The notes beneath the pieces were generated by a model. That model was not told the DNA's origin, did no database searches, and was given only the letters and a program-made list of their open reading frames with translations. This document shows, in pieces, positions 1 to 61,884 of a DNA stretch of 61,884 bases. Source of the stretch: an uncultured Gammaproteobacteria bacterium (GTDB lineage Bacteria > Cyanobacteriota > Vampirovibrionia > Gastranaerophilales > UBA9971); the NCBI GenBank assembly GCA_964558005.1, contig CAZLCO010000007.1, positions 1 through 61,884 on the forward strand, given 5' to 3'. Each line of letters starts with the position of its first letter. Position 1 is the stretch's first letter. The translations under genes and the position numbers were made by a program.

Positions 1-10
1 ATGCGTTACG

Positions 11-58
11 CTGGATAGATTCCCACGTCGCTCGCTGCGCTCGCTCCTCGGAATGACA
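11..58 (-). repeat. CGTC/TGTC-tagged REP-like palindrome, long type, right-end orientation
   Basis: CTGGATAGATTCCCACGTCG...CTCCTCGGAATGACA; same arms as copies at 6677, 7977, 41625 and 42366. Confidence 0.85.
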
Positions 59-93
59 GTGCGGAAATGATTTGTTTTTATGCAATGCTGGAA

Positions 94-120
94 AGATGTT
101 GTTTTGAGCACGGCATGACG
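94..120 (-). repeat. 27-nt CGTC-tagged palindrome, short type
   Basis: AGATGTTGTTTTGAGCACGGCATGACG; same length and AGATG...CATGACG ends as 7931-7957. Confidence 0.7.
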
Positions 121-148
121 TAGGGGCTGTCCTTCGGACAGCCCCTAC
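120..148. repeat. GTAG-tagged REP-like perfect hairpin; may also terminate rubrerythrin
   Basis: GTAGGGGCTGTCC-TTC-GGACAGCCCCTAC, 13-bp perfect stem. Confidence 0.75.
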
Positions 149-167
149 CGGAATAAATAATTGTTAT

Positions 168-767
168 CTAATAATTCTCAACATCTACTTCAAAGAATGA
201 CTGCGGGTGAGCGCATGCCGGACATGACTGCGGGGCTCCGCTTCCTTCGTGGATATAGCCGCAGTTCCTGCATTTCCACTCAAGTGGAGAATCTTTTTTG
301 AATACCATTTGATTTTCAACGTTTTCAAGAAGTTTTAAATATCTTGCTTCATGCTTTTTTTCTACTTCTGCTATTTTCCTGAAAACCACAGCCACTGCCG
401 GAAAACCTTCCTCGTCGGCTATGTCGGCGAATTTAGGATAAAGTTCTGTCCACTCTTCGTTTTCGCCCATCGCTGCGGCTTTAAGGTTTTCCGTGGTCGT
501 ACCGAAGTCTGAAGGATACATTGCGGTGATTTCTACCGGGTTTCCTTCAAGGAATTTAAAGAACCTTTTTGCGTGTTCCTTTTCATTATCAGCTGTTTCA
601 AGGAACAATGCCGCTATTTGCTCATAACCTTCTTTTTTGGCTACGCCCGCATAATATGTGTAGCGGTTTCTGGCCTGTGATTCACCGGCGAATGCCGCCA
701 TTAGGTTGTGTTCTGTTTTTGTGCCTTTTAAGCTTTTCTGCTGGGACTGTGTTTGTGACATTTCCAT
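168..767 (-). CDS. rbr: Rubrerythrin
   Basis: [17 protein letters not shown] and EKKHE di-iron motifs; C-terminal rubredoxin CRNC..CPAC. Confidence 0.95.
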
Positions 768-846
768 TCCTCCAAATATAAATACAGCTATAATTATACT
801 ATATTAGTCAATTCAGGATAAAATTTTTTATTGGGTTATAATATTC

Positions 847-1146
847 TTGATGATACTCGAAGAATTTTCAAAATATTTAAAGAGCTTAAAAGCTGAAGTG
901 CCCGCCGTAATTCTTTTGTCCCGCTGGTTAAGGGAACGGCTGGCTAAAAAACCTGAAAACAATGTGGACAAAGTCCTGAAAACAGAAGTAGCATATATGA
1001 AAAATAAACGTGGAATGTTTTTATTGCTGGGCAAATCAGAGTCCGGCAGAAAACTTCTTGAGTCTTTATACGAATATGCGTTAAGCTATGATAACCATAA
1101 ATTTAGCAAATGGGTGCATAAACTCAAAGCTAGCGATTTTAGATAA
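847..1146 (+). CDS. Hypothetical protein (99 aa)
   Basis: Fills the gap upstream of the SPFH gene on the same strand; plausible composition. Confidence 0.65.
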   Translation: MMILEEFSKYLKSLKAEVPAVILLSRWLRERLAKKPENNVDKVLKTEVAYMKNKRGMFLLLGKSESGRKLLESLYEYALSYDNHKFSKWVHKLKASDFR

Positions 1147-1166
1147 CCAAGAGGAGAGAGCGAATT

Positions 1167-2054
1167 ATGCGAGACGACAACACAGTAAACCTTAACTTTA
1201 AACAGGGGCCGTTTAAGAATTTATCCCTGGGACTTATTATCCTTATATTTATCGGGATAATGTTTCTGTCACAGGCAGTACTAGTAGTAGATGCCGGACA
1301 AAGGGCAGCAATAATGAACAGGTTCACCGGAATGGAAGAAAGAGTGCTGGGTGAAGGAATGCACATACTTATCCCAGGGATTCAGATGCCGACAGTGTAC
1401 AGTGTAAGGACTGAAACGTACACAATGGCCTCCGAAAACGACAGGAGCTCCGGGATAAGGACGGGGATTGATGATCAGCCGCTTGTTTCACTTACTTCTG
1501 ATGGGCAGAAAATTACCATGGATATGTCAGTGAGGTATAACCTTATACCTGATAAAGTATGGAAACTTCACCAGACAGTAGGAAGAGGGTATGACCAGAA
1601 AATTATCAGGCCGGAAGTAAGAAGTGTTGTGAGAAACACAGTCGCTCAGTATCCGGTACTTGGCGTTTACTCTGAAAAAAGGGTGGAAATACAAAACGAG
1701 ATACAATCCCAGCTGAAAGATACTCTTGCTGACTATAACATTAATCTTAGCGAAGTGCTTATCAGGAACGTGAAATTTTCTGACGAATTCTCAAGGGCTA
1801 TTGAAATGAAGCAGGTAGCCTTGCAGGAAGCTGAAAGAATGAAGTATGTACTGGAAAAAGAAGAGCAGGAAAAAAAGAGAAAAATCATAGAAGCACAGGG
1901 TGAAGCCGAGGCGATAAAGGAAAAAGCCGCTGCATTAAAAGCAAATCCACAGCTTATCCAGTATGAATATGTACAGAAAATAACCCCGGGCATCAAAACA
2001 ATCATTACAGACCAGCCGGCTATAATGAAATTCCCGGAAGGCTTGCTCAAGTAA
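1167..2054 (+). CDS. SPFH/band-7 (prohibitin-like) membrane protein
   Basis: N-terminal TM, LGEGMHILIP, TSDGQKI, AIEMKQVA-Q-AE coiled coil. Confidence 0.92.
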   Translation: MRDDNTVNLNFKQGPFKNLSLGLIILIFIGIMFLSQAVLVVDAGQRAAIMNRFTGMEERVLGEGMHILIPGIQMPTVYSVRTETYTMASENDRSSGIRTGIDDQPLVSLTSDGQKITMDMSVRYNLIPDKVWKLHQTVGRGYDQKIIRPEVRSVVRNTVAQYPVLGVYSEKRVEIQNEIQSQLKDTLADYNINLSEVLIRNVKFSDEFSRAIEMKQVALQEAERMKYVLEKEEQEKKRKIIEAQGEAEAIKEKAAALKANPQLIQYEYVQKITPGIKTIITDQPAIMKFPEGLLK

Positions 2055-2097
2055 ATAATTAATTACCCGAATGTCGGGGAAAAAATTATTTTGTTCA

Positions 2098-2106
2098 TGT
2101 TAAAAT
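2098..2106 (+). promoter_or_regulatory. Extended -10 promoter of SRP RNA
   Basis: TGtTAAAAT about 6 nt before the predicted RNA 5' end. Confidence 0.55.
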
Positions 2107-2111
2107 ATATT

Positions 2112-2378
2112 AGTCGTGCTACACGGGGAACTAGCGATGCCCTGAACCTGCAATCGCTTCAGCAGGGTGGACAGCCTACCGTGAGGCCAGACCGGTTACG
2201 GTCGGCAAAAGCACTTAACCGGAGAAGGTCCGGTCTGACGCGGCGAAAGCCGGTGAACCTGGTCAGGGCGGAAACGCAGCAGCCATAAGCCGAAGCTCTC
2301 GGGTGTTGTCAGGCTACCGGGCTGGAGGTTAGGACTTTTGTACCACGTGACTAATCTTGTCGAAGGTAGGGCACGGCT
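2112..2378 (+). ncRNA. ffs: Large (Alu-domain-containing, Bacillus scRNA-type) signal recognition particle RNA
   Basis: Helix-8 motif GTCAGGGCGGAAACGCAGCAGC; 5' GTCGTGCTA..GGGGAACTAGCGATGCCCTGAACCTGCAATCGCT resembles the scRNA Alu domain; termini AGTCGTGC/GCACGGCT pair. Confidence 0.9.
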
Positions 2379-2481
2379 TCTTAAATTATTAAATTACCCT
2401 TAAGAACATTTACAAACAGCGCTTATTATTATATAATTGACAAACTGAAGGTATGGTCAGAGGTAGAACAGAGGTGAAAAA

Positions 2482-2769
2482 ATGTCACTAGTATCAAATT
2501 TAATGATGAAACTCAATGCAGTAAGTATGGCAAGTAATGCTGAGATGAGCTGGATGACTTCTGCAAATCAGATGATGCAGGGCATAAGGCAAGCCGGAAA
2601 TCCTAATCTTAGCTTTGCCGGTATGCAAAGCCTTCATGAAAAGGAAAAAGATTTGCAATCAAATATGATTATGGCAGATATGCGCCGCCAAATCGGCAAC
2701 GCTCAGGCTAAATCAGCTGATAAAATGCTAAAAGACAGTATTGCCAGAAGTTTTGATATGTACGCATAA
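2482..2769 (+). CDS. Met/Gln-rich helical hypothetical protein
   Basis: GAGGTG RBS, ORF followed by a terminator. Confidence 0.8.
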   Translation: MSLVSNLMMKLNAVSMASNAEMSWMTSANQMMQGIRQAGNPNLSFAGMQSLHEKEKDLQSNMIMADMRRQIGNAQAKSADKMLKDSIARSFDMYA

Positions 2770-2781
2770 ATAAATTTTATA

Positions 2782-2820
2782 AACAAAAAAAGCTGCCTTA
2801 ACAAGGCAGCTTTTTTTGTT
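2782..2820. terminator. Bidirectional intrinsic terminator
   Basis: A-tract-GCTGCCTT-aac-AAGGCAGC-T-tract between convergent genes. Confidence 0.85.
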
Positions 2821-2831
2821 AGTTTACAAAA

Positions 2832-3944
2832 TTAGTTCATTTTTTTAAGTTTTTCAAAATCAAAGAATGAAAAATTGGTGTTGTCACCGTCGGATTTTGA
2901 TGCCTGGTGTATATTCCACAGGTCATCAGCGTCCAGGGCTTTTGAGTTTCCTGTTGAATTAAACGTATCAAAGTTATTATATATCATTTTTGAATTGGTT
3001 AAATCTTTTTGCAGGATGTCATATATTTCCTGCAACACGTTCAGTTGAGATACATAGTAACCTGTATTACTGTTTTGTATTGCGTTAATCTGGTATGAGA
3101 AAGCATCAAGCCTGGCTTGTGTTTCACTTATTCGGTCTGTAAGCTCGGATTTTGTGGTTAGGCCGTCTTTATCCTTATCAGCAAATGTTATATGGCCTAT
3201 TATATTACCTGCTGAATCTTTTCCCCGGGATTCCTGTTCCAGGGTATTGTCTTTATCGTCATTGATTTTGTGCCACATGTCTGCCCAGTCATCGAATTTA
3301 TACTCAGGCTCATCAGGTGAGGTTGTACCTTTCATTTCATTAAGGTCTTCCTGCGTAAAATCGTTGTATTTGCCGTCAGTTCCGGCTTTTTTGTACAAGT
3401 TGACTAAATCTTCGCTGTCGATTTCATCATTTTTGCCTTCCGAGCTAAATGCGTTAAAATTATCGTCGATTAAATTAAAAACATCCAGCTGGTCCTGATA
3501 AAGATCGATATACCTGTCATAGTATTCTGCATAATCAGGGTATTGTTCCTTTAGCCGGTTAATAGAGTCAATTTTATCGTTATAAGCAGCTTTATACTGG
3601 CCTATTTCGCTTTTGGTAACTTTACCGTTTTTATCCAGGTCAGAATAAAACATAAAATTGACAAGAGTTTTTGTGTCGGTAATTTTATCAGGATTATCTT
3701 CCATGTCTTTTTCCTGATAAGCCTTGATTGATAATGACTGGTTTACTTTATATTGTGTAATCTGAAATTTAAACCTTTCATTATCATAAAAACCACCGTA
3801 ATAGTTATTATTCCCATAACTATAACGGTTTGAATAAATGTTTTGAGCGCCGTATCCACCGTAATGTCTGCTGGAAGAATATTGTGAATACGGGCTGGTT
3901 CCGTATGGGTTATAATACCCATATACATTTTGGTTAAATATCAT
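2832..3944 (-). CDS. Internally duplicated EF-hand-like protein with Tyr/Asn/Gly-rich N-terminus
   Basis: DLDKNGKVTKSE and DKDKDGLTTKSE loops in two homologous halves; GGTGAGG RBS. Confidence 0.7.
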   Translation of the reverse strand: MIFNQNVYGYYNPYGTSPYSQYSSSRHYGGYGAQNIYSNRYSYGNNNYYGGFYDNERFKFQITQYKVNQSLSIKAYQEKDMEDNPDKITDTKTLVNFMFYSDLDKNGKVTKSEIGQYKAAYNDKIDSINRLKEQYPDYAEYYDRYIDLYQDQLDVFNLIDDNFNAFSSEGKNDEIDSEDLVNLYKKAGTDGKYNDFTQEDLNEMKGTTSPDEPEYKFDDWADMWHKINDDKDNTLEQESRGKDSAGNIIGHITFADKDKDGLTTKSELTDRISETQARLDAFSYQINAIQNSNTGYYVSQLNVLQEIYDILQKDLTNSKMIYNNFDTFNSTGNSKALDADDLWNIHQASKSDGDNTNFSFFDFEKLKKMN

Positions 3945-3966
3945 TTTTTAGCCCTCACCTAGTTAC

Positions 3967-3986
3967 ACTATTACCCTACATATAAA
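3967..3986 (-). promoter_or_regulatory. Shared upstream motif TWTATATGTARRGTAA, copy 1
   Basis: TTTATATGTAGGGTAATAGT on - strand; 18/20 identical to 13941-13960. Confidence 0.5.
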
Positions 3987-4092
3987 TATATAAAAAGAAA
4001 ATAAAAAATATATATTCAAATTTTAAAAAAAATTTTACATTTGTTAAAATAATGCTTAAAATAAACCATTATAGTAAAAGGAAGCAGACAAA

Positions 4093-5919
4093 ATGATTAA
4101 AATAAAAACACCTCATGGAAATATAGCGGAAATAATTTCAGCCGAAGATAAAGAAATCGATTATAAAGACATTGAAGCTCTCGATATCCTCCGTCACAGC
4201 ACAGCGCACGTAATGGCGCAGGCCGTACAGCGGCTTTTCCCGAATGCGAAAATAGCAATCGGGCCTAATATAGAAAACGGGTTTTATTATGATTTCGACA
4301 TTCCTGACCACTCGCTGAGCGTAGATGATTTGCCAAAAATCGAAGAAGAAATGAAAAATATAATCAAGGAAAACCAGTATTTTGAAAGAAGAGAAATACA
4401 TAATGTCCCGGAAGTACTTACAGACTTTCGGGATAAAGGTGAAATCTACAAAGCAGAGCTGTTAATGGAACATGCGCAGGAAAACCCGACGCTTTATGTT
4501 ATGACAAAAGACGGAAAAGATATCTGGAACGATTTTTGCCGAGGGCCGCACCTGCCGGAAACCAAACTCATCAAGGCATTTAAGTTATTAAGTACAGCTG
4601 GCGCATACTGGCGGGGCGATGAAAAAAATAAAATGCTGCAAAGAATTTATGCAACTGCTTTCTGGACTAAGGATGACCTTAAGGAATACCTTAATTTTCT
4701 TGCAGAAGCTGAAAAAAGGGACCACAGGAAGCTCTCCAACCAGCTTGACCTGTTCAGCGTCAAGGAAGAAGTAGGCCCCGGGCTTGTCCTGTGGCATCCG
4801 AATCTTGCTTTTGTCAGGGAACAGATAGAAAACTACTGGCGCAGCGAGCACAGAAAGCGCGGTTACGTGATAGTCAACACCCCGCATATGGCAAAAAAAC
4901 AGCTTTGGGATATATCAGGGCATACAGAGTTCTATGATGACAATATGTACTACCTTAACGTGGAAGAGGATAAGGACTACGTCCTCAAACCAATGAATTG
5001 CCCGTTCCATATGCTGATTTACAAGTCAAAAAGGCAGAGCTACAGGAATTTACCGCTGCGCATGGCAGAGCTGGGAACGGTTTACAGGAAGGAACGTTCC
5101 GGCACACTCCACGGGCTATCAAGGGTGCGGGGCTTTACGCAGGACGATGCTCATATATTCTGCACTCCCGATCAATTTGTCGATGAAATTCACAAAATAA
5201 TTGACCTGGTTGATTACACAATGAAGATATTTGAGCTGAGCTATGAGGTTGAGTTGTCAACAAGGCCTGAGGACTTTGTCGGGGAAATAGAAAACTGGAA
5301 CAGGGCAGAAGCAGGACTAAAAGAAGCACTTGAGCAAAAAGGCATAGAATACCAGCTCAATGAAGGAGATGGCGCATTCTACGGGCCTAAAATAGACTTC
5401 AAGCTAAAGGACGCAATCGGCAGGACGTGGCAGGCCGCTACCATTCAGCTTGATTTTAACCTGCCCGTACGTTTTGACCTGAAATATACTGACAAAGACG
5501 GCTCTTTGCAGACCCCGGTAATGCTCCACAGGGTAATATTTGGCTCAATGGAGCGTTTTGTGGGTTCATTAATCGAGCATTACGCCGGCGCATTCCCGCT
5601 CTGGCTTGCTCCGGTGCAGGCAGTACTTATCCCGATTGCTGACAGGCATATTGAATTTGCTGACAGCGTTTACGCAAAGATGAAAGAGGCCGGACTGCGG
5701 GTTGAAGTGGACGACAGGAGCGAGAGCATGAATAGCAAAATCCGTGATGCCCAGAACCGCAAAATACAATATATGTTCGTAATCGGCGACAAGGAAATCG
5801 AGGCCAACTCGCTCGCCGTGCGTACACGTCAGGGTCAGCAGGGCGTGCAGGCGGTGGATGAGGTTATAAATACTTTAACAAAAGAAGCTTTGCCTCTTGA
5901 GAAGTCGCAGCCTGCATAA
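4093..5919 (+). CDS. thrS: Threonine--tRNA ligase
   Basis: LRHSTAH, DFCRGPH, KPMNCP, RVRGFTQDDAH, FYGPKID. Confidence 0.98.
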   Translation: MIKIKTPHGNIAEIISAEDKEIDYKDIEALDILRHSTAHVMAQAVQRLFPNAKIAIGPNIENGFYYDFDIPDHSLSVDDLPKIEEEMKNIIKENQYFERREIHNVPEVLTDFRDKGEIYKAELLMEHAQENPTLYVMTKDGKDIWNDFCRGPHLPETKLIKAFKLLSTAGAYWRGDEKNKMLQRIYATAFWTKDDLKEYLNFLAEAEKRDHRKLSNQLDLFSVKEEVGPGLVLWHPNLAFVREQIENYWRSEHRKRGYVIVNTPHMAKKQLWDISGHTEFYDDNMYYLNVEEDKDYVLKPMNCPFHMLIYKSKRQSYRNLPLRMAELGTVYRKERSGTLHGLSRVRGFTQDDAHIFCTPDQFVDEIHKIIDLVDYTMKIFELSYEVELSTRPEDFVGEIENWNRAEAGLKEALEQKGIEYQLNEGDGAFYGPKIDFKLKDAIGRTWQAATIQLDFNLPVRFDLKYTDKDGSLQTPVMLHRVIFGSMERFVGSLIEHYAGAFPLWLAPVQAVLIPIADRHIEFADSVYAKMKEAGLRVEVDDRSESMNSKIRDAQNRKIQYMFVIGDKEIEANSLAVRTRQGQQGVQAVDEVINTLTKEALPLEKSQPA

Positions 5920-6643
5920 AGTTTCTGACCTCTGCGTCGTTGACACTTTCTCCGGCGGATATTCTCCTTATGCTGTCCTTGATTAGCTTTAGGGAAGTTT
6001 TCGATTTAGCGGCCAGCTCGTTGCAGTAGCTGATAAACTCTTTTTCAGGCAGGATTCTTGATACAATGCCTAGGTTTAACGCCTCGTCCGATTTAATGCG
6101 CCTGCCTGTTGAAATTATTTCAAAGGCTCTCGTCCTGCCCACAAGTTTTAACAGTCTGTGAATCCCGCCGTATCCGGGAATTAAGCCTATATTGACCTCG
6201 TTTAAGCAGAACACAGCTTCGTGTGAGGTCAGAACAACGTCGCATGCGAGGGCAAGTTCGAAAAATCCTCCGATTACCAGCCCGTCAATACCGATAATTA
6301 CAGGTTTAGGAAATTCCTCTATTTTTTCAAGTAATTCCCTGTTTTTTTCCAGCTTTTCCCTGAATAATTCCTCTGCTTTTCCTTGTGATATCCCTTCAGG
6401 TTCAAGAAGATTTTTGTATTTTTTAAGGTTAACCCCGGCGGAAAAAATTTTTTGCCCTGTTTTTTTCGAAACGCCGCATTGTGCCCTGATTAATACGGTT
6501 TTTATTTCATCTTCCCGCTCAAACTCGTCCAATGCCTGACTTATCCTGCTGAATGTGTCTTCTTCGATAAGGTTGAGGGTATCCGGACTGCTGAGTATTA
6601 TTTCGCCTATAGCGGCGGTTTTTTGTATAATTAAAATTGTCAT
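5864..6643 (-). CDS. Enoyl-CoA hydratase/isomerase (crotonase) family
   Basis: FSAGVNL, IGGFFELALACD, EVNIGLIPGYGG; start moved to ATG 6643 because the longer ORF reads through a repeat; 3' end overlaps thrS by 56 nt. Confidence 0.88.
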   Translation of the reverse strand: MTILIIQKTAAIGEIILSSPDTLNLIEEDTFSRISQALDEFEREDEIKTVLIRAQCGVSKKTGQKIFSAGVNLKKYKNLLEPEGISQGKAEELFREKLEKNRELLEKIEEFPKPVIIGIDGLVIGGFFELALACDVVLTSHEAVFCLNEVNIGLIPGYGGIHRLLKLVGRTRAFEIISTGRRIKSDEALNLGIVSRILPEKEFISYCNELAAKSKTSLKLIKDSIRRISAGESVNDAEVRNFMQAATSQEAKLLLLKYL

Positions 6644-6676
6644 AGTAATATTGATTATATGATAATATTTACCGCG

Positions 6677-6722
6677 TGTCATTGCGAGAAGCGACCGCAG
6701 GGAGCGACGTGGCAATCTATCC
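6677..6722 (+). repeat. Long CGTC-type palindrome, left end of cassette 1
   Basis: TGTCATTGCGAG-(variable hairpin)-GCGACGTGGCAATCTATCC. Confidence 0.88.
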
Positions 6723-6754
6723 GAGGAGAGATTTAAGCCTAGCACCGCTACACC

Positions 6755-6781
6755 CATCACCCTGAACTTGTTTCAGGGTCT
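6755..6781 (+). repeat. Short 27-nt palindrome, inner left end of cassette 1
   Basis: CATCACCCTGAACTTGTTTCAGGGTCT; inverted partner at 7931-7957. Confidence 0.85.
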
Positions 6782-6800
6782 GATTAATAGAGGATAACAT

Positions 6801-7955
6801 ATGGATAAGTATAAAATTAAATATATTTTTTCTTTTGATGGTTTAGAAATGGAACTACCTTGTAGTTTTTTGTTAAAAAAATCTATAGTAACGTATAAAA
6901 AAGACTTCAAAGGAACAGAAATAGTATTCACACTATATAATCCAAAACCAACTGAGCCTATAGATGAAGATAGTCATATACATATTGTTAAAGATAAAGG
7001 TCATGAAGGCGGTCCATTATCTATGAAAGGTGAAGATTTTGATTTAAAATCAGCGATAGGTTTTATAGAAATTAATAAATGGGAACAAGAATTAGATATA
7101 ACATTTGAACTTGAAAAAGAAAAAAATTTTTGTTTTGAAGTAGAATCGGAAATTTTAAACTTTATAAATGAAGATATAACAGCAAATTTAAATAATTGGC
7201 TTTCAATATTACAAGATAATTTTTTCAAAAGTAATTGGTTATCCTTACCAAAATTTGTCTTTAAAAAAAATGACCAAAGGCCTATTCAAGATGAAAATAA
7301 TATCAGTCATATTAATTTTACTTGTTATAAAAATGAAGAAAAAGTAGTCGGCCCATGTGGAATATTTAGTGTTAAATGTAATGTTATTGTAAGGGATATA
7401 AAATCAAGCCTTACTACTTTTGATGAAACATTAAACAAAGCAATAAAGGATTTTTTAGATAATATTGAAGATAAAAAACATGAAATATATACCCCTCGAG
7501 AGCTTCTTCTTTTAGCTGACTATGAGAGGAAAATAAACAGGTATAAACTTGCTTTATTATTAATGGCTATGGCTGTAGAAATTTCTGCCAAACTTGTTAT
7601 TGAAATATACGGAGAGCAAATTCATAAATACTTTTTATCGAAAAAAGTAGAAATTTCAATATTTAATTTAATAAAAGACGTTATGCCTGACATAATAAGT
7701 AACAATGATTTTAATTCATTAGATAAATTAAATGTAAAGCTAGACTTATTAGAGCAATTATTCATGATAAGAAATAAAATTGCACATGAGGGTAAAACTT
7801 ATTATCAAAAAAATGAAAAAAAACGTTTTATCGAAAACGAAAGTGAAATTTTAGACTATTTTAAATTTTCACAAGATTTTGTTGATAATAAAATTCCCAA
7901 AATAATAGATTTAATAAATGATAACCGTAAAGATGCTGAAACAAGTTCAGCATGA
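6801..7955 (+). CDS. AT-rich protein with C-terminal HEPN-like domain (putative RNase/defence)
   Basis: ALLLMAMAVE helix followed by RNKIAH (RxxxxH); AGAGGA RBS; much AT-richer than neighbours. Confidence 0.7.
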   Translation: MDKYKIKYIFSFDGLEMELPCSFLLKKSIVTYKKDFKGTEIVFTLYNPKPTEPIDEDSHIHIVKDKGHEGGPLSMKGEDFDLKSAIGFIEINKWEQELDITFELEKEKNFCFEVESEILNFINEDITANLNNWLSILQDNFFKSNWLSLPKFVFKKNDQRPIQDENNISHINFTCYKNEEKVVGPCGIFSVKCNVIVRDIKSSLTTFDETLNKAIKDFLDNIEDKKHEIYTPRELLLLADYERKINRYKLALLLMAMAVEISAKLVIEIYGEQIHKYFLSKKVEISIFNLIKDVMPDIISNNDFNSLDKLNVKLDLLEQLFMIRNKIAHEGKTYYQKNEKKRFIENESEILDYFKFSQDFVDNKIPKIIDLINDNRKDAETSSA

Positions 7956-7957
7956 CG
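7931..7957 (-). repeat. Short 27-nt palindrome, inner right end of cassette 1; contains the gene's TGA stop
   Basis: AGATGCTGAAACAAGTTCAGCATGACG; 22/27 identical to the left copy, with compensatory stem changes. Confidence 0.85.
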
Positions 7958-7976
7958 TAATTGTTTACATGAAACA

Positions 7977-8043
7977 CTGGATAGATTGCCACGTCGGGCC
8001 CGCCCCGCCGATGGCGGGAACGGGAGCCCTCCTCGCAATGACA
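7977..8043 (-). repeat. Long CGTC-type palindrome, right end of cassette 1
   Basis: CTGGATAGATTGCCACGTCG...CTCCTCGCAATGACA, inverted relative to 6677-6722. Confidence 0.88.
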
Positions 8044-8059
8044 AAAAGGAAAAAACATC

Positions 8060-9169
8060 ATGCCAAGAACTCCAATACTGCAAACTCGCCGGGATGCCTG
8101 GATCGAAGTTGACCTCGGCAGCGTCGAGCACAATATAAAAGCCCTTAAATCCAGGCTATCCCCCGGAACAAAACTGCTGGCGGTTGTCAAGGCAGACGCA
8201 TACGGCCATGGCTCAACCACGATTGCTCCGATACTGGTAGCGTCCGGGGTTGACATGCTGGGCGTAGCCTCGGTGGACGAGGGTATTGAATTAAGAGAGG
8301 CGGGCATAAACATTCCCATACTTGTGCTGGGGGCAACACCCGATTGGGCTGTGTGTTCAGCGGTAGAAAATGACCTTGAGCTTTCTATATTCGCACAGGA
8401 GCATATAAATGCCTGTATTTATACATATAACAGATTAAACATAAAGTCAAAAGTTCATATTAAAATTGATACGGGCATGCACAGGATAGGTATTCCTTAT
8501 AAACAGGCGCAGGGTTTTATAAAAGAGGTACAGGATACAAAAGAAATAAGTCTGCAAGGTATTTTTTCTCATCTTGCCTGTGCGGAAAAGCCTGAAATAA
8601 CTATGAAACAAAATCAGGCGTTTAACAGTCTTATAGAACAGGTGGAAAGCAGGGATAAATTAAGTATTCACCTTGTTAATACAGCGGGCATGCTGGATTA
8701 TGAACAGATGCATTATGATATAGCGAGAGTGGGAATCGGTATTTACGGACTGATTCCGGGGTTCAGGCAGGCAATGGGCCTCAAAGGCAGAATAACATAT
8801 ATTAAGGAAGTGCCGGAAGGTTGCGGAATTAGCTATGAATATAGTTATGTGACAGACAGGCCAGCCAAAGTCGCTACAATACCTGTTGGTTACGCTGACG
8901 GCGTGTCAAGAAATCTTTCTAATAAGATTTGCGGAATATTAAAGGGCAAAAAAGTAAGCCAGATAGGCAATATAACAATGGACCAGATGATGTTCGACAT
9001 AACGGGGGTTGATGATGTGCATACGGGCGACATAATAACCCTGCTGGGAGAAGCGGACGGGGAGTGTATTGCTGTTAGTGAGTGGGCAGAAAAATTAAAT
9101 ACAATAAATTATGAAATTACATGCCGTCTGAAAGTAAGGCTTCCTCGGGTCTATACAAGAAGTAATTAA
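8060..9169 (+). CDS. alr: Alanine racemase
   Basis: AVVKADAYGHG PLP lysine, KIDTGMHRIG, GYADG, ITMDQ. Confidence 0.97.
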   Translation: MPRTPILQTRRDAWIEVDLGSVEHNIKALKSRLSPGTKLLAVVKADAYGHGSTTIAPILVASGVDMLGVASVDEGIELREAGINIPILVLGATPDWAVCSAVENDLELSIFAQEHINACIYTYNRLNIKSKVHIKIDTGMHRIGIPYKQAQGFIKEVQDTKEISLQGIFSHLACAEKPEITMKQNQAFNSLIEQVESRDKLSIHLVNTAGMLDYEQMHYDIARVGIGIYGLIPGFRQAMGLKGRITYIKEVPEGCGISYEYSYVTDRPAKVATIPVGYADGVSRNLSNKICGILKGKKVSQIGNITMDQMMFDITGVDDVHTGDIITLLGEADGECIAVSEWAEKLNTINYEITCRLKVRLPRVYTRSN

Positions 9170-9174
9170 ATATA

Positions 9175-9202
9175 TCAAGCAAATTTAATTTATTGCCGAT
9201 AA
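9175..9202 (+). promoter_or_regulatory. Sigma-28 (FliA/SigD)-like promoter upstream of clpC
   Basis: TCAAG-N15-GCCGATAA. Confidence 0.45.
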
Positions 9203-9250
9203 TTAATATCAATTGTAAAATTATGTTAGGAGACAATGTAGAAAGAAAAA

Positions 9251-11728
9251 ATGTTTGAACGATTTACGGAAAAAGCAATAAAAGTAATTATGCTGGCACA
9301 GGAAGAAGCCCGCAGGCTAGGGCATAACTTCGTCGGCACAGAGCAAATCCTTCTTGGCTTAATAGGCGAAGGTACAGGCATTGCCGCTAAGACCTTAAAG
9401 GCTATGGGTGTAAACCTTAAAGACGCCAGGGTAGAAGTGGAAAAAATTATAGGCCGCGGCTCAGGTTTTGTGGCGGTTGAAATACCTTTTACGCCAAGGG
9501 CTAAAAGGGTGCTTGAACTGTCATGGGACGAAGCCAGACAGTTAGGCCATAACTATATCGGCACAGAACACCTCCTGCTCGGGTTAATAAGAGAAGGAGA
9601 AGGCGTTGCCACCAGAATACTGGAAAATCTAGGAGTTGACCTGAATAAAGTAAGGAGCAACGTAATAAGAATGCTCGGCGAAACCCGCACAGGCGCCCCG
9701 ACTGCCTCGGCAACAGGCGGCAGGAGCAAAACGCCTACCGTGGACGAGTTCGGCATTAACCTTACCCAGGCCGCACAGGAGCAGAGGCTTGACCCTGTTG
9801 TGGGAAGGGAAAAGGAAATTGAAAGACTTATACAGATACTCGGCAGAAGGACTAAAAACAATCCTGTGCTTATAGGCGAGCCGGGTGTAGGTAAAACAGC
9901 TATCGCAGAAGGTCTTGCCATAAGAATAATCAATAATGAAGTACCTGAATTGCTTGAAGATAAGAGAATTATTCAGCTTGACATGGGTATGCTGGTCGCA
10001 GGTACCAAATACAGGGGCGAATTTGAAGAACGCCTAAAGAAAATTATGGATGAAATAAGGGGCGCAGGAAATGTTATCCTTGTAATAGATGAAATGCATA
10101 CCCTTATAGGCGCAGGTGCGGCAGAAGGGGCAATTGACGCTGCGAATATACTTAAGCCTGTACTGTCAAGAGGTGAGCTGCAGGTAATCGGCTCTACCAC
10201 ACTGGATGAATACAGGAAGCACGTTGAAAAAGACGCTGCCCTTGAGCGTAGGTTCCAGCCTATTTATGTTGAACAGCCTTCTGTAGAAGAGACAATAGAG
10301 ATTATGAGGGGCTTAAGACAAAAATATGAAGAGCACCACAAGTTAATCATTACGGACAGTGCTATAGAATCAGCTGCGAAACTCTCAGACCGTTATATTA
10401 CCGATAGGTTCCTGCCGGATAAAGCTATTGACCTCGTTGACGAGGCAAGCTCCCGAGTAAGACTGCGGGCCAGCTCGCTTCCCCCTGAAGGCAAAGAAAT
10501 AGAAAAAGAGCTTAAAGGCGTTATTAAAGAAAAAGAGCAGGCCATCAGAAATCAGGAATTTGAAAAGGCAAGTCAGCTCAGAGATACAGAAGCTGAGCTC
10601 AAGGATAAAATCCGTGAAATCAGTCAAAAATGGAAAACTGAGCAGGAAGCAAATAAAGCATACGTAACAGAAGAAGAAATTGCCGAAATTATAAGTACAT
10701 GGACGGGTGTACCTGTCACCAAGCTGACAGAAACAGAGACCGAAAGGTTGATGAAGCTTGAAGAACTTCTGCATAAAAGAGTTATCGGTCAGAATGACGC
10801 CGTTGTTGCTATATCAAAAGCTATAAGGCGCGCAAGAGTTGGGCTTAAGAGTCCTAATAGGCCGGTGGGCAGCTTCTCGTTCTGCGGACCTACCGGTGTA
10901 GGTAAAACTGAACTTGCTAAAGCACTGTCAGAAGCAGTATTCGGTTCTGAAGATAATATAATAAGAATAGACATGTCAGAATATATGGAAAAGCACGCCG
11001 TAAGTAAACTTATCGGTTCTCCTCCGGGATATGTCGGATTTAATGAAGGCGGACAGCTTACAGAAGCTGTAAGGCGTAAACCTTATTCGCTTGTTCTGTT
11101 TGATGAAATTGAAAAAGCTCACCCTGACGTGTTCAATATGCTGCTGCAAATCCTTGATGACGGTAGGTTAACTGATTCAAGGGGCAGGGTAGTTGACTTT
11201 AAGAATACAATAATAATAATGACAAGTAACGTTGGGGCTAGAAACATCGAGCATTCCAACAAACTGGGCTTCTCTGTAGGCGAAGATGAGAGCAAGGATA
11301 GATACGAAAAAATGAAAGAAGTCGTGATGGAAGAAATGAAAAAAGCTTTTCGTCCGGAATTTCTTAACAGGCTTGATGATATTATAGTATTCTCACACCT
11401 CACCAGGGAAGAAATCAGGCAAATTGTGGATGTTATGCTTGCTGACCTTATTAAGAGACTTCAACTTCAGGAAATATCAGTTGAAATACCTGATGACGTC
11501 AAGGATCACCTTGCCAAAGAAGGCTATAGCCAGGCTTACGGCGCAAGGCCGCTGAGAAGACTTATACAGAAAACCATTGAGGACTGTATGGCGGAAGAAC
11601 TGCTTACAGGGCTGGCAAAAGAAGGCGATACAATTCTTCTCAAGCTTGAAGGAAAGAAAATTGCTTTTGAGAACATAGGCAAACAGGCTGATAAAAAAGA
11701 AGCAAAAAAAGCCGATTCTGAAGTTTAG
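9251..11728 (+). CDS. clpC: ATP-dependent Clp protease ATPase subunit ClpC
   Basis: [32 protein letters not shown]; GEPGVGKT and GPTGVGKT; UVR linker; LGF loop. Confidence 0.98.
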
Positions 11729-11745
11729 CCAGCGGGATAAGTTAA

Positions 11746-12027
11746 ATGACAGAAAAAAAAATAGACCTTGATGAACTGAAAAAATTGATGGTGAACCCCA
11801 GAGTGGGCGAAATACTCGTACAGCATAAAAAAATTACGGTTTATCAGCTGGCGGATGCACTGGAAGAACAAAAGATAAATAAATCCCCCATTGGACGAAT
11901 TTTAATTGATAAAGGTTATATCACGGAAAATGAGCTTGTTGAGCTATTATCCTTGCAAAATAATATTGATAAATTATTAAAGGATAGTTACAACGAAATG
12001 GAAAAGCTCAAAGGTGACAATACATAA
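11746..12027 (+). CDS. Stand-alone MshEN-type (c-di-GMP-binding) protein
   Basis: Two 24-aa motifs RVGEILVQHKKITVYQLADALEEQ and PIGRILIDKGYITENELVELLSLQ with a 5-aa linker. Confidence 0.75.
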   Translation: MTEKKIDLDELKKLMVNPRVGEILVQHKKITVYQLADALEEQKINKSPIGRILIDKGYITENELVELLSLQNNIDKLLKDSYNEMEKLKGDNT

Positions 12028-12778
12028 GCTTAAAAACTTTACTTTTTTAATTTTAATATTATTGCTCGGGATTGGTTTTATATTATCAATTTATTATACG
12101 TCTAACGCATTTACCGCCATAAATGAAATGGTTTATGAATGGGTAAAATCGTTGGTATATGAGCAGGAAAAAGGCCCGTCCGGTCTTTTTATGCAAATGG
12201 GAACTATTATTATATTATGCACTTCAACTTTTATTTTTTATCTTTTGTTTTCCTCCGGTTTAAGCATTTTGTTCCTGAGAAAAACAGAAGGGTTTAAAAG
12301 GGTTTTAAAGTGGAAACTTCACAAGTACAAAAAAGCTTTTATCCCTTTATGGGCAATGAAAACAATTGCGATAGCGTTTGTTGCCGCATGTGTATTCTTT
12401 TTTAATACAATAGTGACATTTTCCGGCATAAGTATAATTTTAATAAGTTTTTTAGCCTCATTCGCACTGCTTAATATAATAACTTTACTGTTTATTAGTC
12501 TGGTTTTCAGTTTGTCACAGATAGTAAAGCTTAATTACGGTACTGAAATAGCGCTTATTTCCCCGGAAATAGACAATAAATCAGTAGAAACCCTTGCTAA
12601 AAGCGAAAAAATTAATATTCCCCTGGTTTCTATATATTTATTCTTTGCTTTATTTTTAATACTTCAACTGCTAAAAACAAATGAAGCCGTTCTTTTGCCG
12701 TTGTTATTAATGAATGTTATAAGTTATGCGGGGATAAAATACCTGAAAACAACATCTTATTTAAGACCCCAAACTTAA
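12014..12778 (+). CDS. Polytopic membrane protein of unknown function
   Basis: About 6 hydrophobic segments; overlaps the previous gene. Confidence 0.7.
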   Translation: MTIHKLKNFTFLILILLLGIGFILSIYYTSNAFTAINEMVYEWVKSLVYEQEKGPSGLFMQMGTIIILCTSTFIFYLLFSSGLSILFLRKTEGFKRVLKWKLHKYKKAFIPLWAMKTIAIAFVAACVFFFNTIVTFSGISIILISFLASFALLNIITLLFISLVFSLSQIVKLNYGTEIALISPEIDNKSVETLAKSEKINIPLVSIYLFFALFLILQLLKTNEAVLLPLLLMNVISYAGIKYLKTTSYLRPQT

Positions 12779-12792
12779 ATATAAATTAGGGT

Positions 12793-13734
12793 TTAAAAAT
12801 GAGGTTTTGTGCCTGTTACATCAGGTTTATTAACTGAAACTGTTTTTGCTTCCCTTACATTAGTACGGCATTCCAGTAATTTTTTCCTTAATTCCTCATC
12901 AGTATTTGAATCATAGATAAGCCTTTCCACAAAGTTCATGTTGGGTTTAAAGGCTTTTCTTATATATTCTGTGTTGCTAAGTATGTCTATAAGTATGTCA
13001 TTGTCGTATGTATAAACTTTTCTTTTGTTGGAAGTAAGTATTTCGCCTGTAGTAGAGGTTATTTCCGGGTAACCTTCATCAAAATAAAGCTTAAATACTG
13101 ATTTTAAATCAGCCATTTCGCATTGCAGGATTTGTATAGCGTTTTGAAGTCTTAAATACCTCTCAAAAAGGTATTCAATATTATCCAGCTGCGAAAACTG
13201 CCATTCCAGTTTTTTTTCATAAAAAATTCTCAGGTGCGGATATACATAAGCAAGTCCCTTGGCATCTGACATTGCACGGTGAATGACCGGCATATCAATA
13301 TTAAACCTTTTGAGTAAGGAATCGAGCCCATGTGATTGTTCTTCCGGGAAAACTTCCTTGTACATTATAAAAGTATCAATTTTGGGGTTTTTGATTCGTT
13401 CTCCGTATAATTCCCTGCTGGCCTGATTAAGAAAGCTATGATCAAATATAGCGTTATGGGCAACTATCGGATAGTCCTGTATAAAGTCCATTATTTGCGG
13501 CATAACTTCTTCTATAGTAGGACAGTCCTGAACCATTTCCTGTGTTATGCCATGTATTTCAATGCTTGAATGCCTGATTTCCTGTTGAGGGTTAATTAAA
13601 AATTCCAGTTCTTTTGTTATTTCATTGTTTACCAGTTTAACGCCGGCAAATTCTATAATTTTTTCTCTTTTATAGTCCAGTCCCGTTGTTTCCAGGTCGA
13701 CTACAATTTTTATATCCTGATTTTCCTCGCCCAT
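12793..13734 (-). CDS. DEDDh 3'-5' exonuclease (DnaQ/PolC-type) with C-terminal extension
   Basis: DLETTG, AHNAIFD, HRAMSDA. Confidence 0.9.
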   Translation of the reverse strand: MGEENQDIKIVVDLETTGLDYKREKIIEFAGVKLVNNEITKELEFLINPQQEIRHSSIEIHGITQEMVQDCPTIEEVMPQIMDFIQDYPIVAHNAIFDHSFLNQASRELYGERIKNPKIDTFIMYKEVFPEEQSHGLDSLLKRFNIDMPVIHRAMSDAKGLAYVYPHLRIFYEKKLEWQFSQLDNIEYLFERYLRLQNAIQILQCEMADLKSVFKLYFDEGYPEITSTTGEILTSNKRKVYTYDNDILIDILSNTEYIRKAFKPNMNFVERLIYDSNTDEELRKKLLECRTNVREAKTVSVNKPDVTGTKPHF

Positions 13735-13940
13735 AAGTTTAGAGTCTTATAAATCCCAAAATATTCTACTTTACTTTTAATCATAACATAAAGCTTAATG
13801 ATTAACTTATGCCCGGACTTTTTAAATAAATTTAATAACAAGCATCCAAAAGCTTTTTGGTCGGTTTATTGATTTGTTTTGTGTAAACAAATGTAACAAC
13901 ATCCGGCTTTTTTGAAATCATATAAAACATATAGCTTTTA

Positions 13941-13960
13941 TATATATGTAAGGTAATAGT
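13941..13960 (+). promoter_or_regulatory. Shared upstream motif TWTATATGTARRGTAA, copy 2
   Basis: TATATATGTAAGGTAATAGT upstream of 14033. Confidence 0.5.
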
Positions 13961-14032
13961 TCTATACAGGTAAAGAGTAAAATAGCACATAGTTGTGTTG
14001 TTTTACCGGGTAATTAAATAGGAGTATAACTA

Positions 14033-14977
14033 ATGGATGTTTTATCTGCAAAGATAAATCAGGCTTTAGTAGCTGAAAAGAAATTTGAATTTATGCGTGC
14101 CCAGAATAGTTACAGCGGCATTGAAAGTATATTCAACAGCGTAAATTCAAAATATTTATCTTCAGAACAGTCATATATGATTAAACAATTCCAGGAAGAG
14201 CTTGCCGAGGAGGCATACGGCAATTTGCAAACTGAATTGCGTCGCCTCCGTTATAAACAAAAAGTTGTTGATAACACAAGCATGGTAACAACAACCAAAA
14301 TGATAGCTCATGAAAAGAGCCTTAAAGAAATGCCTGTAATTCAGGAAATAGAAGGCAAGATAACATCAAATCAGGCTCAGATAGTTCAATACCAGAGTGA
14401 ATTGAATGTGTTAAAAGCTTCTGACTCTATTATTAAATACGAAGCAATAACAAAAGAAGTCAAAGGACTTCGTGGTGATGAATCAAATTTAATCGGTTTA
14501 ATCAAAATAATGGCTAAAGATGGCAAAGACACATCCAATCTGGAGCAAAGGCTCGAAATAATCAGGAAAGAAATAGCAGAAAAAGAAAAAGAGCTAGAAG
14601 AGCTTCAGCCTGAATATGACGAAATGAAGGGAATAGAAGACAAACTAAATGAATTGCTAAAGGAAAACTCTGATCTCATCCAACAGAGGCTAAAATTGGA
14701 CCCTGAATTTGTGAAGTATACTTATGTCTATAACTTCTTCGATACAGTAGTCCAGGGAAACGGCAACGGACTGGGCGTTGAGGCTGACATAAGTCGCAAT
14801 AAAGCAAACATTTCCGACGTAGAGGAAATATATTCAGAAAGGTCAGAACAAAGCGTTGCTTTCCAGGCTATTCTAAACAAGGACATGTCTCTACAGAACA
14901 GTGTTAAGTCAGACTTAGAGTCCACTAAAGCCATAAGGGAGTATAAAGAAAACATTTTCTCACAAATAAATAAATAA
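14033..14977 (+). CDS. Coiled-coil hypothetical protein
   Basis: AGGAG RBS; E/K/Q-rich heptads. Confidence 0.8.
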   Translation: MDVLSAKINQALVAEKKFEFMRAQNSYSGIESIFNSVNSKYLSSEQSYMIKQFQEELAEEAYGNLQTELRRLRYKQKVVDNTSMVTTTKMIAHEKSLKEMPVIQEIEGKITSNQAQIVQYQSELNVLKASDSIIKYEAITKEVKGLRGDESNLIGLIKIMAKDGKDTSNLEQRLEIIRKEIAEKEKELEELQPEYDEMKGIEDKLNELLKENSDLIQQRLKLDPEFVKYTYVYNFFDTVVQGNGNGLGVEADISRNKANISDVEEIYSERSEQSVAFQAILNKDMSLQNSVKSDLESTKAIREYKENIFSQINK

Positions 14978-15054
14978 AAGACCAAACTTTCTCTAAACTA
15001 AACTGCCTTTTCTTCCGGGTATTAAATACTCCGGAATTTTTTTTGCAAAAATTT

Positions 15055-15450
15055 TTATTTAGATACAAATTCCACGCAGATTTCCCTGTTTCTGGGCCCA
15101 TCGAATTCGCAGAAAAATATTCCCTGCCACTGCCCAAGGACAAGTTTGCCGTCTTTTATAATGAGATTGAGCGAACAACCCATAAGGCTTGCTTTTACAT
15201 GAGCGTCTGAATTACCTTCTGAATGGCGGAATTCTTTATACACAGGCGATATTTTTTCCAGACTGTATAAAAGATCAGTTTTTACGCTGGGATCATGGTT
15301 CTCGTTTATTGTTATTCCTGCTGTTGTGTGCATACAAAACACAACGCAAATACCGTTCTTAACGCCGGAGTTTTCTACCAGTCCTTTGATGCCTTTGGTG
15401 AGGTCGATTATTTCATTTCTTTTATTGGTTCTTAAACTTATTTTCTCCAT
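15055..15450 (-). CDS. yjbQ: YjbQ/UPF0047 family protein
   Basis: HTTAGITINEN, GNSDAHVK, LGQWQGIFFCEFDGPR. Confidence 0.93.
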   Translation of the reverse strand: MEKISLRTNKRNEIIDLTKGIKGLVENSGVKNGICVVFCMHTTAGITINENHDPSVKTDLLYSLEKISPVYKEFRHSEGNSDAHVKASLMGCSLNLIIKDGKLVLGQWQGIFFCEFDGPRNREICVEFVSK

Positions 15451-15571
15451 AATTCAGCCCTCATTCTTTTTTTTAAAATTATACATAAAATTTAAAACCT
15501 ATCCAAGAGATAGACGAAAATAAAAATTTATTATATATTTATTTATGTGCTTATCAGCTTTAAAAAAGCAT

Positions 15572-15656
15572 GCCCTGGTGGCGGAATGGTAGACGCGCCG
15601 GACTTAAAATCCGGTGAGGCTTAAACCTCGTGCCAGTTCAAGTCTGGCCCAGGGCA
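15572..15656 (+). tRNA. tRNA-Leu(UAA), no intron, CCA not encoded
   Basis: GCCCTGG/CCAGGGC acceptor, CCGGA-CT-TAA-AA-TCCGG anticodon arm, long variable arm, GTTCAAG T-loop. Confidence 0.96.
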
Positions 15657-15690
15657 TTTATTTTTTAAACTTTTTTCTGGTTTTATAAAC

Positions 15691-16431
15691 ATGGATTTAG
15701 ATTTAAATTTGAATGATATTTTTGGTTGTTTGCCTGTATTTGACGTGGAAATAGTTCTCAGGCTTATAATTTCAATGTTGCTGGGGCTGGTAATCGGTCT
15801 GGAAAGAGAAGTAACAAATAAAACCGCGGGGTTGAGGACACATATACTGGTTTGTCTCGGTGCTACGGTTTTTACAATCCTTTCTATATACAGCTTTACC
15901 TGTATGGAAGCACCTGACGGGGTAAGACTTGTGCATGACCCTTCCCGTGTTGCAGCTCAGATAGTAACCGGAATTGGTTTTATAGGCGGCGGGGCGGTTC
16001 TGCACTATGGAATGAATATATTTGGTATAACCACTGCGGCAACTCTCTGGATTACAGCCAGCATAGGCATGGCTGTTGGTGTAGGTTCATATACAGTAGG
16101 GGTTATGGCTACACTGTTTACTTTTATTGTACTGGTAGCAATAAGAAAGTTTGAAACACGCTTTCTGACACGGGGGATAAGCAGGGGAGGCAGAGTTGAG
16201 GTTAGTGTTTCCTGCTTAAGAGAGCATCAAAATTCTGTACAGGACTGGTTTTACTCAAAATTTGAAAATATTCAGGAAATAAGCGCAAAAAGGCCTTATG
16301 AATCACAAGAAAAAGTAAAGCTTACTTTTGTCGTTGATACTCGTGACAAAGACCCGGTAAACAAAATTTACGGGGAAATATCAGGCCTTGAAAATATTGA
16401 ATCAATCAATGTTAAACAGGTTTTAGTCTGA
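15691..16431 (+). CDS. MgtC/SapB family protein with ACT-like C-terminus
   Basis: IGLERE, AGLRTH, DPSRVAAQIVTGIGFIGGG, GITTAATLW. Confidence 0.93.
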   Translation: MDLDLNLNDIFGCLPVFDVEIVLRLIISMLLGLVIGLEREVTNKTAGLRTHILVCLGATVFTILSIYSFTCMEAPDGVRLVHDPSRVAAQIVTGIGFIGGGAVLHYGMNIFGITTAATLWITASIGMAVGVGSYTVGVMATLFTFIVLVAIRKFETRFLTRGISRGGRVEVSVSCLREHQNSVQDWFYSKFENIQEISAKRPYESQEKVKLTFVVDTRDKDPVNKIYGEISGLENIESINVKQVLV

Positions 16432-16527
16432 GTATAATCACAAAACAAATAAATATATACTTTAAATATACCAAGCATATGCTATAATGTATAATATATT
16501 TTAAATTTCATGGGTGTTTAAGGGCAA

Positions 16528-19500
16528 GTGTCGAGAGCGTGCAGTTTATTAGTTATAGCGCTGCTGATAGCATTGAATTGTAATTTGTCTGTCAGGGCAG
16601 CAGACGTATCAACAGAACAGGAACTTCGTGATGCGTTAGATAATGTTGGGACTGACCCCACTATTAACGTTACTTCTGATATTACTTTGTCTTCTGATTT
16701 AACTCTCCCTGATTCTACATATACTATCAACGGCGCTGGAATGAACATTACCACTTATGACGGTGGGGGGCTTGCTGTGCCTTCGAATGTAATTGTTGAC
16801 AATCTGGTTATAGATAATACCACTAATTATATAAACAAAATTATTACTAATGGTAGCGGAGGAGCGATTAATAATACAGGCGGGAATATTATTATCGATA
16901 ATGCGGCTAATTTTAGCGATAACAATGTTACTGGTAACTGGCCCAATGGCATGGGCGGAGCTATTTATAACAATAATGACGCCGAGTTCACTATAAACAA
17001 CGGAGCGACATTTACTAATAACAGCTCTGAATCTTATGGCGGGGCTATTTTTAATGATAACTCAACATTCACTATAAACAATGGGGCGACTTTTTCTAAC
17101 AACAGTACAACTGGTGGCTGGGGTAGAGGAGCGGCTATTAATAACTCTTTTGGTGCCGAGTTTACTATAAACGATGGAGCGACATTTACTAATAATAATG
17201 CTGTCGGTTTCGGCGGAGCTATTGCAAATCAGGCTAATTCTACATTAATCATTAATGGAAGCAGTCTTTTTACTAACAATTCATCTGTTTATGGAGGTGG
17301 AGCTATTTTAAACAACAGTTCCGAACTCACTATAAACGACGGAGCGACATTTACCGAAAATAGCTCTGACGAGGAAGGCGGGGCTATTTTAAACAGTACA
17401 GATGGCAAATTCACTATAAACAACGGGGCTACTTTTACAGATAATTCTGCTGTTGATGATGGTGGAGCTATTTATAATGAGAACTCAATATTTACTATAA
17501 ACGACGGGGCGACTTTTACTAATAACAGTGCAGATGGGGATTGGAGTTATGGCGGGGCTATTTATAATAATAACTCAACATTCACTATAAACGACGGGGC
17601 AACATTTGCCGAAAACAACGCTACATATGGCGGGGCTATTTATAATTATGAAGGATTCTTTACAATAAACAACGGAGCGACATTTACTAATAACAGCTCT
17701 GAATCTTATGGCGGGGCTATTTTTAATGATAACTCAACATTCACTATAAACAACGGAGCGACATTTACTGAAAACAGTTCAGTCTGGCATGCCGGGGCTA
17801 TTTTAAACAGTACAGATGGCAAATTCACTATAAACGGTGGGGCTACTTTTAATAATAATAACACAGTTAACTATAGTGGCGGGGCTATTTTTAACAGTAC
17901 AGGTAGCAAATTCACTATAAACGATGGGGCTACCTTTATTAATAATAGTGTTGGCGGACACGGCGGAGCTATTTTTAACTCTTTGGGCGCCGAGTTCACT
18001 ATAAACAACGGAGCGACATTTACTAATAATAGCGCTGACATGAGTGGCGGGGCTATATACAATTTTCACCAGGATGGATTCGGATATACTAATCCAATTT
18101 TAACTATAAACGATGGTGCGACCTTTACTAATAACAGCGCTGGCGAGGACGGCGGGGCTATATATAACTATGATAACACAACAATAAACCTTATAGCCCG
18201 CACAAATGATGTTACCTTTACCGGAAACACAGCTGGCGGCGTTGATAATGCCGTGCATTTGCACAATACTTCAACAATGAACCTCAATGCCTCAAACCTG
18301 GCGGAAATAACCTTTAATGACGCTATAACAAGCCAAGGCAACAATAATGTAATTAATATAAACGCTACTAATGCAGTAGATGCCGATATACCGGCAGATG
18401 TACCAACAATCGGCAGAATAACCCTCAATGCAGATATGAGCGGATTTGGAAATTCCGCCGGTACAGGCAACAGCGTTAACCTCTAGGGTGGGGAACTCTA
18501 TTTGGGGCCTAACGGAAAATTTTTCGATTCTGTTAACTTTATGGCCGCTTCCGGCTCTACTCTTAACCTGATGAACGGCAGGATAAATTCCGTTACTTTC
18601 GGAACTGCCGATATAAACAATATGAACCTGAAAGTGGATGTGGACCTGCTCTCTAAAACTGCCGATACCATCAAATCAACAGGTGCGGTAACCAATAATA
18701 CAATAACAATAAACGGCATTAATCTCCTGCGCGAAGGCAACGGCTCAGGCGGCTCAGTAAACGTTAACCCTGATAATGATTTTAATGTATCCCTTGCAAG
18801 CGGCGCAAATACGGTTTCAGGCCAGGTATTTAATTACAATGTCTCCAACAATAACGGCTCTCTCTCTTTTGCGAAAAAAGAAATAAACCCTTCGGTACAA
18901 GCCTCGGCTTCTGCCCAGCAGGCCGTCCATATAACCGGTGACAATATTAATAATATTGTTTTCGAAAGGTCAGAGCAGGTTCTGGAAATAATGGACACCA
19001 TTAAATATGTTCACGGGATAGATTACAAATTTGCTAATAAAATGGCTTCAGCAGATGGCTCTGCAGCATATATTTCAGTCTACGACCGCCTTAAAAATGC
19101 CTCTGTTTGGTTCAGGCCTTTCAACAGCATAGAAACACTTGATATATCAAACATGGAAAAAGATGTAAACAGCATTTCCTATGGAGCTGTGGTAGGTTTA
19201 GATACTCCCCTGTATGACCTCAGAAGAGGTTTCTCCGGCCTGTTGAGTTTTTACGGCGGATACTCCGGTGCAAGCCAGGGCTATGCTGATACTGACATAA
19301 CTCAAAATGGCGGCTTTGGCGGCATTATGGGCGCAATTTACAAAAATAATTTCTTTTCTTCCTTAAACCTGAGCGCAGGCGGTTATGGTGTACAAGAAAG
19401 CATTTACGGTTATGGCTCTGAGGACTATGGAATATTTACAACGTCAATAGCCTCAAAAACAGGTTATGTCTTTCATCTCCCCAAACAAATAAGATTGCAG

Positions 19501-19941
19501 GTCAGCGGAAAAGCAGCTTATACTCTCGTGAGCAGCGAAGACTACACCAATGCTATGGGGACAAAAATAGAAACAGACGCTTTACACGTTATACAGCTTG
19601 TGCCCGGTATAAAAATAACCAAAAACTATAACGGATGGCAGCCCTACTTAGCTGCTAATATGATTATGAATGCAATGAATGTCTCTAAAGTAACTGCTAA
19701 TGATATAGTCCTGCCGGATTCACAACTTGGTAATTATGTAGAATACGGCGTAGGTATACAAAATTACAACGAAAAAAACTTCCTCAGCGGTTTTGCACAG
19801 GTTATGGTAAGAAATGGCGCAAGAACAGGGGTTAATTTTAAAATAGGACTAAAACACCCTCTCGGGGAAAACCCTACCAATTCTAAAAATATTAAAAAAC
19901 AGGGCAAAGGTATATCTTTTATGAATTTTGATGTTTTTTAA
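16528..19941 (+). pseudogene. Pmp-like (GGAI/FxxN repeat) autotransporter interrupted by an in-frame TAG at 18484-18486
   Basis: Signal peptide; 16 GGAI-type repeats; ORF 18502-19941 is in the same frame and encodes an autotransporter-like beta-barrel (SVWFRPF.., YVEYGVG). Confidence 0.8.
16858..18170 (+). repeat. Intragenic tandem repeat array, units mostly about 26-30 codons (GGAIxN...FTINDGATFTNNS)
   Basis: 16 units; exact 89-bp duplicate at 16993-17081 and 17665-17753. Confidence 0.92.
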
Positions 19942-19952
19942 CACTTGTTTTT

Positions 19953-20609
19953 TTAAGAATACTTTTCCCGATAACTATCCAGTATGTATACAATTTCCTG
20001 TTCCGGCAGATCATACCATTCTTTATAAAAACTCGCAACGGCAAAAAAGTATCCGCTGCTGACTATCGGGCAGACAACAATATCTACCATGTCTTTTACA
20101 GCCTGGTATGCGCTGTCAAAGCTGACCGGCACCGCTACTGTTATTGAGTTGGGTTTTCTTTTTTGAACCGTTTTAATCCCGGCGATAAGCGAATACCCGG
20201 TTGCTATCCCGTCATCAACAATAATAACGTCGCTGTTGTGTATTTTTTCGTCTTCCAGTCCGCCAAAGACTTCTTTTCTATGTTGAATTTCTGAAACTAT
20301 GCCCCGGGCAATGTTATCGATGGCGTTGTCGCCAATCTGCAAATTCCTGACAGCTTCTTCGTTAAGTACTTTTGTGCCGTCCTCTGTAACAGCGCCAAAA
20401 CCATATTCCGGGTTTTCCGGAGCAGGCAGTTTTTTTACCACCAGTGCGTTTATCGGGATTTTTAAGCTATCAGCGATACCTTCAGCCACCTGTATTCCAC
20501 CTCTGGGGATAGCTAAAAGATAAGGCCTATTCAGGTTTAATTCCTTTATTTTTTGCGCAAGTATTTCGCCTGCTGACTTTCTGGAAATAAAATTTTTTAT
20601 TCCTTGCAT
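19953..20609 (-). CDS. Type I phosphoribosyltransferase family protein
   Basis: LAIPRGG, VIIVDDGIATG. Confidence 0.9.
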   Translation of the reverse strand: MQGIKNFISRKSAGEILAQKIKELNLNRPYLLAIPRGGIQVAEGIADSLKIPINALVVKKLPAPENPEYGFGAVTEDGTKVLNEEAVRNLQIGDNAIDNIARGIVSEIQHRKEVFGGLEDEKIHNSDVIIVDDGIATGYSLIAGIKTVQKRKPNSITVAVPVSFDSAYQAVKDMVDIVVCPIVSSGYFFAVASFYKEWYDLPEQEIVYILDSYREKYS

Positions 20610-20644
20610 TTTCCTTGTTGTTTCCTTGCTGTATCCTTGTTGTT
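20601..20644. promoter_or_regulatory. Four TCCTTG direct repeats with 11-bp period
   Basis: TCCTTG at 20601, 20612, 20623, 20634, spanning the PRT start codon and RBS. Confidence 0.55.
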
Positions 20645-20734
20645 TAATAAAAAAAAGTATAAATTATTTGAAAATTTTTTGCATTGACTATGCTGCTAAA
20701 TAGGTGCTAAATTTTTATAGTAGAATCTTTTTAC

Positions 20735-20816
20735 GGGCGAGTGGCGAAATGGTAGACGCGCTAGTCTTAGGAACTAGTAGGAGACCCCTGTGAGAGTTCG
20801 AATCTCTCCTCGCCCA
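20735..20816 (+). tRNA. tRNA-Leu(UAG)
   Basis: GGGCGAG/CTCGCCC acceptor, CTAGT-CT-TAG-GA-ACTAG anticodon arm, GTTCGAAT. Confidence 0.96.
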
Positions 20817-20829
20817 ATTTATAACATTA

Positions 20830-21846
20830 ATGAACTACTTAAAGAACCTGATGTTTAATCTTTTAAATAAAAAATTACAGAATTCCTCCCAAAAACCTGA
20901 TAATATCTTGAAACCAGTGGAGCATGAGCTTTCCCTGCTTGAAAAAATATTGGTTAAAAACCTTGTTAGCGGTGACGCTGAACTGGACAGGATGGTTCAG
21001 TATGTATTCAAGTCAGGCGGAAAAAGACTCAGGCCCGCAATGGTATTTCTTTTTGCTAAGGCGCTGGGAAGGGGATACGTTCATCCTGTGCATTATGAGC
21101 TGGCTGAGGCTGTTGAAATGATTCATACAGCTTCTATATTGCATGATGACGTGATTGATGAAGCTGAAACCAGAAGGGGTTTGCCTACAGTAGGTAAAAA
21201 ATGGGGTTCAAAATCCGCTATAATAGCGGGCGACTATATCCTGTCAAAAGCTCTTACAAAGCTGGTTTCTGTGGGCAATATTGCCGTGGAGATGTTTGCT
21301 TCAACGCTTAATGAGTTATGTATCGGCGAAATACTTCAGAAAAACCAGAAATATAGAATTATTACAAAAAGTGAATATATTAATAAATCAGAGAGAAAAA
21401 CCGCTAAACTCTTTATGGCGGGCGTTGAATGTACCGCTTCAGTTATGCCCGGGGCCAATAACCTCATTATAAAAGCAGCAGGAGGATATGCTCAGAATTA
21501 CGGTATCGCTTTCCAGATAACTGACGATATTATAAACTTTACCAGGTGCGGCGGGAGCGACTTAAAAGACGGCATAATTACGGCACCTGTTATATTTGCG
21601 GTTCAGGAGTATGAAAAAGATGGCGACTCAACTCTGAGAAAGCTTATAGAAAAAGGATTAAAAAAGGAAAAAGATTTCAAAACAGCTTTTAAGCTGGTTA
21701 TGTCTTCAGGTGGGATAGAAAAGACCCGTAATTTGGCGCTTGAATACGCCAATAAAGCTATTAACTGCCTGGAATCAATAGAAGACAGTCCTTACAAACA
21801 GGCTTTAATAAATCTGGCAAATTATACAGTGGAAAGAAACCAATGA
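20830..21846 (+). CDS. Long-chain trans-polyprenyl diphosphate synthase
   Basis: GGKRLRP, HDDVID..RRG, KTA, FQITDDI. Confidence 0.92.
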   Translation: MNYLKNLMFNLLNKKLQNSSQKPDNILKPVEHELSLLEKILVKNLVSGDAELDRMVQYVFKSGGKRLRPAMVFLFAKALGRGYVHPVHYELAEAVEMIHTASILHDDVIDEAETRRGLPTVGKKWGSKSAIIAGDYILSKALTKLVSVGNIAVEMFASTLNELCIGEILQKNQKYRIITKSEYINKSERKTAKLFMAGVECTASVMPGANNLIIKAAGGYAQNYGIAFQITDDIINFTRCGGSDLKDGIITAPVIFAVQEYEKDGDSTLRKLIEKGLKKEKDFKTAFKLVMSSGGIEKTRNLALEYANKAINCLESIEDSPYKQALINLANYTVERNQ

Positions 21847-22442
21847 ACATTGACCGGGAGAAGATAAAAGGTTTTTTAAAAGAAACGCTTGAAACAATAG
21901 TAACAGTTCTGGTGCTGGTAATATTAATAAGGTCTTTTGTGGGCGAGCCGCGCTGGATACCTTCCAGCTCAATGGAGTCAACTCTCCAGATAGGCGATAA
22001 TCTTATAATTGAAAAAGTTTCTTATCGGTTTACAGAGCCTAAAAGGGGAGATATAGTAGTATTTTATCCTCCGCACCACGACCTTGATCCGACATTGTGG
22101 GGAAAATTTACGAGAATGATAGGGTTTTTTAGCAGGGATGAGGCTTATATAAAGAGAATAGTTGGGGAACCCGGTGATAAAGTAGAAGTGGTACCGGATG
22201 AGGGGGTTTATATTAACGGGGAATTAATTGAAGAACCATACAAAAAAGAGGTTTTTAATGGCATTTGCAGGGAGCTTATGTTTTGCGGTCCTATGATAAT
22301 ACCTGAGGATAAATATTATATGCTTGGCGATAACAGGAATGATAGTACGGACAGCCGTTACTGGGGGCTTTTGCCTGAAGAGAGAATTGTCGGCAGGGCA
22401 GTTTTCAGGTTCTGGCCTATTTACAGAATTGGCGTAATTTAA
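21843..22442 (+). CDS. lepB: Signal peptidase I
   Basis: IPSSSM, YIKRIVG, GDNRNDSTDSRYWG. Confidence 0.95.
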   Translation: MNIDREKIKGFLKETLETIVTVLVLVILIRSFVGEPRWIPSSSMESTLQIGDNLIIEKVSYRFTEPKRGDIVVFYPPHHDLDPTLWGKFTRMIGFFSRDEAYIKRIVGEPGDKVEVVPDEGVYINGELIEEPYKKEVFNGICRELMFCGPMIIPEDKYYMLGDNRNDSTDSRYWGLLPEERIVGRAVFRFWPIYRIGVI

Positions 22443-22492
22443 CCCTATGATTTAAATTCACAAGGACAGTAACATACGATATAATAGAAAGT

Positions 22493-25045
22493 ATGTCAAA
22501 GAAACTTAAAAATATTGAGGATAAAGCCCTTAATTTTTTAGAAGCCGGTCTTGTTGAGTGTTTTCGTAAAGATTATGAAAAGGCTATATTGAATATTGAA
22601 GAAGCTCAGAAAATTTATAATGAAACAAAAAATATAAAACAAATCGCGGCCTGTTTATCAGAGCTTGCGATAATCCATTATAAAAATTGTAATGACCGCC
22701 TGATTCGTTCACTGACCCTGTTAAATGACGCTAAATACCTGCTGGAAAACCTTGAGCAGGATGATAAAAAAGAACTGGAAGCAAAAATACTCCATTATTA
22801 CGGGATAATATATTTTCTTGAAAACCGCTACAGCGATGCTCTTAAGTATTATAAGCAGGCTCAGAACTTGCTGGATGAAAACAGTCTTTCTTTTGCTAAA
22901 ATCCTGGATGATCTGGCTGTATTTTATTTGAGGACAAATAATTATCAGATTTCACTTGACTGTATGAAGCAGTCGCTCAATATCAAGAAAAACCTCGGGA
23001 ATGTAAGGGAATGTTCGATAACGGAACTGCTACTGGGAAGGTATTATTCAAGCGTTGAGCAATATGAAGAAGCAAAGTCTTATTTGCTTGAGGCAGTCAG
23101 GACAATCGAACAGCTCAAGGACTTTCACACAACTTCAAGAATTCTGGGAGAACTGGCCAAAATACAATTTGAGCTGGGAGAGGATAAAAACGCTGAAGAG
23201 TTTGCGCTCAAATCAATTGAAATGGCCAAACAGCTTGATTTAAAACTTATTTCTGCATTTTCATACTGTATTCTGGTAAATATAAAAATTAAAAATAGAG
23301 ATATTGATGCTGCTCAAAAAACACTGGAAAGTGAAATAGAACCTGTTTTTCTGGAATTTTCCAGCCAGAGGGGGCAAGGGCTGGCTAAACAGATTAAAGC
23401 AATAATTTATGAAGAGCAGGGACAGATAAAAGAGGCTATAGATAGTCTTTTAGAGGCAATAGAATTATTTACAGAAGCTCACAGCCTTGCAGAAGTGGCT
23501 AAAAGCCATTTTAAACTGGGGATGGTGTATAAAAACAGCTCCGATTTCCCGAAAGCGACCTTAAACCTTAAGGAAGCGCTGGCTATTGCCAGGGCAAATA
23601 ACCAGTTTATCCTGAGTAAAAAAATTGAGGACCAGCTGTTTGAGGTTGATGAGGAAGAGTGGTCAAATGTTATAGACAAAACCGCAAAAAATGATAACCT
23701 TTTCGTTGAAGGCAAATCAATACTGGACTCTATAGCATCCCTGGGAGATATATCCTCCGGCACAAAAGGAAATAAAGACCCATTCCTTGCCCTGTTAAGG
23801 ATAGGCCGTTCTATTGCGGCCGAGACCGATCTTGATAAACTCCTTACGATAATCGCAAGGGAAACACAGAAAGCCCTTTCAGCCGATAGATGTACGGTTT
23901 TCCTGCTCGATAAGGATACAAATGAATTATGGTCAAAAATAGCACTTGGCATGGGCAGCCAGGAAATCAGGTTCCCCGCTAATATGGGGCTGGCGGGTCA
24001 CGTTGCGATGACCGGGGAAACAATAAATATCAGGGACGCTTATAATGATTCCAGGTTTAACAAGGAAATAGACAAAAAAACAGGCTATAAAACAAAGACA
24101 ATAATCTGTATGCCTATGAGAAACCTGAATCATGATATAACAGGGGTGTTCCAGGTACTTAATAAGTTTGGTAATGACTATTTTAGCGATGAAGATGAAG
24201 ACCTGTTGATTGCTATCGGTTCAAGTACCGGGATAGCACTTGAGAATGCCCGTCTGTTTAAGCGGCAGAAAATGATGTACGAAGAGCAAAAACGTTCATT
24301 CGCAAGTTTTATAAATACACTTGCGGCCTCTATCGACGCCAGGGATAAGATTACAGCCGGTCACTCAAAAAGAGTTACTTTATACAGTATTACCATAGCG
24401 GAAAGCATGGGCATAGAAGGCGAAGACCTCGAAGCGCTGGAATACGGAGCTCTATTGCACGATATTGGTAAAATAGGCATAAAAGACAGCGTGCTCTGTA
24501 AGCAGGGTAAGCTCACAGAAGAAGAATACAAGCATATTCAGGAGCATGCCTCCATTACTTTTGAAATTTTAAACAACATGTTTTTTGAAGAAAAGTTAAA
24601 AGATGTGCCTGAAATTGCTGCTTCCCATCACGAAAAATACAATGGTTTCGGTTATTTCAGAAAGCTGGCAGGAGAGGATATTTGCCTGGGCGGAAGAATT
24701 CTTGCTGTATCGGATGTTTTTGACGCTATAACATCAAAACGTCATTATCGTGACAGGATGCCGTTTTTGAATGTTTTGAACATATTAAAAAAGGATTCGG
24801 GAATTCATTTTGATCCGAATGTAATTGAAAACTTTTTTAATTTGAGTCTGTTTAAAATTATCAGTATACTTTTATTTAGAGAAGAAACTTCTTTATCAGA
24901 AGAAGAGCAAAGATTACTCGTAAAGTATGATTTAAGTGATTTACATTCCATACTTTTACAAGAGGCAGCGAATCGAAACGAGGAACAAAACAATCTTGTT
25001 GAGCTCTTTGAAAAACTATATAACCCAAAAAACAATGAAGAATAA
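22493..25045 (+). CDS. TPR-GAF-HD-GYP cyclic dinucleotide phosphodiesterase
   Basis: TPR repeats; GAF (GLAGHVA..DAY.D.RFN..ID); LLHDIGKIG, HHEKYNGFGYF, DVFDAITS.R.YR. Confidence 0.9.
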   Translation: MSKKLKNIEDKALNFLEAGLVECFRKDYEKAILNIEEAQKIYNETKNIKQIAACLSELAIIHYKNCNDRLIRSLTLLNDAKYLLENLEQDDKKELEAKILHYYGIIYFLENRYSDALKYYKQAQNLLDENSLSFAKILDDLAVFYLRTNNYQISLDCMKQSLNIKKNLGNVRECSITELLLGRYYSSVEQYEEAKSYLLEAVRTIEQLKDFHTTSRILGELAKIQFELGEDKNAEEFALKSIEMAKQLDLKLISAFSYCILVNIKIKNRDIDAAQKTLESEIEPVFLEFSSQRGQGLAKQIKAIIYEEQGQIKEAIDSLLEAIELFTEAHSLAEVAKSHFKLGMVYKNSSDFPKATLNLKEALAIARANNQFILSKKIEDQLFEVDEEEWSNVIDKTAKNDNLFVEGKSILDSIASLGDISSGTKGNKDPFLALLRIGRSIAAETDLDKLLTIIARETQKALSADRCTVFLLDKDTNELWSKIALGMGSQEIRFPANMGLAGHVAMTGETINIRDAYNDSRFNKEIDKKTGYKTKTIICMPMRNLNHDITGVFQVLNKFGNDYFSDEDEDLLIAIGSSTGIALENARLFKRQKMMYEEQKRSFASFINTLAASIDARDKITAGHSKRVTLYSITIAESMGIEGEDLEALEYGALLHDIGKIGIKDSVLCKQGKLTEEEYKHIQEHASITFEILNNMFFEEKLKDVPEIAASHHEKYNGFGYFRKLAGEDICLGGRILAVSDVFDAITSKRHYRDRMPFLNVLNILKKDSGIHFDPNVIENFFNLSLFKIISILLFREETSLSEEEQRLLVKYDLSDLHSILLQEAANRNEEQNNLVELFEKLYNPKNNEE

Positions 25046-28010
25046 ATTTTTAATAAACTTTTTTCTTTTTTTATTCTGTATGCTGGCTTTTTCGGCTTTT
25101 GCCGCGGGGCCGGAAGTTATATATGAACAGGCTTATCTTATTAAATCAAAAGGAATAAAAACCGGTTTTGTTTATGAAGTCAGAAAGAAAATAAACCAAA
25201 AAATCATAACAGAACAGCACATTGAACAGCGATATAAACGTCAGGGCGATAATGTAGAAATTATTCAGGACCAGATGTTTATTGAAAATGAATCAGGTCG
25301 GCCGCTTGAATTTTCATTTATATCTAAAAATGCCGGAGAAGACGTTGTTATTAAAGGTGAATTTGACTGGCTTGAAGAGAAAATAATAATAAAGTCAGTC
25401 GTAAACGGTATAAAAAATACTAAAATTCTTGATATTAATGACAAAATAATATTTCCAAACGCTATAGACAATCTGTATAAAAATACAGAGGACAAAATTT
25501 TCCGGTATTATACACTGGAGCCGGGAATAAGCACTAAAATTCTGAAAATAAAAGCTAAACAGGTTGAAGATGGTGAAATAAAAAAATATGAACTTGATGT
25601 AAATATATTCCCAAATAACGAAATAACCGAATGGCGTGATGTGAACGGCAGAATTGTAAAAACCGTTTCTTCCATTATGGATATAGAACAGGTTGCTGTG
25701 GATAAAAAAGAAATTGTCGGGATTAAGAATACTTTTAATATTTTCCCCGAAAGCCTTATAAAAGTAGAAAAAATTATAAATAATCCTGACATCGTAGAAA
25801 AAGTAATTTATAAAATAACAGCAAAGACACTAATGTCGGAATCTATTTTCCCGGAAAGTTCGACTCAGAAAATTATACAGGTAAAGGATAATACCCTGTA
25901 CTTGAAAGTAGAGGCAGAAGACCATGAAGATTATAAGTATCCTTATCCTTTTGAGAGCGCGGGGTTTGAAGAGTATTTAAAATCTGGTCCTTTTATTAAT
26001 TACAATAATGAAAAAATTAAAAAGATTGTTGAAGAGTTAAAGACCGGTGAAGCAGATGCGGTTAAGCTGGCCCAAAAGGCTCAAAAATGGGTCTATACAA
26101 ATATAAACGACAAAACCCTTTCAGTTGACTTTGCTGACTCTGTCCAGACCCTTGAATCAAAGCAAGGCGACTGCACAGAGCATTCCATACTTCTTTCGGC
26201 ATTGCTGAGGGGAGCCGGTATTCCGGCAAAGCCTGTTGTGGGGCTGGTATATACACGTGAGCCGGAAAGGGCATTTGTTTATCATATGTGGGTGAAAGCC
26301 TATGTCGGTAAGTGGATAAACCTTGACCCGAGTATGCCGTATGATACATTTACGCCTTTACACCTTGCTATGGCGGAAAGCCCGCTTAACGATGTTTTTT
26401 CAAAAACAGAACTTTGTCTTGCTATTACGAACAGTTTTTCAAAAATTGACATAGAAATATTAAACGTGATTGAAACCGCCCTTGAAAAGGTAAGGAGTCT
26501 GCCTAGAGTGAAACTAAAGGAGCAGGAGTATTTTTCCAGCGAATATATTGTAAATATAAAATTAAATAGAACCGATGCAAATGAAAATAATATTCAGAAT
26601 GTTATATTAAGCAGGGAAAAAGAAGAGAGAGACCACCTTAAAACAGCTTTTTACTATTATACAAAGGGTGATACCAAGAAAGCGGAATATTTTTTAAGAC
26701 AATATTATGTAAATATTTCGCCTGAGGACGATTATGCAAAAATGAAGCTGGTAATGAAACTTATCAGCATGGCGTATTTGAATTTTGCGGCGGAAGTGCT
26801 CGATGAAATAAATGAAAAGGAAATCTGGGGGAAAATGACAGATGAATTGTATTTATTGTATTTTCCAAAAAATTTCATGCCGGAAAAAGTCGAAAGCGTT
26901 CAAGTAACTGCTAATTATCTTTTAAATTATACGGATAAGCCGGAATATATAATAGAATTAACCGAAAAATCAAAGGAGTATGATTCCCTTTATTATTTAA
27001 GGTCAAAAGCGCAGAAAAAAATGAATAATATTGATGGAGCGCTTGAGTCAATAAATAAAGCCCTGGAAATAAATCCTGACAATTTAAACTACAGGCTCGA
27101 TCAAATAAATCTTCTTTCAGTCAAAAATGAAATTGAACTGGCGCTGGAAGGCCTTCTGGCTTTGAAAAAAGACGCACAGGGACTGGATATAAAAAATAAA
27201 GATTTCTGGAAAACATATAATATTATTGAAAAATGGCTGCAGGTAAAGCAGTTCAGGGACAATCCCGTTGCGAGCATGTACTATAAAGCATATTACTATG
27301 CTGTTAAGGATGAATACCAGGAAGCCCTTGATATTTTAAACAAACTTGTTTACAAGAGGGAAGAAGCTTACTTGTTTGAGCTGCTAGGTGAATTATCCTT
27401 TGAACTGGGGAATTATGAAGGGGCAAGAAAAGCCTTTAAAAAGGCGCTTTCAAGCGATGAAAACAGAGTTAAAGCGCTTATAGGAGTAGGTAATATTTAT
27501 TTTATTACCGGTAAAAATGAACTGTCCGAAAAATATTATCAGGAAGCAGTGGATAAATTCCCCAAAAATATTGAAGCCCTCAAGGCAATGGCTAAATTAC
27601 ACGGCTATCTGGGCAATACAAAAGAAGCATATGATTATTTCAGGAAAATACTTGAGATTGATAGCAATAATACTGATGTAATCTATAATATCGGCATTAT
27701 ACTCGCGAATTCAGGCAAACTAACTGAAGCGGAAAAAATGCTCAAGAAGGCTCTTTCCTCTGACCCGATGGGTTCTTATATATGGATGGATTTGGTACAG
27801 ATTGAACTTGCGCGGAATAATTATTCAAATGCCGTAAAATATCTTCATAATATTTATCATATGGATGAAAATAATCCATATTACTACTATTATATGGCTG
27901 TAATTTTTAATAAAAATAATAAAAAGGCTGAAGCTGATAAATACCTGAAAAAGGCTATTGATATAAATCCTGATCTGGTCAAAGAAATTACTGAGGCAAA
28001 TAAACTTTAA
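25035..28010 (+). CDS. Exported transglutaminase-like protein with C-terminal TPRs
   Basis: Signal peptide MKNKFLINFFLFLFCMLAFSAFA from ATG 25035; GDCTEH, YHMW, LDP triad; TPR repeats. Confidence 0.85.
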   Translation: MKNKFLINFFLFLFCMLAFSAFAAGPEVIYEQAYLIKSKGIKTGFVYEVRKKINQKIITEQHIEQRYKRQGDNVEIIQDQMFIENESGRPLEFSFISKNAGEDVVIKGEFDWLEEKIIIKSVVNGIKNTKILDINDKIIFPNAIDNLYKNTEDKIFRYYTLEPGISTKILKIKAKQVEDGEIKKYELDVNIFPNNEITEWRDVNGRIVKTVSSIMDIEQVAVDKKEIVGIKNTFNIFPESLIKVEKIINNPDIVEKVIYKITAKTLMSESIFPESSTQKIIQVKDNTLYLKVEAEDHEDYKYPYPFESAGFEEYLKSGPFINYNNEKIKKIVEELKTGEADAVKLAQKAQKWVYTNINDKTLSVDFADSVQTLESKQGDCTEHSILLSALLRGAGIPAKPVVGLVYTREPERAFVYHMWVKAYVGKWINLDPSMPYDTFTPLHLAMAESPLNDVFSKTELCLAITNSFSKIDIEILNVIETALEKVRSLPRVKLKEQEYFSSEYIVNIKLNRTDANENNIQNVILSREKEERDHLKTAFYYYTKGDTKKAEYFLRQYYVNISPEDDYAKMKLVMKLISMAYLNFAAEVLDEINEKEIWGKMTDELYLLYFPKNFMPEKVESVQVTANYLLNYTDKPEYIIELTEKSKEYDSLYYLRSKAQKKMNNIDGALESINKALEINPDNLNYRLDQINLLSVKNEIELALEGLLALKKDAQGLDIKNKDFWKTYNIIEKWLQVKQFRDNPVASMYYKAYYYAVKDEYQEALDILNKLVYKREEAYLFELLGELSFELGNYEGARKAFKKALSSDENRVKALIGVGNIYFITGKNELSEKYYQEAVDKFPKNIEALKAMAKLHGYLGNTKEAYDYFRKILEIDSNNTDVIYNIGIILANSGKLTEAEKMLKKALSSDPMGSYIWMDLVQIELARNNYSNAVKYLHNIYHMDENNPYYYYYMAVIFNKNNKKAEADKYLKKAIDINPDLVKEITEANKL

Positions 28011-28025
28011 AGAAGGGGAGGAAAT

Positions 28026-28961
28026 ATGAAAATCGCAAAGGATATAACCGAATTAATCGGAAATACACCACTTGTATATCTTAATAAATTGACAGAGGGT
28101 TATGGTGCAAAAATAGCGGCAAAGCTGGAAAGCTTTAACCCGGCGAGTTCGATAAAAGACCGAATAGCCCTGAGCATGATAGAAAAAGCGGAAGAAGAAG
28201 GAAAGCTAATCCCGGGCAAGACTGTTATTATAGAACCCACCAGCGGTAATACAGGAATAGGGCTTGCTTTTGTTTCTGCGATAAAAGGCTACAGGCTTAT
28301 CCTTACGATGCCGGAAACAATGAGCATGGAGAGAAGAATGCTGTTAAAGGCATACGGCGCAGAACTTATTTTGACGCCCGGGCCGCTCGGCATGAAAGGT
28401 GCTATAGACAGGGCAAGGGAGCTGCTTGATGAAATAGAGAATTCTTATATGCCAATGCAGTTTTCCAACACTGCAAACCCTGAAATCCATAAAAAAACCA
28501 CAGCGGAAGAAATATGGAGAGACACTGACGGTGAAGCTGACATACTCGTTTTTGGAGTAGGAACAGGCGGTACGCTGACGGGAGTGGGCGAAGTGTTCAA
28601 GGACAGAAAGTCTGCCACAAAGATTATTGCCGTAGAACCTTCAAACAGTCCTGTTTTATCGGGTGGCAAGCCCTCTCCGCATAAAATTCAGGGTATTGGA
28701 GCGGGATTTGTACCGGAGATTTTAAAAACAAATCTTATTGATGAAATTATGCAGGTCAGCGATGAGCAGGCGCTCGAAACAGCCAGGCAGTTAGCCACAA
28801 AAGAGGGTATCTTATCGGGCATTTCATGCGGAGCAGCTGTTTATGTGGCTCTGGAACTTGCCAAAAGGGAGGTCAATAAGGATAAATTGATTGTTGTTAT
28901 ACTTCCGAGTTCCGGGGAGCGGTATTTAAGCACAGCGCTGTTCCAGCACCTGGCGGATTAA
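28026..28961 (+). CDS. cysK: Cysteine synthase A
   Basis: [38 protein letters not shown]. Confidence 0.97.
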
Positions 28962-28969
28962 GCAAATAT

Positions 28970-29002
28970 TTAAAGAGGGTTCGCTTAGCGAACCCTCTTT
29001 AA
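28970..29002. terminator. Bidirectional terminator hairpin
   Basis: TTAAAGAGGGTTCGC-TTA-GCGAACCCTCTTTAA between convergent genes. Confidence 0.8.
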
Positions 29003-29004
29003 TA

Positions 29005-29238
29005 TTATTCATTTTTATCGTTTAAGTCTAAATTTATTTTGTCTTCCTTAACCAGTTCCAGGTGTCTTTTGTGTTCTTCATAAAAACCGCAGTTTGTTAC
29101 ATACATGACACCCTCCAGGTTTACCAGTCCAAAGCCCAATGCCTGCAATAAAGGACACTCGACTCCCTTTTTAAAATTTTTGCAGCTCATGCACTGGTCT
29201 TCTTTTTCCACGAAAACTTTTCCATCTTCGCAATACAT
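29005..29238 (-). CDS. Small Cys-containing hypothetical protein
   Basis: CMSC..CPL..CGFY; last gene of the - strand operon. Confidence 0.65.
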   Translation of the reverse strand: MYCEDGKVFVEKEDQCMSCKNFKKGVECPLLQALGFGLVNLEGVMYVTNCGFYEEHKRHLELVKEDKINLDLNDKNE

Positions 29239-29250
29239 ATTTTGTTTTTA

Positions 29251-29544
29251 TTATTCCTCTTCGCTTTCGGATTCCAGATAAGAAACTACTTTATTGAATT
29301 CCTCATCATCTTCTATTGTTTCAAAAGTATAACTCTCATCATTTTTTGACAGCTTCATAATAATGACTTCCTCTTCTTCTTCAGAGTCATCAGCTTTTTC
29401 GCCGTCTTCTCCAAGGTAAGCCAAAAGGCCGTATTCCTGACCGTCCAGTTCCATTACGTCAATAAGCTCGAAGCTGTATATATCTCCGTTTTCGTCCTGG
29501 GTTTTAATTATTCTGGACTGTTCTGCACCATTATTGCCTGACAT
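29251..29544 (-). CDS. DUF1292-like acidic protein
   Basis: DENG..FELID...DGQEY, IEDDEEF; follows ruvX as in Firmicutes. Confidence 0.8.
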   Translation of the reverse strand: MSGNNGAEQSRIIKTQDENGDIYSFELIDVMELDGQEYGLLAYLGEDGEKADDSEEEEEVIIMKLSKNDESYTFETIEDDEEFNKVVSYLESESEEE

Positions 29545-29547
29545 AAT

Positions 29548-29964
29548 TTATCTCCTTTTATCTAAATATTGCTGTAAGATTAACACAGCAGAAGCAATAT
29601 CAACAAGCCCCTTATTTCTGGAAGGTTTCTTTTTTTGCTCTATGAGTGCTTTTTCAGCAATCCTGCTGGTCAATCTTTCGTCTTCCAGCTCAACATTTAT
29701 TAATATATTTTTTTTAAGTAACTCTAAATAGCATAACACATCTTCTGCCTGAAAGCCTATAGTCCCATCCATATTTTTTGGCAGACCAGCTACAATCAAT
29801 ATAATATTGCGGGTTTCGCAGATTTCTTTAATTTCTTTTATTGAAGCGTTTTCGGGTTTTCTGCTAATAACCCCGAGTGGCTGCGCTGTAATCCCCAGAG
29901 GGTCACTGATTGAAACTCCTATCCGTTTTGTACCTATATCAAGTCCGAGAATTCTCTCTATCAT
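29548..29964 (-). CDS. ruvX: YqgF/RuvX pre-16S rRNA nuclease
   Basis: ILGLDIGTKRIGVSISD, GLPKNMDG, DERLTS, D..SA.LILQ.YLD. Confidence 0.95.
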   Translation of the reverse strand: MIERILGLDIGTKRIGVSISDPLGITAQPLGVISRKPENASIKEIKEICETRNIILIVAGLPKNMDGTIGFQAEDVLCYLELLKKNILINVELEDERLTSRIAEKALIEQKKKPSRNKGLVDIASAVLILQQYLDKRR

Positions 29965-31666
29965 CTGCGCACAATATTTCTATTAATTCCTGTATACTTT
30001 CGTTTTGCTTTTCATCTTCGCCAGCAGACTTGTTTTTTTCTGCTTTTCTTATATTCCAGGGGTTTAATTTCTGTTGTTCCTGGCTGTATAAATTATATTC
30101 ATAAGTTATCAGGCCTTCAATAATAGTCCTTCTTATTATTCCCCTGATAAATTTGTTATTTACCAGATCAAAATTTTTATCTGAAGCTATTGAAACAGCC
30201 AGCGAGGCCGCAATATTCCTGAAATGTTCAAGCTCGGTTATGTTAAAGAGTATAGCTATGTTGCGAAGCCTGTTTTTATAAACTTCCCTTACTGTTGAAT
30301 CAAAAATAACAGGCAATAATTTATTAATTACCAGTTCAATTTCATTTTTTAATTTATCGGTATTTTTAATATATAAATTTTTATTTTCAGCAAGTTTTAA
30401 AATAATGTTTTCTATATATTCCTTTAGAGGTTCATGGTCATCATTTTCAAAAAACCACTTATCAAAGTCGGGGAATTTATGCAAATTATCGCTCTGGGCT
30501 ATTACTTCCTTGTCCGCCCATTTGTTCAGGAGTTCTTCGCTTCCGTAATCGCAGTATTTTATGTCTTTAAGTGCTGATTTCCATGCAATATACTCATAAG
30601 GTATGGCGGCATTGTTTTTCTTGTTTATTTTTTCTGCCTGCTCAATTATGTATCTGCAGTATTCAGGAAAAACCAGGAATCTGGTTGATTTATCCTGAAA
30701 TCTCTCTATAATTCTTTTGAAATCTTCCCTGCTTATGCCATAGAACCCGAAGCAGTCCAATATGCCGTAAACATCGTTTATTATCAGGTTCATCATTAAA
30801 ATATCACCGTTTGGCTTTATTCTGCTGACGATAATAGCCTGGTTGCCCATGCCGTCAGGGATACAGGTATGGCATTCATAAACTTCTGAAACATTTGTTA
30901 TTTGTTCATTATTCTTATAAGTTTCAATATTTTCAATACCTATTCCTGCCAGTTTGAGTTTATTAAGGCTAATTTTAGCTTTTTTGCATAGTTTTTCGTC
31001 ATTGGAATATTCAATAAAGTCTTTTAATACAGGGACCGCTTTGGGTGAGCGGGCTTCTCCCAGCACATCTATTAAAAATTCGTCCATATGTGAAGCCAGC
31101 CTGGATTCCAGCGCCGGGGCAATCACGTTAACAATATATTCACAGGAATAGTCTTCCCTGAGTGATTGTACGAGGTTTAGTTGTTCAGTATCCGGCAGCG
31201 AAAACAAAAAGTCGAGAAAGTCTATTTGCGCCTCCGGGTTTATTGAGGCCACTTCCAGTAATTTTTTGGTTTCCTTATCCACAATAGACTTCGGGTCGTC
31301 AAGGTAGTTTAAAAATTCTTCCGGGTCTGTGTTGTCGCCGAGGTTTTTCAGTGTAATACCGGCTATATCCTTAACCTCATCAGGCGTATTGGGCGACTTA
31401 ATATAAGACCAGAGAATATCCTGTACCTGGTTGAGGGTCCCGAACTCCTGTAAAAACAGGGAAATAATCTGCCCTTTTTGATAGTTTGAGTGTCCTAGTT
31501 CTTTTGCCAGTATTTCAACAACATACTGTCTGTTTTGGATTGAGCCCAGTTTTGATAAATGCTTAATCTGTTCTTCCCGTGACATTTCATCAATTGAACC
31601 GATTTTTTCCAGCATTAAAGTAATTTCAGCTCTTATTTGCAGTTTGGAAAGTTCTCTAGGTCTCAA
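29939..31666 (-). CDS. HEAT-repeat-like hypothetical protein
   Basis: Long helical ORF with LGEARSPKAVPVL; in operon with ruvX. Confidence 0.7.
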   Translation of the reverse strand: MRPRELSKLQIRAEITLMLEKIGSIDEMSREEQIKHLSKLGSIQNRQYVVEILAKELGHSNYQKGQIISLFLQEFGTLNQVQDILWSYIKSPNTPDEVKDIAGITLKNLGDNTDPEEFLNYLDDPKSIVDKETKKLLEVASINPEAQIDFLDFLFSLPDTEQLNLVQSLREDYSCEYIVNVIAPALESRLASHMDEFLIDVLGEARSPKAVPVLKDFIEYSNDEKLCKKAKISLNKLKLAGIGIENIETYKNNEQITNVSEVYECHTCIPDGMGNQAIIVSRIKPNGDILMMNLIINDVYGILDCFGFYGISREDFKRIIERFQDKSTRFLVFPEYCRYIIEQAEKINKKNNAAIPYEYIAWKSALKDIKYCDYGSEELLNKWADKEVIAQSDNLHKFPDFDKWFFENDDHEPLKEYIENIILKLAENKNLYIKNTDKLKNEIELVINKLLPVIFDSTVREVYKNRLRNIAILFNITELEHFRNIAASLAVSIASDKNFDLVNNKFIRGIIRRTIIEGLITYEYNLYSQEQQKLNPWNIRKAEKNKSAGEDEKQNESIQELIEILCADDRENSRT

Positions 31667-31676
31667 AATTTATCCT

Positions 31677-31967
31677 CTATTTTTTAGCCCCTTGCCAGAA
31701 AGTATCAAGAACTTTTTGCACTTCTGACGAGGCGATTTTTTCTTCCAGAATAAAATACTGTACGCATATCATAACGCATTCCGAGCAAATATTTACCCCG
31801 GGTCCTTTAATCATTTTAATGACAAGGTGGTTTGGCCTGCCGCAAAATGAGCAATAAACCGGTTCAACCTGTTCTTTTTGGTCTTCCTTCTTTTTGGGTT
31901 CTTTTTCAGCGGTTTTTTCTTTTTTTCTGCCGCTTGAAAGGGAAACTACTTTTTCCTCGTCACTCAT
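31677..31967 (-). CDS. Stand-alone ClpX C4-type zinc-finger protein
   Basis: YCSFCG....MIKGPGVNICSECV with no AAA+ domain. Confidence 0.85.
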   Translation of the reverse strand: MSDEEKVVSLSSGRKKEKTAEKEPKKKEDQKEQVEPVYCSFCGRPNHLVIKMIKGPGVNICSECVMICVQYFILEEKIASSEVQKVLDTFWQGAKK

Positions 31968-32022
31968 ATTTTACCCTTTGAATTAAATATTACGTTGCGT
32001 ATATTTTACATCAGTATTGGAT

Positions 32023-32054
32023 ATCATACAAAATTTTTTTAGAGTATAATTTAA
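32023..32054 (+). repeat. 32-bp direct repeat containing TATAAT (left copy)
   Basis: ATCATACAAAATTTTTTTAGAGTATAATTTAA. Confidence 0.9.
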
Positions 32055-32057
32055 CTT

Positions 32058-32612
32058 ATGGCAAATGATATTATACCTGTTGAATTAATAGAAAATAAAA
32101 TTTATAATCTGCGTGGTCAAAGGGTTATGCTGGATAGTGATTTAGCAAAACTTTATGATGTCAGTACTAAAATTTTAAATAAAGCAGTAAAACGCAATAT
32201 AGAGAGATTTCCTGAAGATTTTATGTTTCAGGTTACAGATAATGAATGGGAAGTTTTGAGGTTCCAATTTGGAACCTCAAAAGTAAGTCATGGAGGCAGG
32301 CGTTATAACCCTTATGTTTTTACTGAATACGGTGTATTAATGCTTTCCAATGTGCTTGTTAGCCAAAAAGCAATGAGTGTAAGCATTCAAATTATAAGAG
32401 TATTTACAAAACTTAGGCAAATGGCTTTTAATATAAATGAAATTCCTCAAAGACTTTCTGAACTTGAAAAATTGTTGCTCTTACATATTGAAAAAAGTGA
32501 TGGTAAATTTGAAAACCATCAGGAACAAATTAATCAAATAATATATGTATTGAATAATCTTTTAGAAAAACCCAGAGAACCTGAGAAAGTTGGATTCCGT
32601 ACTAATGAATAA
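32058..32612 (+). CDS. ORF6N (KilA-N-like) DNA-binding domain protein
   Basis: LRGQRVMLDSDLA.LY, AVKRNIERFPEDFMFQ, PYVFTE.GV.MLS, C-terminal VGF. Confidence 0.9.
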   Translation: MANDIIPVELIENKIYNLRGQRVMLDSDLAKLYDVSTKILNKAVKRNIERFPEDFMFQVTDNEWEVLRFQFGTSKVSHGGRRYNPYVFTEYGVLMLSNVLVSQKAMSVSIQIIRVFTKLRQMAFNINEIPQRLSELEKLLLLHIEKSDGKFENHQEQINQIIYVLNNLLEKPREPEKVGFRTNE

Positions 32613-32643
32613 TCATATAAAATTTTTTTAGAGTATAATTTAA
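32612..32643 (+). repeat. 32-bp direct repeat containing TATAAT (right copy, recA promoter)
   Basis: ATCATATAAAATTTTTTTAGAGTATAATTTAA; 31/32 identical to the left copy. Confidence 0.9.
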
Positions 32644-32684
32644 TTACTTAAATATTAACAAATTTCGAATATACGAGGTGAAAA

Positions 32685-33773
32685 ATGACGGTTAAAGAAA
32701 AAGAAACTAAAACAAACGAACAACTTAATCAGGTTGATCCTGAAAAGAAAAGGTCACTTGAATCAACCATTAACAAAATAGAAAAAGACTTTGGAAAAGG
32801 TTCTATTATGCGTCTCGGCGATAAAACAGGCGTTGGCGTAGAAGCTATTCCAACAGGAATACTTTCTCTTGACGTTGCTTTAGGTATTGGCGGCGTGCCA
32901 AGAGGAAGAATAGTAGAAATATTTGGGCCTGAAAGCAGCGGTAAAACTACTCTTGCGCAACATATTATAGCAGAAGCGCAGGCGCGGGGCGGAATTGCGG
33001 CATTCATTGATGCAGAGCATGCCCTTGACCCTGAATATGCAAAAGAACTTGGTGTAAAAATAGACCAGTTGCTGGTTAGCCAGCCTGATACAGGCGAGCA
33101 GGCCCTTGATATAACCGAAGAATTGGTGCGTTCGGGCGCTATTGATGTTATTGTAATAGATTCAGTAGCAGCGCTCGTGCCAAAAGCCGAAATCGACGGT
33201 GAAATGGGCGATGCGCATATGGGCTTGCAGGCAAGGCTTATGAGCCAGGCACTTAGAAAATTAACCGGTATAGTAGGAAAAACAAGGACAACAGTTATAT
33301 TCATAAACCAGCTCCGCCAGAAAATAGGCGTTTTCTACGGAAACCCTGAAACAACCACCGGCGGGAATGCCCTTAAATATTACGCAAGTTTGAGGCTTGA
33401 TATAAGAAGAATAGAAACCCTTAAAAAAGACGGAAATGAATACGGCAACAGGGTTAAGGTAAAAGTACTCAAGAATAAAGTTGCGCCTCCTTTTAAAATA
33501 GCTGAATTTGACCTTATATATGGGCAGGGCGCATCTAAGCTGGGTTGTATTCTTGATGTTGCTGTGGATATGAATATCGTAAACAAGTCAGGAAGCTGGT
33601 ACAGCTTTAATGATGAAAAGCTGGGACAGGGCAGGGAAAAATCTGTTGATTATTTACAGGAAAATCCTAAAATCCTTGAAGAAGTGGAAAAGCTTGTAAG
33701 ACAAAAACTTAATAAGCAAAAAGAAGCCACGCTTGTAATTGCTGAAAAAGAAAATAATGAAATTAAAGTATAA
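32685..33773 (+). CDS. recA: Recombinase RecA
   Basis: [34 protein letters not shown]. Confidence 0.99.
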
Positions 33774-33868
33774 TATATTTTAAATAAAAATGTTATGCTA
33801 ATATTGTTATTCAATAACAGTTTTTAATTGTTTTTTAGATATATATATAAAAAAAGAGGTACAGGACA

Positions 33869-35428
33869 ATAGAAGGTAACAGCTTATTTGTAATACTCAC
33901 TTCGAGTTTTGCGGTTATATTAACCATTCTTGTTGCATACATACTTTTTATCCGTATGCAGCTTAAAACCAAATCTGAAATTATAGAAAAAAACAACGAA
34001 GAAAATGAAAAGAAAATCAGGGAAATTGAAGAACAGATAAAGATTCAGAAAAAAGAAGCCCTGATATCGGCAAAAGAAACTTTACATGATGAAAAAGAGG
34101 AATTCGAAAGAGAAGTCAAGCAAAGGCGTCAGGAAATAAGCCGGCTTGAAGGCAAGCTCCTTGAAAAAGAAGAAAAAATGGAAGCCAAGATGCAGTCTGT
34201 GGTTGACAGGGAAGGTGATCTCTCCAAAAAACTCGATGAACTTTATGAAAAAGAAGATTACCTTGCCGATTTAGTTCAAAAGCAGACCCAGGAGCTGGAA
34301 AGAATTTCCGGAATGTCATCTGAAGAAGCTAAAAGACTTCTTTTGGAGCAAATGGAAAAAGAATTAAAGCTGGAAGCAGCCCAGTTAATCCGGGAAAACG
34401 AGCAGTACATAAAAGAAACTTCCGGCGTGAAAGCAAGGGAAATCCTTTCTGCGACAATGCAGAGATGTGCCATTGATCAGGTTGTTGAGTCAACTGTTTC
34501 TGTGGTCAATTTGCCTAACGACGAAATGAAAGGAAGGATTATAGGCCGGGAGGGCAGGAACATCCGAGCATTGGAGACACTTACGGGTGTTGACCTTATT
34601 ATCGACGATACACCAGAGGCGGTAGTATTGTCGTCATTTGACCCGGTAAGGCGTGAAATAGCCAGGGTAGCGCTTGAAAAACTTATAAGCGATGGGCGTA
34701 TCCACCCGGTAAGGATCGAGGATATGGTTCAAAAAGCGCAGGAAGAAATTGAAGAAATGATGTACAAGGAAGGCGAATCCGCTTCGCTCAGCCTTGGAAT
34801 AATAAACCTTCACCCGGAAGTCATAAAAACCCTCGGAAGGTTATATTACAGGACCAGCTACGGTCAGAATGTACTCAAACACTCAATGGAAGTATGCCAG
34901 CTCGCGGGTTCTATCGCTTCTGAAATCGGGGCTGATGTGGAAAAAGCAAAACGTGCCGGGTTACTGCACGATATAGGAAAAGCACTTGACCAGAGCCAGG
35001 AAGGCACACATATCCAGCTGGGTGTTGAATTTGCAAGAAAATACGGTGAAAGCGAAGATATAATACATGCTATAGAAGCCCACCACGATGATGTTCCGGC
35101 GAGGACAGTTGAGGCTGAGCTTATAAAAATCGCTGATTCGCTCAGTGCAGGCAGGCCTGGAGCAAGAAGGGACACACTCGAAATCTACATCAAGAGAATT
35201 AAGAAACTTGAGGAAATCGCAACCAGCTACGAAGGTATTAAACGTTCATTTGCTGTGCAGGCCGGCAGAGAAGTAAGGGTAATGGTTATGCCGCAGGCAT
35301 TTGATGATATCGGGGCAGAAAAACTGGCCCGTGATATCGCCAAAAGAATTGAAGCGGAAGTAGATTACCCGGGACAAATCAGAGTTACTGTTGTACGAGA
35401 GCTCAGGACAACAGAAATAGCGAAGTAA
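33869..35428 (+). CDS. rny: Ribonuclease Y; probable ATA start at 33869 adds the TM anchor (first ATG is 33956)
   Basis: KH motif [15 protein letters not shown] motif LLHDIGK, RPGAR; in-frame hydrophobic 29-aa extension behind GAGGT. Confidence 0.93.
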
Positions 35429-35550
35429 ATCAATATATTAGCAAGATTGGTACATAATAAGTTATTAAAATTTATTATGTACTAGCAATTTTTGGCAACT
35501 TATTGTTTTTATATATATAAGATATAATGTATATATTTGGAGAAAATTAA

Positions 35551-36120
35551 ATGAGTGATGCAAGCCAATTACCTGGAGTAGTACAAAGTTATCATTTATT
35601 AAACCAGTTTAGAAAACAATCCAAGGCTGAAATAGCCAATAATTTGTCATCAGCTACAACTCTTGGCCCGGATGCAGTCAGTGCGGCCAGCAACTTTTCA
35701 CATCTAACCCCTTTTCAGTCTAATCTGAATTTTGCGCTTAGTTCTGTCCTTGACGGCACAAAGTCAATTGGCGATTATTTTCTTCAAAATGCAGACCAGA
35801 TTATACAGAGTGCAGTGGATAATTTTGACATTCCCGGTTTAACAAGCAATAAGCTAGGCATTGCTGAAAATGAAGTTTTAGAAACTTCTGTTCAAAAAAA
35901 CAAGAAAAAATCCGGAAAAACGTCTATTTCTGATGACTTAAAGGCAAGAGCAGATGAAATTGAAGATATATATGAACGGCGTTTTGGGACTGACATCGCT
36001 AAAAAGTCTATATATGAATACGTAGGTAATTCTGCTGAAAAAGTAAAGCAGCTTGAAAAATTGATAAAAACAGGCAGCCGTTCAGATTTTGATAAAATTA
36101 TAAAAAATTCAGATAAATAA
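35551..36120 (+). CDS. Hypothetical protein
   Basis: GGAGA RBS; 189-aa ORF. Confidence 0.7.
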   Translation: MSDASQLPGVVQSYHLLNQFRKQSKAEIANNLSSATTLGPDAVSAASNFSHLTPFQSNLNFALSSVLDGTKSIGDYFLQNADQIIQSAVDNFDIPGLTSNKLGIAENEVLETSVQKNKKKSGKTSISDDLKARADEIEDIYERRFGTDIAKKSIYEYVGNSAEKVKQLEKLIKTGSRSDFDKIIKNSDK

Positions 36121-36123
36121 TTC

Positions 36124-36312
36124 CTATTTAAAATAACTGATAAAATTCTTTATAGACCGGTCATAAGTCTTTTCGCCTTCAGGCGGAAAAAAGCATCCGG
36201 GAATTTCGCCTCTCCTTCGGTGAGAAGTAACACAATCACAGCACATACCTCTTTTTGAACATGAATAGGTACAGGTGCAAAATTTTAAATTTTCCTCTTT
36301 TTTACATTCCAT
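36124..36312 (-). CDS. Small Cys-rich protein (DUF6485-like)
   Basis: CTCTY.C...G.CCDC..H....EIPGCFF....EKTYDRS; AGGAGG RBS. Confidence 0.75.
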   Translation of the reverse strand: MECKKEENLKFCTCTYSCSKRGMCCDCVTSHRRRGEIPGCFFPPEGEKTYDRSIKNFISYFK

Positions 36313-36393
36313 GTTTTTCCTCCTTTCGCAAACATTATATCATCTTTAAGTGGTATAATAGTTCTCAACAGGAGAGCTCAAAAGGAACAAAAA

Positions 36394-39300
36394 ATGATTT
36401 GCCCTAAGTGCAAGGGGAAAAATGCCGAAGATAATAATGTTTGCAGTCACTGTGGCTTTAAGCTGAAAACAATCTGCCCGAGATGTAAGCACCCAAACAC
36501 ACTTGGCCAGCCAAAATGCGCAAATTGCAACCTGACTCTTATAAGGTACTGCTCTAAATGCAAAGCGCCAAATTTTCCGCAAGCAAAAGAATGCAGGAAA
36601 TGCGGGGCACCGCTCCTGAAAAAAAAGGTTGAAGTTAAAAAGGAAGAAAGGCCTGAGCCTGTAATAAAAAAAGAGCCCAAGCCGGAAGTAAAACCGGAAG
36701 TAAAACCGGAACCAACACCCCGGTCTGCTCCTGAACCAGTTTCCAGGAAGCCTCTACCGGAAACAGAAAATAAAGCACAGGAACAGGAAGAAAACTTTGG
36801 CGCTGAATTAAAAAGAGAAGTCACAAGGGAAGAGGCACTAAAAGCACTTACAAATATACTTTCAAAAGCCGATAAAGGCTATGTAATAAGTCTTTGCGCG
36901 CCTGAAGGGACAGGTAAATCTATAACCCTTACCAATACCGCCCAGGCACTGGGCGAGGAGAAAATTACCTGGCTCAGCGGTACCTGCGAGCCTGTAAAAC
37001 AAAATGTACCTTTTGCTTTTTTTAAGGATGTTATAACCAATCTTTTCGGGTTGCCTATTATTTCACTTAATGATAATGAAATAAAAAAATCAGTCAAAAA
37101 AATTCTTGAAACAACACTCGAACTAACAGACCAGTCTGTGTTGGACAACATTTATAAGATTGTCCTGAACGAAGGCGGGGGGCAAAAAGAATCTATTCAT
37201 AAGAATTTTGCTGATATCCAAAAATCAATTCAGGAAATAATTATTGCACTGAATAAAAAAACAAAAGTGGTTTTAATAATAGATGACTTTGAATATATTG
37301 ATAAAGCCTCATTTGATTGTATAAAATACCTGATGAAGAAGAATTTCCTTGATAATAAAAACTTCCTCATTATAACTCACACCCCTGCAACAAATACGGC
37401 AAAACTTTTCCCAACGGAAATATCCCTGCAAAGAATGGTTATTTTAATGGTTAAGCCGCTTACTACGGCAGAACTTGATTCAATATTGCTGAGCATGCTT
37501 AATAGTCAGAATGTTTTGCCGGAGGAGCTAAAATCAAAAATATTCAGGCAAGCTAAAGGCCTGCCGCTTTATGTGGAACAGGCGCTGTGGTATTTGTTCC
37601 AGCAGGGAGCAATTATTCCTGAACAGCAGGGCCTTGTGTTCAATGAACAATTTAAGAATGTTGATATTAATCCTGATCTTGCAGGGTTGTTTATGCAAAG
37701 AGTTGCGCTTGTTGAAAGGACATCCCCTGATGCCTTAAAGACAATTCTTTATGCTGCGTTATTCGGCTATAAATTCATTCCAAAACTGGTTGAAACAGCA
37801 ATGGAAATAAAAGAGGAAGAAATGCAGCAAATAATGCAGCTTCTTATAAACAGCGGTATTTTTGCTGTATATGACCAGTATAACTTTGGGTTCAAGCATA
37901 TAAGCATGTGGAAAATCATCATGGAGAGGGCTTTTAATGATGATATTATAAAAGAATTAAGCGCAAAAGCACTGGCTGTCTCAAAAAATCACCCCAGTAT
38001 TAAAAGTGCACAAATTATAAAACTTGCTGAATACGCTGAAGATAACAAGAACCTCTTTGAGTATTATAACAATGCCGTGCAGGAATCTTTAAACCTCGGC
38101 GATACGCTTTCATATACAGCGAATCAGGTGAAAATGATTGAATTAATAACTAAAACCAATTCCCCGGAAAAGGAAAAAGTTGCGGCTAAACTTTCAATTA
38201 CAGAGCAAATAGGTAAGGTCAATTATGAATCAAACCCTACCATTGCGATAAATTACCTGAAAGAGAGTATAAAAAAATATCATGAGCAGGAAAATAAAGT
38301 TAAAGTAATTGAGCTTACCGGTTACCTGTCAAGGAGCTGTGAGCTTGCGGGGAATTATCAGGGAGTGCTTGATTGCTCTGAACAGGCATTAAAACTGGCA
38401 ACAGAAAAAGAGGAAAATCCGGCTGAAGTTATGCTGATCAATTTTTCAAAGCTCGATTCCTTTTTTAACCTTGGCAGGCTTGAAGAAACAATAATGACAG
38501 CAGAAAACGATGTCCTCCCTTCTCTGGCGGCGGTTATTTCCAAAAATCAGATATTGCCCGGGTTAAGCAAGGATGAAATTAAGGACATTGAATACCAGAC
38601 GGAGCTAACGCTGGCTAAGGCCCTTGTTTTCCAGGGAAATATAAAGGCCGAAGAGTTATTGAAAAAAATACAGGCCCGTGCCGAAAAAGAAAAACAGGCT
38701 GAATTTGAAATAAAAGCACTGCTAAATCAGGCACTAATGCTTACAATACAGGGTGATTTGAGGTCAAGTGAGGAAATACTTGAGAAAATACTCCAGAGGG
38801 ATATTACCAGTGAAAATTCAGATCAAATCCAGCTTGAGTGGTTGTTTGTAATGACCCTGTGGCAAATGCTGGACGGGAATCTGGAAAAAGCACGGTCAAT
38901 CTGTTATTCTGCACTTCCTTTATCTAAAGAATGTAAGGACCATAATCTTTTTGCATTATTGAAACTTTTGAACGGATTTTTCTACCAGCATTTTCAGCAT
39001 ATTAACAATGCAATTGCGATCTATGACGAAGTTGCACATTATTGCTCAGAACATAAAATGGCGACTGGCGCATTGTTTTCCTGGTATCTAGCAGCAGAAG
39101 CCGAGTTGCAGACCGGTAACCCTGAAAGAGCCGAGGAGATAGCCCAGAATGCTCTTGATATTGCTAAAAAACCAAACATAAATAATTTTATGGCTGCTAT
39201 ATTACTGTCAAGGCTTGTGGCAGAAATAAAAATTGTAAACGGCGACTTTGAAGGAGCGCAGATTTATATTGAAACAGGCATAGAAATTGCGGAAAAGAAT

Positions 39301-39543
39301 AACCTGTCATATCCTCTTGTACATTTATACCTGACTTTTGGAAAAATTTATCATGAAAACGCAGCGGTAAAAGAGGAAAATAAGGACGAAAGCTCAAACT
39401 ATGCCCATAGATTGTACACAAAGGCCTTATCTCTCGCTGAAAAGATAGATAATCACTACCTTATAAGCAGGATAGAAAAAGAAATACACAACCTGCAGAC
39501 GTTTTGTAAATTGTCAGGGATAACGCTGAGCGCAGAGGCTTAG
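36394..39543 (+). CDS. Multi zinc-ribbon / P-loop ATPase (AAA_16, STAND-like) / TPR protein
   Basis: Six CxxC pairs, Pro/Glu linker, APEGTGKS, LIIDDFE, GLPLY, C-terminal TPRs. Confidence 0.8.
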   Translation: MICPKCKGKNAEDNNVCSHCGFKLKTICPRCKHPNTLGQPKCANCNLTLIRYCSKCKAPNFPQAKECRKCGAPLLKKKVEVKKEERPEPVIKKEPKPEVKPEVKPEPTPRSAPEPVSRKPLPETENKAQEQEENFGAELKREVTREEALKALTNILSKADKGYVISLCAPEGTGKSITLTNTAQALGEEKITWLSGTCEPVKQNVPFAFFKDVITNLFGLPIISLNDNEIKKSVKKILETTLELTDQSVLDNIYKIVLNEGGGQKESIHKNFADIQKSIQEIIIALNKKTKVVLIIDDFEYIDKASFDCIKYLMKKNFLDNKNFLIITHTPATNTAKLFPTEISLQRMVILMVKPLTTAELDSILLSMLNSQNVLPEELKSKIFRQAKGLPLYVEQALWYLFQQGAIIPEQQGLVFNEQFKNVDINPDLAGLFMQRVALVERTSPDALKTILYAALFGYKFIPKLVETAMEIKEEEMQQIMQLLINSGIFAVYDQYNFGFKHISMWKIIMERAFNDDIIKELSAKALAVSKNHPSIKSAQIIKLAEYAEDNKNLFEYYNNAVQESLNLGDTLSYTANQVKMIELITKTNSPEKEKVAAKLSITEQIGKVNYESNPTIAINYLKESIKKYHEQENKVKVIELTGYLSRSCELAGNYQGVLDCSEQALKLATEKEENPAEVMLINFSKLDSFFNLGRLEETIMTAENDVLPSLAAVISKNQILPGLSKDEIKDIEYQTELTLAKALVFQGNIKAEELLKKIQARAEKEKQAEFEIKALLNQALMLTIQGDLRSSEEILEKILQRDITSENSDQIQLEWLFVMTLWQMLDGNLEKARSICYSALPLSKECKDHNLFALLKLLNGFFYQHFQHINNAIAIYDEVAHYCSEHKMATGALFSWYLAAEAELQTGNPERAEEIAQNALDIAKKPNINNFMAAILLSRLVAEIKIVNGDFEGAQIYIETGIEIAEKNNLSYPLVHLYLTFGKIYHENAAVKEENKDESSNYAHRLYTKALSLAEKIDNHYLISRIEKEIHNLQTFCKLSGITLSAEA

Positions 39544-40379
39544 AATAATCCGTTTTCAATAAATTTGTTTATATATTTAATGGTCTCAGGGTGCCTCATA
39601 ATAACAATATCAGCCCCGGAAACCAGCATAGAGCTTGCGGTAATTGTTTCCCAGGATAATGCCCTTGTTTTAAAGTCGCCCCATTCCAGCGGTACGTTAT
39701 CTGATTTGGCTTCTTTTGTTTTCCATGCCTCTTCTCCAACAAAAGTGACAATCGGCATATTCAGCATTGCGTCACCGTCTTTGGCGGCAATTTTTATCCG
39801 TTCAATTATGCTGTAAGCGTAATCGAGCCCATACCCTAATCCGCCGGTGTTAGGGTCAACAAGGATTTTGTCCGGGTCAAAGCCAATCTCTGTAAGCAAT
39901 ATATTTAACTGTTTCGTTAAATTAATATCTATTGGTGTCCTTGCAATAATATTATGCCCGCATTCGTTTATGGCAGGGGCTATTTCTTTGTAATTTTCTT
40001 CTTCCACTACGCCTATGGTGCATTTTCTGTCAGCAACCTGGGCAAGCTCAGGCAATAATTGGGCATCTAAATCACGTCTGAATGTACCGGTCAGTATGAG
40101 CGGCAGATTGGTTAGCTTTAGTATTTCTTTAAGGTATTCCTTGCTTTGCTTGATATCTTCACTGTTAAACTTTATGTTTAGGGCGGAAAAGCCTGTTTTA
40201 TCGGCTATTCTGACGCATTCCAGCGTGGAGTACAGCTTGTTTCCCCATGCCTGTTTTAAGAGTTCGGGGTAATTTAAAGGTATATTTGTTAAAATTTCGC
40301 AAACAGCGATAGGAGCATTGTCACCGCCGGTTTTCAGCCCATTTAGGTCTACTTCTCTTATTTTCAATTTGGTTTGCAT
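39540..40379 (-). CDS. AcsD/CdhD (corrinoid Fe-S protein small subunit) homologue
   Basis: PIDINL.KQLN, DP.TGGLGYG.DY.YS.IERI, EAWK.KEA, WE..TA, GADI..MRHP. Confidence 0.85.
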   Translation of the reverse strand: MQTKLKIREVDLNGLKTGGDNAPIAVCEILTNIPLNYPELLKQAWGNKLYSTLECVRIADKTGFSALNIKFNSEDIKQSKEYLKEILKLTNLPLILTGTFRRDLDAQLLPELAQVADRKCTIGVVEEENYKEIAPAINECGHNIIARTPIDINLTKQLNILLTEIGFDPDKILVDPNTGGLGYGLDYAYSIIERIKIAAKDGDAMLNMPIVTFVGEEAWKTKEAKSDNVPLEWGDFKTRALSWETITASSMLVSGADIVIMRHPETIKYINKFIENGLF

Positions 40380-40406
40380 TTTAAAATTTTACCTTAAAAT
40401 AGTATT

Positions 40407-41246
40407 ATGCAACAATTCAATCCTAAAAATCCCGAAGAATTTAATTTTTCTGAAATACTATACACCAAAGCCGAGTGGGTCGCCACAATCACCATAAACC
40501 GCACAGAGGTCTACAATGCGTACAGCATAATAACCCTGCAGGAAATGGCAGCCGCATTGCAGGATGCGACATGGGACGATAGTATTGCCGTAATAGTTAT
40601 TACAGGTGCAGGGGACAAGGCATTCTGCACGGGCGGGGACGTTAAGGAATATGCGTCCGAGTTTATCCCGCAGCCGCCGGAGTTCTGGAAGTGGATGGGC
40701 GTATTTACGCAGTTCCACGACCTGCTGCGTAACTGCGGAAAACCAACAATAGCAAGGCTAAATGGCATGGTCGTCGGCGGGGGGAATGAAATAAATATGT
40801 CCTGCGATTTGGCTGTAGCCGCCGAGCACGTAACCATAAAGCAGGTCGGAACAAGCGTTGGCAGCGTTGCAGCGGGCGGGGCAACACAGTTTCTGCCGCT
40901 TATAGTAGGCGACAGGCGGGCAAGGGAGATATTACTTCTCAATGAGCCGATATCAGCGCAAAAAGCTCTTGAGTGGGGGCTGGTAAACTGGGTTGTGCCT
41001 AAAGAAGAGCTGGACACAAAAGTCAGTGAAATCGCTGAAAAGCTGGTGAACAAGTTCCCTGAATGTACCCGCTACACAAAGCAGCAGCTGAACTTCTGGA
41101 AGGATTTCGCATGGAATATGACTATAGGACACGCAAAGGACTGGTTGAGTCTACATTTTGCTTCGGAGGAGGTCAAAGAGGGCATGCAGGGGTTTGTTGA
41201 AAAGCGCAAGCCTGATTATGTAAAAATTCGCAAAAACAAAAAATAA
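40407..41246 (+). CDS. Crotonase of the MenB/BadI/Oah (C-C bond forming or cleaving) type
   Basis: TGAGDKAFCTGGD.KEY, NGMVVGGGNEI..CD, Q.G..VGS...GGAT.FLP. Confidence 0.82.
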   Translation: MQQFNPKNPEEFNFSEILYTKAEWVATITINRTEVYNAYSIITLQEMAAALQDATWDDSIAVIVITGAGDKAFCTGGDVKEYASEFIPQPPEFWKWMGVFTQFHDLLRNCGKPTIARLNGMVVGGGNEINMSCDLAVAAEHVTIKQVGTSVGSVAAGGATQFLPLIVGDRRAREILLLNEPISAQKALEWGLVNWVVPKEELDTKVSEIAEKLVNKFPECTRYTKQQLNFWKDFAWNMTIGHAKDWLSLHFASEEVKEGMQGFVEKRKPDYVKIRKNKK

Positions 41247-41456
41247 TTTTTGATTTTACGAAAAAAATAGTTTTTAAATTTTTTATTTTTTAAAACAACT
41301 TTTGTTATTTTATTTAAATTTTTTATCAATGCTATTGTACCATATTTTGGTTCTTTTTTCAATCGGCGGGGTGGGAAAGTGTTGGGCGGTAATGGTTTTA
41401 GGGATTGCGACGACGGGTGTGTTTTGGTTTTTTCATGAATTTTTGATTAAATTTCC

Positions 41457-41494
41457 CCTTGTTTTACCCTTGTTATTTCCTTGTCGTTTTCTTG
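41457..41494. promoter_or_regulatory. Four (C/T)CTTG direct repeats with 11-bp period
   Basis: CCTTG at 41457, 41468, 41479; TCTTG at 41490. Confidence 0.5.
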
Positions 41495-41583
41495 TTTTTG
41501 TCTGTAATTTTATCTTGTTTTTTGCTTTTTTTGGGGTGCTTAAGGCACGTTCTTATTGGGTTGGAAGGTGATGGGCGGGGATT

Positions 41584-41606
41584 GGGGGTTAGACAACCCA
41601 CCCTAC
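41584..41606 (-). repeat. GTAG-tagged REP-like hairpin
   Basis: On - strand GTAG-GGTGGGTT-GTCT-AACCCCC. Confidence 0.55.
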
Positions 41607-41624
41607 GGATTTCCAGCTGTTGTG

Positions 41625-41664
41625 TGTCATTGCGAGGAGCGAAGCGACGTGGCAATCTGTCCAG
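41625..41664 (+). repeat. Long CGTC-type palindrome, left end of cassette 2
   Basis: TGTCATTGCGAGGAGCGAAGCGACGTGGCAATCTGTCCAG. Confidence 0.88.
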
Positions 41665-41717
41665 AGTTTTTAATCAGCAATATTTTGTTTTATAATTTCT
41701 AAAATGAGGACTGTTTA

Positions 41718-42359
41718 ATGAAGTTGGATGAAACAATACTAAAGTGCTTTGAAGAGCTAGTAAGCAAAGCAAACACGCCGGAATATTTTTTTGATGAAGA
41801 TGATAATGAAAAATTCTATGAATGGGCAACTTCTGTAATAAGTTTGTTTCAAAGAATATTTAATTCAAATGATATTCAACTTGTAAATTTTATAGAACAA
41901 TATAATGAATTTAAAGTAAGTCCATTTGAGCATGAACAAAAATTCAAAAATTGCAGAGGAATTTTAAATTCTGCATACAATGACTACAAAAACGGTTATC
42001 TGTTCAAAGTTAAAACCTTAATCAGTGCAGAAGTACTGGATAATGTTATTGAACAAGCCGAAGAACTTTATAAAAATAATTACAAAGAAGCAGCCTGTAT
42101 TATTGCAGGTGTTGCGCTTGAAACAACGCTAAGAAAATTATGTGAAGATAATGGAATTGAGTCTGCGAAAATGGATAAAATGAACGCTGATTTGGCTAAA
42201 GCAAATAAATATAATAAATCAAAACAAAAACAAATAACTGCATGGGCAGGGTTGAGAAATGACGCTGCTCATGGAGATTGGGACAGCGCAAATGATAATC
42301 AGGTCAAGCCAATGATTGACGGTGTAAATGCTTTTATGGCTGATTATTTAAACCCATAA
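41718..42359 (+). CDS. AT-rich HEPN/DUF4145-like protein
   Basis: A.EL.....KEAACIIAGVALETTLRKLC, WAGLRNDAAHG (RxxxxH); GAGGA RBS. Confidence 0.82.
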   Translation: MKLDETILKCFEELVSKANTPEYFFDEDDNEKFYEWATSVISLFQRIFNSNDIQLVNFIEQYNEFKVSPFEHEQKFKNCRGILNSAYNDYKNGYLFKVKTLISAEVLDNVIEQAEELYKNNYKEAACIIAGVALETTLRKLCEDNGIESAKMDKMNADLAKANKYNKSKQKQITAWAGLRNDAAHGDWDSANDNQVKPMIDGVNAFMADYLNP

Positions 42360-42365
42360 TTGGGA

Positions 42366-42404
42366 AGATTGCGGCGTCGGGCTAAAGCCCTCCTCGCAAT
42401 GACA
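42366..42404 (-). repeat. Long CGTC-type palindrome, right end of cassette 2
   Basis: AGATTGCGGCGTCGGGCTAAAGCCCTCCTCGCAATGACA, inverted relative to 41625. Confidence 0.85.
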
Positions 42405-42440
42405 GCGAGACATTAACCTCAAATATAAGGACAAATTTTA

Positions 42441-44783
42441 ATGAAACTTATCTCCCTTAAACTTGAAAACTTTCGCCAGCACGAGGACTCTTACCTCGAA
42501 TTTAACGACGGCATCACCATAATAAGCGGTACAAACGGCGCGGGCAAAAGCACAATCCTAGAGGCAATAACCTGGGCGCTGTACGGCACAGAGGCCGCAC
42601 GTGGCAACAAGGACACTATAAAGTTCAACAGGGCAAAACCCCGCTCAAAAGTTATGGTAGAGCTTATGTTTGAATTGGATGGAACTACTTATTGGGTGGT
42701 GAGGTATCTGGAAAAGGCCGAGGTCTATGTTGGCAAGGAAGAAGCGCCGGTCGTGACTTCGCAGCAGGAGGTTACAAAGTATTTGACAGAAAAAATCGGC
42801 ATGAACAGGAATGAGTTTTTTAATACCTACTTCACCGGGCAAAAAGAACTGAATTTTATGAAAAATCAGGGCCCGACAGAACGAAGAAAGTTTATATCAA
42901 AGGTCATGAGCTTTGATAAAATACGTGAAGCCCAGGAAAAAGCAAGAATTGACAAAAACAAACTTGAAAATGAAATCAGGGGGCTGAGCCAGGGGCTTGA
43001 TAACCTTGAAGAGCTTGAAAAAGAGAAGAAGGACGTTAATATAAAACTGACTGAAATCAAGGCACAGCTTGATAATAAGCAAAAAAAATTCAACAGGATA
43101 TCTGATGAGGTGGCTAAAATAGAGCCTGAATGGGAAAAAATTAAGGCAAAAAAAGAAAAATTCGATAAAACAAGCTGGGAAATTAATTCCCAAAAGGATA
43201 AACAGCAATATTTGCAAAAAAATGAAGAGAATTTGTCAGGGCAGTTAAAATCCCTTGAAGAAAAGACAAAGAAACTGGCCGGGCTTGCGCATGTGGAAAG
43301 TGAATACAAAAATATTGAGCAGAAAATAAAAGATCAGGAAGCTCTTCAGGAAAAAGATGCGCTGCGGCAGAAATATTTAACTCGCCTGGAAGGTTCAAGC
43401 GGGGAAATAAAGGAAAAGCAGGCGCAGCTTGAGGAAATAGTCAAATCAGGCAAGGATAAAAAGGCGCAAATAGAGAAATTGCCTGCAATAGAAAAGGAAA
43501 TCGCTGAATTAAACGCTAAAATTCAGGAAATAGAGATAAATTTAAAGGAAATACAAAAAATTGAAAAACAGCTCGCCGTAATAACTGAAAAAGGCCCGGA
43601 GGGCATTTGCCCGACGTGCGAGCGGCCGCTAAAAGACGAATATGACAAAGTAACCGGGAACTTTAAAGCGCAGATTACGGAATTATCCAAAGGGAGCGAA
43701 GCTCTGAGCGCATTAAAAAACCAAAAATCTGATAAGGAAAAGGGAAAGAATACTTTAACTCTCCTGCAGGGTGATTATGAGGCCGAAAAAAGGCGGTATT
43801 TAACCGTAAAAAACGAAATAGAAACAAAAAATCAGGAAATTGAAAAAATTAATAAAGAGCTGGCGGGGATGTCAGATGTGTTTAATATCGAGGCACTGAA
43901 AGCTTTGAGAGAGCAAATAGTCCCGCTGCAAAAAAAATATAATGAATTTTTATCGTTAAAAGGCGAAACATCAGGGTTTGAGCGGATAAAAAAAGAGCTG
44001 GAAGAGTTGCTAAAAGCAAAATATGAAACGGAAGATAAGCTTAAAGCCCTGTCTGAAGGACTAAAAACGCTGGAATACTCAGAAGAAAAATTCAGGGAAG
44101 CTGAAAAAAATTACAAGGAAGTTAAGGACGGTTTTTATAAAGAAAAGGAAGAACTCCTGAAAACACAGGGGGAAGAAAAAATAATCCTCGGGGAGCTTGA
44201 CCGGATAAGCAGAATAGAGCAGTCAAACGCTGAAAAGCAAAAATTAATAAATGAAAAGCAGGAACGGTTTAACTTATTATACGAACTTGACCGGTTTTAT
44301 GGGCAATTATGGGAAAAATTAAACAATGAAGTGCGCCCGGAAATAGCGGATTTAGCTGGGAAGTTCCTTTCAGACCTTACGGATAACCGCTATTCAGAGC
44401 TTGAAATAACCGAAAAATACGATATCCAGTTGCATGACGAAGGCGAGATTAAGCAGGTCATTTCCGGCGGGGAAGAGGACATAGTTAATCTGTGCATAAG
44501 GCTGGCTATTTCCCAGATTATAGCGCACAGGTCAGGGAAGGCATTATCATTGCTGATTCTGGATGAGATATTCGGCTCGCTTGACGAGAGCAGGCGTAAT
44601 AACGTCATAACCCTGCTTAGAAAGCTCACAGGCAACTTTGAGCAGGTCATATTAATAACCCATATCGACGATATGAAAGACGAAACAGATCATATAATAT
44701 CGTTAGAGTTTGACCCGGAGAGCGGGAGCTCAAAGGTTGTAAATACAGAAGCAGAAGAAATGGTACCGGAACTGGTTGGCTAG
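42441..44783 (+). CDS. sbcC: SbcC/Rad50-like SMC ATPase
   Basis: GTNGAGKS, zinc hook CPTC, ISGGE signature, LLILDE, LITH. Confidence 0.9.
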   Translation: MKLISLKLENFRQHEDSYLEFNDGITIISGTNGAGKSTILEAITWALYGTEAARGNKDTIKFNRAKPRSKVMVELMFELDGTTYWVVRYLEKAEVYVGKEEAPVVTSQQEVTKYLTEKIGMNRNEFFNTYFTGQKELNFMKNQGPTERRKFISKVMSFDKIREAQEKARIDKNKLENEIRGLSQGLDNLEELEKEKKDVNIKLTEIKAQLDNKQKKFNRISDEVAKIEPEWEKIKAKKEKFDKTSWEINSQKDKQQYLQKNEENLSGQLKSLEEKTKKLAGLAHVESEYKNIEQKIKDQEALQEKDALRQKYLTRLEGSSGEIKEKQAQLEEIVKSGKDKKAQIEKLPAIEKEIAELNAKIQEIEINLKEIQKIEKQLAVITEKGPEGICPTCERPLKDEYDKVTGNFKAQITELSKGSEALSALKNQKSDKEKGKNTLTLLQGDYEAEKRRYLTVKNEIETKNQEIEKINKELAGMSDVFNIEALKALREQIVPLQKKYNEFLSLKGETSGFERIKKELEELLKAKYETEDKLKALSEGLKTLEYSEEKFREAEKNYKEVKDGFYKEKEELLKTQGEEKIILGELDRISRIEQSNAEKQKLINEKQERFNLLYELDRFYGQLWEKLNNEVRPEIADLAGKFLSDLTDNRYSELEITEKYDIQLHDEGEIKQVISGGEEDIVNLCIRLAISQIIAHRSGKALSLLILDEIFGSLDESRRNNVITLLRKLTGNFEQVILITHIDDMKDETDHIISLEFDPESGSSKVVNTEAEEMVPELVG

Positions 44784-45394
44784 TTTCCAAAATCGTGTGT
44801 GCAGGTGTATGTTACGCCGAGTTTTTCAGCGTTATCTCTCCACCACTTGTCTCTTACTTTTCCATATGTGTTAAAATTTATACGAAATTCATCATTTTTT
44901 GATATTTCATAGGTTGCTAAATTTAAAGCATCAGCGGGGCATAGCTCAAATTCCCTTGTTTCTTTAAATTTTATAGAAGAATAAGTTCCATCAGGATGTA
45001 CGACCAGTGCTTCTGCTCCATTATAAGCTGCTACCAGATAAGCATCCTGTGGCGTTATTGGTCTGGGTTGTCCATTTGGATCAAGAGTTGGATGATTATG
45101 TAAAAAAATAAATTTTGGGTTATCTTTACCTATTTGCAAAATTTTAAGCCGCTCTTTTTTTGAATTGAAAGGGTGTTCTTTGTTGCCCTCGGTCCTTTCC
45201 AGAATAAGCCCATCTCTTTGAATTAAAACGCCATTTTCCTTGTTTTTATTATATATACGTTTCATCTCTTCTTTTATTGTTCTTAAATATAGCGATTCAT
45301 CGATTTTTTCAATAGCAGAATTATTTTGTATAGGATTTGCTCTGAAAACAGGCCAGCAAGGTTTATAATAAATATTTGGGTTTAAATTAATCAT
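44780..45394 (-). CDS. Hypothetical protein with JAB/MPN+-like metal motif
   Basis: E..HNHPT...ITPQD; AT-rich; no RBS (start directly behind TTTTATATAGAT). Confidence 0.55.
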   Translation of the reverse strand: MINLNPNIYYKPCWPVFRANPIQNNSAIEKIDESLYLRTIKEEMKRIYNKNKENGVLIQRDGLILERTEGNKEHPFNSKKERLKILQIGKDNPKFIFLHNHPTLDPNGQPRPITPQDAYLVAAYNGAEALVVHPDGTYSSIKFKETREFELCPADALNLATYEISKNDEFRINFNTYGKVRDKWWRDNAEKLGVTYTCTHDFGN

Positions 45395-45452
45395 ATCTAT
45401 ATAAAACCCCTGAAAATAATTTTTGTTATATACTTAATTAAAATAATATTAG

Positions 45453-46733
<1,281 letters not shown>

Positions 46734-46751
46734 TAAACATAAATGTTGTAA

Positions 46752-46785
46752 AATAAAGTGAGGGAGTGATTCTTCCTCACTTTAT
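46752..46785. terminator. Hairpin after ahcY
   Basis: AATAAAGTGAGGGAG-tgatt-CTTCCTCACTTTATT. Confidence 0.65.
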
Positions 46786-46810
46786 TAATATTATCGGGAA
46801 GAGGTTGGAT

Positions 46811-47053
46811 ATGAACAAATTAATCAAAATTCTTGTAATTATTTTTCTGCTGGTGCTAATCGGGGTCGGGATAAAATACCTTGCCACCGAAGAAGAAAAG
46901 GGTTTTCTGGAAAAAACCGGCGAAAAAATCGACCGGCAGATAAACAAGCTTGAGCGGGAAATAGACCCCGAGGGGCCTATGGAAAAAGCCGGCAAAAAAA
47001 TTGATGAGACATTCGAAAATATTGGCGATAAAATAGAGGAGTTGAAGAAGTAA
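46811..47053 (+). CDS. Small single-TM protein
   Basis: GAGG RBS before ATG 46811; N-terminal TM; EKTGEKID/EKAGKKID repeats. Confidence 0.7.
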   Translation: MNKLIKILVIIFLLVLIGVGIKYLATEEEKGFLEKTGEKIDRQINKLEREIDPEGPMEKAGKKIDETFENIGDKIEELKK

Positions 47054-47063
47054 GAGGATAAAA

Positions 47064-48014
47064 ATGCCTACCTACCTCTACTGGGGAGAAGAAGAATTTA
47101 ACCTCGATAACGCCGTCAGGGAACTGCGTGGGAAAATTCTTGACGAAAACTTTGCCGCCCTGAACCACAAAACCCTCGATGAACCCGATATAAAAAAGCT
47201 CCTTGAAACCATTCAGACCCTGCCGATGATGCTCGGTAACCTGCTGGTAGAAGTAAAAGCAACTACGCTATTTTTAAGGAGTAAAAGGACAGTAGAATCC
47301 GATGACCCTGACCTGAAAAAATTAATAGAAAAGATAGAAAAACTGGACAACAGGGTGCATCTGCTGTTTGTGTGCGAAATAGAGCGTGACAGCGGCAAAA
47401 AAATAGACAGCACCTTAAAACTCACAAAAACAATACAAAAAATCGGCACAGTGCGTGAGTTCCCGGCGTTCAAGTTCTGGGAAGAAGACAAGGTGGTCGG
47501 CTGGATAACAAAACAGGCAGAGGGCAAAGGAGTTAAAATCGGCAGGGAAGCGGCTGCGTGCCTAGTAACCAGCGTTGGTTTTGATTTGCGAAAGCTGGAT
47601 ACGGAGCTGGAAAAACTAAAAACCTCCGTACACCCCAAAATTACTATTACAATTAATGAAGTAAAGGAAATATCCGCCACAAACGAGAACATATTTCTGT
47701 TTGCGGAATGTTTAATCAATAAAAACCATCAGGCAGCTGTTATAGAATTTAATAAACTGCTGGAACAGAACCACCCTCTGAAAATGATAGCTACGCTCCA
47801 TACAACAGTCAGGAACTGGTTGAAAATAAAGCTTGATTTGCCTGTGAGTATGTCGCCGTATCGGGCTCAAAAGGAAAAAGAAAAACTCAGAAATATATCT
47901 GCAGAAGCATTGTTTGATTTAAAAGAAAGAATTAAAACAGCCGAGTATAAAATAAAATCCGGCCGCCTCGCCCCGGAAACAGCAATGGAGTTACTATGTT
48001 CAGCAGGGAAATAG
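47064..48014 (+). CDS. holA: DNA polymerase III delta subunit
   Basis: YLYWGEEEF, TLPM, G.DLRKL..ELEKL, EYKIKSG. Confidence 0.88.
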   Translation: MPTYLYWGEEEFNLDNAVRELRGKILDENFAALNHKTLDEPDIKKLLETIQTLPMMLGNLLVEVKATTLFLRSKRTVESDDPDLKKLIEKIEKLDNRVHLLFVCEIERDSGKKIDSTLKLTKTIQKIGTVREFPAFKFWEEDKVVGWITKQAEGKGVKIGREAAACLVTSVGFDLRKLDTELEKLKTSVHPKITITINEVKEISATNENIFLFAECLINKNHQAAVIEFNKLLEQNHPLKMIATLHTTVRNWLKIKLDLPVSMSPYRAQKEKEKLRNISAEALFDLKERIKTAEYKIKSGRLAPETAMELLCSAGK

Positions 48015-48784
48015 AGCAAAAACAGCCGTTTGCGGCAAAATTTCTGGAAGCTGCCCTCGCCCCCGGCCGGGAAAAGCTTAATAGCGCCTATATTTTTACC
48101 GGGAACAGTACAGAGGATATGCTCTCCCTGGCAAAAGAAACCGCAAGAATACTTAACTGCAAGGAAAAGACCGAGGACTGCCAGTGCGTAAACTGTAACT
48201 GGGTAAGGCAGGACACGCATCCGGCTATAATATTGATGGAGCCGGAAAAGAAAGTAGTAACCGTTGAGCAGGCAAGGGAATTAAGGCAGACATTATTTGT
48301 TTCTTCTCAGTACCACAGGGTTATAATTTTTGCAAAAGCTGATTATAAAACTTTGCATTCAGAATCAGCTAACACTCTTTTGAAAATCATTGAAGAACCT
48401 CCGCCACGGGTGACATTTTTCTTTTTTGCCCGTGACAGGGAAGATATGCTGGCAACGATAGTTTCCCGCTCACAGATAGTGCCGTTAAAATACACGTTGG
48501 ATGAGGCGTTTGACTATAGCATACTGGAAAATTTTCCGCCGCAAAGCAGGGAAGATGCACTTTTGCTGGCAGAAAAACTTTTAAAGGCGGAAATGCCTGT
48601 TGAGCAGGTACTTGAGGTTATGCAGCAGTACATGATTTTGAACATAAAGCAAAATAAGGATAACAGGGAATTTTGTCTTAAAAATATTAATTACCTGATG
48701 AATATACAAAAAGCGTCAGATGAGATACAAAGTTATGTAAATGCACAAGCTGTATTAGATTCGCTTTTACTTTCAGGTAGATGA
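47996..48784 (+). CDS. holB: DNA polymerase III delta' subunit-like protein
   Basis: AYIFTG, C..CQCVNC, HP, SANTLLKIIEEPP, TIVSR. Confidence 0.8.
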   Translation: MFSREIEQKQPFAAKFLEAALAPGREKLNSAYIFTGNSTEDMLSLAKETARILNCKEKTEDCQCVNCNWVRQDTHPAIILMEPEKKVVTVEQARELRQTLFVSSQYHRVIIFAKADYKTLHSESANTLLKIIEEPPPRVTFFFFARDREDMLATIVSRSQIVPLKYTLDEAFDYSILENFPPQSREDALLLAEKLLKAEMPVEQVLEVMQQYMILNIKQNKDNREFCLKNINYLMNIQKASDEIQSYVNAQAVLDSLLLSGR

Positions 48785-49914
48785 CTATTTCAAAATTCCA
48801 AATAGCTTTAATCTCAATATTGATATTGCTGTTTATCTTTATGGTTTTTCAGGATAAACCGCTTTCCCGTGAGGTTATAGAGGATGAAAACACGGTCGTT
48901 GTGTTTTCCCAGCCGGGGTGCAGTGCCTGCGAAAAGCAAAAAGACTATATAAACAACGTTCTAAAAGAAAAATATTCTGAAATTACATTTGAATCCCACA
49001 ATGTCACCGAGCAAAAAGAATATGAACTATTGCAGGTATATTTCGAAGAATACGGCGTGAACCCTGAGCAGGCGGTATTGCCCGTTACTTTTTACGGGGA
49101 TAACTATGTGATGGGGTTCAAGGATGGCAGGCAGCTGGAAAACCTGCTCCAAAACCGGGATCCGCCCGAGGCAGGCGAAAACCCTCCAAAATATATAGAT
49201 ACGTGGTTCGGCAGGATAGATGTACTGGAAACCTCGCTTCCGGCACTGGCAGTGATAATGGGGCTACTGGACGGGTTTAACCCTTGCGCCATGTGGGTTC
49301 TGGTGTATATGATTTCCCTGATAGCGGGAATGGACGATAAAAGGCGAATATGGTTAATAGTCGGCACTTTTGTGTTTGCATCGGCTGTTTTATATTACCT
49401 GTTTATGACTGCGCTGTTAAATGTATTTCTTTATATAGGTTATTTGCGAATTTTACAGTTAATAATCGGCTTTTTTGCTATATACGTTGGGATTATACAC
49501 CTTAAAGACCGTAATAAAACAATATGCGAAGTCAGCGATTTGGAATTACAGCAGAAAACCCGCGGAAAAATAAGGGGACTGGTGGAATCAAAAATCTCTG
49601 TGCTTACTGTGCTGGGGATTATCGGGTTGGCTTTTGCGGTAAATTCAATGGAATTCGTGTGTTCTGCGGCGCTGCCCGCTGTATTCACCGGTGCACTGGC
49701 ACAGGCAGAGCTTTCAGGGCTGCAATACTACGGTTATATTTTGCTGTATGTGTTCTTTTTTATGCTGAACCAGCTAATTATCTTTAGCGCTGCGGCTTTT
49801 ACGGTTAATTATTACGTAAGCGACAGGTTCCTTGTTCCGATGCGGACAATCGGCGGGGTTATAATACTCGGTCTCGGGGTTGTGATGGTATTTTTTCCGG
49901 AGATGTTAATGTAG
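48781..49914 (+). CDS. Thioredoxin-fold (CxxC) plus DsbD/CcdA-like membrane domain protein
   Basis: CSAC; GLLDGFNPCAMWVL; EFVCSAALP. Confidence 0.85.
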   Translation: MTISKFQIALISILILLFIFMVFQDKPLSREVIEDENTVVVFSQPGCSACEKQKDYINNVLKEKYSEITFESHNVTEQKEYELLQVYFEEYGVNPEQAVLPVTFYGDNYVMGFKDGRQLENLLQNRDPPEAGENPPKYIDTWFGRIDVLETSLPALAVIMGLLDGFNPCAMWVLVYMISLIAGMDDKRRIWLIVGTFVFASAVLYYLFMTALLNVFLYIGYLRILQLIIGFFAIYVGIIHLKDRNKTICEVSDLELQQKTRGKIRGLVESKISVLTVLGIIGLAFAVNSMEFVCSAALPAVFTGALAQAELSGLQYYGYILLYVFFFMLNQLIIFSAAAFTVNYYVSDRFLVPMRTIGGVIILGLGVVMVFFPEMLM

Positions 49915-50931
49915 TGAAACAATTTTGTCGATAGCTTCTATTACCTGCTCAGGTGTGACCTGCTTAAGGCACTCGATATCCCGAGGACAGGGCTTTCTCA
50001 GGTCGCACGGCACACAGGGCAAATCCGCATACAGCGGTGTGTGAATATCGCCCCACGTCACCCATTTTTTCGGGTTCATCGGGCCGTATATGCCTATGAC
50101 AGGAACATTAACAGATGCGGCGATGTGCAGCGTGCCGGAGTCTGAGCCTATTACAAAGTCCATTTTGCTTATTAATGCGGTGCTGTCTTTTATTGAGAGC
50201 TTACCGCACAGGTTTACGGGTTCAATATTCAGTTTTTCAGGGATGAGTGCGTGGATTTGTTCATAAACAAGCCTGTCCTGTTCTGTGCCGGTATAATAAA
50301 TCCCTGCATTTAAGTTGTTTGACAGATATTTAATTATCTGTGCAAAGTATTCAGGCGGCCACTGCTTGTTGATGTTTCCGCTGGTAGCGTGGATAAGGAC
50401 TTTTGGCTTTTCGTCCTTAATAAATTCGGCGATTTTTTGCTCTGAATCTGCGGCAATCCAGTTTTCAAGGTGACTATCCTTTATTTCAATCCCATCCGCT
50501 CTTAATATATCAAGAAAGCACTCCACTTCATGTCTGTCTTTTACGTATGGCACACGGTTCGTTAAAAGCAATACCCGGCCTTCTGTGTTGTAACCTATTC
50601 TTTGCGGGATACCGGCAAAAAATGCCAGGGCAGCGCTGGATAGTGAGCGTTTGAGAACGTAAACCTTATCGTATTTGCGCTCTTTTAACTGCTTTACATA
50701 GCTCCAGAACCCCTTCTTTTCTGTCTTTGTGTTTTCATAGCGGTGTTTTCTGGTGGTGTCAAACATTATCAGCTCGTTAATATACGGGCAGTCCTCGAGG
50801 ATTTCGCCGGAGACCGGGCCTGCGAGTACGTCTATTTGCGCGTCAGGGTATGAGTACCTTAAATTCCTCAAAAACGGCACCATCAGTATGGTGTCGCCTA
50901 TGAACCTGTACCTGATAACGAGTATTTTCAT
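49906..50931 (-). CDS. GT9 LPS heptosyltransferase (WaaF-like)
   Basis: KILVIR...IGD, KQWP, DSG.LHIA, IYGP, C.PC....C.....C. Confidence 0.88.
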   Translation of the reverse strand: MKILVIRYRFIGDTILMVPFLRNLRYSYPDAQIDVLAGPVSGEILEDCPYINELIMFDTTRKHRYENTKTEKKGFWSYVKQLKERKYDKVYVLKRSLSSAALAFFAGIPQRIGYNTEGRVLLLTNRVPYVKDRHEVECFLDILRADGIEIKDSHLENWIAADSEQKIAEFIKDEKPKVLIHATSGNINKQWPPEYFAQIIKYLSNNLNAGIYYTGTEQDRLVYEQIHALIPEKLNIEPVNLCGKLSIKDSTALISKMDFVIGSDSGTLHIAASVNVPVIGIYGPMNPKKWVTWGDIHTPLYADLPCVPCDLRKPCPRDIECLKQVTPEQVIEAIDKIVSLH

Positions 50932-51923
50932 AACTCCAGAAGCCTTTTCAAATCAAGATTTACTCTTAATTTTACAGCATAAACCGGGATTGTGGTATCC
51001 GGTTCACTTAGTAAAGGCTCAATTTTTACCATGTCCTTTTCCGTGGTGATTAATGCCTCTGCTCCGTCAGTTTTAGCACGGATTAAGAGCATATCAAGGT
51101 CTTTTTTTGTGTAAATATAGTGGTCGGGGAAAATATGTTTTGATGTCAGTTTTATGTTGTTTTTTTTCAGCGCCGCAAAGAACAAATCCGGCTGTGCAAT
51201 GCCTGAAAAAGCTACGGCATTGGTTATGTCGGCTGGCACTTCTGGGGTTAATTCGCAAATAATGGCGTTTTCATATTCCGGCGGAACATTATAGGGGAAT
51301 TTATTTACTATAATTACTTTATCTGCCCTGTTTATATTGCTTTTGGGTTCTCTTAGCGGGCCAGCGGGTAACATGAATCCGTTTCCAAAGCCTTTTTTTG
51401 AATCAACCAGCGCAATATCAAGGTCACGCCCCATTTTTCTGTGCTGGAAGCCGTCATCCAGTATTAAAACTTCTGCGCCAAATTCTTTTATTGCTAATTC
51501 GCCTGATTTAACCCTGTTTTTTCCGGTTATGACAACTGCCCCGGGGGCGTTTTTCGCTATCCAGTATGGCTCATCGCCAGCCATTTCAGCGGTATAGTAT
51601 AATTTTTCACTGCTGCTGATGATATTTGTGTTTTTTATATTTAGTTTTCCGCCGTAGCCGCGGCTGATTACAGCAACTTTTTTGCCTTTTTTAATGAAAT
51701 AGCTGGCTATTTCGGCTGTAATTGGTGTTTTGCCGGTGCCGCCGGTGGTGAGGTTGCCCACAGAAACCACGTATGCGTTTAGTTTAGCGGTTTTAAAAAT
51801 ATTTTTATCGTATAAATAGTTCCTGCAAAACATTATTAGCCCGTAAATAATAGAAAAAGGCCATAATAACAGGCTAAGCAGCGAAGTTTTATTATAGTGC
51901 AGTTTGTTAAAAAAAGTTTTCAT
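50928..51923 (-). CDS. lpxK: Tetraacyldisaccharide 4'-kinase
   Basis: SVGNLTTGGTGKTP, SRGYG, GDEP, LDDGFQH, PAGPLRE, TTEKD.VK. Confidence 0.95.
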   Translation of the reverse strand: MKTFFNKLHYNKTSLLSLLLWPFSIIYGLIMFCRNYLYDKNIFKTAKLNAYVVSVGNLTTGGTGKTPITAEIASYFIKKGKKVAVISRGYGGKLNIKNTNIISSSEKLYYTAEMAGDEPYWIAKNAPGAVVITGKNRVKSGELAIKEFGAEVLILDDGFQHRKMGRDLDIALVDSKKGFGNGFMLPAGPLREPKSNINRADKVIIVNKFPYNVPPEYENAIICELTPEVPADITNAVAFSGIAQPDLFFAALKKNNIKLTSKHIFPDHYIYTKKDLDMLLIRAKTDGAEALITTEKDMVKIEPLLSEPDTTIPVYAVKLRVNLDLKRLLEL

Positions 51924-52029
51924 TTAACTATATTAGTTACTTAATTTAGCCTACTCATCCAATGTATCATAAATACCTGAAATGCTAGCATTTAATGATA
52001 CCCGCAATTTAATTACGGAGGAAAATAAA

Positions 52030-52464
52030 ATGAAATGCAAAGATGTAATGAGTAAAAATATTAAATGGTTACACCCCGAGCATACAATAGAAGATGCCGT
52101 GGAAATTATGAAGGAACAAAACTGCGGTGTTGTGCCTGTTGTAAATGAGGATATGGAGCTGGAAGGCATAGTGACTGATAGGGATATTGCGCTTTTTACT
52201 GTATTACAGCACAGACAGCCTGAAACAACAAAACTCGGCGAATTTATGACAAAAGATATCATATCCTGTCTTGATGAAGAAGACCTCGAAGACCTGATAA
52301 AAAGGATGCGAGAGTACCAGGTCAGGAGAATACCTATTGTTGATGAAGAAAATAAGCTTATAGGTATGGTTTCGCTGGGCGATATCGCTGTTAAGGTTCC
52401 GCAGGAAGAACACGAAGTATTTGAAGCTCTGGAAAGAATTTCAGAGCCTGTGCATACATATTAA
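52030..52464 (+). CDS. CBS-pair protein
   Basis: GIVTDRDI, VRRIPIVD...GMVSLGD; GGAGG RBS before ATG 52030. Confidence 0.9.
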   Translation: MKCKDVMSKNIKWLHPEHTIEDAVEIMKEQNCGVVPVVNEDMELEGIVTDRDIALFTVLQHRQPETTKLGEFMTKDIISCLDEEDLEDLIKRMREYQVRRIPIVDEENKLIGMVSLGDIAVKVPQEEHEVFEALERISEPVHTY

Positions 52465-52476
52465 ATAGTTAGTTAT

Positions 52477-52510
52477 TTGCAGTGAGGAGGATAAAACCTC
52501 CTCGCTGCAA
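52477..52510. terminator. Hairpin after the CBS gene
   Basis: TTGCAGTGAGGAGG-ataaaa-CCTCCTCGCTGCAA. Confidence 0.6.
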
Positions 52511-52538
52511 GCATCAGTCAAAACGAAGGGAGAGGTAA

Positions 52539-52991
52539 ATGTTAAAATCCGGAATTTTTATTAGCGCGCTCAGCGTTGTGTTGGTATTATTTGCAATGGG
52601 TGCGCCAGCTTTTGCTGAGCAGAAAATAGGTGTAGTAGACCTGAAAAAAATATTGAATAATTATGATGAAGCCAAAGCCGCACAGGCAGATTTGCAGGCT
52701 AATCAGGAAAAATTACAAAAAATTCTTGCAAGCGCAAAACAGGAAATTAACAAAGCTAAATCTGATAAGGCCAAAGAGGAAATAAAGGAAAAATACGCTG
52801 AAAAAATCAAAAGCCAGAGCGAAGGCTTTAAGTCATCTTTTTCAACCAAATGGGAAAAAGTTGAAAGTAATGTGCTCTCTACTATAAAGCAAGTAGCTGA
52901 TCAGGAAGGTTATACGCTTATACTGGAAAAAGAGGGCATTATCGCAGGCGGGGATGATATTACCGAAAAGGTTTTGAAGGATTTAAAATAG
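52539..52991 (+). CDS. OmpH/Skp periplasmic chaperone, paralogue 1
   Basis: Signal peptide, KIGVVD, IKQVA...GY.LIL, GG.DIT.KVL. Confidence 0.88.
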   Translation: MLKSGIFISALSVVLVLFAMGAPAFAEQKIGVVDLKKILNNYDEAKAAQADLQANQEKLQKILASAKQEINKAKSDKAKEEIKEKYAEKIKSQSEGFKSSFSTKWEKVESNVLSTIKQVADQEGYTLILEKEGIIAGGDDITEKVLKDLK

Positions 52992-53159
52992 ACAGTATAG
53001 AGCAGGCCCTGCTCTTCCGTGGCGTTGCACATGCTGTTTTTTATAACTACAACTAAACTATGGCGTTGCGGGGTTATTTTTTTTGCCTCGACGCACCCTG
53101 GCGGGTGCGCTCGGCCTTTGTTTTTTAATTTGATAATATCAAACTTTTGCAAAGTCTTA

Positions 53160-53882
53160 TTATAGTGCTGCTTTTATCTTTTCAAAATAAAACCCGTATA
53201 TCTGCGCCATTGCATAATATGTGTATGCGGCGACCAGAACTTCATCTTTCCACTTATAATACCCGCATGACGGCGGGATTATGGAAAACGGATTGTCCGG
53301 GAAATCCCGGCATATCTGCGGCCTGTCCTCATAAATCGGGCAGACATTAGTGCCCTGAAGGTGCTTGCAGTAATAAAAGTTTGCGGTTTCATTTTTTTCA
53401 AGCTTTGACAGCACAAGTTCGACATACTCAGGGTAAACTTCACGGGCAGCCTCAATATCTGTGTATGGCACAAAGATGGATGTAAATTGCCTGGCGAAGT
53501 TGTCGTTATTTAAGGCTTTTTGTTTTAATTCTTCATAGGAAAACTCAGAACATGCCAGCCTGCAGCAGGTGCCTGTCCTGTTGCAGGTAAACTCTTTCCT
53601 GTAATCCAATAATTCCTGCACTTTTTGGTTTATATCAGGTTCTATTTCGTTAGCTATTTTATGGAGGATTAGTTTTTGCCATCCCCTAAAACCGCACTCA
53701 GGGGGTAAGGCTGTGGTGGGTGAAAGGTCTTCGTATTTGATTTCGCAGTTAGGCCTGCATTTATTGCAGGAAAACTCCGCCTTATATTTGTTTACGACTT
53801 CATTGAAGGCCTCGGCCGCATTCAGGAAAAGTTCCCTGTACAATCTTTTATCTTTTTTTAGCTGTAAAACAATGTCTTCCAT
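53160..53882 (-). CDS. YkgJ-like (CxxCxxCC) Zn/Fe-chelating protein
   Basis: CNRTGTCC, C.HL....CPIYEDRP.ICR.FP. Confidence 0.85.
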   Translation of the reverse strand: MEDIVLQLKKDKRLYRELFLNAAEAFNEVVNKYKAEFSCNKCRPNCEIKYEDLSPTTALPPECGFRGWQKLILHKIANEIEPDINQKVQELLDYRKEFTCNRTGTCCRLACSEFSYEELKQKALNNDNFARQFTSIFVPYTDIEAAREVYPEYVELVLSKLEKNETANFYYCKHLQGTNVCPIYEDRPQICRDFPDNPFSIIPPSCGYYKWKDEVLVAAYTYYAMAQIYGFYFEKIKAAL

Positions 53883-53994
53883 AAATAAATTATACCCCTA
53901 ATAGGTAGTCCTGTTTATTATGCTTTTGTTTATTTAAAAGCGGGTGAATATGACCTAAACTTTTATAAAGCGTGGATGTAGAGGAGAGTTAGTA

Positions 53995-54306
53995 ATGGAA
54001 CTCAGGCAAAGATACGAAGAAAATATTTATAACCCTAACATGCTGGAATTTAAAAATGTACCAAAGGACATACTCATCTGGCTTGAAAAAGTTGCTGTTG
54101 AAAACAATTGCAGGATAGAGAAAAAAGAATGGAGAAGCAAATATAACAGCTATGTTGTGTATGACTATGAACCATTTTGCTCAGACGGTTTTGAAATAAG
54201 CCTCACTATCTCATCTTCATCAAGGCAGTATCTCAAGTTTATTCAGTATCTGTATGAAAACAAGCTGCAGAATATTGAATATCTTGAAAACTGTCTTATA
54301 GGATAG
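53995..54306 (+). CDS. Hypothetical protein
   Basis: GAGGAG RBS; 103-aa ORF. Confidence 0.7.
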   Translation: MELRQRYEENIYNPNMLEFKNVPKDILIWLEKVAVENNCRIEKKEWRSKYNSYVVYDYEPFCSDGFEISLTISSSSRQYLKFIQYLYENKLQNIEYLENCLIG

Positions 54307-54378
54307 GAGGATATTTGAAACAACCCTGTGTATTGTGTAAAATAGACCTGCTGACATCAATAAATTCAGGAGGGGATA

Positions 54379-54756
54379 ATGAAATTTTTACATACAATGC
54401 TCAGGGTTAAAGATATTGATAAATCGCTCAGGTTCTATACCGAGCTGATAGGACTGAAACAGCTCAGGAAAATGGAGTTAAAAGCCGCTACTCTGTATTT
54501 TTTATCCGATGAGCGGGAGTGCTGTACAATAGAACTTACTTATAATCATGAACAGCCGGAAGAAGGCTACAGCCACGGCAGTTACTTCGGACATCTGGCG
54601 TTTGAGGCGGACAGCCTCGATGAATTTACGGAAAAACTCCATGCTTTTGGGCTGGAATACACACGCCCACCGTTTCTTGTAAAGGAGGGCGGGCCTAAGA
54701 TTGCGTTTTTAAACGACCCTGATGGGTATTCGATAGAGGTTATTGAGAAAAGATAG
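54379..54756 (+). CDS. gloA: Lactoylglutathione lyase (glyoxalase I)
   Basis: FLHTMLRV, IELTYN, FGHLAF, DPDGYSIE. Confidence 0.9.
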   Translation: MKFLHTMLRVKDIDKSLRFYTELIGLKQLRKMELKAATLYFLSDERECCTIELTYNHEQPEEGYSHGSYFGHLAFEADSLDEFTEKLHAFGLEYTRPPFLVKEGGPKIAFLNDPDGYSIEVIEKR

Positions 54757-54773
54757 AAAAAATCTTACCAATA

Positions 54774-55250
54774 TTACTTCTTAGTTTTCTGGTTCAATTT
54801 TTTAATAAGTTCGTCTGTAATATCTTCTCCCCCGATAATAACGCTTTGCTTGTTAAACACCATTTCAAAACGCTTATCTTTTGAAAAAGTTTCTATTTCC
54901 CCAAAAATATTATTTTCTATTACTTCCCATTTTTCAGACTGTTCCTGAATAAATGCTTTTCTTTTTATATTGAATTCTTCGCCGAGTTTTTCCTCAAGAT
55001 TCTTTTTTTCCAATGGTGTTTTGGCATCTTTTATCTTTTGCTGGGCTTCCATAAGAAAGTTTTGCAGTTCTGATTCCTTAACTTTTAATTCAGCGGTTAA
55101 TTTCTGCGCTTCTGTATAATTATCCACGACTTTACTTAAATCAACGACGCCGAAGTTGTTTCCCCCTCCGGTCCAGGCGTGAGCTGAAAAACACGGAATA
55201 AAACACATGATTATTAATAAAACAGCAAGTAATTTAATTCTTTTAAGCAT
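54774..55250 (-). CDS. skp: OmpH/Skp periplasmic chaperone, paralogue 2
   Basis: Signal peptide, FGVVD, GGEDITDELIK.LN; directly downstream of bamA. Confidence 0.88.
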   Translation of the reverse strand: MLKRIKLLAVLLIIMCFIPCFSAHAWTGGGNNFGVVDLSKVVDNYTEAQKLTAELKVKESELQNFLMEAQQKIKDAKTPLEKKNLEEKLGEEFNIKRKAFIQEQSEKWEVIENNIFGEIETFSKDKRFEMVFNKQSVIIGGEDITDELIKKLNQKTKK

Positions 55251-55294
55251 ATTCGACTCCTACAAAAATTTATTCAATTACAAATTATTATACA

Positions 55295-57217
55295 CTAATA
55301 TCTGTCACCCATTCCAAATGTAAATCTTCCTCTTTTATTTCCTTCTCCAACAGAAGTTATCGGATAACCATAATCAAACCTTATAGAACCAAGAAACGGC
55401 AGCGGGACTATTATTCCTGTCCCGATGCTTAAAGCATAACCGGGATAGTCGTATAACTGATTTGTGAGGGTTTCCTCAAAGAGCGTACCGGCATCAAGGA
55501 AAAACGCTAGCCTTATGTCCCTAACTATTTTGTACTTTAAAAATTTATCAATAAAAGGAATAGGTGTCCTGAATTCAGCGCCGCCCATCATAAAGCCTTC
55601 GCCGTTCCCGACGTCGCCTTCACGGAACCCTCTGATTGTATACGCACCGCCAAGCCTGAACGCCTGAAACTCCGGTACAGTACCCAGCACTGTTGAACCC
55701 GCTTTTCCGCCAATTAAAAACGTTGATTTTTTGCCTACAGGGAAAAACTTCCTTAAGGAAATTGTAGCTTTCCCAAAGGTTTCCGCTTCACTGTCAAGAA
55801 CCGCAAAGTATTCCTTAAATCCAACAGAGCCGTACCAGCCACTTGTCGGCAACAAAACGCTGTCTCGAGAATCATAAACCAGAGCAGGCCCAAGGGAAAT
55901 ATATGAACCTCCCATTAACTGCTGCGCTCTTTGTGATATATTTACTCCCTTGCTGGCATAAATAGTCGCAATGCCTGTGGCGTCGCCTTCTTTAAGGTCA
56001 GTATCCTCAAATCCGATGCTAAAACTGCCCGCCAGGTTTTTAACCTGCCTTAATGGCCTTGCTATTTCTATATTTGTGCCTATTTTTCTTTCTATGCTTA
56101 AAGGAATTTGATAACTCGCCATATCTCTTGCAAAAGCATTTACCTGCAAAGAATTCAATGACTGCATCAGCCTGGGTTCAACAAACTTTGCTTCCAGCTG
56201 GTAGCTTGCCCTGTCCAATACGTCCCTGTTATCCAGCACAGCGCCGCTGCCTATCATAACGTTAGTACTTACTTCCTGTCCTCTGCCCAGAAAGTTATTG
56301 TCAATATAGCCCGCCTGACCGAAAAGTCCGCTAAGTGTATCTACTCCTCCCCCCAGCGAAACTGACCCTGTCCTTTTTTCATCCACTTCTATAGTCAGTT
56401 TATATTTATCCGGGTTTTCTATTGACGGAGATAGGACCCGCCTTACATCGGAAAAGGCCTGAGACCCAAAAAGCCTTGTCAGGTCCTGCTTTAACTTTGT
56501 TTCATTATATACTTCACCGGGTTCTACAGTCAGGTTTCTCGTAATTACAAATTCCTTGGTCTTAACATTGCCCTCTATTGCAATTTCTTCTATAACCCCT
56601 TCATTGATATGTACATTTATAATCCCGTCCGGGTCATCGCTTACTTTTTTGACCCTGGCCAGAATATAGCCCTGTTCAGCATAAATTTCTTCTATTTTAC
56701 TTATAGCCACATTCAACTGTGTAATGTTTTGCGGTAAACCTACCTGCGGGTCAAGCACAGCAAGGATTTCTTCCCTTGACAAAACGCTGTTGCCGGTAAT
56801 CATAAACCCTGTAACAGGGACGTTCTCTTCGACTTCAATATAAAGAGTTATTCCCGAAGGGCCGGGTTCGGGCACAGCCTTTATCCTTTCGGTAAAATAT
56901 CCCATATTATAAATGTTTTTCAAATCCTGTTTTATCAGGTCCCTGTTAAATTTAAGGCCCGGCTGTATTTTTAGTTCATTTAATATTCTTTCTTGTGATA
57001 CAAGTGTATTACCCTTAATTTTAATATGCTGGACTGTTATCGCCTCGTCATACGACCTGTCCTCTATTTCTTCCAGCTGCTCCGGAGCTATTTCATCAGC
57101 GCGGGTAAAAGGTTTTTCCTCCTTTTCCACCTGCACTTTTGCCGTGCAGCACTGCATATTGGCTGATATAGCCAGCACCATTACAATTATTATAAAAAGT
57201 ACTTTTTTTATGCGCAT
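55295..57217 (-). CDS. bamA: Omp85/BamA family outer-membrane assembly protein
   Basis: About 3 POTRA domains, NFLGRGQ, LGG..TIRGF, IRFDYG. Confidence 0.9.
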   Translation of the reverse strand: MRIKKVLFIIIVMVLAISANMQCCTAKVQVEKEEKPFTRADEIAPEQLEEIEDRSYDEAITVQHIKIKGNTLVSQERILNELKIQPGLKFNRDLIKQDLKNIYNMGYFTERIKAVPEPGPSGITLYIEVEENVPVTGFMITGNSVLSREEILAVLDPQVGLPQNITQLNVAISKIEEIYAEQGYILARVKKVSDDPDGIINVHINEGVIEEIAIEGNVKTKEFVITRNLTVEPGEVYNETKLKQDLTRLFGSQAFSDVRRVLSPSIENPDKYKLTIEVDEKRTGSVSLGGGVDTLSGLFGQAGYIDNNFLGRGQEVSTNVMIGSGAVLDNRDVLDRASYQLEAKFVEPRLMQSLNSLQVNAFARDMASYQIPLSIERKIGTNIEIARPLRQVKNLAGSFSIGFEDTDLKEGDATGIATIYASKGVNISQRAQQLMGGSYISLGPALVYDSRDSVLLPTSGWYGSVGFKEYFAVLDSEAETFGKATISLRKFFPVGKKSTFLIGGKAGSTVLGTVPEFQAFRLGGAYTIRGFREGDVGNGEGFMMGGAEFRTPIPFIDKFLKYKIVRDIRLAFFLDAGTLFEETLTNQLYDYPGYALSIGTGIIVPLPFLGSIRFDYGYPITSVGEGNKRGRFTFGMGDRY

Positions 57218-57263
57218 AATTTTTTTTATCTAAAAAAAGTTAAAGGTAAAATTAATCTTCTAT

Positions 57264-57995
57264 CTATAAAATATAGAAAACTTGGCTAATGTTCCTCTTT
57301 GAATTAACAAAAATGTTAACCCTGTATTTGCCCTCAGGCCAGCCTGTTTCAGGTTTTTTAATTGAAACGACCGCATTTTTAGACCCCTCTGTATTAAATA
57401 AAATTGATTTTACCTTTAGGTCCTCTTCTTTAGAAAGTTCATAAAGCAACTCTGTTTCAATCTCTGTACCGGGTTCGGCTTTTATGATTTCAATAGAAAC
57501 ATTAACGGCTTCTATATTTCTATCAAACCATACCATTGGTCTAAGGGCAAGATTTTCATTTTCTTTTCCTTCCGTCTGAGCAGTTATAAAAACCCTGCCT
57601 ATTTCGTCATTACCTATTGCGGGGCCTGCAAGTTCTTTTGCCAGTTCTTTATCAATCGAAAAAGCCTGCTTTGTATGGTGGAGAAATTTGGCCTTTTCAT
57701 TGTTTTCATAATATGCCCTGCCCAGATAATAATGCCCCATGGAGTTATAAGGACGATACGTAACGAATTTTTCAAGTATTTCTATTGCTTCTGCGGCTTT
57801 CCCCGCATGAAGGTATATTTTCGCCTCGTTCAATGCATTATCAGCATTGAATGCGGAATATTCCTTTTCCAGAGAATGCTCGGTTGAGGTAATCCTTACG
57901 ATATCATTTGAATAATCTTTTTTATCACACCCTGAAACAAATAAAGCAATTACAACAAATACAGTTAAAATTTTTATGTATTCGATTCTGAACAT
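57264..57995 (-). CDS. TPR-containing lipoprotein
   Basis: Lipobox FVSG-C; TPR (HYYLGRAYY); beta-rich C-terminus WPEGKY.V. Confidence 0.75.
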   Translation of the reverse strand: MFRIEYIKILTVFVVIALFVSGCDKKDYSNDIVRITSTEHSLEKEYSAFNADNALNEAKIYLHAGKAAEAIEILEKFVTYRPYNSMGHYYLGRAYYENNEKAKFLHHTKQAFSIDKELAKELAGPAIGNDEIGRVFITAQTEGKENENLALRPMVWFDRNIEAVNVSIEIIKAEPGTEIETELLYELSKEEDLKVKSILFNTEGSKNAVVSIKKPETGWPEGKYRVNIFVNSKRNISQVFYIL

Positions 57996-59854
57996 TCATC
58001 CTCCATCGCAGTTTTTTCTCTATCCTCCATTGCCCCGATTTGATTCCTGCCGTTTTCCTTGGCCCTGTAGAGCCCCTTATCCGCAAATTCTATAAGCTCG
58101 GTAGAATGTTTTCCATGGACAGGATATGTAGCTACTCCTAAACTTATTGTAACATTTACCTGCAATCCCTCAGCAAGTACAAAATTTCTGGCGGCTATGG
58201 TTTTACAAATTCTGTCCGCTATAGTTAAAGCACTGTCAGTATCAGCATCAGCAAGAATAAGCACCATCTCTTCCCCCCCATACCTTGCTACTATATCATC
58301 TGACTTAACTGACCTTTTTAATACCCGGGCGACCTGCCTGAGCACCTCGTCGCCTGCCTGGTGGCCGTATGTGTCATTAAATTTCTTAAAAAAGTCAATA
58401 TCTATCAGCACAATTGAAAACTTTGCGTCTGTCCTGTCTGCTTTTTTCATGTGTTCCTTGAGCTTTTCCTGGAAAAACCTGTGGTTATAAAGCTCGGTCA
58501 GCCCGTCCGTTGTAGCCAGTTTATAAGTATATTCAAAGTCTTTTGCCTTGAGCACGTATTTAATAATGTACATAGCCGTAAATGTAACAGCAATAAACAC
58601 GACCTGGCTTACGATTCCGACCCATATCTGGTGCTGGTCAAGAAGCATTGAGGCGGTAAAAAAATAAGCCAGGATTATAAATACAGTGATTAATGACGAA
58701 ATAATCGGCTCAGGAAGTTTAATTACAATAAAAGCGACAATAAAACTCAATATCAGGGATATTAAAAGGTCAGCCGAACCGCTTACCCTCTTTACGGACT
58801 GATTATCAATAATATTATTAAAGACCGTTGCCTGCACCTCAACCCCCGGCATAATACTGCTCACGGGCGTGCTTTTTATATCAAAAGTCGAAACCATTGT
58901 CGCGCCGATAAAAACAACTTTATCCTTAAAATAACCTTCGGGCAGCACTGATTTGTACACTTTCCAGAAAGGGATATACTCATACGTAAACTGCGGGCCA
59001 TACCAGTCTATAATAATAGACCCGTTTTCGTCCACGTGAAATGACCTGTTCCCGAAAACCAGTTCATTGTTCTCATTTATTACATATTTATCTATTTCAA
59101 CATTTTCTGTAAGTTCTATATAATCAGACGCCAGCTTAAGCCCGAGATAAGGGTAATAACTGCCTTCATACCTGAAAAAAGTAGGGCCTTTTCTTGCGAT
59201 TTTGTCTATGGGGCTGCGCATAAAGTTAATAAAACCTATTTTATCAGTCCCTTCAACAAGTTCGTCCATTATGAACCGGCAGTTGTTAAAAGTAAAATTA
59301 CTGAAATCAATAATTTTGCTCCTGTTTTCAAGGTTAACACTGAATTTTTCCGGCACTTCAGGCGGGGTGTGGTTTTCATCAAAATAGCCGCTCTCGTCAA
59401 CCACCACGTCAAAATTCATTGAAAGATAAACATTATCATATTTAGTTACTGTATCAATAAATTTCTGGTCCTGCTTTTCAAAACCCTTATGGTGCCCCAC
59501 AAACATCAGGTCAAAAGCCACCAGCGCAGCGCCGTCTTTAACAAGATATTCCACGACATCGGCGTGGACGTCCCTCGACCACGGCCACCTTCCCAGCTCA
59601 TCCTGCAGCACTTCACTGCTAACGTCATCAATGGCCAGAATTACTATATCAGGGTTATGCTGCCGCTTTTTTGCGGCCATATCAGCTCTTAAGTCATAGG
59701 TTTTAAGTTCATATGCCTCGAAAAGCTGTCCAAAATTAAATATTTTTTGCCCTAACAGCCATAAAAGAATTATTGCCACGGCTATAAGGCAAAGGTATGA
59801 AAACTGCCTGAATAGCTGTTTATCCCAAAACTTTTTAATCATCATTATCCTCAA
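57974..59854 (-). CDS. CHASE2-GGDEF diguanylate cyclase
   Basis: IVILAIDD, WPWSR, PGVEVQA, three TMs, DIDFFK.FND.YGH..GD, RYGGEEM. Confidence 0.93.
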   Translation of the reverse strand: MRIMMIKKFWDKQLFRQFSYLCLIAVAIILLWLLGQKIFNFGQLFEAYELKTYDLRADMAAKKRQHNPDIVILAIDDVSSEVLQDELGRWPWSRDVHADVVEYLVKDGAALVAFDLMFVGHHKGFEKQDQKFIDTVTKYDNVYLSMNFDVVVDESGYFDENHTPPEVPEKFSVNLENRSKIIDFSNFTFNNCRFIMDELVEGTDKIGFINFMRSPIDKIARKGPTFFRYEGSYYPYLGLKLASDYIELTENVEIDKYVINENNELVFGNRSFHVDENGSIIIDWYGPQFTYEYIPFWKVYKSVLPEGYFKDKVVFIGATMVSTFDIKSTPVSSIMPGVEVQATVFNNIIDNQSVKRVSGSADLLISLILSFIVAFIVIKLPEPIISSLITVFIILAYFFTASMLLDQHQIWVGIVSQVVFIAVTFTAMYIIKYVLKAKDFEYTYKLATTDGLTELYNHRFFQEKLKEHMKKADRTDAKFSIVLIDIDFFKKFNDTYGHQAGDEVLRQVARVLKRSVKSDDIVARYGGEEMVLILADADTDSALTIADRICKTIAARNFVLAEGLQVNVTISLGVATYPVHGKHSTELIEFADKGLYRAKENGRNQIGAMEDREKTAMEDECSESNT

Positions 59855-60035
59855 CGCTTTTTACACTGCTTAAAGGTACGATTGCCTTGCCGTACGGGGC
59901 AAAGTCAACCAGCAGCTTTGTTGTAACAGGGTTTTCAACAAAACGCAGCGTCTTTCCTTCTGCGCCAAGCGGCACAGGCCCCTGGCCATGCGATGAATTT
60001 TTAATGTAAATAACTTTTGCGTACCTTTTTTTCAT
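59835..60035 (-). CDS. Small hypothetical protein
   Basis: 66-aa ORF overlapping the DGC start, same strand. Confidence 0.5.
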   Translation of the reverse strand: MKKRYAKVIYIKNSSHGQGPVPLGAEGKTLRFVENPVTTKLLVDFAPYGKAIVPLSSVKSVEDNDD

Positions 60036-60333
60036 TAATAATAATATTATTATTATTTTTGAAAAAAAGAAACTGCCTTAGTTTTTCAGTAGTATTATCA
60101 AGCCTTCCCGGATTCTTTAAAAATAAAAGCAGGCATTCCTCGTTTTTGTTCATTCACAACCTCAACCCAAAATAATATGTAATATAAATATTGCCACTTT
60201 TTAATATTTAATACATCATTCAGGAGATGAATTTAAGCTCATTTAAAAGATCTAAACCATCCTTTAAATGAGGGATAGATTTTAGAGGTGATTAAAATAT
60301 TATTGAACATATATGATAAAATCTTTGTATTCA

Positions 60334-60349
60334 TTTATATGTAGAGTAA
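60334..60349 (+). promoter_or_regulatory. Shared upstream motif TWTATATGTARRGTAA, copy 3
   Basis: TTTATATGTAGAGTAA upstream of the SLH gene. Confidence 0.45.
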
Positions 60350-60376
60350 ATAATTTTAAAAAAAGGAGTTGAAAAT

Positions 60377-61762
60377 ATGCAGTTTAGAAAAACTTTGATG
60401 AGCTTGACTTTATCCTCATTGCTTTTGTTTTTTAACACATCATTTGCCTTAGCAGTAAATTTTTCTGACATTGGCTCTGACTACTGGGCAGCAAAAGAAA
60501 TCCAGGCTCTTTCAGAACAAAACATTATTTCCGGCTATCCGGAAGGGACATTCAAGCCTGATAACCCTGTAAACAGGGCAGAATTCACATCAATGGTCAT
60601 TAAAACCCTTAATAAAGAAGATATGCCGCTTAAAAGCGCCCCGGGGTTTAAAGATATAACACTTGACCACTGGGCTTACGGCAATATTTCAAGGTCAGCC
60701 GAACTCGGCCTTGTCGTAGGATATCCTGATAACACATTCAGGCCGTGCGGTGAAATCACAAAATCTGAAGCCACTTCAATACTTTCAAAAACAATAGTCC
60801 CCTGCGAGTGCGAAACCCCATGCGGCTGCAGCGGCCCATGTGAAACAGAAAAAACTAAAGAATGCGTATTTAAACAGTTTTCCGACAGCGATGATATCGC
60901 TGAATGGGCCAGACCTTCATTTAAAAAAGCAATTAAAAACAATTTATACGTTAACCACCCTGACGAAAACTACTTAACCCCGAACGAAAAATTAACAAGG
61001 GCTGAAACAGCCGCTCTTCTATATAAAATAAGACAGAACCCCTGTATTGTATCAGCAGAATACCAGGGCCCTTACCTCCAGGAAGTAAGTATGGCAAAAA
61101 AAGAAGCACCTTTACCGCAAAAAGTCAGGGTTGAGGAAAATAAAACCGTGGTAGAACATCTCCCCGGGACTCCATACACTGACTATGTCACAGAAGTTGA
61201 AATCACCGGCAGCATAGCAAAAATTCTTGCTTACAATATCCTTCCGGTAAAATTTGAAAACGGGCTTAAAAGCGGTGATGTAAAACAAGATGATGTAGTA
61301 TACCTTGTATTTAACAGAAACCTTGACACAGAAGAAGGTACAACCGTACTTCCCGCTGGAAGCAAGTTGGCCGCTGAAATCTCAAAACTGAAAAGAGGAA
61401 AACCTTTCCATATTAATGGAGAAATCCAACTCAATATCACAAATCTAATCCTCCCATCAGGAGAGGCCTATCCTATCAGCGCAACAATAGAAAATAATGA
61501 GCTGTTAGACCCGGAATTTGGAAGCTGTAATCTTAAAAGGCTTGGTATAGTATCAGCTTCTGTCGCTACATTCGGAACAGCCCTCGGGTTTTTCATCGGT
61601 TTAGCTGATGATTTAGGCGACGGTACGGCGCTTGGCGCAATTTTAGGCGGCAGTATCGGCGCAGGCCTTGGGCTTATGTGGCCGGGCTGCGGGGTTAAAG
61701 TTCCCGCTGATGAGGAAATATACGTAAAACTAAACGAAAATGTTGATGTAAAAATAGATTAA
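60377..61762 (+). CDS. S-layer homology (SLH) domain protein with Cys-rich insert and glycine-zipper-like C-terminus
   Basis: Signal peptide; GYPEGTFKP....RAEF, GYPDNTFRP, TRAE; AAGGAG RBS. Confidence 0.9.
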   Translation: MQFRKTLMSLTLSSLLLFFNTSFALAVNFSDIGSDYWAAKEIQALSEQNIISGYPEGTFKPDNPVNRAEFTSMVIKTLNKEDMPLKSAPGFKDITLDHWAYGNISRSAELGLVVGYPDNTFRPCGEITKSEATSILSKTIVPCECETPCGCSGPCETEKTKECVFKQFSDSDDIAEWARPSFKKAIKNNLYVNHPDENYLTPNEKLTRAETAALLYKIRQNPCIVSAEYQGPYLQEVSMAKKEAPLPQKVRVEENKTVVEHLPGTPYTDYVTEVEITGSIAKILAYNILPVKFENGLKSGDVKQDDVVYLVFNRNLDTEEGTTVLPAGSKLAAEISKLKRGKPFHINGEIQLNITNLILPSGEAYPISATIENNELLDPEFGSCNLKRLGIVSASVATFGTALGFFIGLADDLGDGTALGAILGGSIGAGLGLMWPGCGVKVPADEEIYVKLNENVDVKID

Positions 61763-61781
61763 ACAAAGGAAAGTTTTAAAA

Positions 61782-61806
61782 TAAGGGGCTGGATTTCAGC
61801 CCCTTA
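61782..61806 (+). terminator. Terminator after the SLH gene
   Basis: TAAGGGGCTG-gattt-CAGCCCCTTA. Confidence 0.7.
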
Positions 61807-61884
61807 AAATTTTCTCAAAGCTATATTGAATTGTTAAAGGGCGAAGCCCTTTAACCACCATAAGGGCGGGAAGGGTGGGGATTT

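Follow-up and report, generated by a model that had tools for sequence, protein, structure and literature searches.

The question raised by this locus is how a single AT-rich gene came to stand between inverted palindromic repeats just ahead of alr, and what kind of element those repeats form. An earlier note had proposed a non-autonomous, REP-bounded gene cassette at this place in the window, by which we mean the whole stretch of 61,884 nucleotides analysed. Taken as a whole, the reading that we consider probable is that of an insertion in the alr leader that carries HEPN-type cargo, ends in tags-out composite repeats of the Ssn type and is one of nine such units in the genome.

An accessory-gene insertion in the alr leader

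The cassette runs from ~6677/6678 to 8042/8043 and consists of a 384-aa ORF inside inverted composite repeats, between a crotonase gene and alr. The ORF has a GC content of ~25%, and values within the cassette are 0.22-0.28 as against 0.45-0.54 in the flanks. Its features are as follows.

5864..6643, minus strand: enoyl-CoA hydratase gene, host flank (ECH_1, 2e-37)
6637..6666, plus strand: promoter-like site, TTGTCA, 18 nt, GATAAT (10/12 consensus matches, by consensus only)
6677..6722, plus strand: left outer repeat (type A), TGTCAT tag facing outward, ATTGC/GCAAT outer stem, variable centre, GGCAATCTATCC tail
6756..6781, plus strand: left inner repeat (type C), ATCA tag, 8-bp stem ACCCTGAA/TTCAGGGT, 5-nt loop, TCT tail
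6801-7955, plus strand: ORF of 384 aa, containing MIRNKIAHEG
7482..7916, plus strand: predicted HEPN domain (residues ~228-372), RNKIAH motif at 7770-7787
7931..7956, minus strand: right inner repeat (type C), CGTCAT tag on the minus strand, DNA fold z -3.4
7979..8043, minus strand: right outer repeat (type A), long G+C-rich central hairpin, tag outward, alr start codon 17 nt beyond
8060..9169, plus strand: alanine racemase gene alr, host flank (3e-62 and 1e-42)

The earlier note had placed the segment as an insertion between the crotonase gene and alr, and comparison of this junction among relatives agrees with it. In G001, a genome of the same genus, the start codons of crotonase and alr are only 56 bp apart and no repeats are present, so the cassette is an insertion. 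Moreover, no A repeat was found anywhere in G001 by a strict pattern, and therefore its empty site reflects absence of the element and not its excision. In G003 the thrS-ECH-alr-clpC synteny is retained, with unrelated content and zero repeats at the crotonase-alr junction, and in none of 80 named Gastranaerophilales/Melainabacteria alr loci did we find crotonase, thrS or the ORF beside alr. A 141-bp repeat doublet lies upstream of alr in G009 and is missing from its congeners G006 and G011. The ORF is not syntenic in relatives; synteny without the repeats would have spoken against a cassette. Judged by these sequence comparisons, an accessory gene has been inserted at window 6678-8042, in the alr leader of a Gastranaerophilales (Melainabacteria) genome. 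No target-site duplication was visible at 6677/8043 or against the empty site, the congener being only ~73% identical in the flanking proteins.

The assembly of the region is matched by an independent Logan contig of 2865 nt, which covers 5918-8782 with zero differences, although it may share the window's sample: the Logan contigs used come from one study of microbial mat metagenomes, of which run X1 may be the source sample. None of these contigs bridges across the cassette as an empty-site join, which is uninformative on excision. Apparent joints from 6780/6782 to 7931 and from 7958 to 8022 were rejected, as they represent short contigs that derive from elsewhere or from other organisms and contain two adjacent repeat copies. 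No contig of run X2 matched the cassette, and run X3 gave repeat-sized pieces only.

Composite ends made of two hairpin modules

Each end of the cassette is built from an outer (A) and an inner (C) repeat. The outer pair was recovered by inverted-repeat search as arms of 23 nt at 6700-6722/7979-8001 (complementarity 91%) and further arms of 33 nt at 6659-6691/8029-8061 (73%), and the inner pair as arms of 25 nt at 6757-6781/7931-7955 (84%). The earlier note had observed that the outer pair keeps its arms while the centre varies, and indeed this centre is 18 nt long in one arm and 37 nt in the other. The left inner repeat has a DNA fold of -7.2 kcal/mol (z -3.2) and the right outer repeat one of -16.2 kcal/mol (z -2.1), and the 5'-side A repeats are weak folders alone (z -1.2 and +0.9). 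Furthermore, the right inner repeat (7931-7956) encodes the last eight codons of the ORF (KDAETSSA) and its TGA, in accordance with the suggestion that the gene's end derives from the repeat. What did not hold is the description of the repeats as two nested pairs: other cassette ends in the genome show the outer-linker-inner order too, and outer and inner repeats are better described as two hairpin modules of one composite end, with (C/T)GTCA(T/C) tags that point outward.

REP-class hairpins with a YGTCA tag

The repeat strings are strongly enriched in the window in comparison with dinucleotide shuffles: GTCATTGCGAG occurs 5 times with up to 1 mismatch (0.53 expected), CTGAAACAAGTTCAG 4 times with up to 2 mismatches (0.13 expected) and CGACGTGGCAATC 4 times with up to 1 mismatch (0.02 expected). 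The compensatory stem changes noticed between the two inner copies extend genome-wide, since the two variable stem positions of type C are Watson-Crick matched in 25 of 29 copies (CC/GG 11, TG/CA 10, TT/AA 2, TC/GA 1 and CA/TG 1). Among the 46 A copies the outer stem is ATTGC/GCAAT in 35 and ATTCC/GGAAT in 6. Immediately 5' of GTCA these A copies have T in 40 cases and C in 5, whereas the 29 C copies have C in 17 cases and T in 12. Of 17 pairs of neighbouring A copies within 1300 nt of each other, 14 have their tags outward. About 15 of the 46 A copies of this genome (G000) are solos, one of which lies at the start of the contig:

18..57, minus strand: solo type A repeat, ATTCC/GGAAT variant

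In G016 and G029, A copies mostly stand alone or in short doublets amid ordinary genes. Tandem arrays also occur, in which the junction (A-, 16 nt, A+) is constant and was found identical twice.

From the tag and the hairpin form, we assign the repeats to (C/T)GTCA-tagged REP-class hairpins, within the superclass of CGTC-tagged REPs, dRS3 and NTS; the earlier note's appeal to CGTC-tagged REP palindromes is borne out by a CGTC or TGTC tag across A and C copies. A literature search with the repeat strings and two peptide read-outs returned unrelated primers only. According to the available text of Di Nocera 2013 (PMC3733652), pairs with their tags outside are HH dimers, the predominant arrangement for CGTC REPs, and no transposase is associated with these. 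This bears on the possibility that a RAYT (Y1/HUH) transposase mobilised the cassette as a REPIN-like element holding the gene in its loop. Two inverted REPs and a spacer are the REPIN architecture (PMC3337134, as far as its available text goes), but the tag here is YGTC and not GTAG, and the best Y1_Tnp score in this 96% complete genome was 17.1 bits, below the cut-off of 23, whereas controls were matched. Repeats of the RAYT kind were therefore ruled out as a candidate class, and we regard this explanation as extremely improbable.

A predicted HEPN-type RNase as cargo

The HEPN motif is Rx4-6H, often RN....H, and it opens the last long core helix. In 13 sequences of the ORF family, E260, L320, R324, N325, K326 and H329 are invariant, and R324, N325, K326 and H329 sit in helix 314-330 of the AF2 model (pLDDT 79). 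The family is rare, with 14 matches among 1.84 billion representatives. With the model, VIA returned 1ufb at Z 10.6 (rmsd 2.5, 113 aligned), 2hsb at 10.5 and the sacsin HEPN at 9.8 among 12 rows at Z >=8, values to be read knowing that helical bundles below Z 13 can match by arrangement alone. The top five rows span Z 9.7-10.6 over residues 226-371, and three of them have HEPN in the title (2hsb, 3o10 and 1wol); the other two, 1ufb and 2jpu, we take to be HEPN-family entries as well. Foldseek on the whole model gave 2hsb at a probability of 0.99 and a TM of 0.65 on the target as its sole high-probability row, with zero rows at E 0.001 or better. The predicted model forms the all-alpha up-down helical bundle by which the HEPN superfamily is recognised.

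Pfam gave no HEPN-clan match to the ORF at E up to 1, and neither NCBIfam nor PADLOC had a family or match for it; curated HEPN profiles miss the ORF because its family is too divergent for them. A cluster look-up of seven relatives returned 'hypothetical protein' or no name for all. Nevertheless, the invariant RNKxxH motif and the fold matches lead us to assign the C-terminal domain as HEPN, as the motif had suggested to the earlier reader, and this domain makes a toxin-type or defence-effector RNase the most likely product. The N-terminal domain (~residues 1-225) is predicted to be beta-rich and has no known relatives; in the ESM Atlas its best score was 0.76, to clusters without names that gave no lead. 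In another Cyanobacteriota MAG a homologue lies between ORFs that by eye are putatively HEPN-like and putatively nucleotidyltransferase-like.

Probable expression from the host promoter

The promoter-like stretch at 6637..6666 is conserved at the empty site of G001; it is probably the native alr promoter, which would then read through the cassette. No terminator-like site was found within the cassette. Because the cargo lacks a terminator and lies downstream of a host promoter-like site, its expression is probably coupled to that of alr by read-through. Two units in the genome misfit simple read-through: the cargo of the A-bounded cassette C40 and the third small GIY-YIG gene (C2, with GTCATCCTGAG-variant repeats) are both antisense to both of their neighbours.

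Such an arrangement also suits an explanation in which the hairpins act mainly as RNA, being processing or stabilising structures that insulate cargo and host genes in the manner of REPs and rRNA intervening sequences. The position of cassettes in operons and leaders, mostly co-directional, is in its favour, as are the lack of a terminator-like site in the HEPN cassette, the complementarity of its two arms over 23 nt at 91% and the argument of Di Nocera 2013 (PMC3733652), in its available text, that REPs are transcribed. On the other hand, SsnA was found neither to bind nor to cut RNA (Chenal et al. 2025, PMC11893778, available text), an Rfam search of 6500-8200 gave zero matches at E up to 1, and 23S_rRNA_IVP genes were not found in repeat-rich relatives. 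A role mainly at the RNA level, although compatible with the preferred reading, seems to us rather unlikely. As for rRNA intervening-sequence ORFs themselves (23S_rRNA_IVP, PF05635), there are none in G000 and they occur in only 4 of 41 relatives, none of those 4 with A repeats.

Repeat-gene-repeat units vary among related genomes

The genome has nine repeat-gene-repeat units including the HEPN-gene cassette, and cassettes are spread over at least 8 contigs. Their cargo is low in GC and comprises AbiJ-like/PDC-S32 (AbiJ_NTD4), PDC-S31/DUF2971, UDG-like, GIY-YIG and HEPN-like genes and membrane proteins. The units sit at purQ-purL, at a nuoH-nuoI-like site and upstream of pheS, alr and sbcC, several of them in operons and mostly co-directional. 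Had the repeats flanked ordinary genes just as often, the bracket would have meant little, but a count over the genome found only 8 of 2110 ORFs bracketed, all of them low-GC accessory genes (0.1 to 19th percentile) and zero housekeeping. Among ORFs below 30% GC, 5/84 are bracketed, as against 3/2026 of the others. The window itself holds a second unit:

41626..42403, plus strand: second cassette, tags-out type A repeats around a 213-aa ORF (41718-42359) with LRNDAAHG

It lies 38 nt ahead of sbcC, and its ORF has a weak Pfam HEPN match (E 0.067). Upstream of sbcC, where G000 has this HEPN-like cargo, G003 carries a DUF4062 cargo; the sbcC-proximal repeats of the two genomes are identical except at 2 of 37 positions and stand 38 nt (G000) and 41 nt (G003) ahead of the ATG. 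In G016 the equivalent place is taken by a repeat doublet without cargo, 42 nt ahead of the ATG, and G001 has nothing within the 510 nt available. In the case of the GIY-YIG unit, the orthologous element is found at purQ/purL in G000, G010 and G002, and at purC/purS in G008. Repeat-gene-repeat units hence vary in presence, position and cargo among the related genomes compared.

These comparisons weigh on the simplest alternative, that single REP-like hairpins pile up in slack DNA around acquired AT-rich genes and that the bracket is a by-product. The solos and short doublets of G016, G029 and G000 described above would be expected under it, as would the fact that none of five loci of ORF homologues is bracketed by a repeat pair although A repeats lie within 400 nt downstream of the homologue at 3 of the 5. 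Against this, close pairs are tags-out in 14 of 17 cases regardless of the cargo strand, the GIY-YIG unit occupies another intergenic site along with both of its repeats, the sbcC-proximal repeat is retained though the cargo differs, and empty doublets are polymorphic as whole units. We consider such a passive origin improbable, and slightly more so than the RNA-level explanation.

Integron-like cassettes, with site-specific recombination at the repeats by a tyrosine recombinase, would account for the tandem arrays with a constant A-, 16 nt, A+ junction and for seemingly promoterless cargo that is expressed from outside and varies at one site. However, each gene is bracketed by an inverted pair instead of there being one direct-oriented attC per cassette, and the cassettes are scattered through operons with no single platform, so we hold this explanation to be very unlikely.

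Small GIY-YIG genes and the Ssn system

The genome holds three small GIY-YIG genes, each flanked by tagged hairpins of the same kind. The small GIY-YIG protein matches Pfam GIY-YIG over residues 5-78 of 111 (6e-14) and, weakly, the PDB entry 1zg2 (UPF0213; E 6e-4). In the relatives, inverted A/C-type repeats lie on both sides of the GIY-YIG homologue at 15 of 18 distinct loci; of the remaining three, one has repeats on one side and two have none. Among 120 repeat-bearing loci from many phyla, a homologue lies within 250 nt of the repeats at 3, two of these homologues at 58-60% identity and the third, apparently frameshifted, at 51-54%.

Chenal et al. 2025 (PMC11893778) describe, in the available text, small GIY-YIG Ssn nucleases that bind and cut NTS/Ssn-related motifs in ssDNA; the opposite strand of the motif was found to escape cutting. 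The same association of GIY-YIG genes with flanking repeats is reported there, the Ssn role outside Neisseria is stated as unknown, and the repeat-ssnA-repeat arrangement as a mobile element is raised but, in that text, not tested. Our literature search found no later paper on Ssn, and the available text of an earlier work on GIY-YIG (Dunin-Horkawicz 2006, PMC1564403) does not mention flanking repeats. As a class, these motifs are hairpins of 20-50 nt with a directional HGTCWY tag at the 5' end, and those of the present genome carry such a tag, as TGTCAT in A copies and as YGTCAY in C copies (Y in 29/29). None of the 46 A copies or 29 C copies matches the published degenerate SRM pattern, which matches 15 other sites in the genome, roughly 8 of which represent a third type of hairpin (YGTCACCCCGSAC...GGGGTCT). 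The repeats fit the published operational SRM definition because they flank small single-domain GIY-YIG genes, and on these sequence grounds we place them with the Ssn/SRM system, which the earlier note did not name. By analogy, the three Ssn-like nucleases would bind the cassette hairpins as ssDNA and cut just outside the tag.

The genome also has ComEC and DprA homologues; as these are present in 10 and 11 of 14 control genomes, they lend weak support at best to competence.

Possible origin and turnover of the units

Taken by itself, the cassette is well supported as an example of a system described only recently, and it is not unprecedented. The idea of a REP-bounded cassette stands as regards the bracket, the accessory cargo and the insertion, but not as regards movement as a unit: because 0/5 homologue loci are bracketed, there is no sign that this ORF travels with its repeats. 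It is possible, and we suggest it tentatively, that the tags-out doublets are a mobile or recombinogenic unit between whose arms genes are captured or exchanged. This could take place by recombination at the repeats, or with Ssn ssDNA cuts setting the boundaries. As only one strand of the motif is cut according to Chenal et al. (PMC11893778, available text), two tags-out motifs would give one cut per strand and no excision by themselves.

A broader proposal, which we rate as distinctly less likely than such exchange, is that tags-out Ssn-type doublets serve as dispersed landing pads in many phyla, with promoterless accessory genes swapped between their arms. The GIY-YIG Ssn nuclease would then cut ssDNA just outside each tag and so fix the boundaries, and the captured genes, many of them defence-like, would become wired into host operons and leaders, in what could be a gene-cassette system without an integrase.

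The interest of this lineage is the comparative evidence that it gives, namely that repeat-bounded units change position, presence and cargo, and that HEPN, AbiJ-like and other genes of defence type are among the cargo and lie within essential operons. If Ssn cutting drives this turnover, it would explain CGTC-tagged REPs without a transposase (Di Nocera et al. 2013) and represent a new route for the shuffling of bacterial defence genes.

Comparison with known systems

Stand-alone HEPN toxins and abortive-infection proteins (HEPN-MNT, AbiV, Csm6 domains) share with the cassette protein the fold match and an Rx4-6H motif with N after R. In contrast to them, it adds a 225-residue N-terminal domain without relatives, and the cassette has no adjacent antitoxin-like gene inside.

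In integrons, each cassette has one directly oriented attC, and the cassettes are served by a dedicated integrase at a single platform. Like the units described here, they contain single promoterless ORFs and imperfect palindromes with conserved ends and variable centres, form arrays with variable cargo and are expressed from an outside promoter; by contrast, the repeats here form inverted pairs and the cassettes are dispersed.

The REPIN-RAYT system (Bertels and Rainey 2011, available text) resembles the present one in having two inverted REPs per unit, intragenomic repeat populations and an associated single-copy nuclease gene that is itself repeat-flanked. The enzyme is Y1/HUH there and GIY-YIG here, the tag there is GTAG, and a RAYT was not found in this genome.

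With CGTC-tagged REPs (Neisseria dRS3, Rickettsia RPE-4/6; PMC3733652, available text) the cassette repeats share a CGTC or TGTC tag at one end, the predominance of HH dimers and the absence of an associated transposase. The inner C repeat, with 8 bp and 5 nt, fits their 8-9-bp stem and 4-5-nt loop, whereas the outer A repeat shares the tag with them and departs in its interrupted stem and large centre. The five phyla given for CGTC repeats in that text do not include Cyanobacteria, and the repeats described here are in a Cyanobacteriota lineage.

A close relationship is that to Ssn/NTS (PMC11893778, available text). In both cases a small single-domain GIY-YIG gene lies between inverted hairpin repeats with a 5' tag of the HGTCWY type, the repeats are dispersed and also surround other genes ('NTS-gene-NTS'), copy number is patchy among relatives and the motif is directional. 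Here, unlike in Neisseria, the repeats occur in a Melainabacterium of a microbial mat, and its commonest motif (A) is an interrupted stem with a nested variable hairpin that the published pattern misses. Finally, the genes bracketed here are single AT-rich ORFs, defence-like or of unknown function, in operons and leaders, and their identity differs between orthologous sites.

The cassette at the crotonase-alr junction

The segment at window positions 6678-8042 is a real and well-defined feature, in which a single ORF of low GC content (0.22-0.28, against 0.45-0.54 in the flanks) lies between inverted repeats; the repeat blocks, the ORF and the flanking genes of the earlier note were all recovered at its coordinates. 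Its features are as follows.

Cassette flank, minus strand: enoyl-CoA hydratase (crotonase) gene
6659-6691 and 8029-8061: outer inverted repeat, first block (33 nt, 73%)
6700-6722 and 7979-8001: outer inverted repeat, second block (23 nt, 91%)
6757-6781 and 7931-7955: inner inverted repeat arms (25 nt, 84%)
6801-7955: 384-aa ORF, the only one between the repeats
Cassette flank, plus strand: alanine racemase gene (alr)

The repeat motifs are far commoner in the window than in shuffled sequence. Furthermore, a separately assembled public contig of 2865 nt, whose run may be the source sample, matches positions 5918-8782 with zero differences, so the junctions are not an artefact peculiar to one assembly. 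A terminator-like site was not found inside 6678-8042. A promoter-like site lies immediately to the left of the cassette and is kept in the empty site of the congener G001. A separate promoter-like match on the minus strand, at 6654-6682 (ATGACA, 17 nt, TATAAT; 11/12, by consensus only), has its -35 element in the head of the left outer repeat and is directed at the crotonase gene.

The 384-aa protein

Run in full over 1.84 billion representatives, HMMER returned 14 homologous proteins, six of them full length with 24-34% identity and all without a family name or annotated as hypothetical; none of the curated profiles matches the protein. In the alignment E260, L320, R324, N325, K326 and H329 are invariant, and E330, G331 and Y334 nearly so. 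In the AlphaFold model (13 sequences, pLDDT 79) the N-terminal part is rich in beta structure and the C-terminal part is helical, and in a fold search of 48,161 PDB representatives the five best rows span residues 226-371 (Z 10.6 to 9.7). Three of these carry HEPN in their titles (2hsb, sacsin HEPN and an ST0689 HEPN homologue), and the other two, TT1696 and SsR10, are presumably HEPN as well. HEPN toxins, Csm6, AbiA and AbiV are among the weaker rows, and 2hsb was the sole high-probability row in Foldseek. The HEPN assignment of the earlier note is thus supported by both the invariant residues of the RNKxxH region and the fold matches, and we conclude that the protein is a divergent member of the HEPN group. 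Judged by its motif, it is probably an RNase, and it may have a role in defence.

At none of five homologue loci is the gene bracketed by a repeat pair; outer-type repeats lie within 400 nt downstream at three of them. At one of the five, in another Cyanobacteriota MAG (locus L220, 2700-4500), a homologue with 32% identity sits in a low-GC island, flanked by a HEPN-like and a nucleotidyltransferase-like ORF, both identified by eye.

Structure and spread of the repeats

The genome (G000; 2.39 Mb in 117 contigs, 96% complete) carries 46 copies of the outer repeat (type A) and 29 of the inner repeat (type C). Type A consists of T followed by GTCATTGCGAGG, a centre of variable sequence, often forming a G+C hairpin, and CG(T/C)GGCAATCT; type C reads (C/T)GTCA(C/T)N-CTGAA-CTTGT-TTCAG-N(G/A)TCT. 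The compensatory stem changes proposed from the alr cassette hold genome-wide, as the two variable stem positions of type C are Watson-Crick paired in 25 of 29 copies and the type A stem ATTGC/GCAAT becomes ATTCC/GGAAT, on both sides together, in 6 copies. As DNA, type C folds strongly (z -3.2 and -3.4), the 3'-side copies of type A moderately (z -2.1) and its 5'-side copies poorly. The inverted arms could also have a role at the RNA level, which would be compatible with a gene cassette. Because the order outer repeat, ~30 nt, inner repeat was found again at other cassette ends, the two nested inverted pairs described earlier have real arms but are not separate pairs: they are a single composite end that is present twice, the second copy inverted.

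At least 120 contigs of many phyla (assigned by title) carry the exact outer motif; the matches listed include Chloroflexota, Bacillota, Bacteroidota, Pseudomonadota, Patescibacteria, Nitrospirota, Armatimonadota, Actinomycetota, Margulisiibacteriota and others. It is present in 21 of 41 relatives, with 0 to 166 copies per genome. G016, a relative from another family, has an outer-repeat subfamily of 56-57 nt with a long A+T-rich centre (GTCATTGCGAGCCATGAATCG...TTGCGTGGCAATC; loci L250-L259), found as solos among ordinary genes and as five direct-orientation copies in a phage-like stretch (L250).

Bracketed genes in the genome

Neighbouring type A repeats at most 1300 nt apart have their (C/T)GTCA tags outward in 14 of 17 pairs; two pairs, which have their tags inward and a 16-nt spacer, are tandem-array junctions, and one is direct. 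An ORF lies within nine of the tags-out pairs; the other five, whose arms are 31-77 nt apart, are empty. These empty doublets (120-155 bp, on contigs C21, C23, C27, C42 and C60) are REPIN- or MITE-like. Among 2110 non-overlapping ORFs of at least 100 aa, eight are bracketed, a ninth being missed as its frame runs through its repeat, and all have low GC. Of the ORFs below 30% GC, 5 of 84 are bracketed, versus 3 of 2026 others.

Cargo of the repeat-bounded units
C1 73480-74550 (L224), 34 nt upstream of pheS: AbiJ_NTD4 / PADLOC PDC-S32 protein (2e-94)
Window 41626-42403, 38 nt upstream of sbcC: 213-aa ORF with LRNDAAHG, type A repeats, tags outward; Pfam HEPN only at E 0.067
C66 2564-3418 (L227), nuoH to 4Fe-4S nuoI-like gene: UDG-superfamily ORF, 241 aa, GC 0.28, type A repeats, operon direction
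purQ-purL, C39 15204-16543 (L223 1705-3044): small GIY-YIG protein, in a tandem array that reads A+ GIY-YIG A-, 16 nt, A+ 271/289-aa membrane ORF A-, same 16 nt, A+, purL
DUF2971/PDC-S31 protein (4e-17)
Two HEPN-motif proteins, the 213-aa ORF above included
Three membrane or unknown proteins, the membrane ORF of the array included

Several units lie inside conserved gene strings (purQ-purL, with two in tandem, and nuoH/nuoI-like) or upstream of pheS, alr and sbcC, and the cargo is co-directional with at least one adjacent gene in eight of the nine A-bounded units, the exception being on C40. The pheS cassette has composite outer-plus-inner ends identical in type to those of the alr cassette. 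In the C39 array, the purQ frame and that of the second cargo both extend into repeats.

Insertion and turnover between relatives

By name, the MAGs with the best alr matches belong to Candidatus Gastranaerophilales or Melainabacteria, and none of these 80 loci preserves the cassette neighbourhood. In G001, from the same genus, the crotonase and alr starts are separated by 56 bp without a repeat. G003, from another genus of the family, preserves the order thrS-ECH-alr-clpC with 815 bp at the junction, also free of repeats. Because the junction is empty in one relative and has unrelated content in the other, the ORF is non-syntenic and the segment is, by this comparison, an insertion in the lineage of G000. 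Two points qualify this: the outer repeat has zero copies anywhere in G001 (strict pattern), and the flanks are too divergent for a base-exact junction or a visible target duplication. The G003 gap (L091 5024-5748) holds two paralogous ORFs of ~116 aa each, with no family.

Other sites differ in their load. The GIY-YIG unit (~70-73% protein identity) lies in purQ-purL in G000, G010 and G002 and in purC-purS in G008, with both repeats kept; beside it there is a membrane-protein unit in G000, a different 105-aa ORF in G002 and nothing in G010. Upstream of sbcC, the 213-aa HEPN-motif cargo of G000 is replaced in G003 by a 326-aa DUF4062 protein (1e-28), whereas the repeats next to the gene agree at all but 2 of 37 positions, ending 38 nt before the start codon in G000 and 41 nt before it in G003. 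In G016 the doublet, at 42 nt, is empty, and no repeat was found at this site in G001 and nine others; in three of these ten genomes less than 600 nt was available upstream. Finally, alr in G009 is preceded, at a distance of 34 nt, by an empty doublet of 141 bp which its congeners G006 and G011 lack. These locus comparisons show gain, loss, movement and re-loading of doublets and repeat-gene-repeat units over the divergence of the family.

Relation to Ssn nucleases and CGTC-tagged REPs

The small GIY-YIG gene is the only recurring cargo. In relatives, inverted repeats of A-type, A-variant or C-type stand on either side of its homologues at 15 of 18 distinct loci, on one side at another and on neither at two; the three copies in G000 are also repeat-flanked. 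Among the 120 cross-phylum loci listed, three have a GIY-YIG homologue by the repeats, two of them 58-60% identical and the third seemingly frameshifted (51-54%). This association is already published: Chenal et al. (2025, PMC11893778) describe Ssn proteins as single-domain GIY-YIG nucleases (cd10448) that bind the NTS (CGTCATTCCCGCGMAVGCGGGAATCYRG, the long form of dRS3) and Ssn-related motifs solely as single-stranded DNA and cut a few nucleotides upstream of the motif, leaving the reverse strand, dsDNA and RNA uncut. A motif is reported near 71% of ssnA homologues, and on both sides for 42%; in Neisseria genes are surrounded by NTS clusters, SsnA reduces transformation with NTS-gene-NTS DNA, and NTS-ssnA-NTS resembles an insertion sequence, whose mobility and role in other bacteria those authors leave open. 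The published degenerate pattern for these motifs matches none of the 46 A and 29 C repeats in G000. A third hairpin type, YGTCACCCCGSACTTGATSCGGGGTCT (e.g. C84 ~519, C44 ~1774, C23 ~13052), is the sole one in this genome that does.

Under the published cutting rule, tags-out motifs would lead to a single cut on each strand, in both cases just outside the unit. In DNA that enters single-stranded, such a cut would detach the unit from one of its flanks and would not excise it from a single strand; we therefore consider that exchange could run via homologous recombination, using both arms or one arm and one flank. The sbcC site, with its constant proximal arm, would fit such exchange, and the ComEC and DprA homologues in G000 give a slight hint of competence.

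The earlier reading, a gene cassette with a HEPN gene and REP-class palindromes, was close to correct and its features are real. The repeats belong to the Ssn system, published in 2025, and the element is thus of a known kind. New are the lineage of the host, a divergent form of the motif that evades the published search pattern, the defence-type single-gene cargo set in operons and leaders, and, at fixed sites, comparative evidence pointing to cargo exchange. No RAYT transposase was found in the 96% complete genome. Di Nocera et al. (2013, PMC3733652) class dRS3 and Rickettsia RPE-4/6 as CGTC-tagged REPs, which their account of the class characterizes by a tag that is sometimes TGTC, a stem of 8-9 bp, a loop of 4-5 nt, predominant tags-outside dimers and no associated transposase. 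The inner repeat fits this description, whereas the outer one agrees with it in tag and dimer habit and differs in its interrupted stem and nested hairpin.

Follow-up and report, generated by a model that had tools for sequence, protein, structure and literature searches.

Inverted Ssn-related hairpin repeats bracket single AT-rich accessory genes at variable intergenic sites of a Gastranaerophilales genome

Results

Two loci with paired hairpins

We analysed a window of 61,884 nucleotides (contig CAZLCO010000007.1 of assembly GCA_964558005.1) in which two loci each hold one AT-rich gene between inverted repeats. Neighbouring genes encode ThrRS, an enoyl-CoA hydratase, alanine racemase, ClpC, a STAND-like NTPase, a CdhD-like protein, a crotonase and an SbcC-like protein. 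The 12-mer TGTCATTGCGAG has four exact matches in the window, at 6677(+), 8043-8032(-), 41625(+) and 42404-42393(-), which form two inverted pairs, against none in 100 shuffles. Allowing up to two mismatches gives seven matches where 3.4 are expected, a count that is little informative.

Locus 1 is bounded on the left by a long-type hairpin at 6677..6718 (+), with an outward TGTC tag, an ATTGC/GCAAT basal stem and a tail of the CT-N-TCCA type, and on the right by a long-type hairpin at 7983..8043 (-), which has a GC-rich inner stem-loop and ends 16 nt before the start codon of alanine racemase. The sole ORF between them (6801..7955, +) encodes cargo 1 (384 aa). Inside this pair lies a second, nested inverted pair of a short hairpin type, B (ATCACCCTGAACTTGTTTCAGGGTCT), that an earlier sequence-only reading had not described. 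Its left member is at 6756..6781 (+) and its right member, at 7931..7956 (-), overlaps the cargo 1 stop codon. Locus 2 has long-type hairpins at 41625..41658 (+) and 42366..42404 (-) around a sole ORF (41718..42359, +) for cargo 2 (213 aa). Two of the four long-type copies have DNA folds no better than those of shuffles (z = +0.29 and +0.59), leaving covariation as the one line of support for their stem pairing. A fifth copy of the repeat in the window, with an ATTCC/GGAAT basal stem, lies at the contig edge (17..58, -); its partner, if any, would be off the contig.

The interiors of loci 1 and 2 have GC contents of 0.247 and 0.313, the 0.2nd and 6.5th percentiles of the genome's 800-bp windows. 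No transposase or integrase is found among the genes adjoining the two loci, and searches with the PF00589 and PF01797 profiles gave no match on the window contig. The architecture described in the sequence-only reading, of two repeat pairs each around a single AT-rich gene with no transposase or integrase adjacent, is thereby confirmed.

Both cargo proteins carry the RNxxAH motif of HEPN type that the same reading had pointed out, as RNKIAH in cargo 1 and RNDAAH in cargo 2, and within each family it varies little or not at all. The cargo 1 family is small, with 13 relatives among 1.84 billion representatives; its C-terminal domain is HEPN-like and its RNKxxH motif invariant. Cargo 2 belongs to the HEPN superfamily, of the RiboL-PSP/DUF4145 kind. 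The HEPN_RiboL-PSP profile matches 23 of 32 cargo 2 homologues and 6 of 13 cargo 1 family members. Cargo 2 is present in 2 of 151 genomes of the order. The second copy, in relative G004, is 65% identical and has a hairpin directly after its stop codon; neither crotonase nor sbcC queries match the 2-kb stretch around it.

The repeats and their cargo genome-wide

In the 2.39-Mb genome (G000) 92 hairpins were catalogued. They share an unpaired YGTC tag, a stem starting with AT, a variable inner part, a C directly after the stem and a CT-N-TCCA tail. T precedes GTC (position -1) in 63 copies, C in 23 and A in 6, but G in no copy; of 66 copies, 50 have C at tail position +3, 45 have C at +4 and 45 have A at +5. 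The two sides of the basal stem covary (ATTGC/GCAAT, 33; ATTCC/GGAAT, 10; ATTCT/AGAAT, 8; ATCCT/AGGAT, 7). Pairs are inverted with their tags facing outward. Thirteen of the 14 pairs of neighbouring hairpins 151-1500 bp apart in the catalogue are convergent, and an independent detector found 41 adjacent pairs within 2500 bp as against 0 in a reversed-sequence control; orientation across the genome is not random. Many pairs lack cargo: such empty doublets are frequent, with 13 convergent pairs within 150 bp.

Around 13 pairs each enclose one AT-rich, single-copy gene. All 13 cassette interiors lie at or below the 8.3rd GC percentile, 10 of them below the 5th, and the nine non-nuclease cargos queried were all single-copy. 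Besides the two HEPN-type proteins of the window, cargo families comprise an AbiJ-like protein (AbiJ_NTD4, 6.4e-22; PDC-S32, 2.1e-94), a DUF2971 protein (DUF2971, 3.2e-5; PDC-S31, 4.4e-17), a UDG-like protein (UDG, 3.6e-7), membrane-like proteins and three small GIY-YIG nucleases. The association of inverted pairs with low-GC accessory genes, several from defence-type families, is hence borne out. The cargos had been read as anti-phage or toxin RNases, which fits the HEPN-type and defence-type proteins but not those that are neither HEPN nor recognisably defensive. Likewise, the common orientation of cargo and frame claimed from the window holds for its two loci but not genome-wide, where 7 cargos point one way and 6 the other.

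Relation to known repeats

These repeats fall into a class already described: they are members of the CGTC/TGTC-tagged REP superfamily, namely NTS/SRM hairpins of the published Ssn system (PMC3733652, PMC11893778). CGTC REPs often have TGTC as their tag, with stems starting AT, CCA tails and dimers in opposite orientation (Di Nocera et al., BMC Genomics 2013, PMC3733652), and the NTS consensus is CGTCATTCCCGCG..GCGGGAATC (PMC11893778); the anatomy found here agrees with both. Further likenesses to the CGTC REPs are 4-5-nt loops in the short types and a predominance of opposite-orientation dimers, often heterodimers, whereas that study found no dedicated enzyme and the relevant portions of its main text describe no genes enclosed by dimers.

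With the NTS/SRM-Ssn system (Chenal et al., Nat Commun 2025, PMC11893778) the repeats share a YGTC-tagged hairpin with the blocks GTCATTCC..GGAATC followed by C; hundreds of dispersed, oriented copies; and a small single-domain GIY-YIG gene between inverted copies, the repeat-gene-repeat layout also occurring around other genes. In contrast to that system, long-type copies here contain an extra variable inner segment and are missed by the published search string, the host is not a proteobacterium, and the bracketed genes are single, AT-rich and partly defence-like rather than surface or virulence genes. The degenerate SRM string matches 0 of the 92 catalogued hairpins, and its 15 matches in the genome compare with 9 in the reversed control. 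It is thus their anatomy and their association with genes, rather than the string, on which the repeats are assigned to the family.

GIY-YIG genes lie between the hairpins

A nuclease gene flanked by the same repeats, which the sequence-only reading had suggested looking for, is found three times: all three small GIY-YIG genes of G000 lie between inverted hairpins. The nuclease, like cargo 2, has its closest named homologues in Gastranaerophilales/Melainabacteria assemblies. Among 41 GIY-YIG copies in relatives, 26 are bracketed on both sides, 8 on one and 7 on neither; with reversed flanks, no copy was bracketed on both sides and one on a single side. The repeat pattern has no match in 15 relatives lacking a close GIY-YIG match (E below 1e-20), setting aside G007, G011 and G035 (80-88% complete), which have repeats but no such match. 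Conversely, G001, G021, G023 and G026 have a GIY-YIG gene but no match to the narrow repeat pattern. Since the relatives are kin, these co-occurrence counts are not independent. A RAYT/HUH enzyme had been offered as the alternative to GIY-YIG; no RAYT (PF01797) is found in G000.

The sites vary among relatives

Cargo at orthologous sites differs among relatives. The enoyl-CoA hydratase-alanine racemase site measures 71 bp in G001, of the same genus; in G003 it spans 818 bp and contains two different small ORFs. The crotonase-sbcC site is empty in G008. In G003 the cargo of that site is a DUF4062 protein (1.3e-28) within a hairpin pair, whose sbcC-side member is conserved as the ortholog of 42366..42404. 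Recombination is proposed from these three-genome comparisons at two sites. The genome contains ComEC and DprA.

Filled pairs number only 2 in 30 loci from five relatives. A set of 80 loci from other phyla shows no excess of convergent pairs at 151-2500 bp (12 of 69), and only 1 of the 12 holds clearly low-GC cargo, an ssn-type gene.

Discussion

We consider it probable that the Ssn-related hairpins and the genome's own GIY-YIG nucleases turn the bracketed intergenic sites into points of gain, loss and exchange of accessory genes by recombination.

The hairpin-gene-hairpin unit could instead be a non-autonomous mobile element that a GIY-YIG nuclease excises or copies and inserts at new intergenic sites, a 'dispersed integron' spreading defence genes, with the frequent empty doublets as MITE-like derivatives. 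The hairpin-nuclease-hairpin layout does resemble an insertion sequence, as is also remarked in PMC11893778. Symmetric layers are nested (A+ B+ cargo B- A-) at C1, C7, C32 and C40, C39 carries a tandem array of two cassettes with an identical 14-nt spacer after each right hairpin, the hairpin-flanked cargo 2 copy of G004 has neither G000 neighbour found beside it, and the exact 34-mer of 41625..41658 (one Y position permitted) recurs in at least 120 stretches from many phyla. We nevertheless judge mobilisation in trans unlikely. Comparison of filled with empty sites reveals no target-site duplication, a test limited by divergence; the arms of a pair are usually of different types; non-nuclease cargos are single-copy; and no contig skips the cassette in the one sequencing run that holds it. 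The 80 loci from other phyla show no cargo-bearing pairs save that around the ssn-type gene. In the published experiments drawn on here, Ssn was demonstrated to cut, not to join, one strand per end, and an NTS-gene-NTS layout lowered integration in N. meningitidis (PMC11893778).

Integron cassettes are likewise single genes, often promoterless, with flanking imperfect palindromes that would fold in single-stranded DNA, and C39 recalls their arrays; however, each gene here has two inverted sites where an integron cassette has a single direct attC, and the sites are scattered, without a common promoter. No IntI-type recombinase lies beside the cassettes examined, the 10 PF00589 matches of G000 all being elsewhere. 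REPIN-RAYT systems share inverted hairpin doublets, an enzyme gene in one or a few copies with its own repeats on either side, and recognition of hairpins in single-stranded DNA, but here the tag is YGTC, not GTAG, the enzyme is of the GIY-YIG type and the genome has no Y1/HUH transposase. The idea of paired palindromes as capture sites mobilised in trans, in which the sequence-only reading culminated, is not supported here: integron features are absent, no target duplication or evidence of excision was seen, arms differ and non-nuclease cargos are single-copy.

A role in RNA appears considerably more doubtful still. The hairpins would act in transcripts as terminators, stabilisers or insulators shielding the housekeeping neighbours, and pairing would reflect no more than that inserted genes are selected to have a hairpin at either end. 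An action as RNA elements has been suggested for REPs at large (PMC3733652), the hairpins lie tight at gene ends, the cargo ORF of 4 in 10 cassettes has its end within a hairpin or extends through one, and the B-type hairpins of locus 1 are very stable (DNA fold z = -3.6 left, -4.7 right). On the other strand the outward tag reads ATGACA, which with TATAAT 17 nt away makes an 11/12 promoter-like site toward the enoyl-CoA hydratase gene. In two scanned regions, however, promoter-like sites are not commoner than in shuffles (10 versus 8.5, 4 versus 4.6) and no terminator-like site (a stem, then a T run) coincides with a hairpin. Frame orientation is independent of cargo orientation, so that, depending on the cassette, the RNA would contain the repeats in sense or in antisense, despite the conserved asymmetric tag and tail. 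SsnA showed no RNA binding in the experiments consulted (PMC11893778).

Contigs C7, C13, C27, C50 and C98 start or end in repeats, so the repeats did affect assembly, but chance or an assembly artefact is refuted by the four exact 12-mers against none in shuffles, the 0 control matches of the repeat pattern in 41 genomes, an independent contig of the run that spans 5918-8782 without difference, and the same architecture in other genomes.

We therefore return to recombination at nuclease-recognised hairpins. Ssn recognises NTS/SRM hairpins as single-stranded DNA, and the one activity tested in the published experiments drawn on here is a single cut in such DNA upstream of the hairpin; its effect in N. 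meningitidis is to reduce the uptake of NTS-flanked genes, not to favour it (PMC11893778). Ssn activity was assayed in that system, whereas the nucleases here are known from sequence. By analogy, they would bind the hairpins in single-stranded DNA and cut a few bases outside the tag; as the hairpins of a pair are inverted, this would give one cut per strand, on the outer side of that strand's 5' hairpin. Cutting may then alter the recombination of incoming or replicating single-stranded DNA at the bracketed genes, as shown for N. meningitidis.

The arrangement is close to the dRS3/NIME idea of 2007, and the putative route parallels proposals for those Neisseria arrays and for minimal mobile elements (Bentley et al., PLoS Genet 2007, PMC1797815). 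There too, low-GC spacers alternate with GC-rich inverted repeats, differing small gene cassettes are found at syntenic positions between conserved genes, and the repeats were hypothesised by the authors to favour exchange of the genes beside or between them. NIME spacers, in contrast, are 19-214-bp non-coding units where whole genes lie between the repeats here, and exchange in Neisseria rests on natural transformation, for which ComEC and DprA are the sole indication here. According to that paper, NIME arrays were unseen outside Neisseria. In the present genome, shared hairpins and conserved housekeeping flanks would together provide sites for the gain, loss and swap of accessory genes by recombination, and pairs that carry cargo may be characteristic of this lineage.

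Outward-tagged hairpin pairs around two AT-rich genes

Exact copies of the 12-mer TGTCATTGCGAG number four in the window, at 6677(+), 8043(-), 41625(+) and 42404(-), and 100 dinucleotide-preserving shuffles contain none. With two mismatches allowed, there are 7 matches against 3.4 expected, a count that is uninformative. The full element consists of TGTC, ATTGC, a variable inner part, GCAAT, CT and a tail near N-TCCA. At both loci a + strand copy on the left faces a - strand copy on the right, which turns the TGTC tags outward. A sole ORF lies within each pair: cargo 1 (6801-7955; 384 aa) at locus 1, the ech|alr site, and cargo 2 (41718-42359; 213 aa) at locus 2, the crot|sbcC site. Interior GC is 0.247 at locus 1 and 0.313 at locus 2, the genome median being 0.389 in 800-bp windows. 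Nested within the outer pair of locus 1 is a second inverted pair (6756-6781 and 7931-7956), formed by a shorter perfect hairpin, GTCA-YSCTGAA-CTTGT-TTCAGSR-TCT. A fifth long-type hairpin, at 17-57(-), lies at the contig edge.

The genes neighbouring the two loci encode ThrRS, enoyl-CoA hydratase, alanine racemase, ClpC, a STAND-like NTPase, a CdhD-like protein, crotonase and an SbcC-like ATPase; no transposase or integrase is among them. The sequence-only reading, which had described four long-type copies forming two inverted pairs around one AT-rich gene each, with neither enzyme adjacent, is thus confirmed and can be extended. Rfam at its gathering threshold gave no match at the hairpins, and the window yields only a large bacterial SRP RNA (2114-2376; 147 bits) and two tRNA genes (15572-15656 and 20735-20816). 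When folded as DNA, two of the four long-type window copies did no better than shuffles, so the stem there is supported by covariation alone. Elsewhere in the window, 16950-18200 holds a long array of 81-174-nt coding repeats (..FTINNGATFTNNS..GGAI..), which we take to resemble repeats of the polymorphic-membrane-protein or autotransporter type.

In one sequencing run, probably the source, a contig covers the locus-1 cassette unchanged, and no contig of this run, the one carrying the cassette, skips it. Apparent joints from 6780/6782 to 7931 have sides of 24-26 nt with different bases between them; they are other copies of the short hairpin and not excision products. Two further runs contain next to no words of the window.

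A family of 92 hairpins in the genome

We catalogued the hairpins of the whole genome (2.39 Mb in 117 contigs, 38.7% GC, 96% complete), of which the window makes up all of contig C7, with four motif patterns followed by a stem-complementarity filter. This gave 92 hairpins, comprising 59 of the long or A type, 7 with an ATCCT stem and 26 of the short B type. The commonest GTCA-initial 11-mer is GTCATTGCGAG, with 33 copies. GTC and CT were built into the search pattern and the base before GTC was not; that base is T in 63 copies, C in 23, A in 6 and G in none. Among the 66 non-B copies, the basal stem has A first in 64 and T second in 65, and tail positions +3 to +5 are C (50), C (45) and A (45), TCCA being present in most copies. 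Pairing in the basal stem is kept by compensatory change, with four types that each have a matching partner: ATTGC/GCAAT (33 copies), ATTCC/GGAAT (10), ATTCT/AGAAT (8) and ATCCT/AGGAT (7). A single stem mismatch is found in 8 of the 66.

The orientation of adjacent hairpins depends on their distance. At 151-1500 bp, 13 pairs are convergent (+-), with 0 -+, 1 ++ and 0 --. At 150 bp or less the counts are 13 +-, 3 -+, 5 ++ and 5 --, the tandem pairs being A-B composites at one cassette end. Beyond 1500 bp they are 2 +-, 11 -+, 3 ++ and 2 --, and this excess of -+ is what units built of +- pairs lead one to expect. With a pattern-free detector (YGTCA, a perfect stem of at least 5, then CT), the genome yields 147 sites and its reversed sequence, used as control, 55; adjacent pairs no more than 2500 bp apart number 41 and 0, respectively.

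Outside the 92 lies a further subfamily, TGTCACCCCG(C/G)AC-TTGA-..GGGGTCT, with copies on numbered contigs of this genome at C3 53206, C9 40093, C23 13052, C44 1746, C63 5046, C70 2697 and C84 490; it is picked up by a published search string discussed below. In addition, three near-identical elements of ~200 bp with CTAGTG...CACTAG ends (C5 34340-34550, C23 25810-26020 and C27 31050-31260) have a central doublet, that is a hairpin pair enclosing no gene, of one A-type and one ATCCT-type copy. The element looks like a small MITE carrying the doublet. Many contigs of a related genome, G002, start or end within 20-70 bases of a hairpin (its C27, C38, C50, C87, C97, C100, C146, C307 and others). 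The repeats therefore break short-read assemblies, and repeat counts in such genomes are lower bounds.

One-gene cassettes and their cargos

Ten convergent A-type pairs in the genome enclose one ORF each. Two further pairs, of other hairpin types, enclose GIY-YIG genes (C2 and C16), and one more cassette, on C23, ends on the right in a small repeat element that carries a doublet. The interiors of all 13 cassettes are at or below the 8.3rd percentile of GC, 10 of them below the 5th, and each of the nine non-nuclease cargos queried is single-copy in the genome. The two window cargos had been seen to share one orientation relative to their frame. This is true of that pair and does not hold genome-wide, where seven cargos face one way and six the other; the shared orientation is thus not a rule.

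In several cassettes the hairpin layers are nested symmetrically (A+ B+ cargo B- A-). In four of the ten A-type cassettes (locus 1 in the window, C19 and both on C39) the ORF ends inside a hairpin or runs through it. The C39 cassettes stand in tandem, with an identical 14-nt spacer after each right hairpin. In both (C39 15204-16544), the start codon follows the left hairpin after only 22-25 nt. This is too short for a promoter, and transcription of these cassettes would have to come from outside and cross the hairpin.

Searches with Pfam and PADLOC placed some of the cargos in families. The C1 cargo matches AbiJ_NTD4 (6.4e-22) and PDC-S32 (2.1e-94), that of C41 DUF2971 (3.2e-5) and PDC-S31 (4.4e-17), that of C66 the UDG superfamily (3.6e-7) and the first of the two C39 cargos GIY-YIG (6.2e-14). 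The C23 cargo has a weak Abi_alpha match (0.024), below the cut-off. The cargos of C19, C32 and C40 and the second C39 cargo match no family and have N-terminal hydrophobic stretches, as judged by eye; these four membrane-like proteins and cargo 1 are all without a known family.

A HEPN-type motif in the two window cargos

Searched directly, neither window cargo gave a PADLOC, Pfam or NCBIfam match above threshold; against the HEPN profile cargo 2 itself scored E 0.067, below threshold, and cargo 1 itself nothing. Their families are more informative. Cargo 2 has 182 homologues at E ≤1e-5. An alignment of 32 of them shows N181, A184, H185 and G186 to be invariant, with R180 present in at least 90%, and 23 of the 32 match HEPN_RiboL-PSP (E ≤0.01), 15 DUF4145 and 6 HEPN. 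The best meaningful Foldseek match of its AlphaFold model (pLDDT 89.7) is the HEPN protein 2hsb (probability 1.00, TM 0.76 by target length), though at an E of 0.45; the cargo 2 profile had no meaningful match among PDB sequences.

For cargo 1, an exhaustive search of 1.84 billion representatives found 13 relatives; a word-indexed homologue search returned only the self-match and an atlas search only unnamed clusters. R324, N325, K326 and H329 are invariant in this family, and 6 of its 13 members match HEPN_RiboL-PSP (E ≤0.05). A single-sequence fold was unusable (pLDDT 36.8).

The conserved Rx4-6H HEPN motif is thus present in both families, and the RNxxAH motif recognized from the sequence alone holds, its residues being invariant or nearly so. 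When the two families were compared with hhalign, the whole HEPN-like domain aligned (probability 48.7%, E 1.8e-4); the C-terminus of cargo 1 alone against the cargo 2 profile gave a probability of 1%. By profile comparison, the cargos are probably distant relatives in this domain, and both are putative RNases.

Identity of the hairpins and of the associated nuclease

A superfamily of CGTC-tagged REPs has been described in which the tag is changed to TGTC in many members; they are reported as mostly opposite-orientation dimers, often heterodimers (Di Nocera et al. 2013, PMC3733652). The Neisseria repeat NTS, CGTCATTCCCGCGMAVGCGGGAATCYRG, which contains dRS3, and its relatives (SRM) flank ssnA, a 94-aa single-domain GIY-YIG gene, across phyla (Chenal et al. 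2025, PMC11893778). As reported there, SsnA binds the hairpin only in ssDNA and cuts a few bases upstream; cutting depends most on the three bases before the palindrome and binding on the C after it, RNA and the reverse strand were not substrates, and an NTS-gene-NTS layout lowers transformation.

The hairpins catalogued here have the same anatomy: an unpaired YGTC tag 5′ of the palindrome, an AT-initial stem, a C after the palindrome and a CCA-type tail. Short A-type copies, TGTCATTCCGGGCTTGACCCGGAATCT, have GTCATTCC and GGAATC in common with NTS. The published degenerate SRM search string matches none of the 92 copies, so the family assignment rests on anatomy and gene association; its 15 matches in the genome, against 9 in the reversed control, are the TGTCACCCCG..GGGGTCT subfamily. 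Judged by these features, the hairpins are of the published NTS/SRM, CGTC/TGTC-tagged REP kind, and the repeat-nuclease pair is already known.

Three small GIY-YIG genes, with 51-57% mutual identity from matches to the C39 copy, are found in the genome (C39 15266-15601, C2 about 29867-30159 and C16 3875-4153), and all three are bracketed by outward-tagged hairpins. The C39 protein matches PF01541 over residues 5-78 of 111 (6.2e-14) and has no NCBIfam match. Its homologues number at least 7984 at E ≤1e-8, mostly of 94-98 aa with PF01541 alone, and the closest named one among the matches listed comes from a Gastranaerophilales assembly. A Tyr, a Tyr and a Glu are spaced by 11 and 47 residues, as are the mutated Y6, Y17 and E64 of SsnA (PMC11893778).

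Among 41 related genomes, the present one included, close nuclease homologues occur in most of those carrying the repeats, with exceptions. For 41 gene copies at 40 loci in relatives, we scored as bracketing a YGTCA-free GTCA, a perfect stem of at least 5 and then C, within 200 bp and with tags outward. Hairpins stood on both sides of 26 copies, on one side of 8 and on neither side of 7; reversed flanks gave 0 on both sides and 1 on one side. Requiring stems of at least 6 left only 9 of 41 with both, as the 5-bp-stem type is then missed. A nuclease gene flanked by the same repeats, as the sequence-only reading had envisaged, is hence found both here (3 of 3) and in relatives (26 of 41 against 0 in the control). 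Being single-domain and hairpin-flanked, the three genes are candidate Ssn-type nucleases.

The two other comparisons made in that reading, with RAYT-driven elements and with integrons, do not fit. PF01797 has no match in this 96% complete genome and the tag is YGTC, not GTAG, which speaks against a REPIN-RAYT system and against RAYT as the mobilising enzyme. The window contig has no PF00589 match, and the sites are dispersed inverted pairs, not a direct attC array next to IntI and a common promoter. Nor do the units have the features of a MITE or transporter IS: the two hairpins of a pair have different inner sequences and frequently different stem types, and the cargos are single-copy. No target-site duplication was seen at the two sites compared, where the flanks have diverged.

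Variation of the two sites among relatives

Both window sites vary among the four genomes compared. In a same-genus relative (G001), ech and alr are 71 bp apart with no hairpin between them, and in a second relative (G003) they are 818 bp apart, with two other small ORFs and likewise no hairpin. At crot|sbcC, the two genes are adjacent without a hairpin in G008. In G003 a hairpin pair occupies the same place and encloses a 326-aa DUF4062 protein (1.3e-28). The sbcC-side hairpin and its outer flank have 81% mean column identity between this genome and G003; on the left, the alignment takes in the conserved ends of the hairpin, the tail and a TTTTAATC block and is followed by divergence. Two genomes therefore have the crot|sbcC frame in common and not the cargo, a likeness to the minimal mobile elements and NIMEs of Neisseria, in which different cassettes, with dRS3-type repeats, occupy a syntenic site between conserved genes.

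Within the order, cargo 2 was detected in 2 of 151 genomes. The copy in G004 is 65% identical and has a hairpin directly after its stop codon and then a doublet; the 2-kb stretch around it has no crotonase or sbcC match, and crotonase is on another contig. Cargo thus differs among relatives at both orthologous sites, and the hairpins are neither randomly oriented nor dissociated from variable genes. On all three points the sequence-only reading stands.

Several features adjoin locus 2. A T-rich repeat of 25-42 nt (..CCTTGTCGTTTTCTTGTTTTT..) at 41458-41500 has eight matches on seven other contigs (C10, C19, C3 twice, C14, C4, C63 and one more), some of them adjoining hairpins (near C3 82219 and near the doublet at C4 61661-61738). 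This repeat is the one feature recognised in the 380 bp that separate the left hairpin from the crotonase gene. The crotonase ORF continues into a zinc-ribbon tail in G003 and G008, and this tail is missing here. The gene directly downstream of the cassette (42441-44783) is SbcC-like. SbcCD removes inverted-repeat hairpins in E. coli (PMC3733652), and this proximity may be a coincidence.

Cassettes beyond this genome

At 30 loci with repeat matches in five relatives, we found mostly empty doublets and two filled pairs (GC 0.29 and 0.33). At least 120 stretches contain an exact match to the 34-mer that makes up the left hairpin at locus 2, one of its positions being Y; sources among the matches listed include Oscillospiraceae, Patescibacteria, Desulfobacterota, Planctomycetota, Alphaproteobacteria, Nitrospirota, Chloroflexota, Omnitrophota and others. 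The first 80 of these loci (522 kb) contain 262 hairpins against 32 in the control. Convergent doublets dominate within 150 bp (58 of 86), and of pairs at 151-2500 bp 12 of 69 are convergent, one with a clearly low-GC cargo, an ssn-type gene. In this small sample, bracketed AT-rich cargo looks like a feature of the present lineage and not of the whole repeat family.

Discussion

Ssn cuts ssDNA just outside the tag (PMC11893778). With the tags outward, one cut per strand would be expected in a cassette, on the outer side of the hairpin that stands at the 5′ end of that strand. One cut per strand would make excision of the strand impossible by cutting alone. We know of no joining activity for Ssn.

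We favour a reading of the hairpins as recombination sites, because cutting alone would not excise a strand, joining is not known, and we found no target duplication, no repeated cargo and no cassette-skipping contig. The hairpins and conserved flanking genes would then form slots for the gain, loss and replacement of accessory genes, at which the nuclease may modulate recombination on single-stranded intermediates. ComEC and DprA are present in the genome. This slot model is close to the dRS3/NIME array proposal of Bentley et al. 2007 (PMC1797815).

Hairpin-gene-hairpin units moved in trans by the nuclease, the mechanism put forward from the sequence alone, are a less probable explanation, to which we give a small chance, since target duplications, repeated cargo and contigs skipping the cassette were all lacking. 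Supported in part, that proposal keeps its variable cargo at orthologous sites and its repeat-flanked nuclease, and loses its RAYT and integron features. A role of the hairpins at the RNA level is unlikely: no T run follows any hairpin in the regions scanned, the frame is independent of gene orientation, and SsnA is reported not to bind RNA (PMC11893778).

Transcription is touched on by one further observation. At 6654-6682(-), the tag reads ATGACA on the other strand and, with TATAAT 17 nt on, forms a sigma-70-like site (11 of 12) directed towards the enoyl-CoA hydratase gene, whose start is near 6640. Extrapolating from this one site, each outward tag could provide its neighbour with a -35-like hexamer; promoter-like sites in the locus-1 region are no more frequent than in shuffles.

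In its strongest form, the proposal would be that outward-tagged pairs are true cassette boundaries and that the hairpins, with an ssDNA-specific GIY-YIG nuclease, constitute a scattered capture and exchange system for single defence genes (HEPN, AbiJ, DUF2971, DUF4062 and others), placed in intergenic slots between housekeeping genes. We hold this to be doubtful. If true, it would be a functional analogue of the integron, with a nuclease instead of a tyrosine recombinase, and would supply the long-sought 'dedicated enzyme' logic for CGTC-type REPs.

The role of Ssn outside Neisseria is called open in the discussion of PMC11893778, and exchange of enclosed genes promoted by dRS3-type repeats, an idea of 2007, is still a hypothesis (PMC1797815). 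In the main texts of openly accessible papers, which our literature search covered, we came upon no description of cassettes of the defence type flanked by Ssn repeats; genes of this kind may be listed in Supplementary Data 2-4 of PMC11893778. Two things seem new: cassettes of a single gene, AT-rich and partly defence-like, in a lineage outside the proteobacteria, and a site of conserved frame and swapped cargo.

Belonging to a distant lineage, the genome is thus a compact test case, with about 13 one-gene cassettes of clear boundaries, three putative cognate nuclease genes and a site at which two genera share the frame and not the cargo. If the hairpins do not guide exchange, the finding adds a further host to a repeat-nuclease pair that is already published. 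If they do, they would be a cheap marker for new single-gene defence candidates, and their role would account for a 34-nt sequence that many phyla share in identical form.
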